Position numbers and translations under genes: made by a program
Shown: positions 1-64,000 of the stretch, piece by piece
How positions within the stretch are numbered: the first letter of the stretch is position 1
How the letters are laid out: each line of letters opens with the position of its first letter
Notes under the pieces: generated by a model
Databases searched by the model: none
Told to the model about the DNA's origin: nothing
The model's input: the letters and a program-made list of their open reading frames with translations, nothing else
NCBI GenBank assembly: GCA_965246885.1
Contig: CBDFFV010000001.1
Location: 8,364-72,363, forward strand
Length of the DNA stretch: 64,000 nucleotides
Reading direction: 5' to 3'
Origin: Abditibacterium sp.
GTDB lineage: Bacteria > Armatimonadota > Abditibacteriia > Abditibacteriales > Abditibacteriaceae

Positions 1-378
1 TTTGGCCAAGTCGTGGTCGAAGCGATGATGGCGGCCAAACCCGTGGTGGCAACCAATGGCGGCGGCATCCCGGAAATTGTCCTCGACGGCGACACGGGTT
101 TGCTCGTGCCAATGGACGACGCCCCCGCAATGGCGCGCGCCATCGAATACATCCTGAGCGACCCGGCGATGGCCCGCCAGATGGGGGAACGCGGCATCGT
201 GCGCGCGCGGGAATACTTCTCCATCACCCGCACGAGTAGCAAAATCGCGCGCGTCTACGACCACCTGCTCTTGCAAGAAGCGGAGAAAAAGCGCCGGATA
301 CGGGCCCTCGCATGGGTGGCGATGGGCTTTGCGGTGGCCAGTCTCGTGCTTTCCAAGAGCCAGCGCGACGCAAAATAA
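1..378 (+). CDS. GT4-family glycosyltransferase, C-terminal part (5' truncated), with C-terminal hydrophobic helix
   Basis: Frame is open from base 1: FGQVVVEAMMAAKPVVATNGGGIPEIVLDGDTGLLV is the GT-B/GT4 EX7E region. Ends in ALAWVAMGFAVASLVL. Confidence 0.85.
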   Translation, partial: FGQVVVEAMMAAKPVVATNGGGIPEIVLDGDTGLLVPMDDAPAMARAIEYILSDPAMARQMGERGIVRAREYFSITRTSSKIARVYDHLLLQEAEKKRRIRALAWVAMGFAVASLVLSKSQRDAK

Positions 379-504
379 ACGTGGGCGCGTCCGAGCGCGC
401 CCGCTTTATTTGCCCCCAATGCCCCACTTTAACGACGGTTCTTACCCCTCGAAACGCATTGGAAAAGAAGGAAGGCCCAAGAGTTGGCAAACTGTTTCCC
501 AACG

Positions 505-2652
505 ATGAGATTTGTCCGTCCCGTTTTTCTGCTCGCGCTTCTTCTGGCGCCGTCGCCTTTGCGCGGGGTGTGGGGGCAAAGCGCCGCGCGCACGATGCGC
601 TCCGAAGGTTACATCCTTGGCCCCGGCGACGTGTTGCGGATCAGCGTGGCTGGCTTTCCCGAATTCTCGCAGGAAACCCTTGCTGTTCCCCCCGATGGCA
701 GCGCTTCGCTTGCGCGCATCGGCACTATCCGCCTGAGCGGTCGCACCCGCGCGGCGGTGCAAGAGGAAGTACGCCAACGACTCATCGCCCGCGTGCGCTT
801 GCGCGATCCGCAAGTCACCGTCACGCTGTTGACCGTCCGGTCGGGCATCATCGGCGACGCTTCACTGAGCGGCGACGTGCCGCGCAGTGGCAACTTCCCG
901 TTGCACGAAAACGAGCGCTTGTCCTCGCTGCTGGCCGAAGCGGGGCTAAACGACCGCTTGGACGAAAAGCGCGCCACCCTGTCGCGCGCAGGCGCTTCCT
1001 ATGCCCTCGACCTGCGCGGCGCCGCGATGCACCCCGGCTCCAAGGCCGACGTTTTGTTGCGCGCGGGCGATGCCATCGCCGTGCGCACCCTCGCCCCGGC
1101 AAAAATCGTCGTTCTGGGTGATGTCGCGCGACCGGGCGTCTACGAGTTGCACCGCCAGCCCCGCCCCGAAGCGTATGAACTGGGGTTGGCGCCCCGGCTG
1201 AGCGACCTTCTTATCCGAGCAGGCGATTTGGCGTTCCCCGGAAGCGGCGCAGGCACCAGTGGCGGCGGCGCAGGCACCGGTGGCGGCGGCGCAGGCACCG
1301 GTGGCGGCGGCGCAGGCACCAGTGGCGGCGGCGCAGGCACCGGTGGCGGCGGAACGACGGGAGCGGTATCCGGGAGCGCGCCCGCCTCCCCCGGCGCGCC
1401 CGTTTCCTACGCCGCTACGCTTCAAAGGGACGGCGCGCGTTTGCCGCTGGACGTCGAAGCGGCGCGGGATGACGTCTTCGGGCCAGCGAACATCTTTTTG
1501 CACGCGGGGGACACCGTTTCCGTGCGGTTGGTGCGCCCCATCACGGTTTATCTGGACGGCGCAACGGCCAAGACCGGCTCTTTTGAATTGGCGCCGGGCG
1601 CGGGCGTGTTGCAACTGCTCGTTCTGGGTGGGCCGCTTTCCCGCGCGCCGGGCGAACTCAAGGCTTCCATCCGGCGCGGCGACACGACCATGCCGTTCGA
1701 CCTCTCCGCCCTCTTGCTATCGAGCGAGTCGAGCGCCAACGTCCGTTTGCAAAACGGCGACATCGTCCAACTGCGCGAACCCGAAACCGTCAGCGTCAGG
1801 GTCGCGGGCGAAGTCGCCAAAACCGGCCCGCTCAAAGTGCGCCCCGGCGCCACCATCCTCGATGCCCTCCTCGCGGCGGGCGGCGTTTCGTCCAGCACGC
1901 CCGTCCAAAGCGCCCGCCTGAGCGTCTTGCGCCAAGAGGGAGACGGCTCGCAGCGCGTCTACGAGGCCAACGCCGCCGGGATTCTGGGGTTGACCGACGT
2001 TTCCACCAACATGGTGCTCCGCGATGGCGACATCATCAACCTCGCGCGCGGCGAAGACCAAACCGTGTTCGTCGCGGGCCAAGTCGCCACTCCCGGCACC
2101 TATCCGCTTGGAACCGGCGATAGCCTCGCGCAACTCATCGTGCGCGCCGGAGGCGCCAAAGACGACGCGGCGCTGACAAGGGTGCGCGTGTCGCGCCGTG
2201 CCACCGATAAAACGCCTGCGACCGAAGTCACCATAGACGCTTACGACGCCGTCAAAACGGGCGCCCCGCTCCCCTTTGCCCTCAAAGCGGGCGACACCAT
2301 CTCCGTTCCCCTTAACACCAATCAAGTGCTGGCGATGCAAGCGTTCGCCAAACCCGGTTACTACGCCATTCCCGAACGCGGCCAACTGACGCTCTTCGAC
2401 TTTCTCGCCAAGGCTCAGGTCGCGCCCGGAGTGCGCCGTTTGTACATCTCGCAAGCGGACGCCAATGGCAAGATTGACCCAAAGACCACGCCCGTGCGCA
2501 CGATCAAGCTCGACGACATCCCGCGTGGGCGCCAACAGAACTTCGCGTTGGAACCGCGCGAGGTCATCTACGCCGAGTCGCCCAAAGGCCCCAAGACAAG
2601 CCCCTTCCAAGTCTTGTCCACGCTGGGCGCGCTCAGCTTTTTGTTTCCGTAA
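505..2652 (+). CDS. Polysaccharide export protein (Poly_export plus multiple SLBB domains, Wza-like)
   Basis: Signal peptide; YILGPGDVLRISV Poly_export motif; repeated V.V.G.V..PG.Y.L...L..AGG SLBB units. ATG at 505 chosen as start. Confidence 0.85.
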   Translation: MRFVRPVFLLALLLAPSPLRGVWGQSAARTMRSEGYILGPGDVLRISVAGFPEFSQETLAVPPDGSASLARIGTIRLSGRTRAAVQEEVRQRLIARVRLRDPQVTVTLLTVRSGIIGDASLSGDVPRSGNFPLHENERLSSLLAEAGLNDRLDEKRATLSRAGASYALDLRGAAMHPGSKADVLLRAGDAIAVRTLAPAKIVVLGDVARPGVYELHRQPRPEAYELGLAPRLSDLLIRAGDLAFPGSGAGTSGGGAGTGGGGAGTGGGGAGTSGGGAGTGGGGTTGAVSGSAPASPGAPVSYAATLQRDGARLPLDVEAARDDVFGPANIFLHAGDTVSVRLVRPITVYLDGATAKTGSFELAPGAGVLQLLVLGGPLSRAPGELKASIRRGDTTMPFDLSALLLSSESSANVRLQNGDIVQLREPETVSVRVAGEVAKTGPLKVRPGATILDALLAAGGVSSSTPVQSARLSVLRQEGDGSQRVYEANAAGILGLTDVSTNMVLRDGDIINLARGEDQTVFVAGQVATPGTYPLGTGDSLAQLIVRAGGAKDDAALTRVRVSRRATDKTPATEVTIDAYDAVKTGAPLPFALKAGDTISVPLNTNQVLAMQAFAKPGYYAIPERGQLTLFDFLAKAQVAPGVRRLYISQADANGKIDPKTTPVRTIKLDDIPRGRQQNFALEPREVIYAESPKGPKTSPFQVLSTLGALSFLFP
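1244..1352 (+). repeat. In-frame 21-bp tandem repeat x5 encoding (GAGT[S/G]GG)n
   Basis: GCGGCGCAGGCACC(A/G)GTGGCG units start at 1244, 1265, 1286, 1307 and 1328. Confidence 0.95.
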
Positions 2653-2667
2653 CCGCTCTTTCCATTC

Positions 2668-4857
2668 ATGTCGCCTTCATCTTCATCCAATAACTCCCCC
2701 CGCTCCAAAGGGGCGCCCGACGGTGGCGCGTCCGAAAATGGCGCACGCCAAGCGCTCGCGCTCTTTGAAGGCGAGCCGCGCGAGGAGGAAGCGGCGACGC
2801 AAAACGGCAAGGGCGGAGCGCTCGAAGTGGCCGACGACGCGGCCATCCGCGACTTTTACGCGCAACTGGTCACGCTTCTCACCCAAGAGAACGCGCCGCC
2901 CCCACCCAAGCCCAGTTCGCGCGGTTCGCTGCGCTTTGCCCTCAAGCGGCGCTGGCTGCCCGCGCTTGTGCTCGCGGCGCTCACGTTTTTGGGGCTGAAT
3001 CACCTGTTGCGGCCCAAGCACATCAACTACACGGCTTCGGCGCAACTGCTGCTCCCGCCGCGTCCGGTGGTGGGCGCTGCCGATCCGCTCGCCCCGCCCG
3101 AAGCCAACTACGACACCGCCGCGCAGGTCGCGCTCATCGGGTCGGAAGAGATCACCCAAAAAGCGATGACGCGCGTGCCCGCCGACCTGCGCCAAGCCGG
3201 GTGGGGCACGAGAGAGGTTTTCCCGCCCGATGTGCAAGTGGCGTCCGCCTCATCCGACAGCAACAGCAGCCTAATCGAAATCTCCGTTCCTTCGGGCGAC
3301 CCCGACGCCTCACAGTTATTGGCGACCGAACTCATCAACGCTTACACGCAGTTCAATCGGCAACGCGGCGCGGAAACGCGCGACGAGAACCTACGGCGTG
3401 CGAAGTCGCGCGTCACGCAAGTGTCGGCGGCGCTCGAACGGGCGCGCCTTGACCGCGCCAATCTGAAAATTCGCTCCGGCGTGGGCGATGCTGGCATGGC
3501 CCAAGGCAGCGCGGCGGCCAACATCCAGCAACTGCAAAACTCTCTCGATGATGCACGCCGAAGCGCCGCCAGCGCGGGCACTTCCGACAGCACTCTCGCC
3601 ACGCTCCGCAACCAATTGCAAACCACCCAAATCGCCTTGCAAACCGTGTTGCGCGATTTCTTCCCCGACTCCGACCGCGCCCGCGCCGCCCAAGCAGACG
3701 TAGACCGCGCTCAACAGGCCGTCACCGCCCGCGAAGCCGAACTGAGGAGCAACGCCGCATCACAAATCGCCCTTCTCGAAGCCTCGTTGCGCGCCGCGCG
3801 CGCCGACGCCCAGCGCCTGCCCGAAGTCGAGCGCGAGCAAAGCCGTCTCAATGACCGCATTGCCAATTTAGAGGGCGCCTTGACCGCCGCCACCGCCCGC
3901 GAAAACCAACTCGTCCAATTGCGCGACGTTATCGCACAACCTGCCAAGGTCATCCGCTCGCCCGAAGTCGGCTCCAACCAAGGCGTTCAAAAACTCCGCG
4001 CCCTGTTCGCGGCATTGTTGGGCGCGCTCGTGGTGGGATTGGTCGGGGCGATACTATTCGACCGGCTCGACAAGAGCGTGCGGGCCACGCCCGACCCCGA
4101 AACCTTGTGGAATGCGCCCGTTGTGGGCGCTTTGCCCAAAGGCACCGACGACGACACGCTGTTTCGTGCCACGCCCGACAAAAGCCGCGCCGGAGCCGGG
4201 GCGCGCACCCAAAACATCGAGGCGTGCTTTACCGCGCAGAGCAACATCCTCGCCCTTGCGGCGCAAGCCGGGGCGCGCTCCATCCTCTTTTCCAGCGCCC
4301 TGCCGGACGAAGGCAAAGCCGCCAGCGCCGCCAATCTCGCCGTCGCGATGGCGTACGGCGGACGCGAAACCCTCCTCATTGACGCCGACTTCCTCAACCC
4401 CACGCAGCATAAAAACTTCTTGTTGCCCCTCTCGCCCGGTTACGCGCACGTTCTGCGCGACCAGATGCCCTTGTCCGAAGCGATTCGCCCCACGAGCGTG
4501 GCGAACCTGTACGTGCTCACCCCCGGACTCGAAGCGGGGCAGGACGCAGGATTGGTGATGAGCCGTTTGGCGGGCGCGCCGCACACCAAGAACCTTGTGC
4601 TACTCAAGAAATACTTCGATGTCATCGTGATCGATGGGCCGCCGACGGACACCCTCGGCGACGCGCAACTTATCGCGCACTTGGCCGATGCCGTCGTGCT
4701 GGTGAGCGCCGAATCCACTCCGCGCGCCGAAGTGCAGCGCGCGCGCTCGATGCTGCGTTTATCGGGGGCGTTCCTGCTGGGCGTGGTCGTCAACCGCGTG
4801 CGGCGCGGCGAGGTGGCCGACTGGGACAAACACTCTGCCGCCGAAGCGGGGAAGTAA
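2668..4857 (+). CDS. Wzc/GumC-like polysaccharide co-polymerase with degenerate BY-kinase domain
   Basis: Two TM helices flank a coiled-coil; C-terminal CpsD-like domain (LLIDAD, VIVIDGPP). Walker A reads DEGKA and there is no Tyr cluster. Confidence 0.8.
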   Translation: MSPSSSSNNSPRSKGAPDGGASENGARQALALFEGEPREEEAATQNGKGGALEVADDAAIRDFYAQLVTLLTQENAPPPPKPSSRGSLRFALKRRWLPALVLAALTFLGLNHLLRPKHINYTASAQLLLPPRPVVGAADPLAPPEANYDTAAQVALIGSEEITQKAMTRVPADLRQAGWGTREVFPPDVQVASASSDSNSSLIEISVPSGDPDASQLLATELINAYTQFNRQRGAETRDENLRRAKSRVTQVSAALERARLDRANLKIRSGVGDAGMAQGSAAANIQQLQNSLDDARRSAASAGTSDSTLATLRNQLQTTQIALQTVLRDFFPDSDRARAAQADVDRAQQAVTAREAELRSNAASQIALLEASLRAARADAQRLPEVEREQSRLNDRIANLEGALTAATARENQLVQLRDVIAQPAKVIRSPEVGSNQGVQKLRALFAALLGALVVGLVGAILFDRLDKSVRATPDPETLWNAPVVGALPKGTDDDTLFRATPDKSRAGAGARTQNIEACFTAQSNILALAAQAGARSILFSSALPDEGKAASAANLAVAMAYGGRETLLIDADFLNPTQHKNFLLPLSPGYAHVLRDQMPLSEAIRPTSVANLYVLTPGLEAGQDAGLVMSRLAGAPHTKNLVLLKKYFDVIVIDGPPTDTLGDAQLIAHLADAVVLVSAESTPRAEVQRARSMLRLSGAFLLGVVVNRVRRGEVADWDKHSAAEAGK

Positions 4858-4860
4858 GGT

Positions 4861-4943
4861 GCTCACCGTGTGGCGGCTCACCGTGTGGCGGCTCACCGAG
4901 TGGCGGCTCACCGAGTGGCGGCTCACCGTGTGGCGGCTCACCG
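4861..4943. repeat. 15-bp tandem repeat x5.5 between convergent genes
   Basis: GCTCACCG(T/A)GTGGCG repeated from 4861; the last partial unit contains the ABC transporter stop codon. Confidence 0.95.
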
Positions 4944-6848
4944 ATACGACTGCGCTTGCGTTTCAAACAGGTTGGCGTAAAGGCCGCCTTGGGCGAGCAG
5001 TTCCTCGTGCGTGCCGCGCGCGACCAAAACGCCTTTATCGAGGACGCAGATCGAGTCGGCCAAGCGCACCGTCGAGAGGCGGTGCGAGATGAGTAGGGCG
5101 GCGCGGCCTTGCACCAATTCGCGGAACGACTCAAACAGTTCGGCTTCGGCGCGCGGATCGAGGGCGCTGGATGGCTCGTCCAAGATCAGCAGTTGCGACG
5201 GGCGTAAAAAGGCGCGCGCGAGGGCGATTTTCTGCCACTGTCCGATGGAAAGCTCCTCGCCACCCGCGAAGTCGCGGCCCAACAAAGTATCCAACCCTTC
5301 GGGCAAGCGGTCGGCAATACGATTGACGCCCGCGCGATACGCTGCTTCTTCGACTTGGCGGCGCGTGAGGGGTGACATTAGTTCGCGCCCTTCGGGAGAA
5401 ACAACGTCGCTGTCTCTGGGGTGCGTGGCGGGCAAGCGCAGGTCGCCCAGCCAGATGTTCTCGGCGAGGGTGAGGGAATAGTGGTTGTAGTCTTGGAAAA
5501 CCGCCGAAATGCCGCGCCGCCACTCGACGGGGTCGCAGTCGCGCGCGTCCACCCCATCGAGCGCGATGCGCCCGGCATCGGGGTCATACAAACGGCAGAG
5601 CAGCTTGACGAGGGTGGTTTTGCCCGACCCGTTCTCGCCCACAAGCGCCACCACTTCGCCCGGAGCAACCGAGAAAGAGATGTCTTTCAGGGCTTGGCGC
5701 TCGGAGTTGGGATAGCCAAAAGAGAGGTTCTCGACCGTCAAGCCGCTCTTCCAGCGCGTGGGCAACGCCTTGGGAACGGCGGGCGCGACGAGCTTGGGTT
5801 GCAAGTCGAGGAACTGATACAACAGAGACAAAAACGTGGTGTCCTCGTGAAGCGACAAGATGGAGCCGAGGGTGCCTTGCATCGAGCCTTGCGCGCGTTG
5901 CACCGCTCCGAAATACATCACCAAGGCGCCCAGCGAGAGGGTGCCCGCGAAGGTTTTCGAGGCGATATACGCGAGGAGCGCGAAGGTGGGCGCGACGACG
6001 AACAGTTGCACGCTCCCGTCGGCCAGCATGCGCCGCCGCGCCACGCGCAAACGTCCGCTTGATAGCCACGCGCGCATGGCGTCGAAGCGGGCGCTGAAAA
6101 AGGGCGCCATGTCGAACAAGCGCACTTCCTTGGCGAAGGGTTCGAGCGTCAGCAGGTAGTTGAAGTACCCCGCGCGGCGCTCGATGGGCGTGCTTTTCAT
6201 CGTCCATTCCCAAAGAATGGACACAAAGCGCAAACGCACGAACAAGCCCGGCAGCACCGACAAGAACAGCACGAACGGCACAATGGGATGGAGCGTGAAC
6301 AGCAAGGCGCCGATGGCGGCGAGCGAAAAGAGGTTTTGCCCCAAGCTGGTCAGCCCGTTCACGATGCGCGTCGGGCGAAAGGGCGCTTCTTCTTGGGCGC
6401 GATGGAGGGAGTTGAAGAACTCGGCGTTCTCGAAATACTCCAAATCCATGCGCGCCGCCTGTTTTTGCACGAGCGCGCTCATGCGCCGCGACACGACCAG
6501 CCCTTGCCCCTCGCTTACGAACGACGAAGCCGTCGAACACAAAGAGGAAAGAAGCGCGACGCCGCCCGCGAGCGCGATGAGTTCGAGGGAAACGTGCCAT
6601 GCCGCTTCGCGCGCGGCACCGGGCAGGAGCGTCGCCCCGTGCGTAACCGCGTCCACGATGCGCCCCAGCAACCACAACGAGGCGAGCGGCAAGATGGCGC
6701 CCGCCGCCACCAAAAGCAGCGACGCCGCCATCCACCCCGGCCCGCTTGACCAAACCAATTGGATGGCGCGTCCCAATAGTGCCAGAGAGCGCACGCGGCT
6801 CCAGATGCGGTGTTTCACAAAAAGAAGTAGTGTGGTCGAAGCACGCAA
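4938..6848 (-). CDS. ABC transporter permease/ATPase (lasso peptide exporter, D protein)
   Basis: N-terminal TM domain; GENGSGKTT, LSIGQWQ, LLILDE, ISHR. Last gene of the lasso cluster. Confidence 0.9.
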   Translation of the reverse strand: MRASTTLLLFVKHRIWSRVRSLALLGRAIQLVWSSGPGWMAASLLLVAAGAILPLASLWLLGRIVDAVTHGATLLPGAAREAAWHVSLELIALAGGVALLSSLCSTASSFVSEGQGLVVSRRMSALVQKQAARMDLEYFENAEFFNSLHRAQEEAPFRPTRIVNGLTSLGQNLFSLAAIGALLFTLHPIVPFVLFLSVLPGLFVRLRFVSILWEWTMKSTPIERRAGYFNYLLTLEPFAKEVRLFDMAPFFSARFDAMRAWLSSGRLRVARRRMLADGSVQLFVVAPTFALLAYIASKTFAGTLSLGALVMYFGAVQRAQGSMQGTLGSILSLHEDTTFLSLLYQFLDLQPKLVAPAVPKALPTRWKSGLTVENLSFGYPNSERQALKDISFSVAPGEVVALVGENGSGKTTLVKLLCRLYDPDAGRIALDGVDARDCDPVEWRRGISAVFQDYNHYSLTLAENIWLGDLRLPATHPRDSDVVSPEGRELMSPLTRRQVEEAAYRAGVNRIADRLPEGLDTLLGRDFAGGEELSIGQWQKIALARAFLRPSQLLILDEPSSALDPRAEAELFESFRELVQGRAALLISHRLSTVRLADSICVLDKGVLVARGTHEELLAQGGLYANLFETQAQSYR

Positions 6849-7844
6849 TTAGCCCCGCGTTTCGCGCACCAGCCGCGTCACGGTTTCGATGGTTTGCGGC
6901 AACAGCGCGAGGTCGCGGCGGCGCGACAGTTCCCAGACATGGCAGTGAGCGGCTAAGGCTGCGCACGCGCGAAAGTGCGCCACGCGCCGCGCGCCAGTCA
7001 AATACAAGTCACTCCAGCGCGCAGCGAAAGTATGGGGGAGCAACTGCCCCAGCGCTTCTCCCGGCGACAGCGCGCGGGCATCTATGTCGGGACGCGCGGG
7101 GTCATCGTGCGAAGCCAACAGGAAAACGTGTCGCAACGGGCGGGCGGCGCTCGCAAGCGGGGCCATGAAGTACTGCTTGTCTACTAACCCCATGCCGTCC
7201 AGTTCGGGCGCCACGCGCGGGAGGGTGTCGGGCGCCGCCCCAACGACAGCGCGCACCGCGTCCGGCACCAATTTCATCGAACCAAATCCCACGCGCGCGA
7301 GCGGCGCTCCCAACGGCGCGTCGGACGCGAAGTCAAGGGCCAGCACATCGTCGCAAAACAAGGGATAACCCGCAAGCGAAAACGCGGCGCCAAGGGTGGA
7401 TTTGCCTTGCCCCTTGTCGGCGGCAAAAGCGCAGGCAACGGGTTGGCCATCGGCGTCAGTCATTTCAACGGCGCCCGCATGGAGCGCCAACCAACCGCGC
7501 GCTTCGAGCAAAAGGGCCAAAACGCTGCCAAGAAGGGGCACGCGCCACGTCGAAGCGGATGTGCCTTCAAGCGGCTCAACCAAAACGCGCGCGTCGCCCT
7601 CGATTTCAAAGCGGCCCACTTGGGCAAAAAGCAGGGAAGAAGAGTTCTCGGAAAAGCTCAAAACGTTCTCGATGGGGGCGTCGGGCGCGTTTCGTGCTTC
7701 AACTTCGGCGAGTGGTAAAGTCCTGCCCACTTCAATCGAAACGTCAGCGCCCCCACTCGCATCGAACGCGGGCAAATCGGGCAAGGCGAACTGCGATTGG
7801 AAGCGCAGGCCGTAAGCGAAGCGGCGGTCAAGCGGCGGGGTCAT
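6849..7844 (-). CDS. HPr-kinase-like lasso peptide kinase (PadeK/ThcoK-like)
   Basis: LHAGAV, P-loop ADKGQGKST and LFCDD motifs; adjacent to precursors ending in Ser. ATG at 7844. Confidence 0.8.
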   Translation of the reverse strand: MTPPLDRRFAYGLRFQSQFALPDLPAFDASGGADVSIEVGRTLPLAEVEARNAPDAPIENVLSFSENSSSLLFAQVGRFEIEGDARVLVEPLEGTSASTWRVPLLGSVLALLLEARGWLALHAGAVEMTDADGQPVACAFAADKGQGKSTLGAAFSLAGYPLFCDDVLALDFASDAPLGAPLARVGFGSMKLVPDAVRAVVGAAPDTLPRVAPELDGMGLVDKQYFMAPLASAARPLRHVFLLASHDDPARPDIDARALSPGEALGQLLPHTFAARWSDLYLTGARRVAHFRACAALAAHCHVWELSRRRDLALLPQTIETVTRLVRETRG

Positions 7845-7860
7845 GGTGGGGTAGGGCACA

Positions 7861-7902
7861 AAAACAAAAAAGGCCCGCAATGGAGCCTTTTGAGTTTTGT
7901 TT
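7861..7902 (-). terminator. Intrinsic terminator downstream of the lasso precursor genes
   Basis: Minus strand reads AAAAGGC-tccattgcgg-GCCTTTT followed by TTGTTTTT. Confidence 0.65.
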
Positions 7903-8002
7903 GCTGCGTATCAGGAAGATTGTGCGGCCAAAGCGCCCTTGTCCGGGCCGGAGTCAGCGATTCGTGGATTGCAGGTCGGTCGTTCTTTGAACGTGGTGTC
8001 TC

Positions 8003-8146
8003 TTACGAGAGGCTCGTATTAATGAGGCTCACGCTGGAGCCAGCGATCAAAGTGCGGTCGAGTTTGCTTCCGTGAGAGTTCTGCTGGGTGATTTGCGCAA
8101 CGGTGCCATGAACGGTCAGTTGCGGGGTTTGGTAGGATTTTTTCAT
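8003..8146 (-). CDS. Lasso peptide precursor A2 (47 aa): [47 protein letters not shown]
   Basis: Hand translation. YxxPxL...G leader motif, Thr at -2, Asp at core position 9, C-terminal Ser. Not in the ORF track. Confidence 0.88.
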
Positions 8147-8232
8147 CTGTTGGCACTTTGAAGTGGGAAGTGGGTAGAGATGATCCGATCCTTTGCTTGT
8201 CCCCTTAGCACCTTGGGAGGCGCCGTCTCAAG

Positions 8233-8370
8233 TTACGAGAACAAGAGGTTCTTTTTGGGAGTGTTCACGGGGAAGGAACGGTCGAGGTTGTCGCCGTCTT
8301 TGTTCCCTTGGGTGATTTGCGCAACGGCGCCGTGAACGGTCAGTTGCGGGGTCTGGTAGGATTTTTTCAT
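8233..8370 (-). CDS. Lasso peptide precursor A1 (45 aa): [45 protein letters not shown]
   Basis: Hand translation. Strong SD (AGGAGGT) upstream; YxxPxL leader, Thr -2, Gly1, Asp9, C-terminal Ser. Not in the ORF track. Confidence 0.92.
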   Translation of the reverse strand: MKKSYQTPQLTVHGAVAQITQGNKDGDNLDRSFPVNTPKKNLLFS

Positions 8371-8463
8371 GTGTTGTCACCTCCTGTTTAAGTGGAATAG
8401 GGTTTGTCCAGCTAACCTCGGCCCGGACAAAAGCACCTAAGCACGTCTCATCTTCCTCTCCAA

Positions 8464-8493
8464 AGCATAGCATACGGTTTGGACGCGGTGCAA
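8464..8493 (-). promoter_or_regulatory. Putative sigma70 promoter for the precursor genes
   Basis: TTGCAC (8493-8488), 18 nt, then TATGCT (8469-8464) with an extended -10 TG; AT-rich UP-like tract upstream. Confidence 0.5.
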
Positions 8494-8534
8494 GCACAAT
8501 TTTTCTTTTAACAGTTAAAGTTATCTACGGGCGC

Positions 8535-10580
8535 TCAAATTCCTCTTACCTGTTCCGTTTGTGTAAACGCCATGTTTCCTGAACTCCCCTTTTCGACGCC
8601 TTGCAGCCACGCGCCAAGGGCCAGTACTCGCCACAGAGCAAATGCGACGCGCGTGACATGACCGCCGGAGGGCGGCAGAATTTTTAATTCTTCCCACAAG
8701 CGGTGCACGGCAGCGACGTCGAGCCACTCAGCCAGCGCGCCCGGTTCTTCCAGCCATGTTTCAATGCGTGCGGCTTCAACCGCGCGCAGCCCATGAATCA
8801 TTTGCGGCGCGAAGTTCGTTTTCGCGGCCCGCCATTGCACTCCCGGAGGTAGTAGCCCTTGCATCGCGCGGCGCATGACCCAGCGATTCCAGCCGTCGCG
8901 CAGTTTTTGATCGGACGGCAGGCTTAGACACAGTTCCACCATCTCCTGCTCCCAAAACGGAACGCGCACTTCAAGCGCGTGCGCGCCCGCCTGAGAATCT
9001 ATCGCTTCGAGGGCAACCGCTTGCATGGCAGTCCCCAACATTTCGGCGTGGTGGGCGCGCACGATTGGACTAGCGGGAGGAGAAGAAATGGCCGGCAGCA
9101 AAGCGCGTTTGTCGGCGCGCACCAGTTCTCGCACCAATGCGGCGCTTTCTTCGTCTTCCGACGCGGAACCGGAGCGCGCGCGAGGAAAAGGCATGGCCTC
9201 GATGCCGCGTGAAAACAGGCGCAGAAAACGTCCGAGGAAGCGGGTGCCGCGCGCGCGTTGCATGAGCGGCCCCCACCACAACGGCCAGATGGATTGATTG
9301 GTGATGCCAGCGCGCCGCAGGGCGCGCAGTTCGTGGCGCGCCGCCCCGAAACGACGCTGAAAGGCCAATTCCGCCACCCGCTCGTAACCCAAAAAGACCA
9401 CTTCGTCGCCGCCGTGCCCATCCAACACGACCTTCACGCCCGCTTCTTGAAGCGGTGGGTATTGCACCCACGTCGAGCAGGTGTTGGGGCCAAGGGGGGG
9501 GCCATCGAGGTGCCACACGACGCGCTCGATGTCGTGCAAGGCGCCAATGTCGTCGCCCCAAACCCACTCGCGCCGGAGCTTGTCGCCCGCCAAGGCGAGG
9601 TTTTGCTCGATCCAAGGGCGCTCGTCGCATTCGGCGAAGCGGGCAAAGACCGTCGAAAGCGCCAAAAGAGGCACTTTGTCGGGCGGGGCTTGGCGGATCG
9701 CCACCGCCGCCACGGACGACGAGTCCAACCCGCCCGACAAAAACGTGGCCAGTTCGCCCGCGCTCCGGCTGCGCTCGGCGACGCTGCGCTCAAAGGCCGC
9801 TTTCACCCTTTGGGCGTAATCATCATCATGCGGAAGTTCCAATTCGCGGCTCGCGTCGAGGCTGAAATACTGCCCTTGGCGCGGTGAGGCGGACGGGTGG
9901 GCATCGAGTGCAAGCGAAAGGGTGCGCGCGGGTGCCAAGCGCTCGACGCCCTCATAAAAAGTGCGTGTGAAAGAAGTAATTTCCCCCGCGAGATATGCGC
10001 CGATTTGAACCTCGTCGGGGCAGGGCGGGAAGGGCAGGGCGGGCCACAGCGCCTTGATTTCGTTGGCGAAAGCGAACACGACGCCCGGCACGAAAGCGAA
10101 GTAAAAAGGTCGCACGCCGAAGCGGTCGCGCGCGCAGAAAAGGGTCTGATTCTTTTCGTCCCACACGGCGAAAGCGAAGTCACCCTTTAAATGGAAGGGC
10201 GCTTCTTCGCGCCACAAGGAATACGCTTCGAGCGCCAAGCGTCCGTCGCTCCACGCCCGCGCTTTCGTTGTATCAAGTCCAAGCTCGAACGCCAACGCTT
10301 CCCGTCCGTCCAAGCGCACGTCACCGACCAACCGCAACCACTCGCCGCCATCGGCGCTTGGAAGAGAAAGGGCGGCGGCGCCCCCAGCGCATTCCCACTG
10401 CGCTTGCGGGGTGGCGTTGAGCGGAGCGGAACCTAACGCGACGGCGCCGCGTGCGTCCGTCCAGCGCGCGTTCCATCCGGCAACGTCTACCCGATGGCGC
10501 AGACGCTCCAGCATAGTGGCGGCGACCGCGTCAGAAGCCTCGCTGCCGTCCAAGCGGACGTATCCGACAAAAGCGCTCAT
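8535..10580 (-). CDS. Lasso peptide cyclase / isopeptide-bond synthetase (C protein, AsnB-like)
   Basis: ARDRFGVRP, LSGGLDSS, GHGGDE, EVRVPFW. Starts MSAFVG without the catalytic Cys of true AsnB. ATGA overlap with the B2 stop. Confidence 0.9.
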   Translation of the reverse strand: MSAFVGYVRLDGSEASDAVAATMLERLRHRVDVAGWNARWTDARGAVALGSAPLNATPQAQWECAGGAAALSLPSADGGEWLRLVGDVRLDGREALAFELGLDTTKARAWSDGRLALEAYSLWREEAPFHLKGDFAFAVWDEKNQTLFCARDRFGVRPFYFAFVPGVVFAFANEIKALWPALPFPPCPDEVQIGAYLAGEITSFTRTFYEGVERLAPARTLSLALDAHPSASPRQGQYFSLDASRELELPHDDDYAQRVKAAFERSVAERSRSAGELATFLSGGLDSSSVAAVAIRQAPPDKVPLLALSTVFARFAECDERPWIEQNLALAGDKLRREWVWGDDIGALHDIERVVWHLDGPPLGPNTCSTWVQYPPLQEAGVKVVLDGHGGDEVVFLGYERVAELAFQRRFGAARHELRALRRAGITNQSIWPLWWGPLMQRARGTRFLGRFLRLFSRGIEAMPFPRARSGSASEDEESAALVRELVRADKRALLPAISSPPASPIVRAHHAEMLGTAMQAVALEAIDSQAGAHALEVRVPFWEQEMVELCLSLPSDQKLRDGWNRWVMRRAMQGLLPPGVQWRAAKTNFAPQMIHGLRAVEAARIETWLEEPGALAEWLDVAAVHRLWEELKILPPSGGHVTRVAFALWRVLALGAWLQGVEKGSSGNMAFTQTEQVRGI

Positions 10581-11053
10581 GACGTTGCGCCACCGGGAGA
10601 GGGCGGCGCAAGAGTAGCCGATGCCCCTTTGGGCGCGACCGTCAAGAGCGGTTTCCACCTCTCAATCGGCCCCCCGATGATGACCCGACCCTTCCACTCG
10701 ATCCATGCGTGCGCTTCAAACGGTTTGCGTTTGTTCGCGGTGGCGTCCACTCCCAGCACCAGCGCACACACCTCGCCCTCGCGGGCCAATACTGTTTGCA
10801 GCGTGAGAGCTTGGGTGAGACACGAGGCGCGGGGAACAAAACGTGCCGCCCGCCTGACCGCATGGGCGCGCCGCCACACTTCAAAGGGCACCAATTCCGC
10901 CACCTGACTGGCCCGCGCCGCGTCGAGCAGGCGCGACGCGTCCTCTTCCCACTGTTTGGAGCAGGAGGTGATGGGGCTGCGCCACAGCGCCCACCGCACG
11001 CGGGCGACGAGCGGCAAGTAGCGAAACGTCAAAGCCAAATCTTGCGAGGCCAT
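10577..11053 (-). CDS. Lasso peptide leader peptidase (B2, transglutaminase-like)
   Basis: SCLTQAL...LVLGV...FEAHAWIE (Cys-His-Glu/Asp triad pattern). Start uncertain: ATG 11053 or GTG near 11104. Confidence 0.88.
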   Translation of the reverse strand: MASQDLALTFRYLPLVARVRWALWRSPITSCSKQWEEDASRLLDAARASQVAELVPFEVWRRAHAVRRAARFVPRASCLTQALTLQTVLAREGEVCALVLGVDATANKRKPFEAHAWIEWKGRVIIGGPIERWKPLLTVAPKGASATLAPPSPGGATS

Positions 11054-11094
11054 AGTTTTGGAACAGGAAGACCGGGGGAAAAGGGCGCTCCGGC

Positions 11095-11382
11095 TTATTC
11101 GCACACTTCGATGAGTCCGCGTTCGAGCAGTTGACCCAGCAAGGCCAACACGTCGTTTTGGCACTGCGTGGCTTCGACGTCGTATTCGTCCAGTAGCTGC
11201 GAGGTGATCTCTTGGATTTCGCGCGGGCTTTGGATGAGTTCCCAGATGCGCGCTCCGACGGGATCGAGGCCGTAGTAGATGCCGTTTTGCAAATCTAAGA
11301 TAGCCGCTTCGCCTGCGAGGTCGCACGAGACCTGCTCGCTGGCGGCTTTAACTTGGGTTGTGGGCAGGAGAGTGTGTGTCAT
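11095..11382 (-). CDS. PqqD-family RiPP recognition element (lasso B1)
   Basis: 95 aa; EAAILDLQNGIYYGLDPVGARIWELI...EYDVE...DVLALL.QL.ERGLI. Confidence 0.93.
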   Translation of the reverse strand: MTHTLLPTTQVKAASEQVSCDLAGEAAILDLQNGIYYGLDPVGARIWELIQSPREIQEITSQLLDEYDVEATQCQNDVLALLGQLLERGLIEVCE

Positions 11383-11406
11383 AGAGAATGGATGAGAAAA
11401 TACTGT

Positions 11407-12909
11407 TTATTCGGCGTCAGTGTCGCGCGCGGCGCTTCCATTGAGGTATTGACCGTTGCGCGCCACGATTTGAAGCGCGGGCAGGGGAGCCGGTTCACCA
11501 GTGGCGGGGGCCGCATCGTGAATTTGGGTGAGACCTCCTCCGCCGTCGAGAGGCACACTGGGCTTCGATTGTTCGGAGCGTTCGCTGATGGCGGGCAAGT
11601 CGGGTGTGACCAACCGGGTGGGTGCTTCGACCGACACGATGTCGGAGGGCGCACTCGGCTCGCGTTCGCCGATGACAGTTTTACCGTCCGGGGCCAAAAT
11701 GTGACGGCGGCGGTCGAACCACGCGAAGCGTCCGGCTTTGACGACGGCGCGGCGGCGGTCGCCCTCGCGCGGGTGGCCTGCTGGATTGCGGCGGCGATCG
11801 CCGGTTTCGTCGCGGCGGTCGCCGGGGCTGGTGGTAGCAATGACGTGCTGGATTTTGGCGCGGAAACTGGGGGTATCGAAGCGCATGGCGTTTTCGCGGA
11901 TGACTTCGGGGTTCCATTCATGGGCGTAAGCGCGCTCGACCGCTTCGCATAGCGCTTCAGTGGTTTGCGGGCGGAACAGGATGCCGCTTTTGCCCTCGAC
12001 TTGCACGTCCAAGGCGCCGCCTGCGGCAAACGCCACGACCGGCACGCCCGCCGCGTTCGCTTCGACGGGCGCGATGCCAAAGTCTTCCTCACCGGGCATC
12101 AGATACATCTTCGCGCGGGCAATAAGGCCGGGCAGGTCGGCGTCGGACACGTAACCCAGAAACTCAATCGTCGGCCCGGCAATGGCTTTGAGAGCGTCCA
12201 ACTGGCGCCCGGTGCCAATCACTTTCAGGGGTTGGCCTAATTTTGTGAACGCGCGCACCGCCAAATCTACGCGCTTATATGGCACCAAGCGCGAAGCGAC
12301 GATGCCGTAGTCCCCGACCTCACTGCGCGGGGCGAGTTGGAATCGTTCGGTGTCCACCGGCGGGTGCACGACTTCGGCTTCGCGGCGGTAGAACTTGCGG
12401 ATGCGGCGCGCGACGGCGCTGGAGTTGGCGATATACCTGTCCACGCGCATAGCGGCGATGGCATCCCACGTGCGCAAATAGTGCAGCCCCGGCGCAAGCA
12501 TCGAGCGAATAGGGGAGGAGATGCGTTCTTTCTCGACGTAAGAGGTCGTCGCCCAAGCGTAGCGCATCGGCGAGTGCGTGTAGCAAATGTGGGTGGTGTG
12601 CGGCTGGGTAATGACACCCTTGGAAAACGCCGACGAGCTTGACAGTACGAGGTCGTAACTGCTCAAATCGAACGATTCAAAAGCGGTCGGGTAAAGCAAA
12701 AGCGCCGCACGGTGCGTCATCCGCTTGGCGGGCAAACGCTGCAAAAACGAGGTGCGAATATCCCAAGAGCGATACGTAGACGGCATCGCGTCGGGGTCAT
12801 ACGCCGACGTGAAGACGGGCGCTTCCGGGAAAAGGTCGTGGAACACCTCGACCACCTTTTCGGCGCCCCCCATTTGCATCAAAAAATCGTGGACAATTGC
12901 AACTCGCAT
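11407..12909 (-). CDS. GT4 glycosyltransferase with Arg-rich (DRR repeat) C-terminal extension
   Basis: MRVAIVHDFL..GGAE, YTHSPMRY, EEDFGIAPVEA. About 140 extra residues at the C-terminus; stops 24 nt before B1. Confidence 0.88.
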   Translation of the reverse strand: MRVAIVHDFLMQMGGAEKVVEVFHDLFPEAPVFTSAYDPDAMPSTYRSWDIRTSFLQRLPAKRMTHRAALLLYPTAFESFDLSSYDLVLSSSSAFSKGVITQPHTTHICYTHSPMRYAWATTSYVEKERISSPIRSMLAPGLHYLRTWDAIAAMRVDRYIANSSAVARRIRKFYRREAEVVHPPVDTERFQLAPRSEVGDYGIVASRLVPYKRVDLAVRAFTKLGQPLKVIGTGRQLDALKAIAGPTIEFLGYVSDADLPGLIARAKMYLMPGEEDFGIAPVEANAAGVPVVAFAAGGALDVQVEGKSGILFRPQTTEALCEAVERAYAHEWNPEVIRENAMRFDTPSFRAKIQHVIATTSPGDRRDETGDRRRNPAGHPREGDRRRAVVKAGRFAWFDRRRHILAPDGKTVIGEREPSAPSDIVSVEAPTRLVTPDLPAISERSEQSKPSVPLDGGGGLTQIHDAAPATGEPAPLPALQIVARNGQYLNGSAARDTDAE

Positions 12910-13423
12910 TTCAAAACCTCTGACTCTGGCGCTTAGTCGAGAATCCTTGAATTTTCGCCGAGTGCCCGGCGAAGGGATTGCCTTCTCGAATTATACCCGC
13001 TTTTTTGTTAAGCTTTCCCCGCTCCTCTCGGAGTGGGGGTCGTTAACCTCTGCCTTTCCCCACTCCGAGCCGCGCCCGCCGAAGCAAGATGGTCTCCAAG
13101 AGCGGGACAAGCGGCGTTTTCATTGGGCCGTCCGAAAGATTCACCGCTTGGGTGAAACATTCGGCGTGATGCCCTAAACGCTCGCAGTGACACGGTTTTG
13201 GCCGCATCGAGGCGAAATATAGACCGCCCCGGAAGCCGCTTGGTTCAATCGTAACCCGTTTTGGTAGCGCGCGCCCTACTTTAGAAAAAAACACGCGCAA
13301 AGATGCCGCCAAGGCTGCCCGGCGTTCACTGCCATGTCGCCGTGTAGGTATGAGGCAACATTTTCACCTCTGTGTTTCATCCGCGCAAATTTCTGTCGTC
13401 GGCAAGTTGTGAAAGTCCTCCGT

Positions 13424-14713
13424 TTAAGCGGTAAGCTTGGCGGCGAGTCGGTCGGGGAAGCGCTCTTTGACTTCGCGGCGGCGCCCGCGCGTTATCTCCC
13501 CGCGCGCTCCTGCCGTGCCGGGGTTGTCACGCAAGAAGGGCGCGAGTCCCTCCCGCACGCGCTCCTCGATGGCTGTTTGCTCGTCGGGCGCAAGCTCGGC
13601 GAAGACGGCATCCAGCGCCTGATTCTGCTCCTCCTCGTCCTCGAAATCTAAGGGTAAAAGCGCGCGCGGCCCGAAATCGGGCAACAAGATTTGTCGAAGC
13701 GAACCGGGAGGGGGCGTTAATGGGCCGTTGACGGCCATTCCCGGCGCTTGTGGCGCTTCCGGGCCATGATGTGCCAAAACGGGAGAAAGCGGGCTTCCAA
13801 AGCGAAATGTGGCGAGCGGCTCGCCATCTTTGGCCGCCTCGATTTCCATGCTTTCGAGATACCCGCGCGAGATGAGTTCCTCGACGGCGGGCGCCAGTTT
13901 TTCGCGGATTTTCGAGGGGTATTTGTAGGGCGACATTCCCAATCGGTCGCGCAACTTCCACAAACCGAGGGTGATGATCTTGCGCGGCGGCTTGTCCGCG
14001 TGACGCAGTAACTCCAGCAGGCGAAACAAGCGCCGCGAGGTCGGCGAGTCGAGCGAGATGGCGAAATCGAGCGCGAGCGAGCGCACGTTGCCCGCGTGAA
14101 AAGAGGTGTGGAGTACCTCGTCCCAATGAAACCACGAGAGCGGCAGATGCCCCTGCCCCTTGCGTCCGCGCGCTTCGGCGGAGATGGCGTAAGAACTGAT
14201 AATACCAAAAGCAATGGAATCGTAGGGCGCTTTGCGGCGCGCGTCCCAAAAGGCGTGTTGCGCCGCGATGTGAACCGCGCTCAAGCGGTTGAACGCCAGC
14301 TCCAACTTTTTGTACCCGAGGTCGTTCGGGTTCCAGTCGAGCCGGGAAAGTAACTCGTAGCGGGAGAAAGTGACTTTTTGCGGCCACTCGCTTCCGGCGG
14401 CGGCTTCGCGGGTGAGTTGCAGCAAGACGAGATACAGCAACTCTTCGTTCGGCCCGGGCAACCCGTACGCCGTCGGAGTTGTGACATGCCACCGAGCGTT
14501 GACAAGCCTTCCGTCCGGCAAAGTACGCGGCGTTTCGGAAAGCAGTTCGTTTTCGCTTTGACGACCGGGTGGTTGTAAGAGCGCGAAGGGATGTCCGGCT
14601 AAATTCATCTCGTCGCGCCCGGAGTGATCGTCACCGAGCAAAACGAGCTGCGCCGAAGGCAACGGCGCAGCCGTTTTTGCCTCCGTTTGCGAAGCAAAAT
14701 TGCTTTTTTTCAT
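13424..14713 (-). CDS. repA: Plasmid-type replication initiator protein (RPA/RepA-like)
   Basis: DEMNLAGHPFALL N-terminal motif, winged-helix-like FSRYELL..L.W and RRLFRLL segments; adjacent to the iteron array. Alternative start at 14758. Confidence 0.8.
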   Translation of the reverse strand: MKKSNFASQTEAKTAAPLPSAQLVLLGDDHSGRDEMNLAGHPFALLQPPGRQSENELLSETPRTLPDGRLVNARWHVTTPTAYGLPGPNEELLYLVLLQLTREAAAGSEWPQKVTFSRYELLSRLDWNPNDLGYKKLELAFNRLSAVHIAAQHAFWDARRKAPYDSIAFGIISSYAISAEARGRKGQGHLPLSWFHWDEVLHTSFHAGNVRSLALDFAISLDSPTSRRLFRLLELLRHADKPPRKIITLGLWKLRDRLGMSPYKYPSKIREKLAPAVEELISRGYLESMEIEAAKDGEPLATFRFGSPLSPVLAHHGPEAPQAPGMAVNGPLTPPPGSLRQILLPDFGPRALLPLDFEDEEEQNQALDAVFAELAPDEQTAIEERVREGLAPFLRDNPGTAGARGEITRGRRREVKERFPDRLAAKLTA

Positions 14714-14793
14714 AAATTTTTTTCCAATAAGGATTTTCTTTCTACTTTCTATGTGCAAAGTATGGCTTTATAAAGCCCACGCAAGGCGATCAT

Positions 14794-15122
14794 TTCCCCA
14801 ACAAGGCGTGTTTCCTTCCCCAACAAGGCGTGTTTAACCGTCCCCAATTTCCCCAACAAGGCGTGTTTCTTTTCCCCAACAAGGCGTGTTTCTTTTCGAC
14901 CTCTTCCCCAACAAGGCGTGTTTCCCGATTTTAAACACGCCTTGTTGGGGAAATCCGCGCAAATCCACGCTCAAATGCCTATGGATAACTTGGGGATAAC
15001 TTTTTAAACACGCCTTGTTGGGGAAGGATTTATCGACTCCTGAAACCTCTTCCCCAACAAGGCGTGTTTAAAATCGCGTGACTGCGCCCGAAATGCCTAA
15101 AGAAACACGCCTTGTTGGGGAA
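14794..15122. repeat. Iteron array / replication origin: nine copies of TTCCCCAACAAGGCGTGTTT
   Basis: Direct copies at 14794, 14816, 14849, 14872, 14904 and 15050; inverted copies at 14933, 15006 and 15103. Confidence 0.9.
14980..14999. promoter_or_regulatory. Two tandem DnaA-box-like 9-mers inside the origin
   Basis: TATGGATAA (14980-88) and TGGGGATAA (14991-99), each one mismatch from TGTGGATAA, 11 bp apart. Confidence 0.55.
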
Positions 15123-15326
15123 ATCCACGCTCAAAGGATAACTTCGGACAGTTCCAAACCCAGTTCGGTGAGGAAGTCACTGGCGCGAGCCGATTTTCCC
15201 CTTTCATCGGGATTTGTAACAGATTGTATGGAGTATTAAGAAAAAGAAAACGCGACGAAAAGAGCCTGCCATCGCCGCCAAACGCCCGCTTATAGCCGCC
15301 GAAAAGCGGGTTATGAAAGGGATAAA

Positions 15327-16634
15327 TTACAGTTTTACTATACGAGAATGTGGCTGCTCCGCGACTGATTTGAAGGCGTTGCGGGTGTCCACGATGAGGC
15401 GCGCCTGCGACGCTATGGCGGGTAAATCGTAGAGGCGGTGGTCGGTAAGCATCACCACGCAGTCGGCTTCCAGCACCTTTTCTACCGGTTGCGACTCCAT
15501 CGGATGTTCGCCAATGCGCACACTTGGAACGTGCGGATCGTTATAAACTAAGCGCGCGCCGCGCGCCAGAAGCAACTCCGCCACGCGCAGCGACGGGGAT
15601 TCCCGACAATCGCCGATGTTGGGCTTATAGCTCATGCCGAGCAGCCCAATGGACGAGTTTTTGACGGCTTTGGCGTCGTCGTTGAGCGCGCGCGTGACCA
15701 GTTCCACCACATGATGCGGCATGGCGCGGTTGATTTCGCCCGCCAACTCGATGAAATGCGTTTGAAAATCGTGCTGGCGCGCCTTCCACGACAGATAAAA
15801 CGGGTCAATCGGGATGCAATGCCCGCCCAAACCCGGCCCCGGCAGAAAGCGCGTGAAGCCGTACGGCTTGGTCGAAGCGGCGTCTATCACTTCCCACACG
15901 TCTATCTCCATGCGGTCGCACAGCAGCGCCAACTCGTTCACAAGCGCGATGTTGACCGAGCGAAAAATGTTCTCCAACAGCTTGGTTAGCTCGGCGGCTT
16001 GCGTCGAACTGACCGGAACGGTGCGCTCGACGATACAATCATACAGCGCGCTCGCCGCCGCCAGACACGCGGGGGTGTGGCCGCCCACCACTTTGGGGAC
16101 TTTTTGAATCGGAAATGCGGCGTTGCCCGGATCAATGCGTTCGGGCGAAAAGGCGAGAAAGAAGTCCGTCCCCGCGCGCAGTCCGCCCGCTTCGAGCAGG
16201 GGGCGCACCACTTCATCGGTCGTGCCGGGGTAGGTCGTGCTTTCCAAAATCACCAGTTGTCCGGCGCGAAGCAAGGCCGCTACCGACGCCGCCGCGCTTT
16301 CGACCGCCCGCAAATCGGGGTCGCGCGCTTCGGTGAGGGGCGTAGGAACGCAGATGATGGCCGCGTCGCACTCGCGGAGCCGCCCGAAATCAGTCGTCGC
16401 CTCGAAGCGTCCCGACGCCCGCAACTGCCCCACGCGCTCCGCCGCGATGTCGCCGATGTGCGACTTTCCTGTATTGAGCGCCGCAATAGTTGCGGCGTTG
16501 AGGTCGAAACCAGTGGTCTTAAACCCCGCTTCGCCAAACGCCACGACCAGCGGCAGGCCGACGTAACCCAACCCCAACACGCCGACGGTGAGCGCGCGGT
16601 CATCGATTTTCTTCTGGAAAGCGGTGGCGGACAT
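15327..16634 (-). CDS. UDP-glucose/GDP-mannose dehydrogenase family (UDP-GlcNAc 6-dehydrogenase-like)
   Basis: GLGYVG, ICVPTP, ESTTYPGTT, FSPERIDPG, GGHCIPIDP. Start 16634 or 16661. Confidence 0.9.
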   Translation of the reverse strand: MSATAFQKKIDDRALTVGVLGLGYVGLPLVVAFGEAGFKTTGFDLNAATIAALNTGKSHIGDIAAERVGQLRASGRFEATTDFGRLRECDAAIICVPTPLTEARDPDLRAVESAAASVAALLRAGQLVILESTTYPGTTDEVVRPLLEAGGLRAGTDFFLAFSPERIDPGNAAFPIQKVPKVVGGHTPACLAAASALYDCIVERTVPVSSTQAAELTKLLENIFRSVNIALVNELALLCDRMEIDVWEVIDAASTKPYGFTRFLPGPGLGGHCIPIDPFYLSWKARQHDFQTHFIELAGEINRAMPHHVVELVTRALNDDAKAVKNSSIGLLGMSYKPNIGDCRESPSLRVAELLLARGARLVYNDPHVPSVRIGEHPMESQPVEKVLEADCVVMLTDHRLYDLPAIASQARLIVDTRNAFKSVAEQPHSRIVKL

Positions 16635-16680
16635 CTGGCTTGCAGGGGCGTGGGGAATCATAGCGAGAAATAGCGCGGGC

Positions 16681-16806
16681 GACTCAATGACAGGAGCGCG
16701 CCATTCAGTGACAAAGGCGTGGAAATGGCCGCCAGACATGCGGGAATGGCTGCCAGACAAGTGGGAATGGCCCACCGAGGCGCGTCAGCCAGTGGCGCGC
16801 CTCGGT
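16681..16806. repeat. Degenerate 21-bp-period intergenic array (6 units)
   Basis: Units such as AAATGGCCGCCAGACATGCGG and GAATGGCTGCCAGACAAGTGG in a 21-nt register. Confidence 0.65.
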
Positions 16807-16810
16807 CTTT

Positions 16811-18793
16811 CTATAAACGGCCTCCGAAAATGGCGAGCGGGCCGATGATGTCGGAGAATTTGAGGCCTTGCCCTTTCACCGGGACGTACAGGATGTCGTT
16901 GGGCTGAAGCTGCACGTTTTGCGTTTTGCCGTTTTTGCGCAACAGTTGGTCTAAATTGACCGGGATGATTTGCGAGTTGCCGTTGACGGTGCGCACGATG
17001 GTGGCGTTTTTGAGTCCGGCGGTTTGGGTGGGGCCACCGGCGGCGCTCAGGGCGTTGAGGAGCGACGCGTCGGCGGGGTTTTCGGGAAACGGGTAGTAGT
17101 TGGGCTTTTGGACTTGGCCAAACACGGCGATGCGCAGGGGGTTTATCGGAAGCACGAGTTGATCGCCGGGCGCAAAGCGAAACGCGGCGACGGCGGGGTC
17201 GGGCGTGCCCGCAACGGTCGAGGTCAGGTCGAATTCGATGTGTTGTCCGGCTCGCGCGACGTAGGAGTGACGCAGCGTCGCCAGTTCCAGTGGCCCGCCC
17301 GCTTTGGAAAGCAGGGATAAGACGGTGAGGTCGTCGTCGAGGTCGTAGGGGCCGGGTTTGGCGACTTGACCAATAACCTGCACCTGACCGCGCATGTCGG
17401 GAATGACGATGGTGTCGCCGTCTTGCAATTTGAAACCGGCCACGTCGGGCGTCACTTGGCGGTCAACCAAGGCGGGGCGCAGGTTGATGGGCAGTTGCAC
17501 GCCAGCGCGCAGGACGTAAGCGCGGCTCAGCCCCGCTCCGGCGGTCGGGTTGCCCGCGTCGGCGATGACGGACAAAAGCGTCGAACCGCTTTGCAACGGG
17601 TAGGGGCCGGGCTTGGCGACGGGGCCGATGACGTTGACCGAATGTTCGAGGCGTTTGGGGACATACAAGACGTCGTCACCTTGCAAAACGATGTTGTCGG
17701 GCGCGCGTCCGGCGAGCATTTGGGCGGCGTTGACGGCGATGGCTTGGCTTTTGTTGCCGGTTGCACGGGTGATGGTGGCGTGTTCGAGATCGCCGTCGGC
17801 GAGCGGTCCGCCCGCTTGGGAGAGAGCTTTGAGAACCGTCGCTTCCGCCGGGTTTTCAGGGAGGGGATAGTAGGAGGGGCGGGCGACTTGGCCTTGCACG
17901 CTAAAACGCGCGGTGTTTTCGGGGATGTTCAGAACGTCGCCCGGCTCGAACAGGAAATGTGTGAGGGGCGAATCGGGTGCGGCGTTGCCCTGCGCGGCGG
18001 CGCTCAGGTCGGTCAGGACGGGCTGGCCGTGCCGCAACACCTGCGCGCGGCGTAGCGCGGCAGAATCGAGCGGCCCGCCCGCCCGCGCGAGCAAGCCCAT
18101 GACAGTCAGGCCCTCGTCGAGGTCGTACGCGCCGGGGGTTTTGATGGCGCCCATGACGGTGATTTGCTTGGCGTAGTCGAGGGCGTCGAGTTCGACGACG
18201 TCATCGGGACGAAGCGCGACGTTGGAGCTACTGCCCGGCTCGGCGACGGCGCGGCCCATGTCGAAGGCGATGACGCCGCCCGCGCGAATGACGCGCCCGG
18301 AGATGCGCGTGGCCTTGGTGCTAAGTCCCCCGGCTTGCGCGACCAAATCGAGGACGTGCGCTCCGGGTTGCAAGGGAAACGTGCCGGTCGTTTTGACAGC
18401 GCCGATGATGCGCGCTTGACGGGGGCGGGCTTGCTTGAGCACCACTTGCACGCGGGCGTTGTTGAGCGTGCGCGCCAACAGGCGCTCGATGGTGCGCGCC
18501 AAAGCGGGGACGGACTGGCCGCTCGCCCTGATTTCTCCGGCGCGGGGGAGGGTGATTTTGCCGTCGGGCCGCACCGTCACCGAGGTGTTGAGGTCGGGGT
18601 GGTTGGACACGGAAATGTCCAACACGTCATCGGCGCCCAACAGATACTCGCCGCTCGTCGCGACGCGCGCGGGTTGCTGGGCCGAAGCGCCGGGGAGCTT
18701 GGGCTTGGTGGGGGGGCGGCCCTTGGTCGCGGCGCGGGAAGACGCGCAAAGCAGCAGAGGCAGGGTGATGGCAAGGGCGAAGCGGGAAGTCAT
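16811..18793 (-). CDS. Second polysaccharide export protein (Poly_export plus SLBB repeats)
   Basis: YLLGADDVLDISV, VRPDGKITLP, multiple SLBB repeats, signal peptide. Confidence 0.88.
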   Translation of the reverse strand: MTSRFALAITLPLLLCASSRAATKGRPPTKPKLPGASAQQPARVATSGEYLLGADDVLDISVSNHPDLNTSVTVRPDGKITLPRAGEIRASGQSVPALARTIERLLARTLNNARVQVVLKQARPRQARIIGAVKTTGTFPLQPGAHVLDLVAQAGGLSTKATRISGRVIRAGGVIAFDMGRAVAEPGSSSNVALRPDDVVELDALDYAKQITVMGAIKTPGAYDLDEGLTVMGLLARAGGPLDSAALRRAQVLRHGQPVLTDLSAAAQGNAAPDSPLTHFLFEPGDVLNIPENTARFSVQGQVARPSYYPLPENPAEATVLKALSQAGGPLADGDLEHATITRATGNKSQAIAVNAAQMLAGRAPDNIVLQGDDVLYVPKRLEHSVNVIGPVAKPGPYPLQSGSTLLSVIADAGNPTAGAGLSRAYVLRAGVQLPINLRPALVDRQVTPDVAGFKLQDGDTIVIPDMRGQVQVIGQVAKPGPYDLDDDLTVLSLLSKAGGPLELATLRHSYVARAGQHIEFDLTSTVAGTPDPAVAAFRFAPGDQLVLPINPLRIAVFGQVQKPNYYPFPENPADASLLNALSAAGGPTQTAGLKNATIVRTVNGNSQIIPVNLDQLLRKNGKTQNVQLQPNDILYVPVKGQGLKFSDIIGPLAIFGGRL

Positions 18794-18823
18794 GGGAGTG
18801 AGTCGGGGTGGGTAGAGTTTGGC

Positions 18824-21178
18824 TTACTCGTCGTCGTCTTCGTCCCCGTCGTCGTGGGGGCCAGTTCCGTTGGCGCCCTGCGGGGGGGCGGCGGTGGCGG
18901 TCGGAGAAAAGCGGCGGGCACGGGTCAGGAGTGGCCCGTTGCCGTCTCCTCCTCCGGTAACGTTTGCGGCGGGGAGCGATTCACTTTCGGCGGGCGGGTT
19001 GGTCGGGTCGTCGTCGTAGTAGTAGCCGCCGTAGCCGCCGTAGGCTTTGTTGGTCTGCTGGTCTATCTGGTTAAAGACCATGCCCACGACGCGCGCGTGC
19101 GCTTGGCGCAGCAGTTCAAAGGAGCGCTTGACCGCCGAGCGGGGCACGCGGCCCAGTTGCATGACGTAGATGACGCCGTCCACTTTGGAAGCGAGCACCT
19201 GCGAGTCGGCGGTGGCCAAAAGGGGCGGCGAGTCGAAGATGACGACGTCGGCGCCCTTGCCCAACCTTTGAATCACGGCGTCCATGACGGCGGAGTTGAG
19301 CAGTTCGGCGGGGTTGGGCGGCATGACGCCCGCCGCGATGAGGCGCATGCCGGGCACGCCGACTTCCTGCACGCAGTCGCGCAGTTTGGCGTTGCCCACC
19401 AGAGCGTCGGTCAGGCCGGGAACGCGCGGCACGCCAAAGATTTCGTGCTGGCGGGGGCGGTGCAGGTCGGTGTCCACGAGGATGACCGTCTTGCCCGCCA
19501 AGGCCATTGCGATGGCGAGGTTGGAAGCGATGTAGCTCTTGCCTTCGCCGGGAATGGAACTGGTGACGAGTAGCTTCTGGCCGGGGCTGTTGACGAGGGC
19601 GAACTGCACGTTGGAACGCAGACCCCGAAAGCCTTCGAGCAGGGTCTTGTCGGGGTTTTCCAAGTCGAGGACGGGACGCGCGCCTTTGGCGACGCCGGTC
19701 AGAAGCGGGAAGTAGCCCAAAATCGAGGTGCCCAATAAGCGGCGCGCTTCCTCGGCGTTGCGGATGTGGTCGTCGAGGGATTCTTGCAACAGGGCCGCGC
19801 CCGCGCCCAGCAAGCTCGCCAGCAGAAGGGAAAACAGGAGGTTGCGCACCAAGCTGGGGGCGATTTTGACGGGCGGACTACCCCCTTGCAGGATGACGAC
19901 GGGCGCGCCTGCCGCTTCGAGGGCGGCCTTGCGCGTCGAGAGTTGCATCACGTTCTTGTAGAAGGTGTCGTAGGCGAGCCTGCTGTTGTCGAGGTCGCGC
20001 GATAAGCGGGCTTCTTGGCGGGCGATGCCGGGAAAGCGGGAAAGCGTTGCGCTTTGCGCGGCGAGTTGGCGGCGCAGGGGCGTTTGGGAATCGCGCGCGG
20101 CTTGTAAGGCGGCGCGGGCGTCGCGGATTTTCTCATCGAGCGAGGAGACGGCGGGGTTGGGCGCGCGGCTGGAGTTGGTGATGGTCGCGGGCGTATTGGC
20201 CAAGCGTTGCCGCAAGCTGCTGATTTGCAAGTCCACCTTTTTGATCTCGTCGTCGTTGGGCTTGTAGAGAAACAGCTTTTGCTGGCGCTCTTGGCCCAAG
20301 GAAGCGATTTGGTCTTTGAGGGCTTGGACTTGCGGGTTGGTGGTGGTGACGGGGGTATCGGTGAAGTTGCCCAGTTGCCGCCGTTCGGTTTGCAGGGCGG
20401 CGACTTGGGCGGTGAGGCGTGCGGCCTCTTGCTGGGCAGCAGCGAGGCCGGTGCGCGTTTGGGCGATTTGGGCGATGGCGGACGAGGTTTCGTCGCTCGT
20501 GTTGGCCACGCGCGCGCGCGTGCGGAAGTTGGCGAGGGCGCGCTCGGTCGCTTGCAGCTTGGCGTTTTGGCGGGCGAGGGTCTTTTGCGCGAAGTCGAGA
20601 GAGGCGGTCACTTCGCGCAGACGGTCGGAGCGGGATTGGTCTTTATAAACCTTGGGCAGAATGTCTATAAAGCGCGCCAGCCCCTCGCGCGACGTGGAGA
20701 TGGCGACCAGTTCGATGACATCGGTGCGCTCGACGCGCTGGACGTCCAAATTCACGGCGGTGGGCGGGACGCCCGCTTCTTTGACAACGCGGTCAAGCAC
20801 CATCGGCGAACGCAAAATTTCGACTTGGGTATCCACATCGCGACCCGATTTGGGCGCGAAGACGCTGGATAGAGGATCGTCGCCGGTGCTCAGGTTGATG
20901 GTGTTGGATTTCCCTTCGACCAGCAAGCGAGCGCCGGTACGGTAAACGGGCTTGGTAATGAGCGTAATGGCGAGGCCCAGCGCCATGACTAACACGAACA
21001 CGCTGAGCGCGATTTGCGCGCGGCGGCGCAAGACCTCGAAGAAGTCGCGTAGCGTCATGGTGGGCGCGGCGGGAGCGCCGTCCTCGACGGAAGGGGCGGA
21101 AGTCGGATAACGTCCGGCGCCGTTGGGGTCGGGGGGAGGCGCGGGCACAAGTTCGCCGTGATGAAGGGTGGAAGGCAT
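18824..21178 (-). CDS. Wzc-like polysaccharide co-polymerase / tyrosine autokinase
   Basis: TM-coiled coil-TM; PGEGKS, LVDTDLHRP, IFDSPP; C-terminal YGGYGGYYY cluster. Confidence 0.9.
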   Translation of the reverse strand: MPSTLHHGELVPAPPPDPNGAGRYPTSAPSVEDGAPAAPTMTLRDFFEVLRRRAQIALSVFVLVMALGLAITLITKPVYRTGARLLVEGKSNTINLSTGDDPLSSVFAPKSGRDVDTQVEILRSPMVLDRVVKEAGVPPTAVNLDVQRVERTDVIELVAISTSREGLARFIDILPKVYKDQSRSDRLREVTASLDFAQKTLARQNAKLQATERALANFRTRARVANTSDETSSAIAQIAQTRTGLAAAQQEAARLTAQVAALQTERRQLGNFTDTPVTTTNPQVQALKDQIASLGQERQQKLFLYKPNDDEIKKVDLQISSLRQRLANTPATITNSSRAPNPAVSSLDEKIRDARAALQAARDSQTPLRRQLAAQSATLSRFPGIARQEARLSRDLDNSRLAYDTFYKNVMQLSTRKAALEAAGAPVVILQGGSPPVKIAPSLVRNLLFSLLLASLLGAGAALLQESLDDHIRNAEEARRLLGTSILGYFPLLTGVAKGARPVLDLENPDKTLLEGFRGLRSNVQFALVNSPGQKLLVTSSIPGEGKSYIASNLAIAMALAGKTVILVDTDLHRPRQHEIFGVPRVPGLTDALVGNAKLRDCVQEVGVPGMRLIAAGVMPPNPAELLNSAVMDAVIQRLGKGADVVIFDSPPLLATADSQVLASKVDGVIYVMQLGRVPRSAVKRSFELLRQAHARVVGMVFNQIDQQTNKAYGGYGGYYYDDDPTNPPAESESLPAANVTGGGDGNGPLLTRARRFSPTATAAPPQGANGTGPHDDGDEDDDE

Positions 21179-21282
21179 TGGAAATGGCTGCGAAAAGAAG
21201 GCGTTGACGCGCGGAGCAGCGCACGAAAGCGCTACACCTCACTTCCAGTCTGCCTTTTTCTTGCAAAACGCGCCCTGACGGG

Positions 21283-21377
21283 ATTAACACTTAACTTAGA
21301 TAACGGGAAAGGACTGGTCGCGGGCAGCCACCAGCCGCCCCCGACGGCATTAACACTTAACTTAGATAAAGGGAAAG
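21283..21377. repeat. AT-rich 29-bp direct repeat x2, 66-bp period
   Basis: ATTAACACTTAACTTAGATAA(C/A)GGGAAAG at 21283 and 21349. Confidence 0.9.
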
Positions 21378-21424
21378 CCCCCAAGTGTCAGTGACCCCCC
21401 GAAGCTGCGCCCGGCCCCCGTGCT

Positions 21425-23731
21425 TTACGGGGCCAAGGCGTGCGCGCTCACCAATTCGTGCGACGGCACGAGCAGGGTGCCGACCCTTTTTCCGCCTTGG
21501 AAGACCCCGGCGCGAACGGGAGCGTCGGTGGGGTTAAAGGCGATGAAGGTCTTCTGGCCCGTCGCGGCGTTGACATACGCCCGCGAAAGGGGCAGGCTGA
21601 AGGAGTAGTCCCACGCGATGGCGCCCAGAGAGAGGTTGGCGTGCGCGAAGTAATACGTCAGGCCGGGAGTGTCGTTGTCGTGCGCGGTGGCGCTGTTCTT
21701 GGCCCACAACTCGTCCATCTGCTGCGCGGCAAAAGCGGGGTTGACCTGCGCGGCTTGCCCCAACAGGACGTTACCCAGCGCGGGGCCGACCTTGTCGAAA
21801 TCTATCTCGCCGTCCTTGGACGCCTTGCGCGCGGCCCACATCGCGCTGAAGCTCTTTTTGGCAAAAGCGGGGTCTTCCACTAAATACGCCAGCCCCGGCG
21901 ACATGGGGCACCACTGGATGCCCCATATCCAAGCGGGGTCACCCGAAAAGTAGGTGCCATAGTTGTTGCCGCCGCTCCACACCATGCCCACCACCTCGTG
22001 CTTCCAGTTGGGCGGCCAGTTGTCGCCGTGCTCGTTGAACCAGTACTCTTGCACGGCGCGGCTTTCGAGGGCGTAGCCCATCGCGCCCGCCGCCGTCATT
22101 TCCTTGTCGCCCAAGGCTTCGCCCAGCAGGAACAGGCCCTCCCAGCTTTGCACGGCTTCGGACGAGGACTCCTGATTGTTGCCCGTGCCACCCGAAAAGC
22201 CGCCCGCCCACGAGTGCCCTTCCCACACGTCGAAGGTGCGCAGAAAGGGAAAGTCGGCGTCATTCCTGTCCCAGTTGGCGTACTCTTTGGCGACCAAGCG
22301 CGCCATCGGGCCGTAGTCCCGCAGCCATGCGGGGTCGGAGAAGCCCAACAGCGCGCTGGCGAGGGTGAAGTAGCCGTAGTGGAAGTGCTGGTCGTTGAAC
22401 CCTTCCGAGCCGTAGCTGGTGTTAAAGCCGATCAAGCCGCCCCATTTGGGATAGCGCGCGAACAAGTGCGCTTTTTCGCCGGGGGTAAAGGTGAACCAGT
22501 CGGTGAGGGCGGTTTTGAGCGAGTCGTGCAGCTTCGCTTCGCTGGGGTCGCGGAGGGCGTGCGCAATGTCCATATATTGCGCCCACTGCGTCAGGTGCTT
22601 GGCGCCCCAGTAGGTATCGTCGCCGTATTGCGTGCGGGTCGCGTAGCGGGCGAGGTAGTCGCGCATGCGCGCCGCGTCGAAGCTCTTATCGGTTGGGGCG
22701 GGCAAAGAAGGCGGGAAGCCCTTGAAGGGATAGGTGATGGAAAAGTCCGTCCCGACCGCGCACTTCATCGTCCCGCGCGGCGTCAGATACTCTGGGCCTG
22801 TCAGCGCGAGGTCGTTCTCCGTGCCGCGCCAGTGATGCGAAAGCCAGCCTTGAATCAGGCGCTTTTCCGTGCCTTGCAGGGGTTGCGTTTCCAGATGCCA
22901 GTGCGTCACCACGCGGGCGCGCGCGCTCTGATACTCCCACGACAAGCGGCTGTCGCGCGGAACCGCAAACGCGAAGCGGTGAAACAAGGCGAAGTCGCTC
23001 GTCTTGGCGAGGGGGCAGACCGTCAAAAACCCCTTGCCGCCCGTAAAGGTGGCGGATACCTTGTCCCCGTCGCGCGTCCACCGGGTGTTCGCGGGAGCGA
23101 ACACCCCATACGAGCGCCCGCCATAGGTCAGTCCGAAGCCGTCTCCCGTCGCGGGCAAGTCGGCTTTGTCGCCGCCCGCGCCGAAAAAGGTGGCGTCTTT
23201 ATCTATTTGCAGCGTGGGAGAGATGCCCTTGGCTTCTATCCACACATACGGCAAGCCGCGCCCAAGCGTGACGTCGAAGTATTTGTTCGCGCTTTCGCCC
23301 AGACGGAAGGAAACCAGCCAATCGCTCCACGATTTGGCGCGGGTGTCAACGGGCTTGAAGCCGTCCCCGCCGACTTTGAGCGGGTTTTCGGAAACGGGGT
23401 CGCTGCCCGACTCGTTCCAGCGCGTGGGAAAGGTGATCTCCAAGCCGTCCGGCGTCGCTTTGGTTTGTTGCGGAAACGACCATAGCTGCCCCACGTAGCG
23501 GTCAACGAGCAGGTTCGTCCACCACTTGTTGGTCGGGATCGGCTTGCCCGCCGCTTCGGGTAACAGTTGTAACGGTTTATCCAGCGTGGCGCGCGCTTGT
23601 GCCGCGACTTCGGGCGGCGGAAAAGACGCATACGAGCCTTTGTCTACGCTCACGACTGCGGGGGTGCCTTGGGCATGGGCGGCGGCGGACAGCAAAAGGG
23701 TTCCGAGGAGGGAGAATGTGAGGAGCTTCAT
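21425..23731 (-). CDS. GH81 endo-beta-1,3-glucanase, secreted
   Basis: PTNKWW, FNDQHFHYGYF, GHSWAGG, NNQESSSEA motifs; signal peptide AAAHA-Q. Confidence 0.88.
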   Translation of the reverse strand: MKLLTFSLLGTLLLSAAAHAQGTPAVVSVDKGSYASFPPPEVAAQARATLDKPLQLLPEAAGKPIPTNKWWTNLLVDRYVGQLWSFPQQTKATPDGLEITFPTRWNESGSDPVSENPLKVGGDGFKPVDTRAKSWSDWLVSFRLGESANKYFDVTLGRGLPYVWIEAKGISPTLQIDKDATFFGAGGDKADLPATGDGFGLTYGGRSYGVFAPANTRWTRDGDKVSATFTGGKGFLTVCPLAKTSDFALFHRFAFAVPRDSRLSWEYQSARARVVTHWHLETQPLQGTEKRLIQGWLSHHWRGTENDLALTGPEYLTPRGTMKCAVGTDFSITYPFKGFPPSLPAPTDKSFDAARMRDYLARYATRTQYGDDTYWGAKHLTQWAQYMDIAHALRDPSEAKLHDSLKTALTDWFTFTPGEKAHLFARYPKWGGLIGFNTSYGSEGFNDQHFHYGYFTLASALLGFSDPAWLRDYGPMARLVAKEYANWDRNDADFPFLRTFDVWEGHSWAGGFSGGTGNNQESSSEAVQSWEGLFLLGEALGDKEMTAAGAMGYALESRAVQEYWFNEHGDNWPPNWKHEVVGMVWSGGNNYGTYFSGDPAWIWGIQWCPMSPGLAYLVEDPAFAKKSFSAMWAARKASKDGEIDFDKVGPALGNVLLGQAAQVNPAFAAQQMDELWAKNSATAHDNDTPGLTYYFAHANLSLGAIAWDYSFSLPLSRAYVNAATGQKTFIAFNPTDAPVRAGVFQGGKRVGTLLVPSHELVSAHALAP

Positions 23732-23753
23732 GGGCAGGGTGCTTCTTTGAATC

Positions 23754-23859
23754 AAGCGACTAAAGTCGCAGCCCGCAGGGTCGTCGGCCTTCGCCGACGG
23801 GGTGCCAGTTCACCTTCGGCAAAGGCCGACGACCCTGCGGGCTGCGACTTTAGTCGCTT
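23754..23859. repeat. Long inverted repeat (38-bp perfect arms), REPIN/MITE-like
   Basis: 23754-23791 is the reverse complement of 23822-23859; each arm contains the short palindrome GCGACTAAAGTCGC. Confidence 0.85.
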
Positions 23860-23866
23860 ACTTATC

Positions 23867-24859
23867 TCAAACCGTATCCCCGTCCAAGACGGTGACGGGC
23901 AAGCGAATTTCTTCGACTTCGGGCGGGGTTTGGCCGGATGCGCGGTTTTCGATAAGGGCGACCAATTTGGCGAGAGCGGCGGTCGCCACATCTTCCCAAG
24001 GCGACTTCGCCGTGACCAAGCGGCGCGCGGGCAGTTGGTCGCGGTCGAACCCATCGAACCCGGTGACGGCTATCTCTTCCGGCACGCGCACGCTCGCCGC
24101 CAAGCACGCGCGCAAGAGGTTGTAGGCGGCGCGGTCGTTCCAACACAAGACCGCGACGGGCGATAGGTCGCGCAGCTGCGGGAGGGCGGGCGCGGCCTCC
24201 TCGAAGTCAATGGGAATGACACGCCGCTCCGACGGTGAGACGCCGCGCCGCGCCAGTTCCGTCTCGAAAGCGGCGCGGCGCCGCTCGATGGACAAGAGCT
24301 TCACGCGCGGCGTCAAAAACGCGAAACGGCGGTGGCCGCGCGCCCACAAGAGTTCGACCAGTTGCGCGATTCCGCCCTCGTCGTCGCACGTTACGGCGGG
24401 GAAATAGGGAAGCGCATCGGCGACCGACACCACCGGCAAGGAGGAGCGCCCCAGTATCTCGACGAGCGGGTCGTCGGCTCCGGCGTGCAATATCAGCCCG
24501 TCAATGCGCCCATCGCGCAGCTTGCCAAACATCGTCTCGGCGGAGGAGCCATACGAGTTGTGCAGCATCAAGTCCAGCCCATACGCGCCGCACGCGCACT
24601 GCAAGGCGCCCACAACCGTGCCCAGAAAAGCGTTGCGCACATCGTAGTTGTGGTTGGTATGCACTCCGATGATGCCCGTGCGCCCGTGCCGAAGCGAGCG
24701 GGCAACGGCGTTGGGTTGATACCCCAAGCGTTGCGCCGTTTCCAACACGCGCTGGCGCGTCGCGGCGGACGCGCGGTGCCGCGCATCGCCGTTCAAGATG
24801 CGAGACACCGTTGGCTGCGACAAGTTCAACTCTCGCGCGATGTCTTTGGCAGTGAGCAT
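23867..24859 (-). CDS. LacI-family transcriptional regulator
   Basis: MLTAKDIARELNLSQPTVSRILN HTH, LGYQPNAVARSL, VTGFDG. A TATAAT at 24914-24909 favours the 24859 start over the track's repeat-derived extension. Confidence 0.9.
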   Translation of the reverse strand: MLTAKDIARELNLSQPTVSRILNGDARHRASAATRQRVLETAQRLGYQPNAVARSLRHGRTGIIGVHTNHNYDVRNAFLGTVVGALQCACGAYGLDLMLHNSYGSSAETMFGKLRDGRIDGLILHAGADDPLVEILGRSSLPVVSVADALPYFPAVTCDDEGGIAQLVELLWARGHRRFAFLTPRVKLLSIERRRAAFETELARRGVSPSERRVIPIDFEEAAPALPQLRDLSPVAVLCWNDRAAYNLLRACLAASVRVPEEIAVTGFDGFDRDQLPARRLVTAKSPWEDVATAALAKLVALIENRASGQTPPEVEEIRLPVTVLDGDTV

Positions 24860-24941
24860 CCCAAGGCACCCCGATCCGCAGGCGCGTTCCTTCGTTGTGG
24901 TTCCAATCATTATACCTTCCTTCCCGCGCCCGCTCGGTGCG

Positions 24942-25138
24942 CCGTCCGCCCTTGCGGGCCAACCGTCCGCCCTTGCGGGCCAACCGTCCGCCCTTGCGGG
25001 CCAACCGTCCGCCCTTGCGGGCCAACCGTCCGCCCTTGCGGGCCAACCGTCCGCCCTTGCGGGCCAACCGTCCGCCCTTGCGGGCCAACCGTCCGCCCTT
25101 GCGGGCCAACCGTCCGCCCTTGCGAGCCAACCGTCCGC
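24942..25138. repeat. 21-bp near-perfect tandem repeat x9.4
   Basis: CCGTCCGCCCTTGCGGGCCAA x9 (one substitution in unit 9); continues as degenerate 21-nt units to about 25250. Confidence 0.95.
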
Positions 25139-25254
25139 GCGCGTCATTCTTCCATCGGCGCGCCTCTTTCTGCGGAAGAATTGCGTGATTCCGTCGTCGT
25201 CCCACCTAATTCTTCCATCGGCGCGCCCCTTTCAACGGCTCCCGCGCGCGCGTC

Positions 25255-27669
25255 CTACTCGAATTTGATGTCGTCCAAGAAGAAGGTGACCGGCTGGCCT
25301 TTGGCGCCCACGACCCAGCAAAAGCCGGTCTTGATTTGCGATAAGTCTTTGCCTGCCAAGTCAATGCTGTACTGCTTCCACTCCTTGCCCAGCGCCACTT
25401 CCTTGAGTTCGCCCTTGCCGGAATCGGCGTATTTGGCTTTGTCCAAGAGGCCGAAGGAGAAGGACACGACCTCGCTGCCCGTTTCGCCGCGTGCCCAGAA
25501 CGTCAGTTTCTTGGCGCCGCTTAAGTTGAAGCCGCCGGGTTGGTCGCCCCAATCGTTGGCGGGGCTTTGCCACACCACGCCGCCCCAACCGCCGCCCGCC
25601 GTGAACTGCGCTTTGATGTCGGTCTTGCCACTGTGCGGGTTGGTCGTGTCGTCGTCGGCCATCTTGATGTTGCCGGTATCGCCCATATAGCCCGACGGGA
25701 TATACGGCGCTTTGTCGCCCGCTTCGGCGTAAACCGAGAAAGGCAAAGTCGCTTTGGGCGCCGCCGTTTTGGTTCCTCCGCCACCACCCGGCGCGGCGAC
25801 GTTGGTCGTGGCGGCGCCCATTGCCGTCGCGGGCGCATCGGTGCCGAGCCATTGGATGTCGTCCAGATAAAAGCGAACCGGGGCGCCCTGTCCGCCCACC
25901 ACCCACGCGAAGCCGGTCTTGATGTCGCTCAGGTCTTTGCCCGCCACGCCTATGGCGTAGCGCTTCCACTCCTTGGTCAAAACCACGTCCTTGATTTCGC
26001 CCTTGGCGGAGTCGGAATATTTGGCCTTGTCGAGCAGGCCAAAAGAGAAGTTGACCTTCTCGCCGCCTTGGTCGCCGCGCGCCCAAAAGGAGAGTTGCTT
26101 GGCGCCCGCGAGGTTGAAGCCGCCCGGCTTGTCGCCCCAGTCATTGGCGGGCGACTGCCACACGACGCCGCCCCAGCCGGTGCCCGACGAAAAGTCCACT
26201 TGGGTGCACACGTCGCCAGTGTGCGGGTTGGTGCGCGACTCGGTCATTTTGATATTGCCGGTATCGCCCATATAACCCGACGGGATGTATGGCAAATCGC
26301 CGCCGCTCTCGCCCAGCACCTCGAAGGGCAGCGCGACCTTTTTGACTTGAACCGGGGGAGCTTTGTCGCCGCCCTCGACAAAAAGGGGCAAGTTGGCGAC
26401 AGCGCCGCCGCCCTTGCCGTCGCTGATAAAAGCGAACAAGCGATACGCGCCGCCGTATTTGGGCATTTTGACGGTCACGCCGGAGTTGGAAGCGTGCTCG
26501 ATGGCATCGGGGAACGTCGGCGGTGTCGCTTGCGTTTCCCCTCCGAGAGACTCGTTCATCGGGTCGTATTGCAGCACCCAGTCCACGTTGACGGGGTTGT
26601 GGTCGGGGTCGGCGACATCCAGCTTCGCCTTGACTTCCGCGTCGGGTTTGGTCTTTTCGGGGGTTTCCAAAGCGACTGTCTTGATGAGCGGGACGCGGTT
26701 GGCGGGGTCTTTCCCAGTCCACAGCTTCTGCATCATATCAACGGGGCCAAGCCGGGTGCCGTCGTGAAGCAGCATGCCATACCATGTGGCCGAGGCTTCC
26801 TGCTTGTTGCCCCACGTGAACGCGTAGCCGCCCAGCGCAAGGGGATGACCGGCGATGGACTGGTTCCATGTGGCGGCGTAGGAATCGGCCTTTTGCGTCG
26901 AGGTCGGTTCGGCGACGGCGCCCCAACTGTTCTTGCCCAACTCCCACGTTCCGGGCGGGCCGAACTCGGTGATGACGTACGGCTTGACGCCGCCCGCTTT
27001 GGGGTAACGCTCGGCGATGGACGGCCCGCCCGCGTAGGAGTTGATGCCCAAAACGTCTATATCCGGGCAGTATTTGTTGAGGCTCTCGACTTTATCGCCG
27101 CCAATCTCGGCGACAACGGTCATGGTGGGGTGGTTGGGGTCTACTTTGTGCGCGTAAGCGGCGATTTCTTGCACGGCGGCCCACATTTTTGGGTCGGTGG
27201 TGGCGCCGTAACCTTCCATTTCGTTGCCGATGCCCCACATCAGGACGGCGGGCGAGTCTTTGTAGTGGTCAATGGCGGCTTTGGCCATCTCGAACTGGGC
27301 GGCAACGGCTTTGGGGTCGTCGTAGCTAAAGCCGTGCTCTTTGTGACCGAGCCAAATGCCGACGGTAACGCTGAGGCCCAGCTTTTGCGCGGCGGCCAGT
27401 TGCTTTTCGAGGTGGTCGCTGCCCCATGTGCGGAAGGAGTTGCCGCCGATAGAGCGTAGCATCTCCTTGGAACCGTCGCCGCCCGCGCCTTGAATGAAAT
27501 ACGGCGCCCCGCCGCGCATCAACTGCCACTTGCCGCCGGTGTGAACGAGCTTAGTAGGCGTCGCGCCCGCATCGGCAGCAAAAGCGGCAGGCGTGTTGAG
27601 GGCGGACGGCGCGCAACCGCCCAAGAAAGAGAGTGCGAGCAGCGCGGCGGGGCGAAGGGAAGGTGCCAT
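25255..27669 (-). CDS. Lipoprotein glycoside hydrolase (GH-A clan TIM barrel, GH2/GH158-like) with two tandem CBM-like domains
   Basis: Lipobox LGGC; NSFRTW, WGIGNE, ITEFG. Two ~165-aa repeats YIPSGYMGD...WGGVVWQSPANDWGD...FWARG...LDDI. Confidence 0.8.
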   Translation of the reverse strand: MAPSLRPAALLALSFLGGCAPSALNTPAAFAADAGATPTKLVHTGGKWQLMRGGAPYFIQGAGGDGSKEMLRSIGGNSFRTWGSDHLEKQLAAAQKLGLSVTVGIWLGHKEHGFSYDDPKAVAAQFEMAKAAIDHYKDSPAVLMWGIGNEMEGYGATTDPKMWAAVQEIAAYAHKVDPNHPTMTVVAEIGGDKVESLNKYCPDIDVLGINSYAGGPSIAERYPKAGGVKPYVITEFGPPGTWELGKNSWGAVAEPTSTQKADSYAATWNQSIAGHPLALGGYAFTWGNKQEASATWYGMLLHDGTRLGPVDMMQKLWTGKDPANRVPLIKTVALETPEKTKPDAEVKAKLDVADPDHNPVNVDWVLQYDPMNESLGGETQATPPTFPDAIEHASNSGVTVKMPKYGGAYRLFAFISDGKGGGAVANLPLFVEGGDKAPPVQVKKVALPFEVLGESGGDLPYIPSGYMGDTGNIKMTESRTNPHTGDVCTQVDFSSGTGWGGVVWQSPANDWGDKPGGFNLAGAKQLSFWARGDQGGEKVNFSFGLLDKAKYSDSAKGEIKDVVLTKEWKRYAIGVAGKDLSDIKTGFAWVVGGQGAPVRFYLDDIQWLGTDAPATAMGAATTNVAAPGGGGGTKTAAPKATLPFSVYAEAGDKAPYIPSGYMGDTGNIKMADDDTTNPHSGKTDIKAQFTAGGGWGGVVWQSPANDWGDQPGGFNLSGAKKLTFWARGETGSEVVSFSFGLLDKAKYADSGKGELKEVALGKEWKQYSIDLAGKDLSQIKTGFCWVVGAKGQPVTFFLDDIKFE

Positions 27670-27709
27670 AGTGTGTGGAATGAGTTGGAGAATCAGGAGG
27701 TCAAGGAGT

Positions 27710-27728
27710 TGCGTATCCGTATGTGCAA
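27710..27728. promoter_or_regulatory. Putative LacI-type operator, copy 1
   Basis: TGCGTATCCGTATGTGCAA, identical to 28644-28662; imperfect palindrome TGCnnATnCGnATnnGCA. Confidence 0.65.
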
Positions 27729-27737
27729 AAGCGGAAA

Positions 27738-27771
27738 GAAGAAGGCAAAGCCGGGTGGCCTTGCCTTCTTC
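27738..27771 (-). terminator. Hairpin / intrinsic terminator after the DUF1559 gene
   Basis: GAAGAAGGCAA...TTGCCTTCTTC 11-bp stem with a T-rich tail on the minus strand. Confidence 0.6.
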
Positions 27772-27786
27772 ATCGTTGCTTCGGCT

Positions 27787-28560
27787 TTATTGGTATTTGA
27801 CGGTGGCCACGTGAACCCACGCGGCTAGACCAGCATCGTAGGGGGCTTGGGTGCGATCCCACAAGTTGCCGCCCGCCACGCTGTCGGTCGCGTCGGGGCG
27901 CAAGGCTTTGACGTGTCCGTCGGCGAACAGGTAATTGCTGGTTTGCAAGTGTCCGGCGAAAATCGGGTAGGCAGGCTGGTTGTAGCCGCAATTGGGCTGC
28001 GTCCAGTTTTGACCGGTAGCTTCAAACACGGCGATAGTTTTGGCCGTATCCAGCACCTGAGCGAGGGCTACGCCGGAGGACGCAGTGCCCGGAGCGTTAT
28101 CACCATCGCCGAAAATCCCGTTGCCAAGGCCAGAGCCGCCGCCATAGCAGCCTGCGCTATTGTAGTTGTTTCCTTCGTAGTGCTGGAGAATGGTCAAGGC
28201 GGCAGTGGTAGCGTTGAAGGAGTGGTCGGCAACTTGGGTGTTCGTCGAGTTCGAGGGACACTCGAAGAGTTGCGTGCTTTTGACGTAAGGATAGACCTGA
28301 TACTGCCAATGCGCCCACTTGCCGTTCCAAACGCCTACGTAAGAGTTGGGGTAACGCTCGTCGTAGTCTTGGGTGTACTGCGCGAGGCCCAGCCCGATTT
28401 GCTTGAGGTTGGACTGGCAGGAGGCGCGGCGGGCGTTCTCGCGGGCGCGGGCAAAAGCCGGGAACAAGATGGCCGCTAAAATTGCGATGATAGCGATAAC
28501 AACGAGCAATTCTATGAGGGTAAATCCAGAATCGCGCTTGAAAGGACGGTGGTTGTTCAT
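27787..28560 (-). CDS. Prepilin-type N-terminal cleavage/methylation protein, DUF1559 with H-X9-DG motif
   Basis: [61 protein letters not shown]. Confidence 0.92.
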
Positions 28561-28643
28561 AGTTAACCTGAAAATGCAGTAAGCAACGACGAAAAACGCG
28601 CTGGGGTCGGTGGAAGCACGGAAGTCTCCGTCGCCGCCGCAAG

Positions 28644-28694
28644 TGCGTATCCGTATGTGCAAGACCATTATACCCATCCGCGCGCCTTTTTAAA
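28644..28694 (-). promoter_or_regulatory. Promoter (TATAAT -10) with LacI-type operator copy 2 at the transcription start
   Basis: Perfect TATAAT at 28672-28667; operator at 28644-28662 immediately downstream; weak -35 (TTTAAA). Confidence 0.65.
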
Positions 28695-28748
28695 CATTTT
28701 CCCGAAAGTTTTTTTTGCGGCGGCTTTTGGCGCTGTTTTTGGGGCTGG

Positions 28749-29621
28749 TTAGGGCTTATCAGCCAGCGATTGCGGTGGGCGGGTGGGCGGCAACAAACCC
28801 GCGCGCAAGGAGCGGCGCGCGTCGGCGGGATGGGTGCCGCTCCTTTGCCAAAAGGCGCGGTGGAAATGGGCATACGAGCCGTAGCCCGCCCGCAATGCCA
28901 CTTCTCCCAGTGGCAAATCACCCTCGCACAAGCGCAGCGCCCGCTCGTGGCACGCGCGCGCCCGGAACTCCGTGAGCGATACCCCCGTCTGGGCTTTGAA
29001 CAGCCGCGACAAGCGCGAGGGCGACAGCCCGACCGCGCGCGCCAACTGCGGCAACGAGGGCGGCGGCACTTGCTCGCGCAACACCCGCGCGGCGCGCTCG
29101 ACGCACGGATGCACCGCGCGCGACTCGTGCGGTTCTTGGGCGGCGCGCTCCCACGCCGCGTGCGCGTGGTGCAGCAAAAAGCCCAGCCCCCAATCCAACG
29201 CTTCGCCCGTCGCGCTTTGGAGCGCGTCCGCGAGCGTTTCGAGCACCCCGAACTCCTCTTCGCCGATGCGCCTTAGGCGCGCTTCGCCGGGATGTTCCTC
29301 TAAAACGATGCGCGACCCCTCCGCTCGGCACGCCCGCTCCACAAACGCCGGTTTCCACACCGCGATGTGCATGGCGAAGTCGGGCGAGGCTTCGAGCAAG
29401 ATATGGTGCTGCGCCGGATGTAGCCACAACAACGAGCGGCGCACCAGTTTCACGCGCGCACTCCCCACTAAGTAAGTCGCGTGCCCGCCCAAGGCAAGGT
29501 TTAGCTCCAGTTCGGCGTGACGATGAAACGGCGAGCGCCTCGCGCACCCTGCCCAGCGCCACACGCACCCGGCGACTTCGGGCGAAAGGGCAAGTTCTTC
29601 TTCGACAGGCGCCAGCGACAT
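28749..29621 (-). CDS. AraC-family transcriptional regulator
   Basis: Cupin HRHAELE; C-terminal SLPQLARAVGLSPSRLSRLFK...AGYGSYAHFHRAF. Confidence 0.9.
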   Translation of the reverse strand: MSLAPVEEELALSPEVAGCVWRWAGCARRSPFHRHAELELNLALGGHATYLVGSARVKLVRRSLLWLHPAQHHILLEASPDFAMHIAVWKPAFVERACRAEGSRIVLEEHPGEARLRRIGEEEFGVLETLADALQSATGEALDWGLGFLLHHAHAAWERAAQEPHESRAVHPCVERAARVLREQVPPPSLPQLARAVGLSPSRLSRLFKAQTGVSLTEFRARACHERALRLCEGDLPLGEVALRAGYGSYAHFHRAFWQRSGTHPADARRSLRAGLLPPTRPPQSLADKP

Positions 29622-29690
29622 CGAATGAGAAGTTTACGCCCTCAAACGAGAAGCGATGCCCCCTATTGCGTCCTAAAATGAGAAGGGCAA

Positions 29691-30467
29691 ATGACAACCG
29701 CAACTCAGTCGCCGGTCACTCCGGCTCACCAAGAGCAATACGAGCGCGATGGCTTCTTCATCCTTGAAGGCGTCGTTTCCGCCGAGCATCTGGACATCAT
29801 GCGCGCCGAGGTTGGCGCAGCGATGGCGCGCATAGACGCCGAAATGGACGCCAAGGGCGTCGAAAAGCTCGGCATCAACCTCAAACACTCCCGCTACTTC
29901 GTGTCCGTCCTCAAAGAAGACCTGAGCAACCCCGTCGCCGAGTTCGTCTTTTCTCCCCTCATGGCCGACGTCTGCCGCGCCACCCTTGGCCCGAACGCTT
30001 ATCTTTTCCACGACCAATACGTCGTTAAAGCCGCCGAGCGCGGGGAATCGTTCTCGTGGCACCAAGATTCCGGCTACGTCGGCTACCCCGACCACAAACC
30101 CTACCTCACCTGCTGGGTTACGCTCGACGACGTCAACGAGCAAAACGGGACGGTTTACATCCTGCCCTACGACAAAGCGGGCACGCGCGACTACGTCCCC
30201 CACGTTCAAAGCGGGCAAAACAACGACCTGACGGGCTACAATGGCGACGACCCCGGCTTGCCCATTATCGCCCCCGCCGGAAGCATCGCTTGCTTTTCCT
30301 CGACCGTTTTCCACCGCTCCGGCGCCAACCAAACCGACCACATGCGCCGCGTTTATCTGCCGCAGTATTCGAGCGAACCCATTACCAAGCCCGATGGCAC
30401 CGGCATCTGGAACATGGCCGTTCCTTTTGTCCGCGACGGGAAGCAGGTCAAATTCGGCGCGGGGTAG
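29691..30467 (+). CDS. Phytanoyl-CoA dioxygenase (PhyH) family Fe/2OG oxygenase
   Basis: YERDGF, WHQD, CWVTLDD..EQNG, FHRSGAN. Confidence 0.88.
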   Translation: MTTATQSPVTPAHQEQYERDGFFILEGVVSAEHLDIMRAEVGAAMARIDAEMDAKGVEKLGINLKHSRYFVSVLKEDLSNPVAEFVFSPLMADVCRATLGPNAYLFHDQYVVKAAERGESFSWHQDSGYVGYPDHKPYLTCWVTLDDVNEQNGTVYILPYDKAGTRDYVPHVQSGQNNDLTGYNGDDPGLPIIAPAGSIACFSSTVFHRSGANQTDHMRRVYLPQYSSEPITKPDGTGIWNMAVPFVRDGKQVKFGAG

Positions 30468-30794
30468 GTCACTGCCGCTTGCGCTCTCTCCAGCGCGCGT
30501 CGGCAATTCCGGGACGGTGCGTCGTTGGCCTCGCCCGTCGCCCGTCAGGAGCGCGGCTGGCTCCGTCCCAGTCACTCCCCTACCCGACGTGCATCATTAA
30601 TGCTCAAGAAGTCCACTTCTCAAGAACTAAAAAGCTCCGATGATTTTTGCGCGGCGCGCGGCCTCGCACGCCGAGTGATCAACTTATTACTTATGGCATG
30701 GGGTGGCCGGGTCAGGACGCGCGTTGTCCCACTCTTTTCTTCCCGGAAACGGAGCCGGAAGCGCTTGCCCATCGGCAGAAACGCTTACACCCGT

Positions 30795-31199
30795 TTAAAC
30801 CGTTTTCGGGCGGCCCGTCTTGACGCGCTCCAAGCGCTCAAAGACGGCGTGCCGCGCTGTCTCGTCGCTTTCGGCGAGGAGCAGTAACCCCGCTCGAATT
30901 ACCTCGCTTTTGGATACCGCGACCGCACCGCTCAGCATCCCCGCGCGAATCGCCTCGATTTGCGCGTGTTCGGCTTCGGGAATCGTAAACGCTTCGCGCA
31001 CCACTTTTGGAACCGGCGGCGCTTCAATGGGCGGCTCCCCTTCGGACGCGGCATCGGCGGGGGCAGATTCAAAGGCGGTGACGCCCTCCGCAGGAGCGCC
31101 GCCCAAGCGCGCCTCGGCGCGCGCCAAGCGCTCCTGAAAAGCATCGGTTTCGGCAGACATTGAAGCGCTGAGCGCCGCACTCATGGAAGGTTTCGTCAT
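30795..31199 (-). CDS. Small ParA partner, putative centromere-binding (ribbon-helix-helix-like) protein
   Basis: Downstream of parA; flexible N-terminus then VVREAFTIPEAEH...SKSEVIRAGL (beta-helix-helix pattern). Confidence 0.6.
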   Translation of the reverse strand: MTKPSMSAALSASMSAETDAFQERLARAEARLGGAPAEGVTAFESAPADAASEGEPPIEAPPVPKVVREAFTIPEAEHAQIEAIRAGMLSGAVAVSKSEVIRAGLLLLAESDETARHAVFERLERVKTGRPKTV

Positions 31200-31358
31200 G
31201 ACATGAACCATTTTAACAGTTGGAACGGTTTTATGGGTACGCCCAGTAAAAAGAGTTCTTTCAATTCTCCTATCCTACTCCATTTGAGCGTGAACAGAAG
31301 ATGTCGGGGCGAGGGGAGTTGTTTGGAAAGCCGGTATCTTCCTCGGTGGAAGAGAGAA

Positions 31359-32018
31359 TCATTTCTCCAGTTGCAACAGTTGTAATAGTTCTTGCGAGAG
31401 TGCTTCCACTTCCGCGACCGCCGCCTTGTTGTCGAGGTCGTGGACACTCTGGCCCCACACGGCGCTTTGACGAAACGCGGCGCGTTGCCGCCAGATGGTG
31501 CCGCACATCTCGATGCCGAAGCCTTCCAATATCTGTAGCGTCTCGCGCGTCAGGTTCTGGTTGGGTTGCGCCTGATTGAGAAGCAAGCGCCCCTGCAGCG
31601 TTTCGTTGATGTCGCTCAGGCGGCCAATCACTTCCCGAATTCCCACAGAAGCCCACAAATCGAGGGGCGAGGGCACAAGCGGCACGAGCGCCAAATCCGC
31701 CACTAACAAGGCGCTTTGCGGCACGACCGAATCGGCGGCGGGCGGGCAGTCAATGAGAATCACGTCATACAGCGCCACGAACTTGGCGACTTCGCGGTGC
31801 AGCTTTCCGCTTGCGTGCGCCAGCCCTACGACGGCGGCGGGAAAGGGATGCTCGTCGCTCGCCGAGGCCGCCCAGCGCGTCGCCGTTCCCTGCGGGTCGG
31901 CGTCCACCACAAGGGTATGAAGGCCGCGCCGCGCGAAAGAGGCCGCCAATTGCATGGTCGCCGTCGTTTTGCCACTGCCGCCCTTTTGATTGCACACCGC
32001 CAGAATTTTGGAAGACAT
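31359..32018 (-). CDS. parA: ParA/ParF-type partition ATPase (short, type Ib)
   Basis: NQKGGSGKTT, VDADPQG, IDCPP; 219 aa with no N-terminal HTH. Confidence 0.9.
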   Translation of the reverse strand: MSSKILAVCNQKGGSGKTTATMQLAASFARRGLHTLVVDADPQGTATRWAASASDEHPFPAAVVGLAHASGKLHREVAKFVALYDVILIDCPPAADSVVPQSALLVADLALVPLVPSPLDLWASVGIREVIGRLSDINETLQGRLLLNQAQPNQNLTRETLQILEGFGIEMCGTIWRQRAAFRQSAVWGQSVHDLDNKAAVAEVEALSQELLQLLQLEK

Positions 32019-32020
32019 AT

Positions 32021-32063
32021 ATCCGTTGAAAGAGTAGAAACAGTTTGAAAAGTCGCAACTGTT
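32021..32063. promoter_or_regulatory. Five 9-bp-phased AACNGTT-like heptamers upstream of parA (putative centromere/operator)
   Basis: ATCCGTT-GA-AAGAGTA-GA-AACAGTT-TG-AAAAGTC-GC-AACTGTT; same motif at 30789, 31206 and 31366. Confidence 0.5.
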
Positions 32064-32124
32064 CCCTTTGAGTGTGCCCGGTTGGGCGGCGGCTGTGACC
32101 CGCGAGGCGCTACATTATGGAGCG

Positions 32125-32946
32125 ATGCCAACGATTTCCAACGGGGAACTACGTCCCGTTCCAGCGCCTGCGCGCTCGCGCGGCGCTTTTGAGGGCGCGC
32201 TGGGCGCCTTCGTCTTGTGGTTCGCCGCACGAGATTTGGGGTTGCTCGAATTGGTGCCCATCCTGCGAGGCGCCTCTTGGCTTGTGCTTGGATTCTCAGC
32301 GACGGGAGCGCTGTTGGGGCGAACGCGGGCGCTTGGGGCGGGGCGCACCCTCGTGGGGTTGGCGTTGGGGCTGTGGCTCGTCGTGGCATGGACACCCCTT
32401 GCGTCGGCCCTCGTGGGGCCGCTCAAAACCGAGGATGCGCCCGCGCGCGCCGACGCGGTTGTGGTATTGCAAGCGGGAATTCAACGCGACGACGACTTCG
32501 AGGCTTCGACTTTGGAGCGCATGGTGCACGGCATGGAACTCTTGCACGCTGGCTACGCGCCGCGCCTCATCGTAACTGAAGTCCCACACACCGGCTCCAA
32601 CGCGCGGGCGACGAGCGCCTTGATGGGGCATTTGGGCATTGGCGCGCAGCTTTTGGCGGTCGGCCCCGTCCAGACCACGCGCGACGAAGCGCTCCAATGC
32701 GCCGCCTTATGTCATGCGCGCGGCTGGAAAACGATCCTGCTCGTAACTTCCCCGGCGCACTCCAAGCGCAGCGCGCTTGCGTTCAAGCGGGTAGGGCTGC
32801 GCGTGATTTCCTCGCCGTGCCGGGAAAGCGCCTTTGATTTCGAGAACCTTGCCAGAGCGGACGCGCATGGTCGCGCCTTGGCTTTTGGCGAAGCGATGCG
32901 CGAGATCGTGGGGCTACGAACCTATCAAGCGCGCGGTTGGGCATAG
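32125..32946 (+). CDS. YdcF/DUF218 (ElyC-like) membrane protein
   Basis: ADAVVVL, TTRDEA, ILLVTSPAHSKRS, REIVGLRTY; N-terminal TM helices. Confidence 0.8.
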   Translation: MPTISNGELRPVPAPARSRGAFEGALGAFVLWFAARDLGLLELVPILRGASWLVLGFSATGALLGRTRALGAGRTLVGLALGLWLVVAWTPLASALVGPLKTEDAPARADAVVVLQAGIQRDDDFEASTLERMVHGMELLHAGYAPRLIVTEVPHTGSNARATSALMGHLGIGAQLLAVGPVQTTRDEALQCAALCHARGWKTILLVTSPAHSKRSALAFKRVGLRVISSPCRESAFDFENLARADAHGRALAFGEAMREIVGLRTYQARGWA

Positions 32947-33131
32947 AAAACGCTTTCCTTATGGGAGTTGCCAGTTGCCAACTGCCATTTTCCTGCTTCG
33001 GCGGCTCGTTTTCCCGACTGCTGCGCGGCGCGCGGGCAACCCTTCTTCGCTTTAAAAGTGGCCTTCATTTGGCATGACGCGCCGGAATGAGTAAATTCCT
33101 CCTCGTTCTTTGAGAAACGAAGAGCCAATTT

Positions 33132-34541
33132 ATGTTGCATCCCGTGATTTTGTGCGGCGGATCGGGCACGCGGCTCTGGCCGCTCTCGCGTCAAGCGCGC
33201 CCCAAACAGTTCCTGCCCCTCCTGTCGAGCCATAGCCTGCTCCAAGACGCCGTTCTGCGCTTGCGCGGAGTGCCCGACTTGGCCCCGACGCTTGTGGTGT
33301 GCAACAACGACCACCGCTTTATGGTGGCCGAACAGATGCTCGAACTGGGCGGTGAAATCGGGCCGATTCTGCTCGAACCCGCCGGACGCAATACCGCCCC
33401 CGCCGTCGCTTTGGCCGCGCACACCGCGCTCCAAAGCGACCCGGACGCCCTCTTGCTGGTGCTGCCGTCCGACCATGTTATCCGCGACGGGGCCGCCTTC
33501 CAAGCCCGCGTGAGCGAAGCGCGCGTTTTGGCAGAGCAGGGTTTGCTCGTGACTTTTGGCATCGTGCCGACCTCTCCCGAAACCGGCTACGGCTACATCG
33601 AGCAAGGCGAACCCCTTGAATTTGGCGCCTTCACGGTGCGCCGCTTCTTCGAAAAGCCCGACGCGGAGCGCGCGAGTGAGTTCGTCCATGCGGGCACGTT
33701 CCTGTGGAACAGTGGCATGTTCCTGTTTGGCGCGCGCGCGTTCTTGGACGAGTTGCAAACCCACGCGCCCGACGTTCATGCGGCAGGCGCGCGCGCTTTC
33801 GAGGGCGCCCAAAGCGACCTTGACTTTTGCCGCCCCGAACCCGGCGCCTTTCTGGACAGCCCGTCGGTCTCCATTGACTACGCCGTGATGGAGCACACTG
33901 CGCGCGCGGCGGTGGTGCCCGCGAACATCGGCTGGAGCGACGTTGGCTCCTACACGGCCCTTTGGGAAGTGGAGGACAAAGATGGGCAGGGGAACGCCGT
34001 GCGCGGTCAAACGGCCCTGCACGACGCGCACCGTTGCTTCGTGCACACCGAAAAGCAGTTGGTCGCTCTGCTTGGGGTCGAGGACTTGGTGGTCGTGGCG
34101 ACGGCGGATGCCATTCTGGTGGCGTCCAAGGAACGCTCGCAGGACGTGAAGCTCATCGTGGACGACCTGCGCCGTCAAGGGCGCGCCGAGCACGAAGTTC
34201 ACACCAAGGTCTACCGGCCTTGGGGCTGGTACGAGGGCGTCGAGCGCGGCGACCGTTTCCAAGTGAAGCAACTCATGGTCAAGCCGGGGCAGAAATCCTC
34301 GATGCAGGTGCATCACCACCGCTCCGAGCACTGGATTATCGTCAAAGGCACCGCCGAAGTCACCCTTGGCGAGAGCAAAACTCTGCTGACCGAAGACCAG
34401 TCTATTTATATCCCGCTCGGCGTTCCCCATCGGATATGGAATCCGGGACGAATCCCGATGCACTTTGTCGAAGTGCAAAGCGGCTCTTATTTAGAAGAGG
34501 ACGACATCGTGCGCTTGGATGACCAATATGGGCGAAACTGA
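33132..34541 (+). CDS. manC: Mannose-1-phosphate guanylyltransferase / mannose-6-phosphate isomerase
   Basis: GGSGTRLWPLSR, PKQF, WNSGMF, SIDYAVME; C-terminal RPWG...HHHRSEHW cupin. Confidence 0.95.
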   Translation: MLHPVILCGGSGTRLWPLSRQARPKQFLPLLSSHSLLQDAVLRLRGVPDLAPTLVVCNNDHRFMVAEQMLELGGEIGPILLEPAGRNTAPAVALAAHTALQSDPDALLLVLPSDHVIRDGAAFQARVSEARVLAEQGLLVTFGIVPTSPETGYGYIEQGEPLEFGAFTVRRFFEKPDAERASEFVHAGTFLWNSGMFLFGARAFLDELQTHAPDVHAAGARAFEGAQSDLDFCRPEPGAFLDSPSVSIDYAVMEHTARAAVVPANIGWSDVGSYTALWEVEDKDGQGNAVRGQTALHDAHRCFVHTEKQLVALLGVEDLVVVATADAILVASKERSQDVKLIVDDLRRQGRAEHEVHTKVYRPWGWYEGVERGDRFQVKQLMVKPGQKSSMQVHHHRSEHWIIVKGTAEVTLGESKTLLTEDQSIYIPLGVPHRIWNPGRIPMHFVEVQSGSYLEEDDIVRLDDQYGRN

Positions 34542-34562
34542 GCACCTCTCACACTGACCAGC

Positions 34563-35603
34563 ATGAAAACAGCACTCATCACAGGCATTACTGGGCAAGA
34601 TGGCTCTTATTTGGCAGAACTCCTTTTGGAGCGCGGCTACAATGTTCACGGTATCGTGCGCCGCTCCTCGACGTTTAACACCGGTCGAATAGACCACTTG
34701 TGCGGCGAGAACGCCAACACCAATTTGACCCTCCACTACGGCGACCTGAGCGACGCGACGGGACTGATGCGCCTCATCGCGCAATTGGAGCCGGACGAGA
34801 TTTACAATCTGGGCGCGCAATCGCACGTCAAAGTCTCGTGGGACGAAGCGCAGTACACGGCGGACGTCACTGGCGTGGGCGTTTTGCGCCTTTTGGAAGC
34901 GGTGCGCGAAGTGCAAGAGCGCACGGGCAAGCCCATCCGTTTTTATCAAGCCTCCAGTTCCGAGATGTACGGCAGCGCGCCGCCGCCGCAACGTCTGGAC
35001 ACCCCCTTTCACCCCCGTAGTCCGTACGCGTGCGCGAAGGTGTATGGCTTTTGGCAGACCGTCAATCACCGCGAAAGCTACGGCATCTTCGCGTGCAACG
35101 GTCTGCTCTTCAACCACGAAAGCCCGCGCCGGGGCGAAACGTTTGTGACGCGCAAAATCACGCGCGCGGTGGGCCGCATCAAGATGGGCTTGCAGAAGAA
35201 ACTGCTGCTGGGCAACCTCGACGCCAAGCGCGACTGGGGTCACGCCCGCGATTACGTCGAAGCGATGTTCCTGATGCTTCAACAAGACGAAGCGCGCGAT
35301 TACGTCGTGGCAACGGGCGAAGCGTACTCCGTGCGCGAGTTCGCGGCGCGCGCCTTTGCCCTTGTGGATTTGGACTGGGAAGAGTTTGTCGAGGTCAACC
35401 CGAAGTTTTTCCGCTTGGCCGAAGTCGAGCATTTGCTCGGCGACCCGCAGGAAACCTTCCGCTTGCTCGATTGGCACCCCAAAACTTCCTTTGACCAACT
35501 GGTCGAGGAGATGGTGGACGCCGATTTGGAATCGGCGCGCCGCGAGCGGGTGCTGGCCGACTCCGGTCTGTCGCTCGCCCTCGCCGGTGTGGGCAACGAA
35601 TAG
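34563..35603 (+). CDS. gmd: GDP-mannose 4,6-dehydratase
   Basis: [42 protein letters not shown]. Confidence 0.95.
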
Positions 35604-35625
35604 GGCGGCGGATGAGTCACCGACG

Positions 35626-35707
35626 CGCGCCGATGAATGACGCACGCGCGGGAATCAATGGCGCGCATGGCGGAATCGTTGGCGCGCGTGCGTCATTCAT
35701 CGGCGCG
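35626..35707. repeat. 25-bp perfect inverted repeat with a 32-nt loop
   Basis: CGCGCCGATGAATGACGCACGCGCG (35626-50) and its reverse complement (35683-707). Confidence 0.9.
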
Positions 35708-35733
35708 GGTCGGTTGCGAGCTACTTTCTTTTC

Positions 35734-36780
35734 ATGCCTAACGCGCTGATTACCGGGATTCGTGGACAAGACGGGGCGTATCTCGCCAAGTTGCTTCTCG
35801 ACCGGGGGTATGCCGTCTGGGGCGCGGTGCGGTCGCAAACGGCCTCAAGCGAGGTGTCGGGCGAACTGGTCGGGAATGACCGCGCGTCGGTGCAACTTCC
35901 GGCCCTCGAAGTGCTTGGCATCGCCGACCAAGTGCGCTTGGTGTCGGTGGACTACCTGCAGATTGACTCGCTCGCGCGGGTGCTCGATTTGTCGCGGCCC
36001 GATGAACTGTACAACCTCGCGGCGCAAAGCTCGGTCGCGCGCTCGTTCGAGGCACCAACAGAAACGGGGGAAGTGACCGGCTTGGGGGTGGCGCGCTTGC
36101 TCCATGCCGTGCGTCAAGTGAGTCCGAAGACACGCTTTTATCAAGCGTCGAGTTCCGAAATGTTCGGGCGCACGCGCGAAACTCCCCAGAACGAGGGGAC
36201 GCCGTTTTATCCGCGCAGCCCGTACGGAGCGGCGAAGGTGTACGCGCATTGCATGACGATCAACTACCGCGAAGCGTTCGGCTTGTTCGCGTGTAACGGG
36301 ATTTTATTCAATCACGAGTCGCCCCTGCGCCCGGAGCGGTTCGTGACGCGCAAAATTTGCGAGGGCGTGGCGCGCATTAAGATGGGCCAGCAAAGCGAGC
36401 TTGTGCTTGGCAACATTGAGGTGGAGCGGGACTGGGGCTTTGCGGGCGATTACGTCGCAGCGATGCACTTGATGCTCCAGCAGAAGGAGGCGAGCGACTT
36501 CATTATAGCGACCGGCCAGACCCATTCGTTGCGCGCGTTCGTCGAGCGCGCTTTCGCGTGCGCGGGATTGCGCTTCGAGGATTGGGTGCGGGTGGATACC
36601 GGACTGTATCGTCCGTCGGAAGTGAACACGGTGGTGGGCGATGCGAGCCGCGCGCACGCGCTGTTGGGTTGGAGGCCGCGCGTCTCGTTCGCGGAGTTGG
36701 TCGAGTTCTTGGTGGAAGTCGAACTGCGCCGCGCGCGGGGCGAGGCCATTCCCAGTTATTATCCGCCTTCGGCCCGCTAA
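35734..36780 (+). CDS. Second GDP-mannose 4,6-dehydratase-like SDR
   Basis: TGIRGQDG, NLAAQS, ASSSEMFG, PRSPYGAAK, FNHESP, RDWG. Confidence 0.88.
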   Translation: MPNALITGIRGQDGAYLAKLLLDRGYAVWGAVRSQTASSEVSGELVGNDRASVQLPALEVLGIADQVRLVSVDYLQIDSLARVLDLSRPDELYNLAAQSSVARSFEAPTETGEVTGLGVARLLHAVRQVSPKTRFYQASSSEMFGRTRETPQNEGTPFYPRSPYGAAKVYAHCMTINYREAFGLFACNGILFNHESPLRPERFVTRKICEGVARIKMGQQSELVLGNIEVERDWGFAGDYVAAMHLMLQQKEASDFIIATGQTHSLRAFVERAFACAGLRFEDWVRVDTGLYRPSEVNTVVGDASRAHALLGWRPRVSFAELVEFLVEVELRRARGEAIPSYYPPSAR

Positions 36781-36855
36781 TCGGGTGTCGTCTCCTTTAT
36801 CACGGTGGAACCCCCTCGAAATTAGGCCAAAAGCGTCCAGTTAATGGCCGTCAAC

Positions 36856-36884
36856 TTGCCTTCTTCTGGTGGGCGTAGTAGGCT
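36856..36884 (+). promoter_or_regulatory. Putative sigma70 promoter
   Basis: TTGCCT-N17-TAGGCT upstream of the O-antigen-ligase-like gene. Confidence 0.45.
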
Positions 36885-36941
36885 TATGGCCGTTTGTCGC
36901 CGCGTTTCGGGTTTCGACCGGGAGGGCAGGGGACATTTGAT

Positions 36942-36997
36942 GGATGCTTCAGTCACCGTCAGCGCGGGGAAAACCCCGTCGGATGCTTCAGTCACCG
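36942..36997 (+). repeat. 17-bp direct repeat x2 flanking a small hairpin in the 5' leader
   Basis: GGATGCTTCAGTCACCG at 36942 and 36981, with CGGGG-AAAA-CCCCG between them. Confidence 0.85.
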
Positions 36998-37023
36998 ACC
37001 CCGTTTTTCCAAAGGTAACAACT

Positions 37024-38847
37024 ATGAACGCTCAATCTTCATCGCGGGAACAACTTCCCGCCGCGTCGCGCCGCTCCGTGTGGGCGGAGCTAACGCAAAA
37101 CCGCATCGTCGCGCTTGTGCTGGCGATGATCGTGGCGGTTCCGCTTTTGGCGGCGCCCGCCGACCGCAACCTGCACGGCGTGGCCGCCATCACGCTCGAA
37201 ACCTTCGCCCTGTTCCTGATGACCGCGCTCTTGTGGCGCGCGAAGTGGGACTTGCGCGCCGAGAACGTGCGCCGCTTCCTTGGAACGGGCGCCAACTTGC
37301 CCATCGTGGCGTTGCTTGGCCTGATGACCGTCTCCTGCGTCTTTTCGCCGGTCAAATTGTTCTCGATTCAGGAGCTTTTGCGCACTGGGTCGGGCATCCT
37401 ATTGTATTTCGTGGTGGCGTATCAATTCCGCCAATCGAAGCACCTCTCTTTGCTGGTCAACGTCGTCCTAAGCCTGTCGGCTTTGGTCGCTCTGGGCGGC
37501 ATGATTGGCTATCAACTCTTCTCCGAAGCGCGCGCGAGCGCGGTTTTCGGCAATTCGCAGCCCCTCGCCTCGTTCGTGATGTTGCTTTTGCCGCTTGTGG
37601 CGGCGCTCGCGTGGACGGACAAAAGCCTCGCGCGCCGCAACGTGGCCACCATCGTCGCGGTGCTGATGGTCGGTTGCTTGATGCTCACTCAAGGCCGGAG
37701 CGCGTGGGCTGGTGCCCTCGCCGGTTTGGTGACGCTCGCCTTTTTGACCCGTCTCGGCGTTCCGGCGCTGGACAAAACGGCCTCTGCTGCTCCGCTTCGC
37801 GCCCGCAAACATTTGCTCGTGTGGCCGGTTTTGGTCGCCGTGATTGCGGTCGGCTTTTTGGCCATCACGAAGTCGCAGAACAACTCGATTGACTCGCACG
37901 CCGTTGCCGCGCAGAACCTGTCCGCCGATGGTTCGTGGCAGTCGCGCTTGGTGTCGTGGCGCGGCGCGGTCAAGATGATCGAGGCCAAGCCGCTCACGGG
38001 ATGGGGAACGGGAACGTTCCCAGTGTACCAGCGCGCGTTTACTGGCCAAGGCGCGGTTATTAACCCGACCGGCGCCGGTGTGCGTGTGTCGCTCGCCGAG
38101 CAAGCGCACAACTACTACTTGCAAACGGCGGCGGAACTGGGCTTGCCCGGTTTGCTGTTGTCGCTGAGCGTGTTCGCGCTCTTTTTGCGCGCCGGTGTGC
38201 GCCGCTTGAACGCGATGGAAGCCGGTGTGCGCCGCACGCTTTTGATAGGCACGCTCGCCGCGACAGTTGCGTTCTTGGTGGACGCCCTCGCTTCCCCGTC
38301 GTGGCAGTATGGGCAAACCTCGATGTTTCTCTGGTTGGCGATGGGTGTGGGCACGAGTTGCCTGCGTCCGCGTGCCAAGCGCGAGCAAACCCTCGAAGTT
38401 CACTCGGCCTCGCGTCGCATGGTCTTGATCAGCCGTCCGGCGGCGGCGGGGTTGTTTCTGTCGTGCGTGACGCTCTTGCCGACCGCCTTCGCTTCGGCGC
38501 AGTCGTTCGATTACAACACGAGTGATAGCCCCACCAAAATTGACACCGGCACCGCCATCACTTATGGTGTGGCTGGCGTTGGTGCTTTGGCGCTTCTCAT
38601 TTCCAGTCTGAGCGAGGGCGTCGCTGGTGGCGCTGCCGGTGCGGCGGCTGGCGCGGCGGCTGGCTCTGGCGCGGGTGGCGCGAGTGCGGCGGGCGCCCAT
38701 GCCCCCGGATCGGGCGGCTTTAACCCCAACGGCACAAGCCCGGGCAGTGGCACGGGCGAGGCGACTGGTGCGGAGCCGAGCACTCCCGATTCTAACTCCG
38801 CTCCTGCTGCGACGCCGACGACCCCGGCTCCCGCTCCTGCTGGCTAA
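37024..38847 (+). CDS. O-antigen ligase (Wzy_C) family membrane protein with low-complexity C-terminal tail
   Basis: About 12 TM helices; LTQGRSAW, R..SW.GA..MI..KPLTGWG.G, AHNYYLQTAAELGLPG. Start uncertain (36940 or 37024). Confidence 0.85.
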   Translation: MNAQSSSREQLPAASRRSVWAELTQNRIVALVLAMIVAVPLLAAPADRNLHGVAAITLETFALFLMTALLWRAKWDLRAENVRRFLGTGANLPIVALLGLMTVSCVFSPVKLFSIQELLRTGSGILLYFVVAYQFRQSKHLSLLVNVVLSLSALVALGGMIGYQLFSEARASAVFGNSQPLASFVMLLLPLVAALAWTDKSLARRNVATIVAVLMVGCLMLTQGRSAWAGALAGLVTLAFLTRLGVPALDKTASAAPLRARKHLLVWPVLVAVIAVGFLAITKSQNNSIDSHAVAAQNLSADGSWQSRLVSWRGAVKMIEAKPLTGWGTGTFPVYQRAFTGQGAVINPTGAGVRVSLAEQAHNYYLQTAAELGLPGLLLSLSVFALFLRAGVRRLNAMEAGVRRTLLIGTLAATVAFLVDALASPSWQYGQTSMFLWLAMGVGTSCLRPRAKREQTLEVHSASRRMVLISRPAAAGLFLSCVTLLPTAFASAQSFDYNTSDSPTKIDTGTAITYGVAGVGALALLISSLSEGVAGGAAGAAAGAAAGSGAGGASAAGAHAPGSGGFNPNGTSPGSGTGEATGAEPSTPDSNSAPAATPTTPAPAPAG

Positions 38848-38861
38848 AACCCTGCATCTCC

Positions 38862-38912
38862 CGAACTGCCTGATTCCTCGTTGAATCAGGCAGTTCGAGC
38901 GTTAGGGCTTTT
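38862..38912 (+). terminator. Strong hairpin / probable terminator
   Basis: CGAACTGCCTGATTC-6 nt-GAATCAGGCAGTTCG 15-bp perfect stem, extendable, ending in CTTTT. Confidence 0.65.
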
Positions 38913-38985
38913 CTGCGCGACGCCTTTTTCTTGGACTTCGACCGAATACAACCCAGTCCGCCGCTCGGCGAACTATATAGCAGTC

Positions 38986-40989
38986 ATGGTCAATTCTATT
39001 CCCAGCCCCCGTCACCCTCAAGGGACTCTGGTTCCGGCGCGCCACGTCATTGATTTGATTTTGCGGTGGCCTCGCCTTGATCTTCTCAAGCCCGTCTTTG
39101 ACTTGTTGCTCATCACGCTGGGCGCGGCGTGGGCGTGGGGTGTTTGCTATGGGCAAGTGTCCCATCCCGGTTCGCCGCTTCCGTTTTTGGCGTCGGTGCT
39201 GATGGCGCGGGCGGCCATCTACTTTGGTTTGCGGTTGCATCGCACCTCGTGGCTGCATGTGTCGCGCTTTGAAGTGCTGTGGCTGGGCGTTAGCGCTCTC
39301 GCGGGGCCTTGGCTAATTGCGTTCGTCTTGTGGGTTCTTCCCGATCCGTTTACGCTGCGTGCGCTGACCCGCCCAGAAATTATCTTTTCGACCGAAGCGG
39401 CGTTTTACCTGCTGCTCCTGTTTGGCGCCCGCATCACGGCGCGGGCGCTGGCGCACTCGAAGCGGCCCCACAACCTGCGCCGCGTGCTCATTGTCGGTGC
39501 CGGAGAGAGCGGGCGCTCGCTCGCGTATCAGTTGCAAGAAACGGTCAATACCTACCAAGCCGTCGGCTTTTTGGACGACGACCCAGCGCTGGAAGGCCGC
39601 GCGTATCGCGGGTTAAAGGTGCTGGGCACCACGTATCAACTGCGCGAAGTAGCGAGTCTGGCCGAAGTGCAGGAAGTGGTCATCGCCATTACTGCGCTCG
39701 CGCCCGACCGCGTGCGCGAGATTTTGAGCGAGTGCGAGCGATGCGAGGTGCGCGTGCGGATTCTGCCGCCGCTCACCGAACTCATCGGCGGACGCCCCGA
39801 TTTCAAGGCCATCCGCGAGGTTTCGATGGACGACCTTTTGCCCCGTCCCGCCGTCGCGCTCGATATGGCCGCCATCACTGCTTATCTGGCGGGCCGCACT
39901 GTGTTGGTGACGGGCGGCGGCGGCTCGATTGGCGGCGAACTGTGTCGCCAAGCGCTCGCGGCGGGCGCGAAGCGGCTGCTCGTTTTGGGGCGGGGGGAGA
40001 ACAGCGTCTTTGAAGCGCTGCAAAACCTCAACGAGTTGCGCATGGGCGACCATTGCTGCGCGTGCGAACTGATTCCCGTCATCTGCGACGTGCGCGATCG
40101 TCCGGCGCTGCGGCAAATCTTCGAGAAGTATCAGCCCGAAGTCGTCTTCCACGCGGCGGCGCACAAGCACGTCCCGCTTATGGAGCAGTATCCGTGCGAG
40201 GCGGTCAAGAACAATGTGCTGGGCACGCTCAACGTCGTGGAGCTTTCGGCGCAAAATCATGTGAAGCAACTGGTGCTGGTTTCGACGGATAAAGCCGTCG
40301 CGCCGACGAGCGTGATGGGCGCGACCAAGCGCATCACCGAGATGATTATCCAGTCGCACCGCGCGAAGAAGGACTTCGATATCGTGTGTGTGCGCTTTGG
40401 CAACGTGCTGGGCAGTCGGGGCAGCGTGGTGCCGACGATGACGCGCCAAATTCGGCGCGGCCTGCCCGTAACGGTGACTGACCCGGACATGGTGCGCTTT
40501 TTCATGACCATCCCGGAAGCGGTGCAACTTATCCTGCAAGCGGGCGCCGTCGGCGGCAGGGGTGAAGTGTTCATCCTTGATATGGGCCATCCGGTCAAGA
40601 TACTCGACCTCGCCCACGATCTGATCCGCTTGCACGGCATGGTGCCGGGTCAAGACATCCCGATTCACATCATCGGCAGGCGTCCCGGCGAGAAGATGTA
40701 CGAGGAGTTGCTGACGGGCCGCGAACTGTCGAGCGCGCAAAAGCGTGGGCCGTTCTATGTCGCTTCGACGTCGCCCATTGACCGCGAGGAGTTCTTGCGT
40801 CAGGTGCGCGCGCTTATCGAACTGGGGCAAGCGGGCGAGGAAGCCGGAGTGCGGCGGCTGTTGCGCGAAATCGTGCCGGAGTTCCATACTCCTGTCCCGC
40901 CCATCATCGCCGCGCCGCGCGAACCCCAGTTCCTGCCGGAAGCAGACCGCGCGCCGTCGCTGGTGGTTGCCGGACACGGCTTCAACTAA
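38986..40989 (+). CDS. Membrane-bound nucleotide-sugar 4,6-dehydratase (CapD/PglF/WbpM-like)
   Basis: TM N-terminus; TGGGGSIG, HAAAHKHVP, STDKAV, MGATK, RFGNVLGSRGSV. Confidence 0.92.
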   Translation: MVNSIPSPRHPQGTLVPARHVIDLILRWPRLDLLKPVFDLLLITLGAAWAWGVCYGQVSHPGSPLPFLASVLMARAAIYFGLRLHRTSWLHVSRFEVLWLGVSALAGPWLIAFVLWVLPDPFTLRALTRPEIIFSTEAAFYLLLLFGARITARALAHSKRPHNLRRVLIVGAGESGRSLAYQLQETVNTYQAVGFLDDDPALEGRAYRGLKVLGTTYQLREVASLAEVQEVVIAITALAPDRVREILSECERCEVRVRILPPLTELIGGRPDFKAIREVSMDDLLPRPAVALDMAAITAYLAGRTVLVTGGGGSIGGELCRQALAAGAKRLLVLGRGENSVFEALQNLNELRMGDHCCACELIPVICDVRDRPALRQIFEKYQPEVVFHAAAHKHVPLMEQYPCEAVKNNVLGTLNVVELSAQNHVKQLVLVSTDKAVAPTSVMGATKRITEMIIQSHRAKKDFDIVCVRFGNVLGSRGSVVPTMTRQIRRGLPVTVTDPDMVRFFMTIPEAVQLILQAGAVGGRGEVFILDMGHPVKILDLAHDLIRLHGMVPGQDIPIHIIGRRPGEKMYEELLTGRELSSAQKRGPFYVASTSPIDREEFLRQVRALIELGQAGEEAGVRRLLREIVPEFHTPVPPIIAAPREPQFLPEADRAPSLVVAGHGFN

Positions 40990-41003
40990 GCCAAACTCAT
41001 TTT

Positions 41004-42914
41004 ATGTGCGGTATCGCGGGCATCGTGTCCGGCAACCAACCCCCCGGCGACCTCGAAAAGCGCGTTCGGTCTATGACCGATGAGATGTTTCATCGTGGCC
41101 CGGACGACGGCGGAACGTATTTGTCCGACGACCGCCGCGTCGCATTTGGAGCGCGCCGCTTGGCCATTCAAGACCTCAGCCCCGCCGGTCATATGCCCAT
41201 GACCAGCGCCGACCGCCGGGTATGCATCACCTACAACGGCGAGGTCTACAACGCGCCCGAACTGCGCGCCGAACTCGAACGACAAGGCCACTTTTTCGCT
41301 TCGCACTCCGACACCGAAGTCATTCTGCACGCCTACCAAGCGTGGGGAGAACAGTGCGTCGAGCGCTTGCGCGGCATGTTCGCTTTCGCCATCCACGACG
41401 CGCGCGCAGGCAAAGCGGGCGCGGGACGGGTGTTTCTGGCACGCGACCGCTTGGGCATCAAGCCGCTTTACATCGCGGACACTGCGCGCGGGTGGGTGTT
41501 CGCTTCCGAACTGCGCGCCATCCAAGCGAGCGGGCTGATAAGCCGCGACCTCAGTAGCGCCGGAATCGTCGGCTTTTTGATGCTGGGCGCCGTTCCCAAT
41601 CCGCTCACTATCTACCGCGAAGTGCGCGCGCTCCAGCCGGGGCACACGCTGTCCATCGCACTGGGCGACACGGGCACGCCCACTCCGAAGCGATATTGGG
41701 CGTTGCCAACGAACACGGTTGAAACGAGCCACGAAGCCGCCGTCGAGGAAATTCAGCACCTGCTCCATGAAGCGGTGCGCACAGAGTTGGTGTCGGACGT
41801 GCCGTTGGGCGCGTTTTTGAGCGGCGGCTTGGATTCGAGCGGCATCGTCGCCCTCATGCGCGGCGCGACGAGTGGGCCGATTCGCACTTGCTCGATGGTC
41901 TTCGAGGAAAGCGAGTATTCGGAAGCGCCCTTTGCGCGGGCGATGGCGGAGTTTGTCGGCGCGGAACACTTCGAGCGCACCATCACCGCGCGCGACCTCC
42001 ATGACGAACTGCCCAACATCTTCCGGGCAATGGATCAGCCCACGCTCGACGGCGTGAACACCTACTTCGTGTCGCAAACCGCGCGGCAGGCGGGCCTCAC
42101 CGTCGCGCTGTCGGGGTTAGGCGGCGATGAACTGTTTGGCGGCTACCCGAACACTTTCGCGGGCGTGCCGCAGATGATGCGGCATCTGTCGCGCGCACAG
42201 ATAATTCCCGGCGGCGCGGCCCTTGCGCGCGGCGCCATCGGCCTCCTACCGCAAAAGCACCGCTTGGCGCGCGTCCATGAAGCGTTGGGGCGACCCGTCT
42301 CGCCCGCAAGCGCGTATCTGACGCGGCGCGGTTTGTTCGCGCGCCACGAAGTCCAAGCGCTTTTGTCGCGCGAGGTGTGGGAGGAGGGGCTGCGCGAGTT
42401 CGATGCGGTCGCACACGTCGCGGCGCGCGCCGATTGCAACGGCGTGCCCATCGAAGCGGGCGGGGATGTCTTCGAGTGGACGAGCCGCGCGGAGCTTGGC
42501 ACCTACACTCATCACCAACTGCTGCGCGACACCGACGCCATGAGCATGGCGCACTCCTTGGAAGTGCGCGTGCCGCTCCTCGACCACAAACTGGTCGAAG
42601 CCGCGCTCCGCTTGCCCGCCGCCATTAAACGCCAAGGGGAAGGGCCAAAGCCGTTACTGGGCGCGGCGCTCCATGACCTGTTGCCGCCCCTCATCCGCGA
42701 GCGGCGCGACAAAAAGGGGTTCACTATGCCCTTCGATCAGTGGATACAAGGGATGCGCGGCGATTTTGCGGGCGGCGGGCAAGCGCATCTGTGGCAACGC
42801 GGGGCGGTCGAGCAGGTATGGGAGCATCATGCCGCGAACCGAATGCACTGGTCGCGCGCGTGGGCGCTGTTGTCCTTGGAACGTTGGATGGAGGAACGAG
42901 CGCGCGCGGTGTAA
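41004..42914 (+). CDS. asnB: Asparagine synthase (glutamine-hydrolysing) family amidotransferase, polysaccharide-associated
   Basis: MCGIAG (Cys2 present), HRGPD, YNGEVYN, LSGGLDSS, GGDELFGGY. Confidence 0.9.
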   Translation: MCGIAGIVSGNQPPGDLEKRVRSMTDEMFHRGPDDGGTYLSDDRRVAFGARRLAIQDLSPAGHMPMTSADRRVCITYNGEVYNAPELRAELERQGHFFASHSDTEVILHAYQAWGEQCVERLRGMFAFAIHDARAGKAGAGRVFLARDRLGIKPLYIADTARGWVFASELRAIQASGLISRDLSSAGIVGFLMLGAVPNPLTIYREVRALQPGHTLSIALGDTGTPTPKRYWALPTNTVETSHEAAVEEIQHLLHEAVRTELVSDVPLGAFLSGGLDSSGIVALMRGATSGPIRTCSMVFEESEYSEAPFARAMAEFVGAEHFERTITARDLHDELPNIFRAMDQPTLDGVNTYFVSQTARQAGLTVALSGLGGDELFGGYPNTFAGVPQMMRHLSRAQIIPGGAALARGAIGLLPQKHRLARVHEALGRPVSPASAYLTRRGLFARHEVQALLSREVWEEGLREFDAVAHVAARADCNGVPIEAGGDVFEWTSRAELGTYTHHQLLRDTDAMSMAHSLEVRVPLLDHKLVEAALRLPAAIKRQGEGPKPLLGAALHDLLPPLIRERRDKKGFTMPFDQWIQGMRGDFAGGGQAHLWQRGAVEQVWEHHAANRMHWSRAWALLSLERWMEERARAV

Positions 42915-42936
42915 GCGATGTTCATGGAGAATCTCA

Positions 42937-44442
42937 ATGTCTATTAGCGGTCGCGTCCTGCGGGGCACCGCGTTTATTTCGGGTGCCACGCTGTTAGCGC
43001 GCGTGGGCACTTTTCTGGCGAATCTGGCGATCATCCGCTTGCTGGGGCGCGAGGGAATCGGGCAGTTGGGACTCATCGAAAGTTGGTTGGGCGTCACCAC
43101 GCTTTTCTCCCTCGCGGGTGTGGGCGTGGGGCTAACCAAGTTCGTTTCGCAGTATTGGAAAAGCGACAACGAGCGCAGCGCGGGCATCACCGCCACCGCG
43201 CTGTTGGTCGCCACGTTGATGAGTTTGGGCGTGGGAGTGGGCGTGTATCTCTGCATTGGCTTGGGGTTGTGGAAGCACGAGCAGATCGGGGTGCTCTTCC
43301 GCGCGAACTGTCTCTTGTTCCTCGCCCTGATTCTGGTCGTCTCGCTCAAGCAGACCGTGACCAACGTCATCTACGGCTTCCAAGAGTTCTCGTCGCTGGT
43401 TCGAGCCAATATCGCGGTCGGCATCTTCAGCTTTCCCGTCTCGTTTCTCCTCGTTAAAATGCACGGACTGCAAGGGGCGCTTGAATCTCGCCTGCTGTTG
43501 GCGGTCATCGAGTTGGCGTGGTTGGGGTGGGCGATGGGAGCCGTGTTGCGCCGCGAGAAAGCGCCTTTGCACTTGCGCGAGATGCGGCGCGACGGAAAAG
43601 AGTTGCTTCTGTTTGGCTTGCCCACCTTTATCGGGCAGTTGGCATCGAACCCGGTGCAGCCGTTCATGCTCACCTTTTTAGCGTCGCAGCCGGGCGGCTT
43701 GGCGCAGGTGGGCCTTATCACCATCGCGCAGCGTTTGGTGGCGCTGGTGAATTTCCTCCCCGGCTCGATGTCGTCCACCCTTATCCCCGTGCTGTCGAGC
43801 GAATGGGGAAGCGGAAGCGCATCCCGCTTTCGGGAAAGCGCGCTCGCAACGCTGCGCCTGTGCTGGCTGTGCACGTTGCCCATCGTCGTCTTCTTTGCGG
43901 CAGCCAGCCCGTTTGTGCTGAGCCGCTTGTATGGTCAGGGCTTTTCGGCGGCGTGGCCCACCGCGTTCATCCTGCTGCTCATCGCGTTGCTGGGAAGTTT
44001 GAACGAGACGGCGGATCGCTCGTTCATCGCGGCGGGGCGAGTGTGGCTTTCCACGTCGAACAATTTCGTCTGGCTCGCCCTCTTTGTGCCGTTGGCGTGG
44101 TATCTGATTCCCGCTCATGGCGCGCGGGGCTACGTCGTGGGGTTTCTATTCACGTTCGAGCTGTACGTGACGTTGCAGATGTGGTGGCTGTATCGCTTGT
44201 TCCGGGTGGACACGCCTGCCCTGTTCCCGATGGTCTTTACTTCAGCCGCTTTGCTATCCCTAAGTTGGATGGTGGCGGCGGCGCACCAATGGGCGTGGGT
44301 GGGCGCCCTTGTGCTGACGGCGCTGACTTTGTTGCTGGAAGTGCGCTACTTCCTCACTGCGTCCGAGCAGCAGGCGTTGGCCCGCCGCTTTCAAAACACT
44401 GGCTTGGGGCGAAGAATCGCCACTCGGTTGGTGCGAGCGTGA
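42937..44442 (+). CDS. Oligosaccharide flippase (Wzx-like)
   Basis: About 12-14 hydrophobic segments; IRLLG.E..G N-terminal pattern; operon context. Confidence 0.8.
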   Translation: MSISGRVLRGTAFISGATLLARVGTFLANLAIIRLLGREGIGQLGLIESWLGVTTLFSLAGVGVGLTKFVSQYWKSDNERSAGITATALLVATLMSLGVGVGVYLCIGLGLWKHEQIGVLFRANCLLFLALILVVSLKQTVTNVIYGFQEFSSLVRANIAVGIFSFPVSFLLVKMHGLQGALESRLLLAVIELAWLGWAMGAVLRREKAPLHLREMRRDGKELLLFGLPTFIGQLASNPVQPFMLTFLASQPGGLAQVGLITIAQRLVALVNFLPGSMSSTLIPVLSSEWGSGSASRFRESALATLRLCWLCTLPIVVFFAAASPFVLSRLYGQGFSAAWPTAFILLLIALLGSLNETADRSFIAAGRVWLSTSNNFVWLALFVPLAWYLIPAHGARGYVVGFLFTFELYVTLQMWWLYRLFRVDTPALFPMVFTSAALLSLSWMVAAAHQWAWVGALVLTALTLLLEVRYFLTASEQQALARRFQNTGLGRRIATRLVRA

Positions 44443-44461
44443 TGGGGAGGTTGACTATTCG

Positions 44462-45112
44462 ATGAACCGTTTGCTCAGGGTCTGGACAAGGCATGGCTGG
44501 CGGACACCTTTCGTGGCAGTGGGCATGGCCTGCGAGCGTTTCCAAGGCGTCCGGGGCTGGCTCCATCTGGGGTGGCTGCGCTTTGCGACGCGCGGGCGCA
44601 AAGGGCGAAACATCTGGATCGGCAAATCGGTCAGCGTTTCGCCGGGCGGCCATCTGGATATGGAGGGGGATTTGTATATCGGGGAGCGTTGCTCCTTCAT
44701 AATCTCGGTCGCCCCCAGAGGGCGCGTAAGCATCGGCACCAACACGTGGCTGTCGCGCGATTGCCTCGTGGGTTGCAACCGCTCCGTTCACATCGGCTCC
44801 CATGTCCTCATTGGCGAGTTCGTTTCCATCCGCGACAGCACGCACTCCCACGCCAACGTGGAAGTGCCAATCAAAGGGCAGGGGGACATCTTGGGCACCA
44901 TTCGCATCGAGGACGACGTGTGGATCGGGCGCGGGTGCTTGATTCAGGGGCGTCCCGAAGGCATCACCATTGGAAGCGGCAGCATTGTCGGCGCCAACAG
45001 CGTGGTGTCGCGCTCCATTCCGCCCATGCAAGTTTGGGGTGGCGTCCCCGCGCGCTTCATCAAAAACCGGGAGGGCAAGGCGGGCGCCGCTCAAGACTCT
45101 ATAGGCACCTGA
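44462..45112 (+). CDS. Hexapeptide-repeat acyltransferase
   Basis: IEDDVWIG...ITIGSGSIVGANSVV...GGVPARFI. Confidence 0.88.
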   Translation: MNRLLRVWTRHGWRTPFVAVGMACERFQGVRGWLHLGWLRFATRGRKGRNIWIGKSVSVSPGGHLDMEGDLYIGERCSFIISVAPRGRVSIGTNTWLSRDCLVGCNRSVHIGSHVLIGEFVSIRDSTHSHANVEVPIKGQGDILGTIRIEDDVWIGRGCLIQGRPEGITIGSGSIVGANSVVSRSIPPMQVWGGVPARFIKNREGKAGAAQDSIGT

Positions 45113-45283
45113 GGGCTTCGGCGTAGGCGCCCATGTTTCTAAAGACGGTATACAAAAGGCGCTCCAATCTTCCATGAACAACCGATTCTTGCTGCCTCCG
45201 CCCGATGCTCCCACTCTTCGTGCGGCGGCGCTCGTTCCCCGTTCACCGGCAGCGTCTGCGCCGGATATTACCTATGCATCTCT

Positions 45284-46120
45284 TTGGAAAAAGCGGCCAC
45301 CAGGCTGCGTCACTCGCGTCTTCTCAAAAACTCCTTCTGGCTCTGGAACGGAGTGCGCCCCCTTTATAACCGCGTGCTGGGCGCGCGAAGTCACACCGGG
45401 TTGGAACGCAACATCAATGGCACCGACCGCGTGTTCATCGCCCCGCACGTGCGCGTCGTAACCGAAGAGTACAAACCCGATGTGTGGGCCAGCCTGATGA
45501 GCGAGTTGCGGCGCGACGACACTCTCGCCGATGTCGGCGCCTACTACGGCCTCTACGCGGTCGCCGTCGCAAAGCGGATGGGGGCGGAAGGACGGGTCGT
45601 GGCCTTTGAACCCAGCGCCGCCAACCGCGCCGTGTTGCAAGAACATCTGCGATTGAACCATGTGGAAGAGAAAGTTGAGGTTGTGGCGGCGGCAGTGGGA
45701 AGCGAGACTGGGCGCGTAAGTTTTGCGGGCAACAATTTCAGCGAGTCGCACGTTGTGGCCGGACAAGAAACCGCCGCGTCAAACACCGGTTCGGTGTCTA
45801 CCGAATCGGTCGAGATGGTCACGCTCGACGGCCACTTCGCAGGCATGAAGCTCGACATTCTAAAGATAGACGTGGAAGGTTTCGAGGAACAGGTGCTGCG
45901 CGGTGCCGATAAACTCTTGCGCGACGCGGCGCGCGACCCACGCGTTTTATACATCGAGGTTCATCCCTTCGCGTGGCATCACCTGGGAACGACGGGCGAA
46001 TCACTGCTCGCTTTGCTTGCCTCTCACGGCTTCACCACGACTTTTGTGGACGGGCGCCCAGCCAATAAGATTGAGGATTACGGCGAGATCATCGCGCGCA
46101 GAACTCCACCCGCTCTTTGA
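45284..46120 (+). CDS. FkbM-family methyltransferase
   Basis: DVGAYYG, VVAFEP, LKIDVEGFE. Confidence 0.88.
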   Translation: MEKAATRLRHSRLLKNSFWLWNGVRPLYNRVLGARSHTGLERNINGTDRVFIAPHVRVVTEEYKPDVWASLMSELRRDDTLADVGAYYGLYAVAVAKRMGAEGRVVAFEPSAANRAVLQEHLRLNHVEEKVEVVAAAVGSETGRVSFAGNNFSESHVVAGQETAASNTGSVSTESVEMVTLDGHFAGMKLDILKIDVEGFEEQVLRGADKLLRDAARDPRVLYIEVHPFAWHHLGTTGESLLALLASHGFTTTFVDGRPANKIEDYGEIIARRTPPAL

Positions 46121-46198
46121 ACAAGCCGTCTTCGTGGTCTCCTCTGCTACAACGCAACGTCGAAAGTATCATCCGTTAGCTTCGTATAATTCCATCCG

Positions 46199-48217
46199 AT
46201 GAAAATCGAGAGCCGCGCGTTGCCCCGGCTGGGAATCTTTTTCTCCCATCCCACACAGCACCACTCGGTCATGTTCAAGCACTTGTCCGAGGTGCCGGAT
46301 ATTTCCACCCACATCTACTACTACGATTATGGCTCGCTCAAAGGCGCCTTCGATCCGGGGTATGGCACGAGCGAGAGTTGGGATGTGGACTTGTTGTCGG
46401 GAACGCCCACCAAAGTTCTGCCCAACCTCCTGCGCGGCCAGCAAATCAGCCAGTTCCGGCAGTTCAATCCCCGCGTCATCGGGGCGATGCTGCGCGAACG
46501 CTTCGACGCGGTTTTCGTGTCGGGCTACGTCAGTCCCTCCAATTGGCTGGTGCTTCTGGGCGCAAAACTACTGGGCGCCAAGGTCTTTTACCAGTCCGAC
46601 ACCAACATCTTGGACGAAGAGCGCAAGCCGCAGTCGCGCCTCAAAGCCGTGTTGCGGCGCGCGTTCTTGGATCGGGTGGATTTGTTCTTGCCGATTGGCG
46701 ACCACAACCGCGAGGTTTATACCCGGCTCGGTTACGACCCGCAAAACATGGTGTGGTGTCCTTGTCCCGTAGATGTCGAACGCTTTCGCGGCTCCCTCGA
46801 TAACGCCCAAACCAAAACGGTCAGCGAAGGACTGCGCGCCAAATACGACATTCCCGATGGCGCCAAAATCGTGGCGTTTTGCGGCAAGCTCATCGAGCGC
46901 AAGCGCCCGCAAGACCTCATTGACGCCGTCCGGTCGCTCGGTCGCTCCGATGTCTACGCCCTTCTCATTGGCTCCGGCCCGATGGAAGCGCAGCTTCGGG
47001 CGGGTCTTTCGCCCGCTGACCCCGTTCGCATCACCGGCTTCGTCAATCAAAGCCAAATGCCCGCGCACATGATGCTCGCCGACGTGGGCGTGGTGTGTTC
47101 CGAATGGGATCCGCACCCGCTCGTCGTGACCGAGTTCGCCGCGTGCGGCTTGCCCGTTGTCGCCTCGCACTTTTGCGGGATGTGGGGGCCAAACGACATC
47201 CTGCGCCCCGACGAGAATGGCTTTGTCTATCCCTGCGGCGATGTCGCGGAGTTGGCGTGTTGCATCACCCGCTTGGTGGACGACCCGGCCTTGGCAGCGC
47301 GCATGGGCGCGCATTCCCTTGAACTTTCCGCCACCCAATCGGCCCGCTACGGCGCCCAGATTGTTGCCGAGCAACTCCGAAAACTGAGAAGATCCATTGC
47401 CGTGTCCCATTCCAACACCTCTTCGCGGGTCGCTTTGGTGCCACTCAAGCGGGCAATAGCTGCGGTTTTGTGCAGCGCGCCAATGGGTTGGTTCGTCGGG
47501 ACGCTGTTCGCCAATCGCGTTCCTCATCGGGGCGCCTCTATTGATACGCACCACAAGGCAGTGAAGTCGACCGTCAAGGCGGCTCTGCTGTGGGGCATTT
47601 ACGAGAGCGCCGAGACGCGCTTTTTGCAAAAGTATCTGGAGCCGACACGGGATGTCGTCGAGTTGGGCGCCAGTTTGGGCGTCGTCACTTCGCACATCGC
47701 GCGCATCGTCGGAACGAAGCACCAAATCGTGGTCGTGGAAGCCAACCCCGCGCTCCTCGATTCGATTCAAACCAACGTGCGCCGGAACTGTTCCGGCGCG
47801 CGCCTGTCGGTCGTTCATGGGGCTATTTTCTACTCGCCCGCCCACGAGCCGCCGCCCGCCTCGATTCATTTGCAACTTGGCAACACCAACACCGATTCGA
47901 GCGTGGGCGGCGGCCCCACTGACTCGTCCGTTGCTGTGCCCGTCGTGACGCTCAGCCAAATTCTGGAAGCGCACGCTATTGGTGGCTACACGCTCGTCTG
48001 CGACATTGAGGGCGCCGAAGTCGGCCTGCTCGAACGCGAACAAGCGGCCCTTTCGCGCTGCGAACTGCTGATTGCCGAACTGCACGCAACCCAATGGGAG
48101 GGGCAATCTGTGAGCGCCGACGAACTCTGCGACCGGTTCCAACGCGAGCACGGCTTTCGCTTGCGCGACCGGCACGGCCCGGTTTGCGTGTTTGACCGGC
48201 CAAAAGTATCCGTATGA
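46199..48217 (+). CDS. GT4 glycosyltransferase fused to an FkbM-type methyltransferase
   Basis: N-terminal GT-B domain (FCGKLIERKRP, VVTEFAACGLPV); C-terminal VVELGASLG, VEANP, CDIEGAE. Confidence 0.8.
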   Translation: MKIESRALPRLGIFFSHPTQHHSVMFKHLSEVPDISTHIYYYDYGSLKGAFDPGYGTSESWDVDLLSGTPTKVLPNLLRGQQISQFRQFNPRVIGAMLRERFDAVFVSGYVSPSNWLVLLGAKLLGAKVFYQSDTNILDEERKPQSRLKAVLRRAFLDRVDLFLPIGDHNREVYTRLGYDPQNMVWCPCPVDVERFRGSLDNAQTKTVSEGLRAKYDIPDGAKIVAFCGKLIERKRPQDLIDAVRSLGRSDVYALLIGSGPMEAQLRAGLSPADPVRITGFVNQSQMPAHMMLADVGVVCSEWDPHPLVVTEFAACGLPVVASHFCGMWGPNDILRPDENGFVYPCGDVAELACCITRLVDDPALAARMGAHSLELSATQSARYGAQIVAEQLRKLRRSIAVSHSNTSSRVALVPLKRAIAAVLCSAPMGWFVGTLFANRVPHRGASIDTHHKAVKSTVKAALLWGIYESAETRFLQKYLEPTRDVVELGASLGVVTSHIARIVGTKHQIVVVEANPALLDSIQTNVRRNCSGARLSVVHGAIFYSPAHEPPPASIHLQLGNTNTDSSVGGGPTDSSVAVPVVTLSQILEAHAIGGYTLVCDIEGAEVGLLEREQAALSRCELLIAELHATQWEGQSVSADELCDRFQREHGFRLRDRHGPVCVFDRPKVSV

Positions 48218-49260
48218 AAGTTCTTTTGGTAGGCGACTTTGCGACTTGGATAACGGCGATGGAGCGGTCGTATCGCCGCGCGTTCGAGGCCATCGGAAGC
48301 GAGGTGTTGGCGTTCGACATCCACGCGGCCATCAACCGGCATTGCCGCTTGGGGCGGGTGGGGCGAACGCTCAACCGCTTCCTGCCCGTCGAAGCGTGGA
48401 CGCGCAAAGCCAATCTCGAACTGTTGCAAGCCGCCGATAACTTCGCGCCGGAACTGCTCGTCGTCATCGGCACAAGCGGCGTGTTGCCGGGGATTTTGGC
48501 GCAAATCAAGGTGCGTTTGCCCGCTTGCACCCTCGCGTGCGTGTATCCCGACGGGCCGTATAACCTCACGAACGAGCGCATCGCGTGCCTACCGTTCTTC
48601 GATTTCGTGACCACCTCTTCCCCGGCATGGCAAGAGGCGTTTCGGAAATTGGGCGCCCCGCGCGTCGAGTTCTTGCCCTTCGGGGTGGACGAGACGCTGC
48701 GGGCGCGCGCCACGAACTTCGTGCCCGACGCGGCGCTCGCGCATGATGTCACCTTCATCGGCAACTGGCGCCCCGAACGCGAGGCGCTTTTGGAGAGGCT
48801 ATGCGATTTCGACGTGCGCGTGTGGGGCGGCGACGGGTGGCAGAAGCGTATCCGGCCCGATTCGCCGCTCGCGGGCAAGTGGGGCGGGCGTGCGTTGCAA
48901 GGGCCGGAGTTCGCGCTCGCGTGCGCGCAAAGCCGAATCATGCTCAACATCATGGATGCCGCGACGTGGCCGGGGCCAAATATGCGCGTCTTCGAGCAGG
49001 CCGCGTGCGGCGCTTTTTCGCTTACCACGCGCTCGGAGGCCGTCACCGACCTGTTTCCCGAAGGGCAAACCATCGAGTGCTTCGGCTCGGTCGAGGAAGC
49101 CCGCGAGAAAATCCGCTTTTATCTGGCAAACGAAGACGCGCGCCAAGCCATCGCCAACGCGAGCTACGAGTTCGTCCTTCGTGGCGGTCACACCTACGCG
49201 GACAGGGCGCGGCAGTTGCAAGCGTGGGTAAGGGAAATGCCGCAAAATGTGGCGCGTTAG
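48214..49260 (+). CDS. CgeB-like glycosyltransferase
   Basis: DVTFIG, IMLNI, NMRVFEQAACG, HTYADRA. Confidence 0.85.
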   Translation: MKVLLVGDFATWITAMERSYRRAFEAIGSEVLAFDIHAAINRHCRLGRVGRTLNRFLPVEAWTRKANLELLQAADNFAPELLVVIGTSGVLPGILAQIKVRLPACTLACVYPDGPYNLTNERIACLPFFDFVTTSSPAWQEAFRKLGAPRVEFLPFGVDETLRARATNFVPDAALAHDVTFIGNWRPEREALLERLCDFDVRVWGGDGWQKRIRPDSPLAGKWGGRALQGPEFALACAQSRIMLNIMDAATWPGPNMRVFEQAACGAFSLTTRSEAVTDLFPEGQTIECFGSVEEAREKIRFYLANEDARQAIANASYEFVLRGGHTYADRARQLQAWVREMPQNVAR

Positions 49261-49312
49261 GGGCACATGTTCCCAAGGGCGCGCTCATTTTGTAGGCTTT
49301 TCCCAGCTTTTC

Positions 49313-50554
49313 ATGCCAGAATCGAACCCGGCTCCCCCGGTGCAACTCGCCGCGCCCAGCGCCCAGCCGCTGTTGCAACTTATTTTCTACAACAACCCCG
49401 ACGGTCATCCGCCCATCATCAACGGCCTGCGGTTGTTGGCGCGCGCCGGTTTCGAGATCGAAGTCTTTTGCCGCGATGATGGCAACGATTGGGGGGTGGC
49501 CTATCCCGATGCGGTGCGTTTGCACCGTTTGCGCGGGCCAAGCGGCAACTCGTTGCGCGATTTCGGCGACTTCCTCCTGCGCGTCTTGCGAGGAGCCGAC
49601 AAGCGCGGCGCTCTCGTCATGGGGCACGATTCGCACGGCTTTCTGGTCGCCCGCCTTCTGGCGTGGGCACGCCGTCGCCCGTTGATTTACCACTGCCACG
49701 ACTACGCCGACGCGAGCGACGCCAAACACATTAAAACGCGCGGCGTGAAGTTGGCGCGCGACTTCGAGCAACGCTTCGCGCGCACCGCGCAGGTCGTCAT
49801 TGTCCCCGACGCCGACCGCGCACTCATCATGAAGCGCGAATTGCGCCTTACGCGGGAGCCGCTCATCGTCGCCAACGCGCCACTCAAAGAAAACGCTCCC
49901 AGCGCGCCGCTCCAAGAAAACGCCCCCAACACGCCGGACGACGCGCTACAACAAGCGCTCGCCGCCCAAGGCAAGCGCTTCGAGCGGATCGTGTTTCGCC
50001 AAGGCCGACTCGGAGAGGGGCACGCCATCGAAGGCACGCTACGCTCCCTTCCGGCGTGGAACAATGCGGGCTGGGGATTCGCGGTCATGGGGCCGGGGGA
50101 TGAGGCTTACCGCGAGCAACTGCTGGCGCTGGCGCGCGAGTTGGGCGTGGAAGAGCGCTTCGCCATCCTGCCGCCCGTTGGCTACGACCGCGTGAGCCAC
50201 TTCACGCGCGGCGCCGATGTCGGACACACGATGTATGCCCCCATTCATACCACCAACATGCATCACTCGACGGCCTCGAACAAAATCATGGAGTGTCTGA
50301 GCGCTGGGCTGCCGATCTTGGTGTCGGATGGCCCCGCGCTACGCGCCTTGGTCGAGAGGCACGGTTGCGGTTTAAGCGTAGATCAAAGCTCACCCGAAGC
50401 CATCGCCGCCGCCGTCAACTCGTTGCTGGGCGACCCGCAACGCGCCGCCGACATGGGCCGCGCCGCGCGCCGCGCTTTCGACGAGGTGTTCTGCTACGAC
50501 CGCCAATTCGCGCCTGTGATTGACGTGGTGCGCCACTTGGCAGGGGGAAAATGA
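49313..50554 (+). CDS. GT4 glycosyltransferase
   Basis: SNKIMECLSAGLPILVSD. Contains a small 27-bp internal duplication at 49874-49927. Confidence 0.85.
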   Translation: MPESNPAPPVQLAAPSAQPLLQLIFYNNPDGHPPIINGLRLLARAGFEIEVFCRDDGNDWGVAYPDAVRLHRLRGPSGNSLRDFGDFLLRVLRGADKRGALVMGHDSHGFLVARLLAWARRRPLIYHCHDYADASDAKHIKTRGVKLARDFEQRFARTAQVVIVPDADRALIMKRELRLTREPLIVANAPLKENAPSAPLQENAPNTPDDALQQALAAQGKRFERIVFRQGRLGEGHAIEGTLRSLPAWNNAGWGFAVMGPGDEAYREQLLALARELGVEERFAILPPVGYDRVSHFTRGADVGHTMYAPIHTTNMHHSTASNKIMECLSAGLPILVSDGPALRALVERHGCGLSVDQSSPEAIAAAVNSLLGDPQRAADMGRAARRAFDEVFCYDRQFAPVIDVVRHLAGGK

Positions 50555-50662
50555 ATCCCAAAGCAGCCAAGCGCGCACACTTGGCTTCCGTGTTCCATCA
50601 GAAGTAGCGGCGGATAAGAGCGGCGGGACGCTTCCCGCGACCGTGTGTCCTACAATGTTCCT

Positions 50663-52159
50663 ATGGCTTCCTACTCTTATCCCGGCAACGCCCGCCCGCG
50701 CGGTCTTGAAATCGGCGGCAGGGTTATTTCCACCACGCAAACCGCGTGGGTCGGTTATATCTTGGCGCTTTTGACCTACGCAGTCGTCTTTGGCGAGTGG
50801 CAAAAGGTGCCGGTGCCCGACGATGTTCACGCGCTGGGCGTGTTGGTGGCGGCGCTGTGCTTTTTCCCGATGGCGCTCTGGACGGCGCGCGGCAGCCGCG
50901 AAATCCCGGCTTTCGAGCTAATCTGCATCGCGTATCTGATGGCGTTCAGCGTTCCGATCTACGTCTTGCCCAATCGCATCACCATCTTCAGCGAGCCAAT
51001 GTATTTCACGTGGGCAGACACAGCGCGCGCCGTCTCGCTCGCGGCTATTGGCATCGCGGCGCTTATCGGGGGCTACTATCTCGCGCTCAGCAACAAGTTC
51101 CAGTTAAACGCGCTGCAACTGGACTTGCCCCTCGCCCCGCACAAGCGGCTCACCTTCGTCAAGCTCGCCCTCCTGCTCGGCTTCATTCCTCTTATCGCGG
51201 GCGGCGCGGGGAGGTCGGCGGACGCGGGCGTTTTCAACTCTCTCGTTAGCGTCTTGCAGAACCTAACCAACGTGGCCATTGTTATCTTGGGCTACCGCGT
51301 TGTGCGCGGACAGGAGAATAGCCAATGGAAACTGGTGCTGTATGGCGCCGCCACCCTTTCGGCGTTGCTTGGGTTGACGGCGGGGATGCTCGAAGCTGCC
51401 GTCGTTCCGCTTCTGCTCGTAATCATTGTGCGCTGGAACGTCTCGCGCCGCCTTCCCTGGGGGCTTCTGGGGGTTGGGCTGTGCGTCTTTATACTGCTCA
51501 ACTCGCTCAAGATGAGCTACCGCGCGCAGACGTGGGGCGCGACCCGGCACATCGGCATCACCGAGCGCATCGGCATTTGGGCCGACTTGCTGACCGGGGG
51601 CGGCGTGGCGAGCCACAAGCAGACCAGCTTTCAAGACTCGTTCGGCAAAACGATGAGCCGCTTCGACTTGCTGCATAACTTCGTGCGCGTCCAGCAACTG
51701 ACGCCCGGCACCGTGCCCTATTACGAGGGGAGCACGTATGGGTATCTGTTCTACGGATGGATTCCGCGCTTCCTCTGGCCCGATAAACCCATCGCCCAAG
51801 GCGCCAACGTGACCTTCGCAGTCGCGTATGGCTTTCTCGCGCCAGAGCAAACCAGTTCGGTCATGATCGGCATCGGCCACTTGCCCGAAGCCTACGCCAA
51901 CTTCGGCGTGGGGGGCATCGTCTTCGTGATGGCGCTTCAAGGCGCGTTTCTGGCGTTCATCGGCAAGATGCTGAACGGGCCACACTCCGAAGGCGGCAAA
52001 GCCATTTACCTTGCCATCATGATTTTCTTCCTCAACGGCATCGGCAGTTCAACTGCGGCCTTGTTTATGTCCGTTCCGCAAACGCTCATCATCAGCAGCC
52101 TTATCCTGCGCTTATTTGCGACCGGTTGGCGCGCGCATCCGCAACTCCAGCACCGTTAA
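50663..52159 (+). CDS. Putative polysaccharide polymerase (Wzy-like)
   Basis: More than 10 TM helices; IPRFLWPDKP and EAYANFG motifs in a large periplasmic loop. Confidence 0.7.
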   Translation: MASYSYPGNARPRGLEIGGRVISTTQTAWVGYILALLTYAVVFGEWQKVPVPDDVHALGVLVAALCFFPMALWTARGSREIPAFELICIAYLMAFSVPIYVLPNRITIFSEPMYFTWADTARAVSLAAIGIAALIGGYYLALSNKFQLNALQLDLPLAPHKRLTFVKLALLLGFIPLIAGGAGRSADAGVFNSLVSVLQNLTNVAIVILGYRVVRGQENSQWKLVLYGAATLSALLGLTAGMLEAAVVPLLLVIIVRWNVSRRLPWGLLGVGLCVFILLNSLKMSYRAQTWGATRHIGITERIGIWADLLTGGGVASHKQTSFQDSFGKTMSRFDLLHNFVRVQQLTPGTVPYYEGSTYGYLFYGWIPRFLWPDKPIAQGANVTFAVAYGFLAPEQTSSVMIGIGHLPEAYANFGVGGIVFVMALQGAFLAFIGKMLNGPHSEGGKAIYLAIMIFFLNGIGSSTAALFMSVPQTLIISSLILRLFATGWRAHPQLQHR

Positions 52160-52190
52160 GCGCCCGCCCTTGCCGCTTCGCGGTTCTCGA

Positions 52191-53348
52191 ATGCACGTCC
52201 CACCATCTTCCAAGCACTTGCAAATCCTGTATTTGACGCCCGATTTATTCGGCCCCCCAAGCGGCATTGCGCGCTACTGCCGCCTCGTGTGCCGCGCGAC
52301 CTTGGCGGGTGGGCACGCGCTCACCACCGTTTCTCTGCTCGACCAAAGCCCCGCCCGCGCGCAGGCCAAAGCGACGTTCCCCAAAATGCGCTACTTTCCG
52401 TGCGCCGACCGGCGCGGCGCGTTCATTGGGCGCGCGCTCCGGGCGCTCCGCGCGCGTCCCGATGTCATCTTGGTCGGCCATCCGCACCTTGCCCCCGTTG
52501 GCTGGTTGCTTGGCCAAATCGCTCGTGCCCCTGTCGTCAATTTCATTTACGGCATGGACGCTTGGGAGCCGCTTTCCCCACTGCGCCGGGGCGCCTTGCA
52601 AAGCAGTGCGCTCATTCTGTCCATTTCGCGCTTCACCGCGCGACGTTGCGAACACACCAACGGCATCGCGCCGGACAAAGTGCGCATCCTGCACAACTGC
52701 CTCGACCCCGATTTGCAGCACCAAGAAGCGCACCCCCCCACCGACGCATTGTCCCTCCTGACCGTCGGGCGCATCAACAACTGGGAGCACCCCAAAGGAC
52801 ACGAGTTCGTCATCCGCGCCTTGCCGCAGTTGCTCCAGCAGTTCCCTTCCCTCACCTATCGCGTTATCGGCAACGGCGACGGGTGGGCACCCTTACAAAA
52901 GCTGGCAGCAGAACTGGGCGTGAGCGAGGCCATCCACTGGTCGGCCTTTGTGCCCGAAGCGGAGTTGGCGCGCGCCTACGCGCAGGCCAGCGTATTTATC
53001 ATGCCCAGCCAAAGGGAAGGGTTTGGCTTCGTGTTCGCCGAAGCGATGGCGCAGGGTGTCCCCGCCATTGGCGGCGATAGCGACGCTACGCCCGAAGTCA
53101 TTGTAGATGGAAAAACCGGCTTTTTGGTTGATCCCACCTCCGTCGAAGCCATCACCGAGGCCGCCGCGCGTTTATTGGGCGATGCAGATCTGCGCCGCGA
53201 TATGGGCCGCGCCGCGAGGGAACACGTCGCGCGCCAGTTCAGCTTCGACAAGTTTGAGGAAACCCTCCTCGCCTTCTTGTGCGAACTGCTCCCGCCACAC
53301 TCGGAGAGTGTGACGGGTAGGGGCGCTCCCGACCATGCTTCCGATTGA
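52191..53348 (+). CDS. GT4 glycosyltransferase (paralog 1)
   Basis: EGFGFVFAEAM; highly similar to the next gene. Confidence 0.88.
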   Translation: MHVPPSSKHLQILYLTPDLFGPPSGIARYCRLVCRATLAGGHALTTVSLLDQSPARAQAKATFPKMRYFPCADRRGAFIGRALRALRARPDVILVGHPHLAPVGWLLGQIARAPVVNFIYGMDAWEPLSPLRRGALQSSALILSISRFTARRCEHTNGIAPDKVRILHNCLDPDLQHQEAHPPTDALSLLTVGRINNWEHPKGHEFVIRALPQLLQQFPSLTYRVIGNGDGWAPLQKLAAELGVSEAIHWSAFVPEAELARAYAQASVFIMPSQREGFGFVFAEAMAQGVPAIGGDSDATPEVIVDGKTGFLVDPTSVEAITEAAARLLGDADLRRDMGRAAREHVARQFSFDKFEETLLAFLCELLPPHSESVTGRGAPDHASD

Positions 53349-53426
53349 CCTGATACCGCCCCTGTTAAGATAAACCCCCGCCCGTTTCCCATTCTCTGCC
53401 GCGCCCCGACACCGCACCTTTCCGCC

Positions 53427-54533
53427 ATGCCTTTGCGAATTTTGTATTTGACGCCGGATTTGTTTGGGCCGCCAAGTGGCATCGCGCGCTATTGCCGCAT
53501 GGTCTGCCGCGCCCTCGCGCACGGAGGGCACCGCGTCACCACCATTTCCCTGCTCGACAAAGACAGCGCCCGCACCGAGGCCAAAGCCGCGTTTCCGGCG
53601 ATGCGCTACTTTCCGTGCGACGCCAAACGGCGCCCCTTTATCCGCCACGCCCTGCGCGCCGTGCGCACCCGACCGGACGTAATTTTAGTGGGACACCCCA
53701 ACTTCGCGCCGCTCGGCTGGCTCTTAGCCCGCTTGACTGGCGCGCCCGTCATCAGCTTCATTTATGGCATAGACGCTTGGGAGCCGCTCTCGAAAGCGCG
53801 CCGGTGGGCGCTTGGCGCGGCTACACGCATCGTGTCCATTTCTCGCTTCACCGCCCAAAGCTGCGCGCGCGTGAATGGCATCGCGCTCGCCAAAGTGCGC
53901 ATCTTGCACAACTGCCTCGACCCCAATTTCCAAGAGCGCAACGCCGCGCCCGCGCCCGACGCCCTCTGCCTCCTCACTGTGGCCCGCATTGACGCGGGCG
54001 AAGGTTACAAGGGGCACGATATCGTTATCCGCGCTTTGGGGAAACTATTACAACGGTTTCCCTCACTCGTCTATCACGTCGTCGGCGACGGTGATGGGCG
54101 CCCCGCGCTCGAAGCCCTCGCGCGCACGGAGGGCGTTGCCCATGCCGTCTGCTTTCATGGCGTGGTGTCCGAGCGCGAACTAATCGAGAGCTACCAAAGC
54201 GCGAGCGTGTTCGTGATGCCCAGCCGCTTCGAGGGGTTCGGTTTCGTCTTCGTCGAAGCGATGACGTACGGCAAGCCCGTCGTGTGCGGGAACGAGGACG
54301 CTTCGCCCGAAGTGGTGAGCGACGGCGAAAGCGGATTTTGCGTCGCGCCCACTTCGGTCGCAGCCGTCGGTGCGGCGCTGGAACGCTTGCTCGGCGACGC
54401 TGACTTGCGCGCGCGCATGGGACAAGCCGCCAAGCGGCGCGTCGAGGAACACTTCGGCTTCCCCGCCTTCGAGCGCCATCTGAGCGCCATCTTAGCCGAA
54501 GTCGCGCCCGCCGCGCACGAGGCGGCGCAGTGA
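53427..54533 (+). CDS. GT4 glycosyltransferase (paralog 2)
   Basis: EGFGFVFVEAM; shares ILYLTPDLFGPPSGIARYCR with the previous gene. Confidence 0.88.
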   Translation: MPLRILYLTPDLFGPPSGIARYCRMVCRALAHGGHRVTTISLLDKDSARTEAKAAFPAMRYFPCDAKRRPFIRHALRAVRTRPDVILVGHPNFAPLGWLLARLTGAPVISFIYGIDAWEPLSKARRWALGAATRIVSISRFTAQSCARVNGIALAKVRILHNCLDPNFQERNAAPAPDALCLLTVARIDAGEGYKGHDIVIRALGKLLQRFPSLVYHVVGDGDGRPALEALARTEGVAHAVCFHGVVSERELIESYQSASVFVMPSRFEGFGFVFVEAMTYGKPVVCGNEDASPEVVSDGESGFCVAPTSVAAVGAALERLLGDADLRARMGQAAKRRVEEHFGFPAFERHLSAILAEVAPAAHEAAQ

Positions 54534-55663
54534 AAATCCTGCAAGTCACCATCTACGGCGAGCGCAAGTTTGGCGGGCCGCCGCAGAAGATATTCGCCCT
54601 GAGCGAGGGTCTGGCCGCGCGCGGACACGAGGTGGACATCGCTTCCTTTCACTCGGATGCGCCGGGGGGTCGCCCGTCAGAGTCCATCGGCGGCGCGCGT
54701 CTGCACTTCCTCAAGTGGGTGGGGCGCGAACTGTTGCAACTCCCGACCGACTGGCGCCGTCTGCGCCGCTTGATTCAAAGGGCCGACGTCGTGCATCTTT
54801 ACGGTCTGTATAACCTGCTCTGTCCCCTCGCAGCGCTGTGGGCGTGGCGCTTGGGCAAGCCCTTTGTGCTGGAGCCGGTCGGGATGTGGGTGCCGCGCGC
54901 GCGCAACCTGCGCTTCAAGGCGATCTACAACCGCCTCCTCACCCTGCCGATGGCGCGCGGCGCGGCGCGCGTGGTTGCCACTTCGCCCCGCGAACGGGAG
55001 GAGTTGGCGGGCTTTGTGCCCGAAGACAAGCTCGTCTTGCGGCGCAACGGCCTCGACCTTTCGGCCTTCGCCCACCTCCCGCCCGCCGACGCCTTGCGCG
55101 CGCTGTGGGGTTTGGGCGACGGCGAGCGGGTCGTCTTGTTCATCGGACGCATCAGCCCCATCAAAAACCTCGATACCCTTATCCGCGCCTTCGCCGCCGC
55201 CCGCGTGCCCGGCGCGCGTCTCGTGTTGGTCGGGCCGGAACTCGAACCCGATTACGCCGCCACGCTGCGCGCCTTGGTGGACGAACTCGGCCTCCTTGAG
55301 CGCGTCCTGCTCGCGGGCGAACTGTACGGCGACGACAAACTGGCGGCCTTGGGCGCGGCGGAGTTGTTCGTGTTGCCCTCGACGTATGAAAGCTACGGCA
55401 ACGCCGCCGCCGAAGCGGTCGCGGCGGGTGTGCCCGTGCTGCTCTCGAACGGTTGCGGCATCGCGCCGCTCCTCCACGAACGGGCGGGCATGGCCGTCGC
55501 GCCCGAAATTGGCCCCCTCGCGGCGGGGTTGACCCTGCTCCTGACCGACCCCGCCGCGCGCGCCGACCTGATGCGCCGCCGCGCCGAAGTGGTGCGCGAC
55601 CTCTCGTGGGACGAACCGCTCGACCAAACCGAAGCGCTCTACGCCGCCCTTCTCCAGAAGTAA
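54530..55663 (+). CDS. GT4 glycosyltransferase
   Basis: FIGRISPIKNL, ESYGNAAAEA. Confidence 0.88.
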   Translation: MKILQVTIYGERKFGGPPQKIFALSEGLAARGHEVDIASFHSDAPGGRPSESIGGARLHFLKWVGRELLQLPTDWRRLRRLIQRADVVHLYGLYNLLCPLAALWAWRLGKPFVLEPVGMWVPRARNLRFKAIYNRLLTLPMARGAARVVATSPREREELAGFVPEDKLVLRRNGLDLSAFAHLPPADALRALWGLGDGERVVLFIGRISPIKNLDTLIRAFAAARVPGARLVLVGPELEPDYAATLRALVDELGLLERVLLAGELYGDDKLAALGAAELFVLPSTYESYGNAAAEAVAAGVPVLLSNGCGIAPLLHERAGMAVAPEIGPLAAGLTLLLTDPAARADLMRRRAEVVRDLSWDEPLDQTEALYAALLQK

Positions 55664-55673
55664 CTCCCGCGTT

Positions 55674-55799
55674 CGATGACAAACGTGCGCCCAGCGATGA
55701 CGGACGTCCGCCACTCAGTGGCGGGCCTCTGCCATCCATCGGCGCACGTCTGGGAACGAGTGACAGACGTCTGGCGCCGCTTGGCGGGCGTCTCTCTTA
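55674..55799. repeat. Degenerate 21-bp-period intergenic array (6 units)
   Basis: CGATGACAAACGTGCGCCCAG / CGATGACGGACGTCCGCCACT / CAGTGGCGGGCCTCTGCCATC / CATCGGCGCACGTCTGGGAAC and two more units. Confidence 0.65.
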
Positions 55800-55819
55800 C
55801 ACTCGCCGTCCTACCTCCT

Positions 55820-56422
55820 ATGCCCACATCGGAAGCTTTAGCGCCCGCCGCCGCCCCGGAAGCGGTGGATTTATCGCGCTACGACAACGCGTGGTTCTCG
55901 CCCGGTCGCGGCCTGCTCGTTCGCACGCTTTGGCACTACGCCAACGTCCTGCTTTTGCAAAACCCGTTCAACCTTTCCTCCCGCTTGCGGGTGGCCGTTT
56001 TGCGCGCGTTCGGGGCGCGCGTGGGGCAGGGCGTCAACATCAAACCGGGCGTGAACGTCAAATACCCTTGGCACGTGGAGATTGGCGACCACGTTTGGAT
56101 CGGCGAGGGCGCTTGGCTCGACTCGCTCGCGCCCATTGCCATCGGCCCGCACGCTTGCATCTCGCAGGGCGCCTATCTGTGCACCGGCAACCACGATTGG
56201 AGCGACCCGGCGTTTGGGCTGCGCGTCGGCCCCATCACCATTGAGCGCGGCGCGTGGATTGGGGCGCGCGCGGTTGTTTTGTCGGGCGTGACCGTCGGCG
56301 CGCACGCGGTCGTTTCCGCCGGAGCCGTCTTATCGCGCAACGCGGAGCCAAACGGCATTTACACCGGCAACCCCGCCCAATGGGTCAAAGCGCGCGTCAT
56401 CCGGGAGCGAAGCGGCGCATGA
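55820..56422 (+). CDS. wcaF: WcaF-like polysaccharide acetyltransferase
   Basis: LRAFGARVGQGVNIKPGVNVKYPW, ISQGAYLCTGNHDW. Confidence 0.85.
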   Translation: MPTSEALAPAAAPEAVDLSRYDNAWFSPGRGLLVRTLWHYANVLLLQNPFNLSSRLRVAVLRAFGARVGQGVNIKPGVNVKYPWHVEIGDHVWIGEGAWLDSLAPIAIGPHACISQGAYLCTGNHDWSDPAFGLRVGPITIERGAWIGARAVVLSGVTVGAHAVVSAGAVLSRNAEPNGIYTGNPAQWVKARVIRERSGA

Positions 56423-57657
56423 AAGTGTGCCTGCTCAGCGAGTATTTCTACCCCGACCGGGCCGGGGGCACGCCGCAAGTGCTGTCCAATCTGTCGCGCT
56501 TCCTGCGGGACAACTACGGCGACGTGGAGTTGGAAGTCATTACCTCGACCAACCTGTATCGCGGCGCGCAAACCAAGCTTGCGCGCTTCGAGAACTGGGG
56601 GGGCATCCGCATTTTCCGCCTCAACACGCCCAAGTCCAACCGCCCCTCGACGCTTTTGCGCTTGCTCGCGGGTGCGGCGTTTTCGGGCGCGACGCTCTTG
56701 AAACTGCTGCGTCGTCCGCGCCCGGACGTGGTGTTCGTGGTGACCAACCCGCCGACGCTGCCGCTTGCCGCGAAGATATATGGGCGCTTGCGCGGCGTGC
56801 CGTATGTGTATCTGGTGCACGACCTGTATCCCGACGTGGCGACGGCGCTGGGCGTTTTGCCCAAAGCGGGCCGCGTCGCGCGCCTTTTCCACGCGGCTCA
56901 GCGCAGTTGGCTTCACGGCGCGGCGCGCGTGGTGGTGTTGGGGCGCTGCATGCGCGACTACCTGAGCGAGTTCTACGAACTGCCGCCCGCGCGGGTCGAG
57001 GTCATTCCCAATTGGTCGGACGAGAGCCTCATCGCGCCGCTTCCCAAAGAAACCGCTTTTCGCCGCGCGCACGGCTTAACGGGGTTCGTGGCGCTGTATG
57101 CCGGGGGGTTCGGGCAATACCAGAACTTCGAGACCATTCTGGACGCCGCCGCCATCCTTCAGCGCGAGGGCGCGGGCGTGACGTGGGTGTTCGTGGGTGA
57201 GGGGGCGCGGCGCGAGCAAATCGAGGCACGCATCGCGGGCGGTCTCTCGAGCGTGCGCCTCTTGCCGTTCGTGCCGAACGGAGAGTTTAGCGACCTGTTG
57301 GCGTCTGCGGACGTCTCGCTTGTCACTCTCGAACGCGGCGCCGAAGGGCTGGGCGTGCCGTCGAAGTTTTACAACATCCTCGCGTCGGGCCGGGCAACGG
57401 TGGCCTTGGTTGCGCCGGGCTGCGAAGTTGAGCGCGTGCTTTCCGAGGCCGATTGCGGCGTGCGCGTCGCGCAAGACGACCCCGCCGCCCTCGCGCAAAC
57501 CATGCGCGAACTCAGCCAGCGCCCCGCCGAACTCGCCCGCATGGGCGCCAACGCCCGTCGCGCGCTCCTCGACCATTACACCTTGGGCCACGTCGGGCGT
57601 TCGTTCCACGACGCCTTTGAAGAGGTGATCCGCGACGCCCGCCACGCGCCGCGCTGA
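56419..57657 (+). CDS. GT4 glycosyltransferase (WbuB/WcaI-like)
   Basis: SEYFYPD, VHDLYPD, IPNW, VPSKFYNILASG. Confidence 0.88.
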   Translation: MKVCLLSEYFYPDRAGGTPQVLSNLSRFLRDNYGDVELEVITSTNLYRGAQTKLARFENWGGIRIFRLNTPKSNRPSTLLRLLAGAAFSGATLLKLLRRPRPDVVFVVTNPPTLPLAAKIYGRLRGVPYVYLVHDLYPDVATALGVLPKAGRVARLFHAAQRSWLHGAARVVVLGRCMRDYLSEFYELPPARVEVIPNWSDESLIAPLPKETAFRRAHGLTGFVALYAGGFGQYQNFETILDAAAILQREGAGVTWVFVGEGARREQIEARIAGGLSSVRLLPFVPNGEFSDLLASADVSLVTLERGAEGLGVPSKFYNILASGRATVALVAPGCEVERVLSEADCGVRVAQDDPAALAQTMRELSQRPAELARMGANARRALLDHYTLGHVGRSFHDAFEEVIRDARHAPR

Positions 57658-57676
57658 CGAGGCGTGTTTCCCATTT

Positions 57677-58783
57677 ATGACGATTCCAGACGCGCCGCGC
57701 TCCTCCGGCACCACCCCGAAAGCATGGCCCGCGCACTACGAGATGATCAACGGCTGGCGCGGGCTGGCGGCGGCGGCAGTGGCCATTGCCCACATCACCG
57801 AGAACAAGCCCCCGTTGGGACATGTGGCGGTGATGGTGTTTTTTGTGATCAGCGGCTACTGTATCGCCGCCGCCGTCCAATCATCGCAAAGCCGGGGACT
57901 GTCTTTTTGGACGTTCATGGGGCGCCGGATGCGCCGCATCTACCCGCCGTATTTCTTCTCGCTGCTCTTTTTCTTCGTCACCCGCCTCGCCAAGTGGCGG
58001 CTCACGGGCGTGAATCAACTCAGCTATCCGCCTGCGACGTGGATTCAAACGTGGACGCTCACGCAGTGGCTCAACGTGTTGGCGCACCCCACGCCTTATG
58101 CGTTCGACAACTCGCACCTGATGGTTTCCGCCCATTGGACGCTTGGCTATGAGGAGCAGTTTTACCTTGTCTTCGCGCTGCTGATGGTGTTGGCGCTGCG
58201 GGCCAAAAGGGATGTGCGCGTTTTGGTGTTGGGGTTGTTTGGCATCGCGTTGGGGTGGAACCTCGCCTTTCCGCGCCTCTCTTGTGGCCTCTTCATTGAC
58301 TACTGGGCGCACTTCGCGGTCGGCGCAGTGGTATTCTACCGCTTGTGTCGCCCGTTCAGCCGCCGCTTTTGTCAAGTCGTTGACTGGGGTTTGGTGGTGA
58401 CCGCCATTTTGTGCGGCGTCCTCGCGTGGCCGAGTTACCTGTTGCCTCCGCAGCGTTTCGTCGCGCAAGAGTTTTTCGCGGTGTCCGTGTTCGCGCTTTT
58501 GCTCATCGGCGGGCGCCGCTTCGACGACGTCTTCAAGAAGGCGCCGCTCGCGCGCCCCTTTCTCTGGCTGGGCACCATTACCTACAGCTTGTACCTAACC
58601 CACCAGTTCAACCTCAACCTGAGCGCTTTCGTCGCCTCTCATCTGCTCCGGGGCCACTTCCCTTCGTGGGTTGTCGTGTTACTTCAGTTGGTGGTGCTTG
58701 TCCTGCTCGCGGCGCTGTTCTGGGTTTTCTTTGAAAGGCCGTTCCTCAACAAGCGGCTGGCGCCCGCTCCGCCAGCGCCCTGA
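57677..58783 (+). CDS. Acyltransferase-3 (OafA-like) membrane O-acyltransferase
   Basis: NGWRGLAA, FFVISGY, RR.RRIYP, WTLGYEEQFY, SLYLTH. Confidence 0.9.
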   Translation: MTIPDAPRSSGTTPKAWPAHYEMINGWRGLAAAAVAIAHITENKPPLGHVAVMVFFVISGYCIAAAVQSSQSRGLSFWTFMGRRMRRIYPPYFFSLLFFFVTRLAKWRLTGVNQLSYPPATWIQTWTLTQWLNVLAHPTPYAFDNSHLMVSAHWTLGYEEQFYLVFALLMVLALRAKRDVRVLVLGLFGIALGWNLAFPRLSCGLFIDYWAHFAVGAVVFYRLCRPFSRRFCQVVDWGLVVTAILCGVLAWPSYLLPPQRFVAQEFFAVSVFALLLIGGRRFDDVFKKAPLARPFLWLGTITYSLYLTHQFNLNLSAFVASHLLRGHFPSWVVVLLQLVVLVLLAALFWVFFERPFLNKRLAPAPPAP

Positions 58784-58816
58784 TTGCGCGCGGGTGTTCA
58801 AACTGGGGTGCTTTCT

Positions 58817-59692
58817 ATGCCCCAACTCGTTTTCTCCGGCGCCACTTCCGGCACAGGCGTGCGCGTCGCGCAACGTCTGGTGGAAAGATTCGGCGCCGAC
58901 AACATCACTTGCTTGGTGCGCGTTTCCTCCGACACTACCCCCTTGGAGCGGCTGGGCGTGCGCCTCGAAAGGGGCGATGTGACTGACGGCCACTCCCTCG
59001 CTCGCCTCCTGACCGCAGAGACGCTGTATCTGGACATGACGCACCCCAAGTTCTACCCGCTTTCGCTGGAAACCATCCGGCAGAGCGCGCTCAAGCGGGC
59101 GTTTTTCGTGACCACGACGGGGATTTTCTCCCGCTACCACCACTGCTCCGACATCTACAAAGACGGCGAGGCGCGCATCCGGGCGTGCGGGCTGGCCACC
59201 ACCATCTTGCGGCCCAGCATGATCTATGGCTCGGTGCGCGACAAGAACATGAACCGCCTCATCCGCACCCTTGCCAAAGCGCCCGTCTTTCCGTTGTTTG
59301 GCGCGGGACGCAGTTTGATGCAACCCGTCTTCGTGGACGACCTCGCGCAGGGCATTGTGGCGGCCATTGGCAACCCGGCGACGGCAGGCCAAGAATATAA
59401 CCTCGCGGGGCCGGTTGGTTTGTCGTATCGGCGCATCGTCCACACCATCCTGCGGGAACTGGGGCGGCGCGTGACGTTACTGAACGTCGGCCTGCCGTTG
59501 GCGGCGGGCATCGCGGGCGTCGGGGAGCGCGTCCCCGGCTTTCCCATTAAAAAGGAACAGGTGTTGCGCCTGCTCGAAGACAAAGTCTTCGACATCTCTC
59601 CGGCGCGGGCCGAGTTGGGCTACAACCCGCGCCCGTTCGCGGAGGGCATTGCGCTCGAAATTGCCGAAATGCGGGAAGTGGGCGCACTTTAA
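58817..59692 (+). CDS. NAD-dependent epimerase/dehydratase (atypical SDR)
   Basis: SGATSGTG, TILRPSMIYG, QPVFVDDLA. Confidence 0.8.
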   Translation: MPQLVFSGATSGTGVRVAQRLVERFGADNITCLVRVSSDTTPLERLGVRLERGDVTDGHSLARLLTAETLYLDMTHPKFYPLSLETIRQSALKRAFFVTTTGIFSRYHHCSDIYKDGEARIRACGLATTILRPSMIYGSVRDKNMNRLIRTLAKAPVFPLFGAGRSLMQPVFVDDLAQGIVAAIGNPATAGQEYNLAGPVGLSYRRIVHTILRELGRRVTLLNVGLPLAAGIAGVGERVPGFPIKKEQVLRLLEDKVFDISPARAELGYNPRPFAEGIALEIAEMREVGAL

Positions 59693-60280
59693 ATGAAAAG
59701 CTCCCGCCATTACCGCGCGCTCAAGCACACGCTCGACTTGCTCGCCGCGCTCGCGCTGCTCTTTCCGCTTCTGCCGCTTTTGGGCGTGCTGTGCTTGGCC
59801 ATTCGGCTGGACTCGCGCGGCCCTGCGCTGTATCGGCAAAAGCGCGTCGGGCGCTTCGGGCGGACGTTCATCATCCTCAAGCTGCGCTCGATGAAGAGTG
59901 ACACGCCGGTGCTTTCGACCGAAGAGATGGAGCGCGCGGGGATTTCGCCGTTCACGCGCTTGGGGCCACTGCTACGCCGCTCCAATCTGGACGAGTTGCC
60001 GCAGATTTTCAATATCTTGAAGGGCGAGATGAGCTTCATCGGCCCGCGTCCGGCGCTTCCAACGCAAACCGATGTCAACGAACTGCGCGCGAAGCAGGGC
60101 GTGGCAAGCGCGCGTCCCGGCATCACCGGGCTGGCGCAGGTCATGGGCCGCGACGACCTCGCAACGCCGGCCAAGGTGGAGTATGACGCGCGCTATTGCC
60201 GCGAACTGAGCCTGCGGCTGGACGCGCGCATCCTGCTAAGCACCGTCGGCGCCGTCTTTTCGGGGCGCGGGAACAAATAA
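59693..60280 (+). CDS. Priming phosphoglycosyl transferase (bacterial sugar transferase)
   Basis: K.RSM, LDELPQIFNILKGEMSFIGPRP, RPGITGLAQV. Confidence 0.92.
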   Translation: MKSSRHYRALKHTLDLLAALALLFPLLPLLGVLCLAIRLDSRGPALYRQKRVGRFGRTFIILKLRSMKSDTPVLSTEEMERAGISPFTRLGPLLRRSNLDELPQIFNILKGEMSFIGPRPALPTQTDVNELRAKQGVASARPGITGLAQVMGRDDLATPAKVEYDARYCRELSLRLDARILLSTVGAVFSGRGNK

Positions 60281-60297
60281 AACCGTTGCAACGGTTT
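60280..60297. other. 18-bp perfect palindrome between convergent genes (double AACNGTT)
   Basis: AAACCGTTGCAACGGTTT. Confidence 0.85.
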
Positions 60298-60301
60298 CCC
60301 T

Positions 60302-61657
60302 TTACCACCGCTCCCAGCGCTTGTGGATGGCGCGGGCGGGCTGGAGCACCCACCAGAGCGCATTGAGGCCCAGTGGGAGCGCGACCTCCGCGCGTTCTTT
60401 GGCGGTGGGGGTGGTCGCCAAGTGCCAATAGAAGCCCAGTCGCTTCCAAGGCCGGTCAATGGCTTGGCTGAGCAACTGATTGGTGCTCCATATCGCGGGC
60501 GGTTCCTCGCCTTCGTGGGCTTCGAGGGCATTTAACCACTCGGCTTCTTCGGGTTCGTGCCAAAGGAGAGAGGCGCGCAGGCGACTTGCCAAGCGCAGCG
60601 CATACGGCTGGCTCGACAGCCACGTGTCAACGGAAAGCGGCAACGCGCTGCCCATCACGTCGCGCACCAAGCACAAACACAGCGCCATCATGCGCTCGAT
60701 TTCCCGCTCGCGCGCCGCCACCAAAACCGCCGCCCAGTCCAAATCGGGGTTGCGCTCCAACAACTGCGCCACATCGCACAACCACAACAGGCGCTCCCAC
60801 AAGTGTTTGGCGCCATGCACCGCCAAGATGAGCAGCAAGTCGCACGGCGCCAGCGCCAGTGCCCCTGCCACTTCGCTGCGTCCGCCCAACGGGTGCAAAC
60901 CGCGCTCGACGCTTTCGTAAAAGAAGTCGAACGGCAGACACGGGGAGGTGATGGCCCAGTGCAGTTCGACGGCCAGACCTTGCGGGAAGAGCGCCGCCAC
61001 GTTCGGGGGCGCGGGGCGCTGCAGATTGAAGACCGAGTCGCGCCGCAAGTGCTCGCGCTCTTGCGAAGGGGAGAGCTGCGCCTCGTGCGCATAACCCAAC
61101 TCGCGCATCAGGGCATGGGCGCGGCGCACATCGGCGCGCGGCACCAGTAGGTCTATGTCGGCGGACGGACGCACCATACCGTTGCCATACAAAGCGAGCG
61201 CCAGCGTTGGCCCCTTGAACGAGACAACAGGCACCCCCGCCGATTCCAAGTGGTGCGTGACGTGGGCCAACTCCTTCATTAACTCCTTGGAATGGAGCGC
61301 CATCTCGCCGAAATACTGACTCATCGCCACCACCACCTGAGGGGGCACCGCCTTCCACCGACGCGCGCTCAAATGGCGCCCCAATAGCCCGGTGACGCGG
61401 TGTTGCTGACAAAGCAGCAGCACCAACCCCCAGCGAAGCGGAAGCGTGGCGCGCGGTGATGCGCGGCGCCGGTCGTCGGGAAACGGTTGCCCGCGTTCGA
61501 GCAGTTCATCGAAGCGCCGCGCCCGTTCGCCGGTCAATTGTATGCGCGCGCCCAACAACACGAACTCCGCTTCGGGCGACAGCGCCGAGCGAAAGGGCGC
61601 GTCGGGTAAATAATCGCCGGACGTGACACGGGCGGGCAAAGCGAAACGGTCGGTCAT
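60302..61657 (-). CDS. Nucleotidyltransferase family protein (NTP_transf_5-like; the type seen in lasso/PqqD clusters)
   Basis: SFKG..LA..LY, RPSADIDLLV, VELHW, HGAKH, WLCDVA. Confidence 0.8.
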   Translation of the reverse strand: MTDRFALPARVTSGDYLPDAPFRSALSPEAEFVLLGARIQLTGERARRFDELLERGQPFPDDRRRASPRATLPLRWGLVLLLCQQHRVTGLLGRHLSARRWKAVPPQVVVAMSQYFGEMALHSKELMKELAHVTHHLESAGVPVVSFKGPTLALALYGNGMVRPSADIDLLVPRADVRRAHALMRELGYAHEAQLSPSQEREHLRRDSVFNLQRPAPPNVAALFPQGLAVELHWAITSPCLPFDFFYESVERGLHPLGGRSEVAGALALAPCDLLLILAVHGAKHLWERLLWLCDVAQLLERNPDLDWAAVLVAAREREIERMMALCLCLVRDVMGSALPLSVDTWLSSQPYALRLASRLRASLLWHEPEEAEWLNALEAHEGEEPPAIWSTNQLLSQAIDRPWKRLGFYWHLATTPTAKERAEVALPLGLNALWWVLQPARAIHKRWERW

Positions 61658-61755
61658 AGAAGTGGCAAAAATAATGGTAAGGCTGTAGAGAGACTGAAAG
61701 ACGCAGTTAAACGAATCGCGCGCTCGCGGCGCACTTTTAGCGGGTCGCGGGCGCG

Positions 61756-62904
61756 CTATGCGCCGGTCAGTTGCGAGTAAATGGCCTTCATCCCCTCGGC
61801 CACGCGCGTCCACGTATACCCTGCGAGAACGGCCCGCCGCCCCGCCTCGCCCCGGAGCCGCCCTTGCGACGGGTCGCGCGCCCACCCGTTCAAGATTTCA
61901 GCAAGGGCGCGCGCGTCGCCTTCAGGAAATATCTGCCCGCCCTCGCCCACGACGTCGGGGATTGCCCCAGAATCGCTGCCAATGGCTGGAACCCCGCACG
62001 CGTTAGCCTCAATCAACACGCGCCCGAACTGCTCTTTCCAGCGCGCCGTCGTGCGCGAGGGCAACACGAGCGCATCCAAAGCCCCCATCAACGGCGCTAA
62101 CTCCGGCAGGGGCAGCGCCGCCCGCAACTGCACCCGCGCGCTTAAACCCAGCCGCTCGATTTGCGCTTCGAGGGCTGGCAAAAACTCGCCGCTTCCCACA
62201 ATGGCGCAGCGCACCGAAGCGTCGCAGAGCGCAAGGGCGTCCAGCAAGTCGGCGATGCCCTTTTCTTCGACCAAGCGCCCGATGTAGCCGCACCAAAACT
62301 CCCCCTCGCCCCAGCCCAGTTCGGCGCGTTTGGCGACGCGCTCGTCGGGAGGGAGCGGACGAAACAGATCGGCGTCCACCGCGTTGGGAACAACGCGGGC
62401 CGGGCCGGTGTAGCCCTTGCGCCGCACGATCTCCAACGCCTCAAAAGAGCGCCCCACCACGAAATCCGCGCGCCGCAACACTTGGGCGCGCATCGGCTCG
62501 AAGGGCGGCGGCAACGTCTTGTCTATGTTCTGCTCGGTTTCGCACACGACGGGCACGCGCGGGCACACTTTGGCCCGCATCCGCAGCGTGTGGAGCGAAA
62601 CAAAGCTCCAAGGCTCCTCCCAAAGGTCAATGACGTCGGGCCGGAACTCGCGCAAGAGCGCCGCCATGCCGGGATAAAAGTGCAGATACGACTGCGCCGG
62701 GCCGCACCACGCCATCTTGACGGGCTGCACTTCCAAGCGAAACGGCGCGCTTTCGGGCACGTCCGCGCCGCGCCACTTTCCGTAGTGCATCCACTTTTCA
62801 GGCGTTAGCACGCACAACTCGACGCCCGCGCGCGCCAGTTCGACCGCTTTGGGCTGGCCTTCGGTGCGCGACTGGCAGGTGTGGGAAACGAGCAGAACTT
62901 TCAT
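61756..62904 (-). CDS. GT4 glycosyltransferase
   Basis: YIGRLVEEKG, WKEQFGRVLIEA. Confidence 0.9.
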   Translation of the reverse strand: MKVLLVSHTCQSRTEGQPKAVELARAGVELCVLTPEKWMHYGKWRGADVPESAPFRLEVQPVKMAWCGPAQSYLHFYPGMAALLREFRPDVIDLWEEPWSFVSLHTLRMRAKVCPRVPVVCETEQNIDKTLPPPFEPMRAQVLRRADFVVGRSFEALEIVRRKGYTGPARVVPNAVDADLFRPLPPDERVAKRAELGWGEGEFWCGYIGRLVEEKGIADLLDALALCDASVRCAIVGSGEFLPALEAQIERLGLSARVQLRAALPLPELAPLMGALDALVLPSRTTARWKEQFGRVLIEANACGVPAIGSDSGAIPDVVGEGGQIFPEGDARALAEILNGWARDPSQGRLRGEAGRRAVLAGYTWTRVAEGMKAIYSQLTGA

Positions 62905-62907
62905 GGC

Positions 62908-64000
62908 TCAAGAGTGCACGACTTGGCGATAAACCGCGAGAGTTTGGCTCGCCATGCGTGCGGCGGAAAAGCAGTCCCGCAACCGCTCAAACCCCGCTTC
63001 GCCCATCGCGGCAGCGCGCGCGGGGTCGGCGAGCAGCGTTTCAAGCGCGTCGGCGAACGCCAAAGGGTCGCTTGGCGGCACCAGCAAACCCGTTTCGCCC
63101 GCGCGCACGATTTCCGGCGGGCCACCGGCATCCACCGCCACCACCGGCTTGCGTTGCGCCATCGCTTCCAAAACCGCCAACCCGAACGGCTCGGCCACAC
63201 TTGGCAACGCGGCCACCTGCGCAGTGCGCAGTATGGCAGCCGCGCGCGGCGTCCAGCCCGCCAGATGGACAAATCCCGCCGCGCCTTGCTCCTCGATGAG
63301 CGCCAGAAGCGCCTCTTTCTGCGCGCCCTCGCCCGCCAACACCGCGCGAATGGGCGGCAGGGGCGCGCGGCGCGCGTTGAGTAGGGTCATTGCCTTCACG
63401 AGCGTTGGCAAATCCTTCTCGCGTTCCAAACGCGCGACACACGCGACTTCGGCGCGTAGGTCGGGCGGCAGGTCGCTTGTATCCGGCGCTCCGACAGGAA
63501 TTTCAATGCCGTTGTGCACCACCGACACGCGCTCGGCTTCCACGTCGCTCCTTTCCAACAGCGCGTGCGCGACCGCGCGCGAAATGGCGATATGGTGGGC
63601 GATGCCGCTTTCAACGGCGCGGTGCACCCCGTTTTGCACGGCGGCCTTTGGGCCGGTCGCCGTCGCGTGCGCGGGTTCGATGAAGTGCTGCGTCGCTATA
63701 CACGCGCCGCGCCCACCCAATTTCACCGCGAGCGCCCCCCACAGCGCCGTGCGCCCGTTATGCACGTGGACGATGTCCAACTGGCGCCGCCGCAAGCGCC
63801 GCGCGAGGAGAAGCGCCGTGTTGGGATCCCACGTCCCACGCCGCGCGATGGCAAGCGTCGGGATGGCTTCCTTGCGGGCGCGCTCCCACAGCGCCGCGCC
63901 GCGCGGGGTAGCAATCGTTACCTCGACTGGGCGCTGCCCCTCCTCCATCGGTAGTGCTCGCAGCGCCCGCGCAAGCGAAAGCACATACGATTCGGTGCCC
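62908..64000 (-). CDS. GT4 glycosyltransferase (5' end beyond the window)
   Basis: VARLEREKD, EPFGLAVLEAM; frame stays open to the window end (GTESYVL). Confidence 0.88.
   Translation of the reverse strand, partial: GTESYVLSLARALRALPMEEGQRPVEVTIATPRGAALWERARKEAIPTLAIARRGTWDPNTALLLARRLRRRQLDIVHVHNGRTALWGALAVKLGGRGACIATQHFIEPAHATATGPKAAVQNGVHRAVESGIAHHIAISRAVAHALLERSDVEAERVSVVHNGIEIPVGAPDTSDLPPDLRAEVACVARLEREKDLPTLVKAMTLLNARRAPLPPIRAVLAGEGAQKEALLALIEEQGAAGFVHLAGWTPRAAAILRTAQVAALPSVAEPFGLAVLEAMAQRKPVVAVDAGGPPEIVRAGETGLLVPPSDPLAFADALETLLADPARAAAMGEAGFERLRDCFSAARMASQTLAVYRQVVHS

Follow-up and report, generated by a model that had tools for sequence, protein, structure and literature searches.

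The 64,000-nt window analysed here is the whole stretch from position 8,364 to 72,363 on the forward strand of contig CBDFFV010000001.1 of an Abditibacterium sp. genome (GCA_965246885.1), and it covers most of this 72,363-bp contig, here called C2. C2 encodes repA and parA, carries nine 18-nt iteron-like repeats, and has ends that share a 7-nt overlap, joining of which restores a GT4 reading frame; on these grounds it is very likely a circular, 72-kb iteron-type plasmid. The predicted origin (repA, matching RPA PF10134, with the repeats; 13424..15124, minus strand) sits between a lasso peptide operon and wza2/wzc2. A plasmid database search at E<=1e-40 returned one match, an archaeal plasmid.

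The lasso genes form a run on the minus strand in the order GT4, B1, B2, cyclase, two precursors ending in serine, kinase and ABC exporter, adjoining wza1/wzc1. The RRE protein B1 (11095..11382) matches PqqD (PF05402, 76.6 bits) and the TbiB1 structure (E 3.5e-11), and the leader peptidase B2 (10577..11053) scores 66 bits against NF033537, for which the cut-off is 33. The lasso cyclase C (8535..10580) has Asn_synthase and GATase domains and NF033535 as its best match, at 455 bits and thus under the cut-off of 525, and the call is backed by its placement between B2 and the precursors. Precursor A1 (8233..8370; 45 aa) has a 21-aa leader and a 24-aa core with Gly1, Asp9 and a C-terminal Ser, and A2 (8003..8146; 47 aa) a 21-aa YxxPxL leader and a 26-aa core with Gln1, Ser3, Asp9 and a C-terminal Ser. 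Both leaders contain YQTPQL and a Thr at position -2, which with Asp9 in the core is the pattern of lasso precursors, and a 102-nt duplicated leader region is common to the two genes (84% identical). The C-terminal Ser occurs in both precursors here and in 13 of the 13 found in the seven lasso-bearing genomes of the family. A terminator-like hairpin (7868..7891; a consensus match only) separates the precursors from the HprK-like kinase (6849..7844), whose His121, Lys147, Asp164 and Asp165 are invariant in 10 homologs and form the motif given in the available part of PMC9266682. The kinase sequence alone had no match in Pfam; a profile of the 10 homologs matches HPr kinases at E 1e-7. Domain searches identify the last gene (4938..6818) as an MsbA-like ABC exporter, lasso protein D, with orthologs (50-85% identical) after the kinase in six relatives. 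Counting the nucleotidyltransferase (NTase) encoded elsewhere on C2, the B1/B2/C/A/K/D/N set is complete and its catalytic residues are intact. The operon, which has a cyclase and B2 and no further gene, contains no LPP-type module (a SipW-like signal peptidase and no cyclase). An AsnB-type gene at 41004-42914 was considered as a second cyclase and rejected: its score is higher for an EPS-type amidotransferase, and no lasso genes lie next to it.

Next to the exporter gene lie Wza1 (505..2652, plus strand; Poly_export and SLBB domains), which adjoins lasso genes on one contig in five relatives, and the co-polymerase Wzc1 (2668..4857, plus strand). Wzc1 is not a canonical autokinase, having an altered Walker A motif (GKA) and no C-terminal tyrosine cluster, and its close orthologs (E<=1e-100) occur only in the seven lasso-bearing genomes among the 27 of the family. 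Wzc2 and the chromosomal Wzc are canonical, as are most lasso-linked Wzc proteins of other phyla. On the far side of the operon, a UDP-sugar dehydrogenase, Wza2 and Wzc2 (with its Tyr cluster) are encoded at 15327..21178 on the minus strand. The lasso genes are thus flanked by two Wza/Wzc pairs, as an earlier note on this DNA had stated (wza1/wzc1 at 505-4857, plus strand; wza2/wzc2 at 16811-21178, minus strand), but the arrangement is not a conserved design: only Wza1/Wzc1 are kept. The nucleotide-sugar supply genes reported for the region are likewise real (ManC, two Gmd-type, UDP-sugar dehydrogenase and PglF-type), but in the regions retrieved from six relatives neither they nor Wza2/Wzc2 lay beside lasso genes. 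A second Wzx/Wzy cluster (33132..60280, plus strand), which includes ManC, Gmd, an AsnB-type amidotransferase and a priming transferase of its own, does not occur as a unit next to lasso genes in relatives and is a passenger on the same plasmid.

A further glycan operon is linked to the lasso genes. Two GT4 genes at 61756..64000 (minus strand) belong to it, and it continues past the plasmid join into C2:1-7191, where wzx, GT4s, GT2 and a wzy-like gene are found. Two contig runs cover 44001-64000 with no differing letters listed; this is silent on expression. With Wza1 and Wzc1, the block has a flippase, a polymerase/ligase-type membrane protein and glycosyltransferases, as expected of a Wzx/Wzy-Wza/Wzc locus, although the Wzy_C match is weak (25.8 bits, under the cut-off of 31.7) and fits a polymerase or a ligase. 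A flippase, a Wzy_C-family membrane protein, GT2/GT4s, Wza and Wzc also make up group 1 capsule/EPS systems, from which the block differs in the atypical Wzc1 and in having no priming transferase, a trait that is family-wide. We rejected the idea that this lack points to a peptide primer: the lasso-less genome G009 has a matching glycan operon, also with no local priming transferase, and all 27 family genomes encode a stand-alone lipid-priming transferase at another place.

The gene upstream of B1 encodes a WbaZ-like GT4 with an Arg-rich tail of DRR repeats (11407..12909, minus strand). Like B1 it is on the minus strand, and it ends 24 nt short of that gene (11382), confirming the spacing from which co-transcription had been proposed; no terminator was listed on that strand within 11095-12909, and the promoter scan returned no minus-strand site. 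The GT4 precedes B1 by 12-36 nt in all seven lasso-bearing genomes of the family, and it is a single-copy gene in 13 of 13 genus genomes, lasso-bearing or not. GT4s linked to lasso genes make up a separate clade, which has the special DRR tail and has moved together with those genes. By GyrB, G004 is sister to the lasso-less G009 and G011, whereas by GT4 it falls with the lasso-bearing clade (AU p 6.5e-7), and this conflict supports transfer of the lasso and glycan genes as one block. That the GT4 is a dedicated lasso glycosyltransferase is not supported, given its presence throughout the genus, the operon of G009 and a comparison among loci, in which the glycan gene next to the lasso cluster differs from case to case (GT4, wzc, wza or a priming transferase). 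The GT4 likely adds an early sugar of a lipid-linked glycan.

The nucleotidyltransferase (NTP_transf_5, PF14907, 181 bits; 60302..61657, minus strand) lies among the polysaccharide glycosyltransferases, as first noticed, following two GT4 genes as the last gene of an operon that reads wzx-GT-GT-GT2-wzy-like-GT4-GT4-NTase on the circle. Its Asp167 and Asp169 are invariant, and its likeness to PsmN and BsfN is one of PF14907 family, DxD motif and linkage. A fold search returned only Pol-beta-type nucleotidyltransferases (best Z 12.5, 10.8, 10.4 and 10.3), which does not fix the reaction; FKRP is among the matches (Z 7.1, rmsd 3.8, 146 aligned), ranked under ANT(2'') and LnuA. The co-occurrence check proposed earlier gave an NTase above the Pfam cut-off in six of six lasso-bearing genus genomes and in none of the seven others, counts that amount to about three events since five of the six form one clade. 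The gene ends the GT operon in G000, G002, G003, G010 and G012; in G004 one gene separates it from the ABC gene, and it lies directly after the ABC gene in G014, whose protein groups with the NTase of this plasmid at 99% support. Genus co-occurrence and the in-operon ortholog of G014 together support the NTase as part of the lasso system. Its place at the end of the GT operon in G000, and NTP_transf_5 genes in glycan loci of G022 (GT4-adjacent) and G019, where a cyclase query found nothing lasso-like, mean that it could act on the glycan.

The pairing of lasso and glycan genes extends to Mesorhizobium, Sphingomonadales and cyanobacterial clusters. Among GTDB cyclase loci, 25 of 78, in nine phylum-level groups, have wza, wzc, wzx, wzy or a priming transferase within ~10 kb, against a baseline of 3% of positions on the chromosome of this organism, and 10 of the 78 have their own priming transferase. 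In Sphingomonadales, glycan genes occur at nine of 16 loci with cyclase and NTase (five with wza, wzc or a priming transferase), at none of 32 kinase-less loci and at none of five kinase-only loci. In this one order, the glycan link tracks the nucleotidyltransferase more than the kinase. The earlier note had held that lasso clusters routinely found without GT, NTase and EPS genes, together with a product that is only phosphorylated, would speak against a hybrid system, and this is half the case: no glycan gene lies within ~10 kb at seven of the 16 Sphingomonadales loci or at 12 of 33 long GTDB loci with cyclase and NTase. With so many loci of this kind, an envelope role is not obligatory.

Among the closest known systems is the psm cluster of Bacillus pseudomycoides, which likewise has A, B1, B2, C, an HprK-like kinase, a DxD NTP transferase and an ABC exporter, and whose product pseudomycoidin has the Asp9 ring predicted here and a C-terminal Ser (PMC6993621). 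There psmN lies inside the lasso operon, whereas on this plasmid the NTase gene is the last of a GT operon, ~15.6 kb around the circle from the lasso ABC gene; two precursors, the Gram-negative-type Wza/Wzc context and the plasmid also set this locus apart. In E. coli, PsmN gave +162/+324 Da without any cluster glycosyltransferase, and neither paeninodin nor pseudomycoidin had antibacterial activity in reported tests (PMC6993621). The bsf cluster of Bradymonas sediminis is a Gram-negative seven-gene set (A, B1, B2, C, D, K, N) like the one here; according to the available passages of PMC10368454, BsfN is uncharacterised, BsfK phosphorylates Ser3, position -2 of the leader is Ile (Thr in the present precursors, which have a terminal Ser), and the neighbours of the cluster are an FG-GAP gene and ribosomal genes rather than a glycan locus.

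RiPP genes in capsular polysaccharide loci of Bacilli are already in print (2026; PMC13381572). As the passages available from that paper describe them, paeninodin-like and LPP clusters there combine kinase, NTP transferase and MsbA-like exporter in polysaccharide loci, as here; their role is unknown, and one in biofilms is speculated. The LPP clusters have the signal-peptidase module that this locus lacks, and paeninodin RREs favour Trp where the leaders here have Tyr (YxxP). In P. alginolyticus, a lasso B1 increased in parallel with an EPS gene, and no effect of LppN was detectable in B. subtilis. In those passages the pairing concerns Bacillota only and includes no kinase-less lasso control.

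Gene content, order, co-occurrence and co-transfer, all computed from the genomes, frame a prediction of product and function. We favour, at a probability of about 0.58, a pseudomycoidin/Bsf-type lasso cluster inherited with a Wzx/Wzy-Wza/Wzc locus, making two phospho-Ser, sugar-capped peptides with an envelope or biofilm role, while the polymer is built separately on a lipid carrier. By analogy with PadeK and PsmK, the kinase would (poly)phosphorylate the terminal Ser of A1 and A2; B1 and B2 would cut off the 21-residue leader, and C would close a ring from residue 1 to Asp9. As with PsmN, the NTase would use its Asp167/Asp169 metal site to put a hexose from an NDP-sugar on the phosphate, one or two sugars likely capping the phosphorylated Ser, and the ABC protein would export the product. 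The monoisotopic masses calculated for such products are, for A1, 2657.36 when cyclised, 2737.32 with one phosphate, 2899.38 with phosphate and hexose and 2979.34 with diphosphate and hexose, and for A2, in the same order, 2666.40, 2746.37, 2908.42 and 2988.38. The GT4 beside B1 and the other glycosyltransferases would likely extend an undecaprenyl-PP-sugar made by the chromosomal priming transferase. Of the proposal that the peptides are glycosylated or extended by this machinery, a hexosylated phospho-Ser is thus likely, by homology to pseudomycoidin, whereas the distribution of the GT4 and the operon of G009 weaken or contradict extension by the GT4. These two observations, with the priming transferase in all 27 genomes, are also why we regard the polymer as built separately. 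It is gene neighbourhood that makes an envelope or biofilm role probable.

We find it unlikely that the linkage is only hitch-hiking or shared regulation, the product being a diffusible signal or defence peptide, mainly phosphorylated, that uses the promoter of the polysaccharide genes and a block that is mobile. In favour of this, surface-glycan loci are known to be exchanged frequently, the locus here is on a plasmid, rep/par genes lie within the lasso-glycan block of G003, about 40% of cyclase and NTase loci have no glycan neighbour (nor has the lasso cluster of G047), and a dedicated ABC exporter is present. However, it sits poorly with a link that is met again in nine phylum-level groups and goes with the NTase, and with the 32 kinase-less loci of Sphingomonadales, several of which lie beside transfer or plasmid-type genes yet have no glycan neighbour.

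Quite unlikely is the suggestion, raised earlier, that the peptide is a primer or anchor. On this reading Ser-PP-hexose would mimic undecaprenyl-PP-hexose, the GT4 beside B1 and its partners would extend it or the Wzy_C-family protein would ligate a chain to it, and Wza1/Wzc1 would export a peptide-capped glycan. The GT4 clade with its DRR tail and joint travel with the lasso genes, the atypical Wzc1 confined to lasso-bearing genomes and the block's lack of a priming transferase would suit it. However, a Wzx flippase implies a lipid carrier, and the glycan genes neither depend on the peptide genes nor lack another primer: lasso-less genomes too have this GT4 family and a matching operon, priming transferases are found family-wide and at some lasso loci, the abutting glycan gene varies, and lasso-linked Wzc proteins of other phyla are mostly canonical. 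A diphosphorylated, hexosylated pseudomycoidin is known (PMC6993621), and the native products of P. alginolyticus were not found by mass spectrometry, for which the available part of PMC13381572 cites possible further sugar changes; both favour a primer or anchor.

The least probable reading, in which the NTase decorates the polysaccharide by LicD/FKRP-like phosphodiester transfer and the peptides are only phosphorylated, fits the gene's place at the end of GT operons, the G022 locus and the FKRP fold match, but is opposed by its absence from G009 despite the glycan operon there, the G014 ortholog inside the lasso operon, the low rank of FKRP and the work of PsmN in a peptide pathway (PMC6993621).

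The roles of phosphorylated lasso peptides and PsmN-type chemistry are open questions (PMC6993621; PMC13381572, in the part available), and an envelope role has already been voiced for Bacilli (PMC13381572, likewise). What is added here, and was not found in the literature searched, is that the polysaccharide link reaches well beyond Bacilli, that in one order it follows the NTase more than the kinase, that classical lasso clusters of the same order do not have it, and that it survives horizontal transfer. An improbable but far-reaching idea is that NTase-type lasso peptides belong, widely and so far unnoticed, to bacterial surface-glycan systems, with a Ser-PP-sugar peptide acting as a soluble lipid-carrier mimic, extended by or ligated to polysaccharide, leaving via the dedicated tyrosine-less Wzc1 and Wza1, and with c-di-GMP control via the DRR tail of the GT4. 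If it were true, a ribosomal peptide would cap, anchor or regulate an exopolysaccharide, and a peptide joined to the polymer would add a new mode of starting or anchoring surface glycans.

The locus is a new member of the kinase- and nucleotidyltransferase-tailored lasso peptide family, set within a polysaccharide locus. We assign a probability of roughly 0.58 to a phospho-glyco lasso peptide as its product, expressed alongside a polymer that is built separately. The minus-strand operon comprises genes for a GT4 glycosyltransferase (11407-12909), an RRE protein (B1), a leader peptidase (B2), a cyclase, precursors A1 and A2, an HprK-like kinase and an MsbA-like exporter (ABC), and is convergent with wza1/wzc1 (505-4857). 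A1 and A2 share the YxxPxL leader, with Thr at -2, and have Asp9 plus a C-terminal Ser, the residue that ends 13/13 precursors of the lasso-bearing family genomes. The kinase alone had no Pfam match; a profile built from its homologs matches HPr kinases, and its His121, Lys147, Asp164 and Asp165, invariant across 10 homologs, match the His-Lys-Asp-Asp motif given for lasso kinases in PMC9266682. The 24-nt gap between GT4 and B1, on one strand, was confirmed as described in the earlier note; it measures 12-36 nt in 7/7 lasso-bearing family genomes, and the two genes probably share a transcript. In relative G002, a P450-reductase fusion gene interrupts the kinase/exporter pair (L030:9697-12885).

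The source genome (G000) is in two contigs, and the window spans C2:8364-72363. C2 is very likely a circular plasmid because it carries repA (13424-15124, minus strand; PF10134), preceded by nine 18-nt repeats, some direct and some inverted, with no counterpart on the chromosome, encodes parA, yielded no tRNA genes, and has ends overlapping by 7 nt, the joining of which restores a GT4 frame. Its content is mostly surface glycan. As it holds the only G000 copy of the genus-wide GT4 at 11407-12909, this 72-kb plasmid may be difficult to lose. The window also includes a sugar-use block (21425-30467) with GH81-like and GH2/CBM11-like hydrolases, LacI and AraC regulators and a DUF1559 pilin-like gene; LacI and pilin-like genes flank the GT4-lasso operon also in G002, G003, G010 and G012.

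The block of GT4-B1-B2-C-A-K-ABC, wzc1-wza1-GT4 and wzx...GT2-wzy-like-GT4-GT4-NTase (NTase, the nucleotidyltransferase) is syntenic in G002, G010 and G012 (on a 7.4-Mb contig in the last). In G003 it is divided between two contigs and accompanied by rep/par genes; it is rearranged in both G004 and G014. The lasso genes had been described as lying between two Wza/Wzc modules and with nucleotide-sugar genes. The wzc1-wza1 pair does belong to the relatives' block and the sugar genes are on C2, but neither the second pair (16811-21178) and UDP-sugar dehydrogenase nor the 33-60 kb cluster (ManC, Gmd and its own priming transferase) was seen beside the block in relatives' regions, one epimerase in G014 being the exception. 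GyrB places G004 as the sister of G009 and G011, both lasso-less, yet its single GT4 falls with the lasso-bearing clade; constraining that GT4 to G009/G011 was rejected (AU p 6.5e-7; 19 sequences, G001 excluded, test group named after an earlier GT4 tree was inspected). Lasso and glycan genes were therefore likely transferred together. Because some three changes of the lasso-bearing label are needed on the GyrB tree, the genus genomes do not count as independent cases.

Beyond the family, GTDB gave 586 relatives of the cyclase, of which we surveyed the best 80; the 2 closest were dropped, leaving 78 loci, which were scanned with profiles seeded from C2. Genes for wza, wzc, wzx, wzy or a priming transferase occur within about 10 kb at 25/78 of these loci, spanning nine phylum-level groups, and 22/53 loci of at least 17 kb have export/priming genes. 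The baseline is 3% of G000 chromosome positions, a comparison biased in the loci's favour by profiles partly trained on them, with distant GTs possibly missed. Within the same best 80, ten of the 78 loci have their own priming transferase, and at 15 the glycan gene that abuts a lasso gene is variously a GT4, wzc, wza, priming transferase or epimerase. Four loci (L140, L150, L152, L176) are cyclase and kinase clusters of Methanobacteriaceae archaea; three have B1/B2 and NTase, and one adjoins wzx and GT4.

As a fairer control, we queried with B2 151 genomes from the order to which a Sphingomonas record belongs, obtaining 63 matches spread over 44 genomes, of which 60 were fetched. Glycan genes accompany 9/16 loci with cyclase and NTase (wza, wzc or priming transferase at 5/16), 0/32 cyclase loci without kinase or NTase, 0/5 kinase loci without NTase, and 3/7 loci without a detected cyclase (Fisher p 7e-6 and 0.003 for the contrasts, overstated owing to kinship). 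Pfam bore out 18/19 marker proteins, and none of 71 neighbours taken from 8 of the 32 kinase-less loci matched a glycan family. Glycan linkage follows the NTase more than the kinase in this one order; the contrast is limited to it because 8/26 GTDB kinase loci without a nearby NTase, from the best 80 of 586, carry export/priming genes. The expected pairing of lasso clusters with glycan genes was borne out in part, about 40% of cyclase and NTase loci having no glycan neighbour. That fraction would suit a linkage without common function, which we consider unlikely given 9/16 against 0/32. Locus L060 (G051) encodes two RRE proteins, an HprK-like kinase, ABC, NTase and a short precursor-like ORF, with no cyclase seen, flanked by a priming transferase and wzc/wza. 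At L205 and L208, from two Sphingomonadales genomes, B2-like genes adjoin GT4, wzc and wza; neither a cyclase nor a kinase was detected within 10 kb.

GT4 as a dedicated lasso glycosyltransferase was not supported. It is single-copy in 13/13 genus genomes, lasso-less ones included, and in 20/27 family genomes; copies fetched from 13 lasso-less genomes mostly head or lie within glycan loci of varying types, and its nearest relative of solved structure is a fragment of a WbaZ mannosyltransferase. Lasso-less G009 has the operon GT4-wzx-GT4-GT4-GT2-wzy-like-GT4-GT4 (37-64% identity where matched), in a locus without lasso genes, NTase or priming transferase. Together with the priming transferase found in 27/27 family genomes (chromosomal in G000, C1:1848453), this operon and the genus-wide GT4 make it doubtful, more so than the preceding alternative, that the peptide is a primer or anchor of the glycan; the block's missing priming transferase was rejected as a sign of a primer role, since lasso-less loci lack one as well. 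Towards such a role point the restriction of Wzc1-type proteins (E<=1e-100) to the 7 lasso-bearing family genomes, the absence of the tyrosine cluster from at least 6/7 of them, with GKA/GKD in 4 of the 6 shown, and the clade, with a DRR-repeat tail, formed by lasso-linked GT4s. Wzc1 itself (2668-4857) has an altered Walker A, lacks the tyrosine cluster and may be a pseudokinase acting as co-polymerase; in other phyla the Wzc proteins linked to lasso genes are mostly canonical. The Arg-rich DRR repeats of the GT4 C-terminal tail (11407-11830) occur in 7/7 lasso-linked GT4s and in G022, and are missing in the 4 further lasso-less copies of the alignment. They partly fit the c-di-GMP-binding CSP motif DRR-x11-(R/K)RxxD (PMC7382256), with the final Asp missing; a c-di-GMP-binding tail is a lead only.

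The NTase (60302-61657, minus strand) belongs to the lasso system, as the earlier note proposed. It is the last gene of the operon wzx-GT4-GT4-GT2-wzy-like-[join]-GT4-GT4-NTase, and on the circle some 15.6 kb separate it from the lasso ABC gene. Among 13 genus genomes, a lasso-type cyclase (E<=1.7e-162) and NTP_transf_5 over cut-off occur together in 6, and the remaining 7/13 (79-95% complete) have neither. In G002, G010 and G012 the NTase and the cyclase are 30-34 kb apart; the NTase comes one gene past ABC in G004 and immediately past it in G014, whose copy clusters with that of G000 (FastTree support 99%, G004 sequence left out). A structure prediction for the NTase (pLDDT 87.6) shows a Pol-beta nucleotidyltransferase fold, the top matches being MenT1 (Z 12.5), LnuA (10.8) and ANT(2'') (10.3), and FKRP scoring 7.1; all 26 homologs keep Asp167/Asp169. 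PsmN, from the pseudomycoidin cluster, was modelled on ANT(2''), its Asp pair is essential, and in E. coli it yielded mono- and di-hexosylated phosphopeptide without any cluster GT (PMC6993621). In G022 (93% complete; no match to the cyclase query), wzx, a GT4 ortholog, NTP_transf_5 and rml-type genes adjoin one another (L059:4173-12087), possibly a remnant or an NTase used without a peptide. This locus and the NTase's place closing a GT operon would fit a glycan substrate, an improbable reading against the NTase-free G009 operon and the G014 copy directly past ABC.

PMC13381572 (2026) places paeninodin-like and LPP clusters of Bacilli inside capsular polysaccharide loci, with joint induction with an EPS gene, roles unknown and a biofilm function speculated; PMC7533575 reports that 36% of lasso clusters from the rumen include glycosyltransferases; and PMC10368454 describes bsf, a Gram-negative cluster with BsfN uncharacterised. 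Among titles, mostly of non-subscription literature, we found none on a peptide-primed glycan or on lasso peptides of this lineage. The wider co-occurrence may already be covered by PMC13381572 (Supplementary Data 2, Figs 3 and 23). The pairing of lasso peptides with polysaccharides is already known; the controls and the co-transfer sharpen the question of what it serves.

Follow-up and report, generated by a model that had tools for sequence, protein, structure and literature searches.

A kinase-encoding lasso peptide gene cluster with two precursors in Abditibacterium sp.

Kinase-bearing lasso peptide systems

Lasso peptide clusters that include a kinase gene are represented by the paeninodin (PadeK), ThcoK and SyanK systems of Bacillota and Proteobacteria (Zhu et al. 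2016, summarised in PMC8498205). In the characterised systems, the kinase acts on the linear precursor and phosphorylates its C-terminal Ser (PMC8498205), and lasso kinases have in common an H-G-G-G-K-S-D-D motif that is required (PMC10368454). Among paeninodin-like precursors, a WxxP motif is nearly invariant (PMC13381572). However, a kinase in the cluster does not always mean C-terminal modification of the lasso peptide. In the system of Bradymonas sediminis, BsfK phosphorylates Ser3 of BsfA, a precursor with Ile(-2), a Gly1-Asp8 ring and a C-terminal Asp, and the cluster contains a nucleotidyltransferase gene (PMC10368454). Pseudomycoidin of Bacillus pseudomycoides illustrates a further elaboration, in which a kinase acts on the C-terminal Ser of the lasso peptide and an in-cluster nucleotidyltransferase gene (N) is required (PMC8498205).

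The locus described here lies in a window of 64,000 nucleotides from Abditibacterium sp., of the phylum Abditibacteriota/Armatimonadota. To our knowledge, no natural product of the lasso class has been described from Abditibacteriota. Like the PadeK, ThcoK and SyanK systems, the locus combines a split B1/B2 pair, a cyclase (C), an ABC exporter, an HPr-kinase homologue and precursors ending in Ser, and its kinase (K) has the P-loop and DD motif found in theirs. It differs from them in its phylum, in having two divergent precursors and in core sequences that are unrelated to theirs. The cluster is an uncharacterised, ordinary member of the known lasso peptide class, and, as lasso peptides tailored by kinases have been on record since 2016, no new principle follows from it. 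What it supplies is two uncharacterised cores, one of them with an unusual Gln at position 1, from a barely studied phylum.

Organization and conservation of the cluster

The seven open reading frames reported by the initial annotation (B1, B2, C, two small precursor frames, K and the exporter D) are all present and co-oriented on the minus strand between 4938 and 11382, in the order B1-B2-C-A-A-K-D (Table 1). Comparison with six relatives from the same family (Abditibacterium or Abditibacteriota) for which wide flanks were available revealed the order GT4-B1-B2-C-A-K-D in 6/6, with one to four copies of the precursor gene. The cluster has the features of a class II split-B lasso locus, namely the leader motif, an acceptor Asp with no Cys pairs, separate B1 and B2 proteins and a cyclase without a Cys nucleophile.

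Table 1. Features of the lasso peptide cluster and its immediate upstream neighbour (positions in the window)
Feature	Description	Position	Strand	Match or basis
GT4	glycosyltransferase, 24 nt upstream of B1, co-oriented with the cluster	11407-12909	-	
B1	PqqD-family RiPP recognition element (leader-binding chaperone), 95 aa	11095..11382	-	PF05402, NF033536
B2	transglutaminase-like lasso leader peptidase, 158 aa	10577..11053	-	NF033537, Transglut_core3
C	asparagine-synthetase-like lasso cyclase, 681 aa	8535..10580	-	Asn_synthase, GATase_7, NF033535
A1	precursor, 45 aa, 21-aa leader, core GNKDGDNLDRSFPVNTPKKNLLFS	8233..8370	-	NF033528
A2	precursor, 47 aa, 21-aa leader, 26-aa core with Gln at position 1	8003..8146	-	NF033528
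Hairpin	terminator-like, 9 pairs then T-run, in the A2-K interval	7868..7891	-	consensus scan
K	predicted HPr-kinase/PEPCK-fold peptide kinase, 331 aa from ATG at 7844	6849..7844	-	AF2 model, motif
D	ABC exporter, permease and ATPase fused, up to 636 aa	4938..6848	-	ABC_tran, MsbA-like NCBIfam

Taken together, two precursors, a split B1/B2, a cyclase, a kinase and an exporter probably yield two lasso peptides with nine-residue rings that are phosphorylated on the C-terminal Ser. This reading, which had also been proposed initially, is supported by the invariance of Asp9 and the terminal Ser in 17/17 aligned precursors and by the fold and motif of the kinase. Gene content, motifs, fold and conservation are what the analysis shows, and from these we infer the product, its threading, its phosphorylation and the site thereof, and its export.

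Two precursors with near-identical leaders

Both precursors carry a leader with Y-17, P-14, L-12, G-8, T-2 and Q-1, followed by a core with Asp9 as the sole acidic residue at positions 7-9; in A2, Asp9 is the only acidic residue anywhere in the core. Neither core contains Cys, and both end in Ser, the A1 core reading GNKDGDNLDR...LLFS and that of A2 ending ...TSLS. The leader motif, Asp9 and terminal Ser noted initially for these 45- and 47-aa peptides were thus reproduced, and both peptides score above the curated cut-off of 33 bits for the NCBI lasso precursor model NF033528 ('lasso peptide', 'lasso_cyano'), with 40.8 bits for A1 (E 1.6e-10) and 41.8 bits for A2 (E 7.8e-11). These matches are confined to the leader (model positions 1-21 and 1-25), and the cores are unmatched. 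The description of both precursors as unannotated did not hold, as A1 is already a called protein (P0057, on the 72,363-base contig) in the protein collection and both pass the NCBI model. The cyclised forms (core minus 18 Da) have calculated monoisotopic masses of 2657.356 Da (A1) and 2666.399 Da (A2); phosphorylation would add 79.966 Da, giving a calculated 2746.365 Da for phosphorylated A2.

Alignment of 17 precursors showed that Y, P and L of the leader are invariant along with Asp9 (17/17), while T(-2) and Gly5 are each present in 16/17. The terminal Ser is likewise found in 17/17 despite variable tails. This invariance across 17 otherwise variable tails offers clean natural data on the substrate requirement of the kinase clade.

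The two precursors differ at the first core residue, which is Gly in A1 and Gln in A2. Precursors of the Gln1 type have intact frames in four lineages (A2, L035:8786-8932, P0052 and P0053), and because they align without gaps to those with Ala1 or Gly1, their Gln falls precisely on position 1 and their Asp on position 9. Together, these four precursors may form a lasso subfamily with a macrolactam on the Gln1 alpha-amine (Gln1-Asp9) and a phosphorylated C-terminus, produced by the same enzymes as a Gly1 peptide, although this proposal is tentative and falls somewhat short of an even chance. A single enzyme set must then accommodate Gly1 as well as Gln1 substrates, a point relevant to the tolerance of B2 and C at core position 1.

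Against production of both peptides, Gln1 is unfamiliar and A2 has no evident ribosome-binding site. It is conceivable, if unlikely, that only A1 is productive, with A2 being poorly processed, a silent paralogue or cleaved one position further on, which would leave an Asn1-Asp8 ring. An AGGAGG Shine-Dalgarno sequence lies 9 nt upstream of the A1 ATG, while no clear site precedes the A2 start codon, and the protein-collection search that returned A1 did not include A2 among its 6 candidates. Moreover, Gln1 is not known to us from any characterised lasso peptide. However, the recurrence of intact, gap-free Gln1 frames in four lineages argues against this reading, as does the A2 leader, which is identical to that of A1 at 20/21 residues (59/63 nucleotides).

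The hairpin downstream of A2 may serve as an attenuator, raising the share of precursor transcripts. Sites of this type numbered 22 over 8.8 kb in the consensus scan, compared with 14.0 +/- 4.3 in shuffled sequences, so a single hairpin is weak evidence.

Processing enzymes, exporter and proposed pathway

B1 matches the Pfam PqqD family at 76.6 bits (cut-off 23.4) and is 80-84% identical in four relatives of the same genus. B2 is above threshold with both the lasso B2 model (66.4 bits versus 33) and Transglut_core3 (PF13471; 60.9 bits versus 26), and its Cys78 and His115 are invariant in an alignment of nine B2 proteins. The B2 ATG at 11053 sits within a longer open frame reaching 11326, and the B2 stop codon overlaps the start of C (ATGA), which suggests translational coupling.

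C scores 179.9 bits with Asn_synthase and 68.3 bits with GATase_7 and contains the PP-loop SGGLDS. The initial annotation had described a cyclase lacking Cys2, and this was borne out: the gene opens ATG AGC GCT TTT (M-S-A-F), therefore encoding no Cys nucleophile at position 2, and homologues in relatives align from residue 1 of the called start. The expectation that B2 and C would score as lasso enzymes held fully for B2. For C, the best NCBIfam match is indeed the lasso cyclase model, yet its 455 bits lie below the curated cut-off of 525; this and the score of B1 with the lasso PqqD chaperone model, just under its cut-off (79.6 versus 80 bits), count against reading the locus as a producer of two phosphorylated lasso peptides.

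D has an uncertain start (TTG at 6848 or GTG at 6818), matches ABC_tran at 109.1 bits and has MsbA-like NCBIfam matches. The gene is syntenic and 80-85% identical in four relatives, whereas the ABC gene adjacent to GT4 in kinase-less relatives shares just 27-29% identity with it across the ATPase domain.

In the proposed pathway, which is modelled on characterised systems, B1 would bind the YxxPxL leader, and K would then move a phosphate from ATP onto the terminal Ser hydroxyl of the still linear precursor. B2 would cleave after Thr(-2)-Gln(-1), after which C would adenylate Asp9 and form an isopeptide bond between it and the new N-terminus, presumably Gly1 for A1 and Gln1 for A2, around the tail. 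The product would finally be exported by D.

The kinase and its target residue

K has no Pfam match of its own, its sole NCBIfam match reaches 26 bits (cut-off 200), and its open frame reaches back to a TTG at 7880. Hpr_kinase_C (PF07475) was matched by 7/27 aligned K homologues (best E 3.5e-8). A confident AF2 model (pLDDT 93.8, pTM 0.90) predicts an HPr-kinase/PEPCK fold. With VIA-align, this model matched PEPCK at Z 16.5 and HPrK/P chains at Z 11.4-13.0 (rmsd 2.2-3.2 over 129-138 residues); the best unrelated chain reached 5.5. The top Foldseek matches were PEPCKs (E 5e-9). K retains 7/8 residues of the lasso kinase motif, with H134, G157, G159, K160, S161, D177 and D178 invariant. Against this, the first Gly of the motif is Ala154 in K and Gly in most homologues; at the matching position, the BsfK substitution G163A impaired solubility (PMC10368454). 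The fold match and motif residues uphold the initial description of an HPr-like kinase, and the locus has both an in-cluster kinase of HPr-kinase homology and precursors ending in Ser, the marks of the C-terminal-Ser kinase class, with kinase support that is weak at the sequence level.

K is also 33-36% identical over ~180 residues to the kinases of two Paenibacillus lasso loci (E 4e-20 and 1e-16), where the precursor has an Ala1...Asp9 core and ends ...KPS. The gene order in these loci, L057 and L059, is C-A-K-B1...D, in contrast to B1-B2-C-A-A-K-D here. Of the initial comparison with paeninodin-type clusters, membership among lasso clusters with a C-terminal-Ser kinase stands. Assignment to the strict paeninodin-like subfamily of Bacillota was rejected: the leader has YxxP rather than WxxP, and the order is not C-A-K-B1-B2-D.

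The BsfK system is similar in being a kinase-bearing split-B lasso cluster of a Gram-negative lineage, with the H-G-G-G-K-S-D-D motif and YxxPxL at -17 to -12. A BsfK-type assignment, which entails Ile or Val at -2 and a conserved Ser or Thr at position 3, was nonetheless rejected; here, Thr occupies -2, the predicted acceptor is Asp9, the C-terminal residue is Ser, no nucleotidyltransferase lies in the cluster, and position 3, a Lys in A1, is occupied by K, S, T, N, M, R, A or Q among aligned relatives.

These comparisons bear on whether K might target another residue, such as a Ser or Thr early in the core, or add several phosphates, so that the C-terminal Ser is not the target or not the sole one. 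Such a specificity has precedent in BsfK and in proteobacterial kinases that polyphosphorylate (PMC8498205), and candidate residues exist: A2 has Ser3, and Thr or Ser occurs at core positions 2-3 in 14/17 relatives. Furthermore, candidate precursors at several more distant kinase-linked loci (L011, L013, L016, L017, L024, L055, L060 and L061) end in residues other than Ser, which also tells against C-terminal phosphorylation. However, the variability of position 3 beside a terminal Ser in every aligned precursor, and the pairing of C-terminal Ser with Thr(-2) here versus C-terminal Asp with Ile(-2) in BsfA, make a different target quite improbable. Several phosphates on that one Ser would still fit the preferred reading of C-terminal phosphorylation, as a variant of it.

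Genomic surroundings

The possibility that GT4 tailors the products into glycosylated or phosphoglycosylated lasso peptides, as suggested by its position directly beside B1 in the window and in 6/6 lasso-bearing relatives and by the existence of the phosphoglycosylated pseudomycoidin (PMC8498205), is very slight. Against it, a single-copy orthologue (62-68% identical) occurs in 5/5 of the kinase-less relatives that were searched, with none of B1, B2, C or K as a neighbour; the window itself is a polysaccharide locus, in which at least nine further glycosyltransferase genes occur; and the sugar of pseudomycoidin is added by a nucleotidyltransferase rather than a GT4. No nucleotidyltransferase gene was found between 4938 and 11382, and the phosphoglycosylated class of the pseudomycoidin kind was rejected on this basis. 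The only PF14907 nucleotidyltransferase lies at 60302-61885, about 49 kb from the cluster. The 72-kb contig that holds the cluster also carries RepA- and ParA-like genes, an observation of modest novelty.

Gene content and organization

The lasso peptide cluster comprises seven genes at positions 4938-11382 of the window, all on the minus strand in the ORF list; the coordinates and gene list of the initial annotation are correct and agree with the ORF list and with the Pfam and NCBIfam matches. These genes encode B1, a PqqD-family leader-binding chaperone; B2, a leader peptidase; C, a lasso cyclase; A1 and A2, two precursors of 45 and 47 aa; K, a kinase; and D, an ABC exporter. In NCBIfam, C best matches NF033535 (lasso isopeptide cyclase), with 455 bits, below that model's 525-bit cut-off. 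The matched part of the long ORF begins with residue 27; the alignments of the relatives begin at the same Met, whose ATG overlaps the B2 stop (ATGA). Because the start codons (ATG AGC GCT TTT) read M-S-A-F, C is without the nucleophilic Cys found in glutamine-dependent asparagine synthetases. The B2 alignment omits the stretch from locus L054, which contains an internal stop codon.

The long open frame of the kinase starts with TTG, and an alternative ATG lies downstream. The ATG is favored because a terminator-like hairpin 3ʹ of A2 falls inside the TTG-started frame, although a lone hairpin is weak evidence, as a scan of the cluster region gave 22 matches versus 14.0 +/- 4.3 in shuffles. An AGGAGG stands 9 nt upstream of the A1 ATG; no clear Shine-Dalgarno site was found in the sequence upstream of A2.

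Features of the lasso cluster and of the surrounding contig, with supporting matches
Feature	Coordinates	Strand	Evidence
D		minus	ABC permease fused to ATPase (Pfam, NCBIfam)
K	favored start ATG 7844	minus	
Terminator-like hairpin	7891-7868		
A2	8003-8146	minus	NF033528 (lasso precursor), 41.8 bits vs curated cut-off 33
A1	8233-8370	minus	NF033528, 40.8 bits vs curated cut-off 33
C		minus	Pfam Asn_synthase 179.9 bits; GATase_7 68.3 bits
B2	start = ATG 11053, within longer open frame	minus	NF033537 (B2), 66.4 bits vs cut-off 33
B1	11095-11382	minus	Pfam PqqD 76.6 bits (cut-off 23.4); NF033536 (PqqD chaperone) 79.6 bits, just below cut-off 80
GT4 (glycosyltransferase)	11407-12909	minus	
RepA-like replication initiator	13424-14758	minus	Pfam RPA 35.5 bits vs 27
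ParA partition ATPase	31359-32018	minus	NF041546 194.9 bits vs 180
Second asparagine-synthase gene (636 aa)	41004-42914	plus	Asn_synthase 270.5 bits; full GATase domains
PF14907 'uncharacterised nucleotidyltransferase' domain protein (527 aa)	60302-61885	minus	PF14907 181 bits; no NCBIfam match

Precursors and their conservation

Both precursors carry a 21-residue leader with Tyr at -17, Pro at -14, Leu at -12 and Thr at -2, a spacing which, according to PMC10368454, B1-dependent leaders of lasso peptides follow as a rule. The A1 core, GNKDGDNLDRSFPVNTPKKNLLFS, has 24 aa and the A2 core 26 aa; both lack Cys and have Ser as their last residue. Within positions 7-9 of both cores Asp9 is the sole acidic residue, and in A2 it is the sole acidic residue of the whole core. 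The computed motif positions reproduce the Asp at core position 9, the Thr at -2 and the C-terminal Ser that the initial annotation gave for the two small ORFs. The two genes are identical at 59/63 nt of the leader and at 19/30 of the first core nucleotides, which points to origin by tandem duplication followed by divergence of the cores.

The window sits in a contig of 72,363 bases within a genome of 3.56 Mb in 2 contigs. A profile of kinase homologues matched 22 of the 201 genomes of the phylum at E <= 1e-10, own genome counted, and 5/9 other genomes of the same genus; the closest relatives are labeled Abditibacterium sp. or Abditibacteriota bacterium IAD-21. When eight window proteins were compared by tblastn with nine stretches of 12-17 kb, the order GT4-B1-B2-C-(precursors)-K-D was kept in six (L033-L038), with one to four precursor genes between C and K. 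Among the remaining three, L039 gave a kinase match alone, L040 holds C, K, B1 and B2 in a different order, and L041, from the other contig of the window's own genome, gave a 29% kinase-like sequence as its sole match.

Five further precursors, from metagenomes, came from a word-index search that used A2 as query. The alignment comprises 17 sequences, namely A1, A2, 11 from L033-L038, and the metagenomic P0052, P0053, P0054 and P0056; one exact duplicate in L038 was omitted, as was P0055, which equals P0054 plus an N-terminal extension. No variation occurs at Lys3, Tyr5, Pro8, Leu10, Val12, His13, Gly14 or core Asp9; 16/17 have Thr(-2), 16/17 have core Gly5, and all 17 end in Ser despite tails of variable length and sequence. 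At core position 1, ten sequences have Ala, four Gln and three Gly. The four Gln1 precursors (A2, L035:8786-8932, P0052 and P0053) align gap-free, so that Gln occupies the exact position of Ala or Gly.

The clusters at L037:7858-9177 and L038:7802-9141 each contain three or four precursor genes. Besides its exact duplicate, L038 has a copy (8995-9141) whose residue -2 is Val and whose ring region is longer. These copies suggest that precursor cores are still duplicating and diverging under one enzyme set.

Fold and motif of the kinase

At the sequence level, support for assigning K as an HPr kinase is slight. Pfam gave no match for K itself, and its sole NCBIfam match is HprK-related kinase A, at 26 bits against a cut-off of 200. 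Pfam Hpr_kinase_C is matched by 7 of 27 aligned kinase homologues (best E 3.5e-8), and the family profile matches the HPr(Ser) kinase structure 3tqf with E 4e-4. Evidence for an HPr kinase/PEPCK fold is clear, and the AlphaFold model is confident (pLDDT 93.8, pTM 0.90); HPrK/P and PEPCK have one fold in common. In a structural search of all-against-representatives type, the model matched PEPCK over its whole length (Z 16.5 and 13.8), and its residues 129-343 matched four HPr kinase/phosphorylases (Z 11.4-13.0, rmsd 2.2-3.2 over 129-138 residues); the next unrelated chain had Z 5.5, and one complex I subunit was also listed at Z 12.5. Foldseek likewise placed PEPCKs at the top, with E about 5e-9.

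According to PMC10368454, lasso kinases have a common motif, H148-G163-G166-G168-K169-S170-D186-D187, most residues of which matter. The matching residues of K are H134, A154, G157, G159, K160, S161, D177 and D178. All of these positions are invariant in the 27-sequence alignment except A154, where most homologues have Gly. An insertion of 5-6 residues between the motif His and the P-loop marks the closest kinase subfamily.

Proposed route and site of phosphorylation

For characterized kinases, PMC8498205 names the C-terminal Ser of the linear precursor as the substrate and states that the threaded peptide is not one. By analogy with these systems, the leader would be bound by B1, the last Ser would then be phosphorylated by K, B2 would cut after Thr-Gln, C would close the Gly1-Asp9 or Gln1-Asp9 ring, and D would export the product. 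Phosphorylation might instead fall on Ser3, as in the published BsfK system; this is unlikely as a general target because A1 has Lys at core position 3, where the aligned relatives vary.

For more distant kinases, nearby candidate precursors were chosen by motif pattern. Eight of these loci have candidates ending in Ser (L052, L053, L054, L056, L057, L058, L059 and L062) and eight have candidates with another last residue (L011, L013, L016, L017, L024, L055, L060 and L061). Judging from these candidates, kinase linkage of a lasso locus does not always go with a terminal Ser.

Comparison with known systems

Kinase-bearing lasso clusters are an already known kind, and the only unusual trait of this one is its conserved Gln1 core. 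Among open-access text matches for a Gln1 lasso peptide, those examined concerned residues Gln10-19 and not a first residue. The initial annotation recognized neither core, and no open-access paper was found with either core string or the start of the leader. Lasso peptides linked with Abditibacteria were likewise not found in open-access text, where 'lasso peptide' and 'Armatimonad' are co-mentioned with neither term in a title or abstract.

In its predicted working the cluster resembles C-terminal-Ser phosphorylated lasso systems, but it is not strictly paeninodin-like. In paeninodin-like leaders the Trp of WxxP is nearly invariant, according to PMC13381572, whereas both leaders here have Tyr at that residue. 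Two Paenibacillus loci have the order C-A-K-B1...D, a WxxP leader, a core with Ala1...Asp9 and a terminal Ser, and their kinases are 33-36% identical to K over about 180 residues. No nucleotidyltransferase gene lies inside the cluster, which is therefore not of the pseudomycoidin kind.

Neighboring genes and the contig

GT4 lies 24 nt upstream of B1 and is syntenic in all lasso-bearing relatives. As a tailoring enzyme it was rejected as the main reading and is not counted in the cluster, because 5/5 kinase-less relatives have a single-copy orthologue (62-68% identity) with no lasso genes beside it. At its C-terminus the GT4 protein is extended by ~140 residues, many of them charged or Pro; of the lasso-bearing relatives, only the four closest keep this extension (alignment to residue 491-497), and alignments of more distant orthologues end at residues 357-428. 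That D might be an older GT4 neighbor was also rejected: in L064 and L065, two of three lasso-less loci, the ABC gene adjoining GT4 is 27-29% identical to D over the ATPase domain, and in L066, the third, no ABC gene adjoins GT4. D does belong to the predicted lasso cluster.

The remainder of the window forms a polysaccharide locus, which combines Wza-, Wzc- and Wzy-like genes with those for sugar-nucleotide enzymes and numerous glycosyltransferases. From its RepA- and ParA-like genes, the 72-kb contig looks like a plasmid or chromid, but it has no terminal direct overlap of 11-200 bases. RepA had no tblastn match in the stretches of the nine relatives. In relatives, the lasso block is on multi-megabase contigs and is chromosomal.

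The PF14907 protein belongs to a family associated with kinase-bearing clusters for lasso and related peptides; its gene lies at one edge of the polysaccharide locus, some 49 kb away from the lasso genes. The second asparagine-synthase gene, within the same locus, encodes a protein about 28-30% identical to C that is probably an amidotransferase for sugar modification and not a lasso cyclase.

Other kinase-linked loci

The kinase-like gene on the other contig of the genome (G000:C1:752690-753613; L041:7690-8613, plus strand), 29% identical over 211 residues, was rejected as a second lasso locus, having a pilin-like neighbor and no B1, B2 or C. It encodes a distant HprK-related kinase-like protein of 307 aa (TIGR04352 and TIGR04355, about 22 bits) and adjoins a gene for a prepilin-type DUF1559 protein; its surroundings lack lasso genes.

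In L040, from a record named Capsulimonas corticalis, a 159-aa ORF (P0058; 7473-7952, minus strand) lies between the lasso cyclase and the kinase homologue. Its leader has the exact Y-17/P-14/L-12/T-2 spacing (NF033528 31.2 bits, cut-off 33) and is followed by an 18-residue core, FIGPNSGD...VIIS, and then by a Peptidase_S74 self-cleaving 'chaperone of endosialidase' domain (PF13884, 37.8 bits vs 22). No joint mention of 'lasso peptide' with Peptidase_S74 or endosialidase was found in open-access text. The same leader spacing occurs in 56 of the 120 small PF13884 proteins listed (354 matches overall), and in these 56 a short core with Ser as its last residue immediately precedes D-x-x-x-K. One idea is that such proteins, by cleaving themselves, would make a C-terminal Ser available to the kinase.
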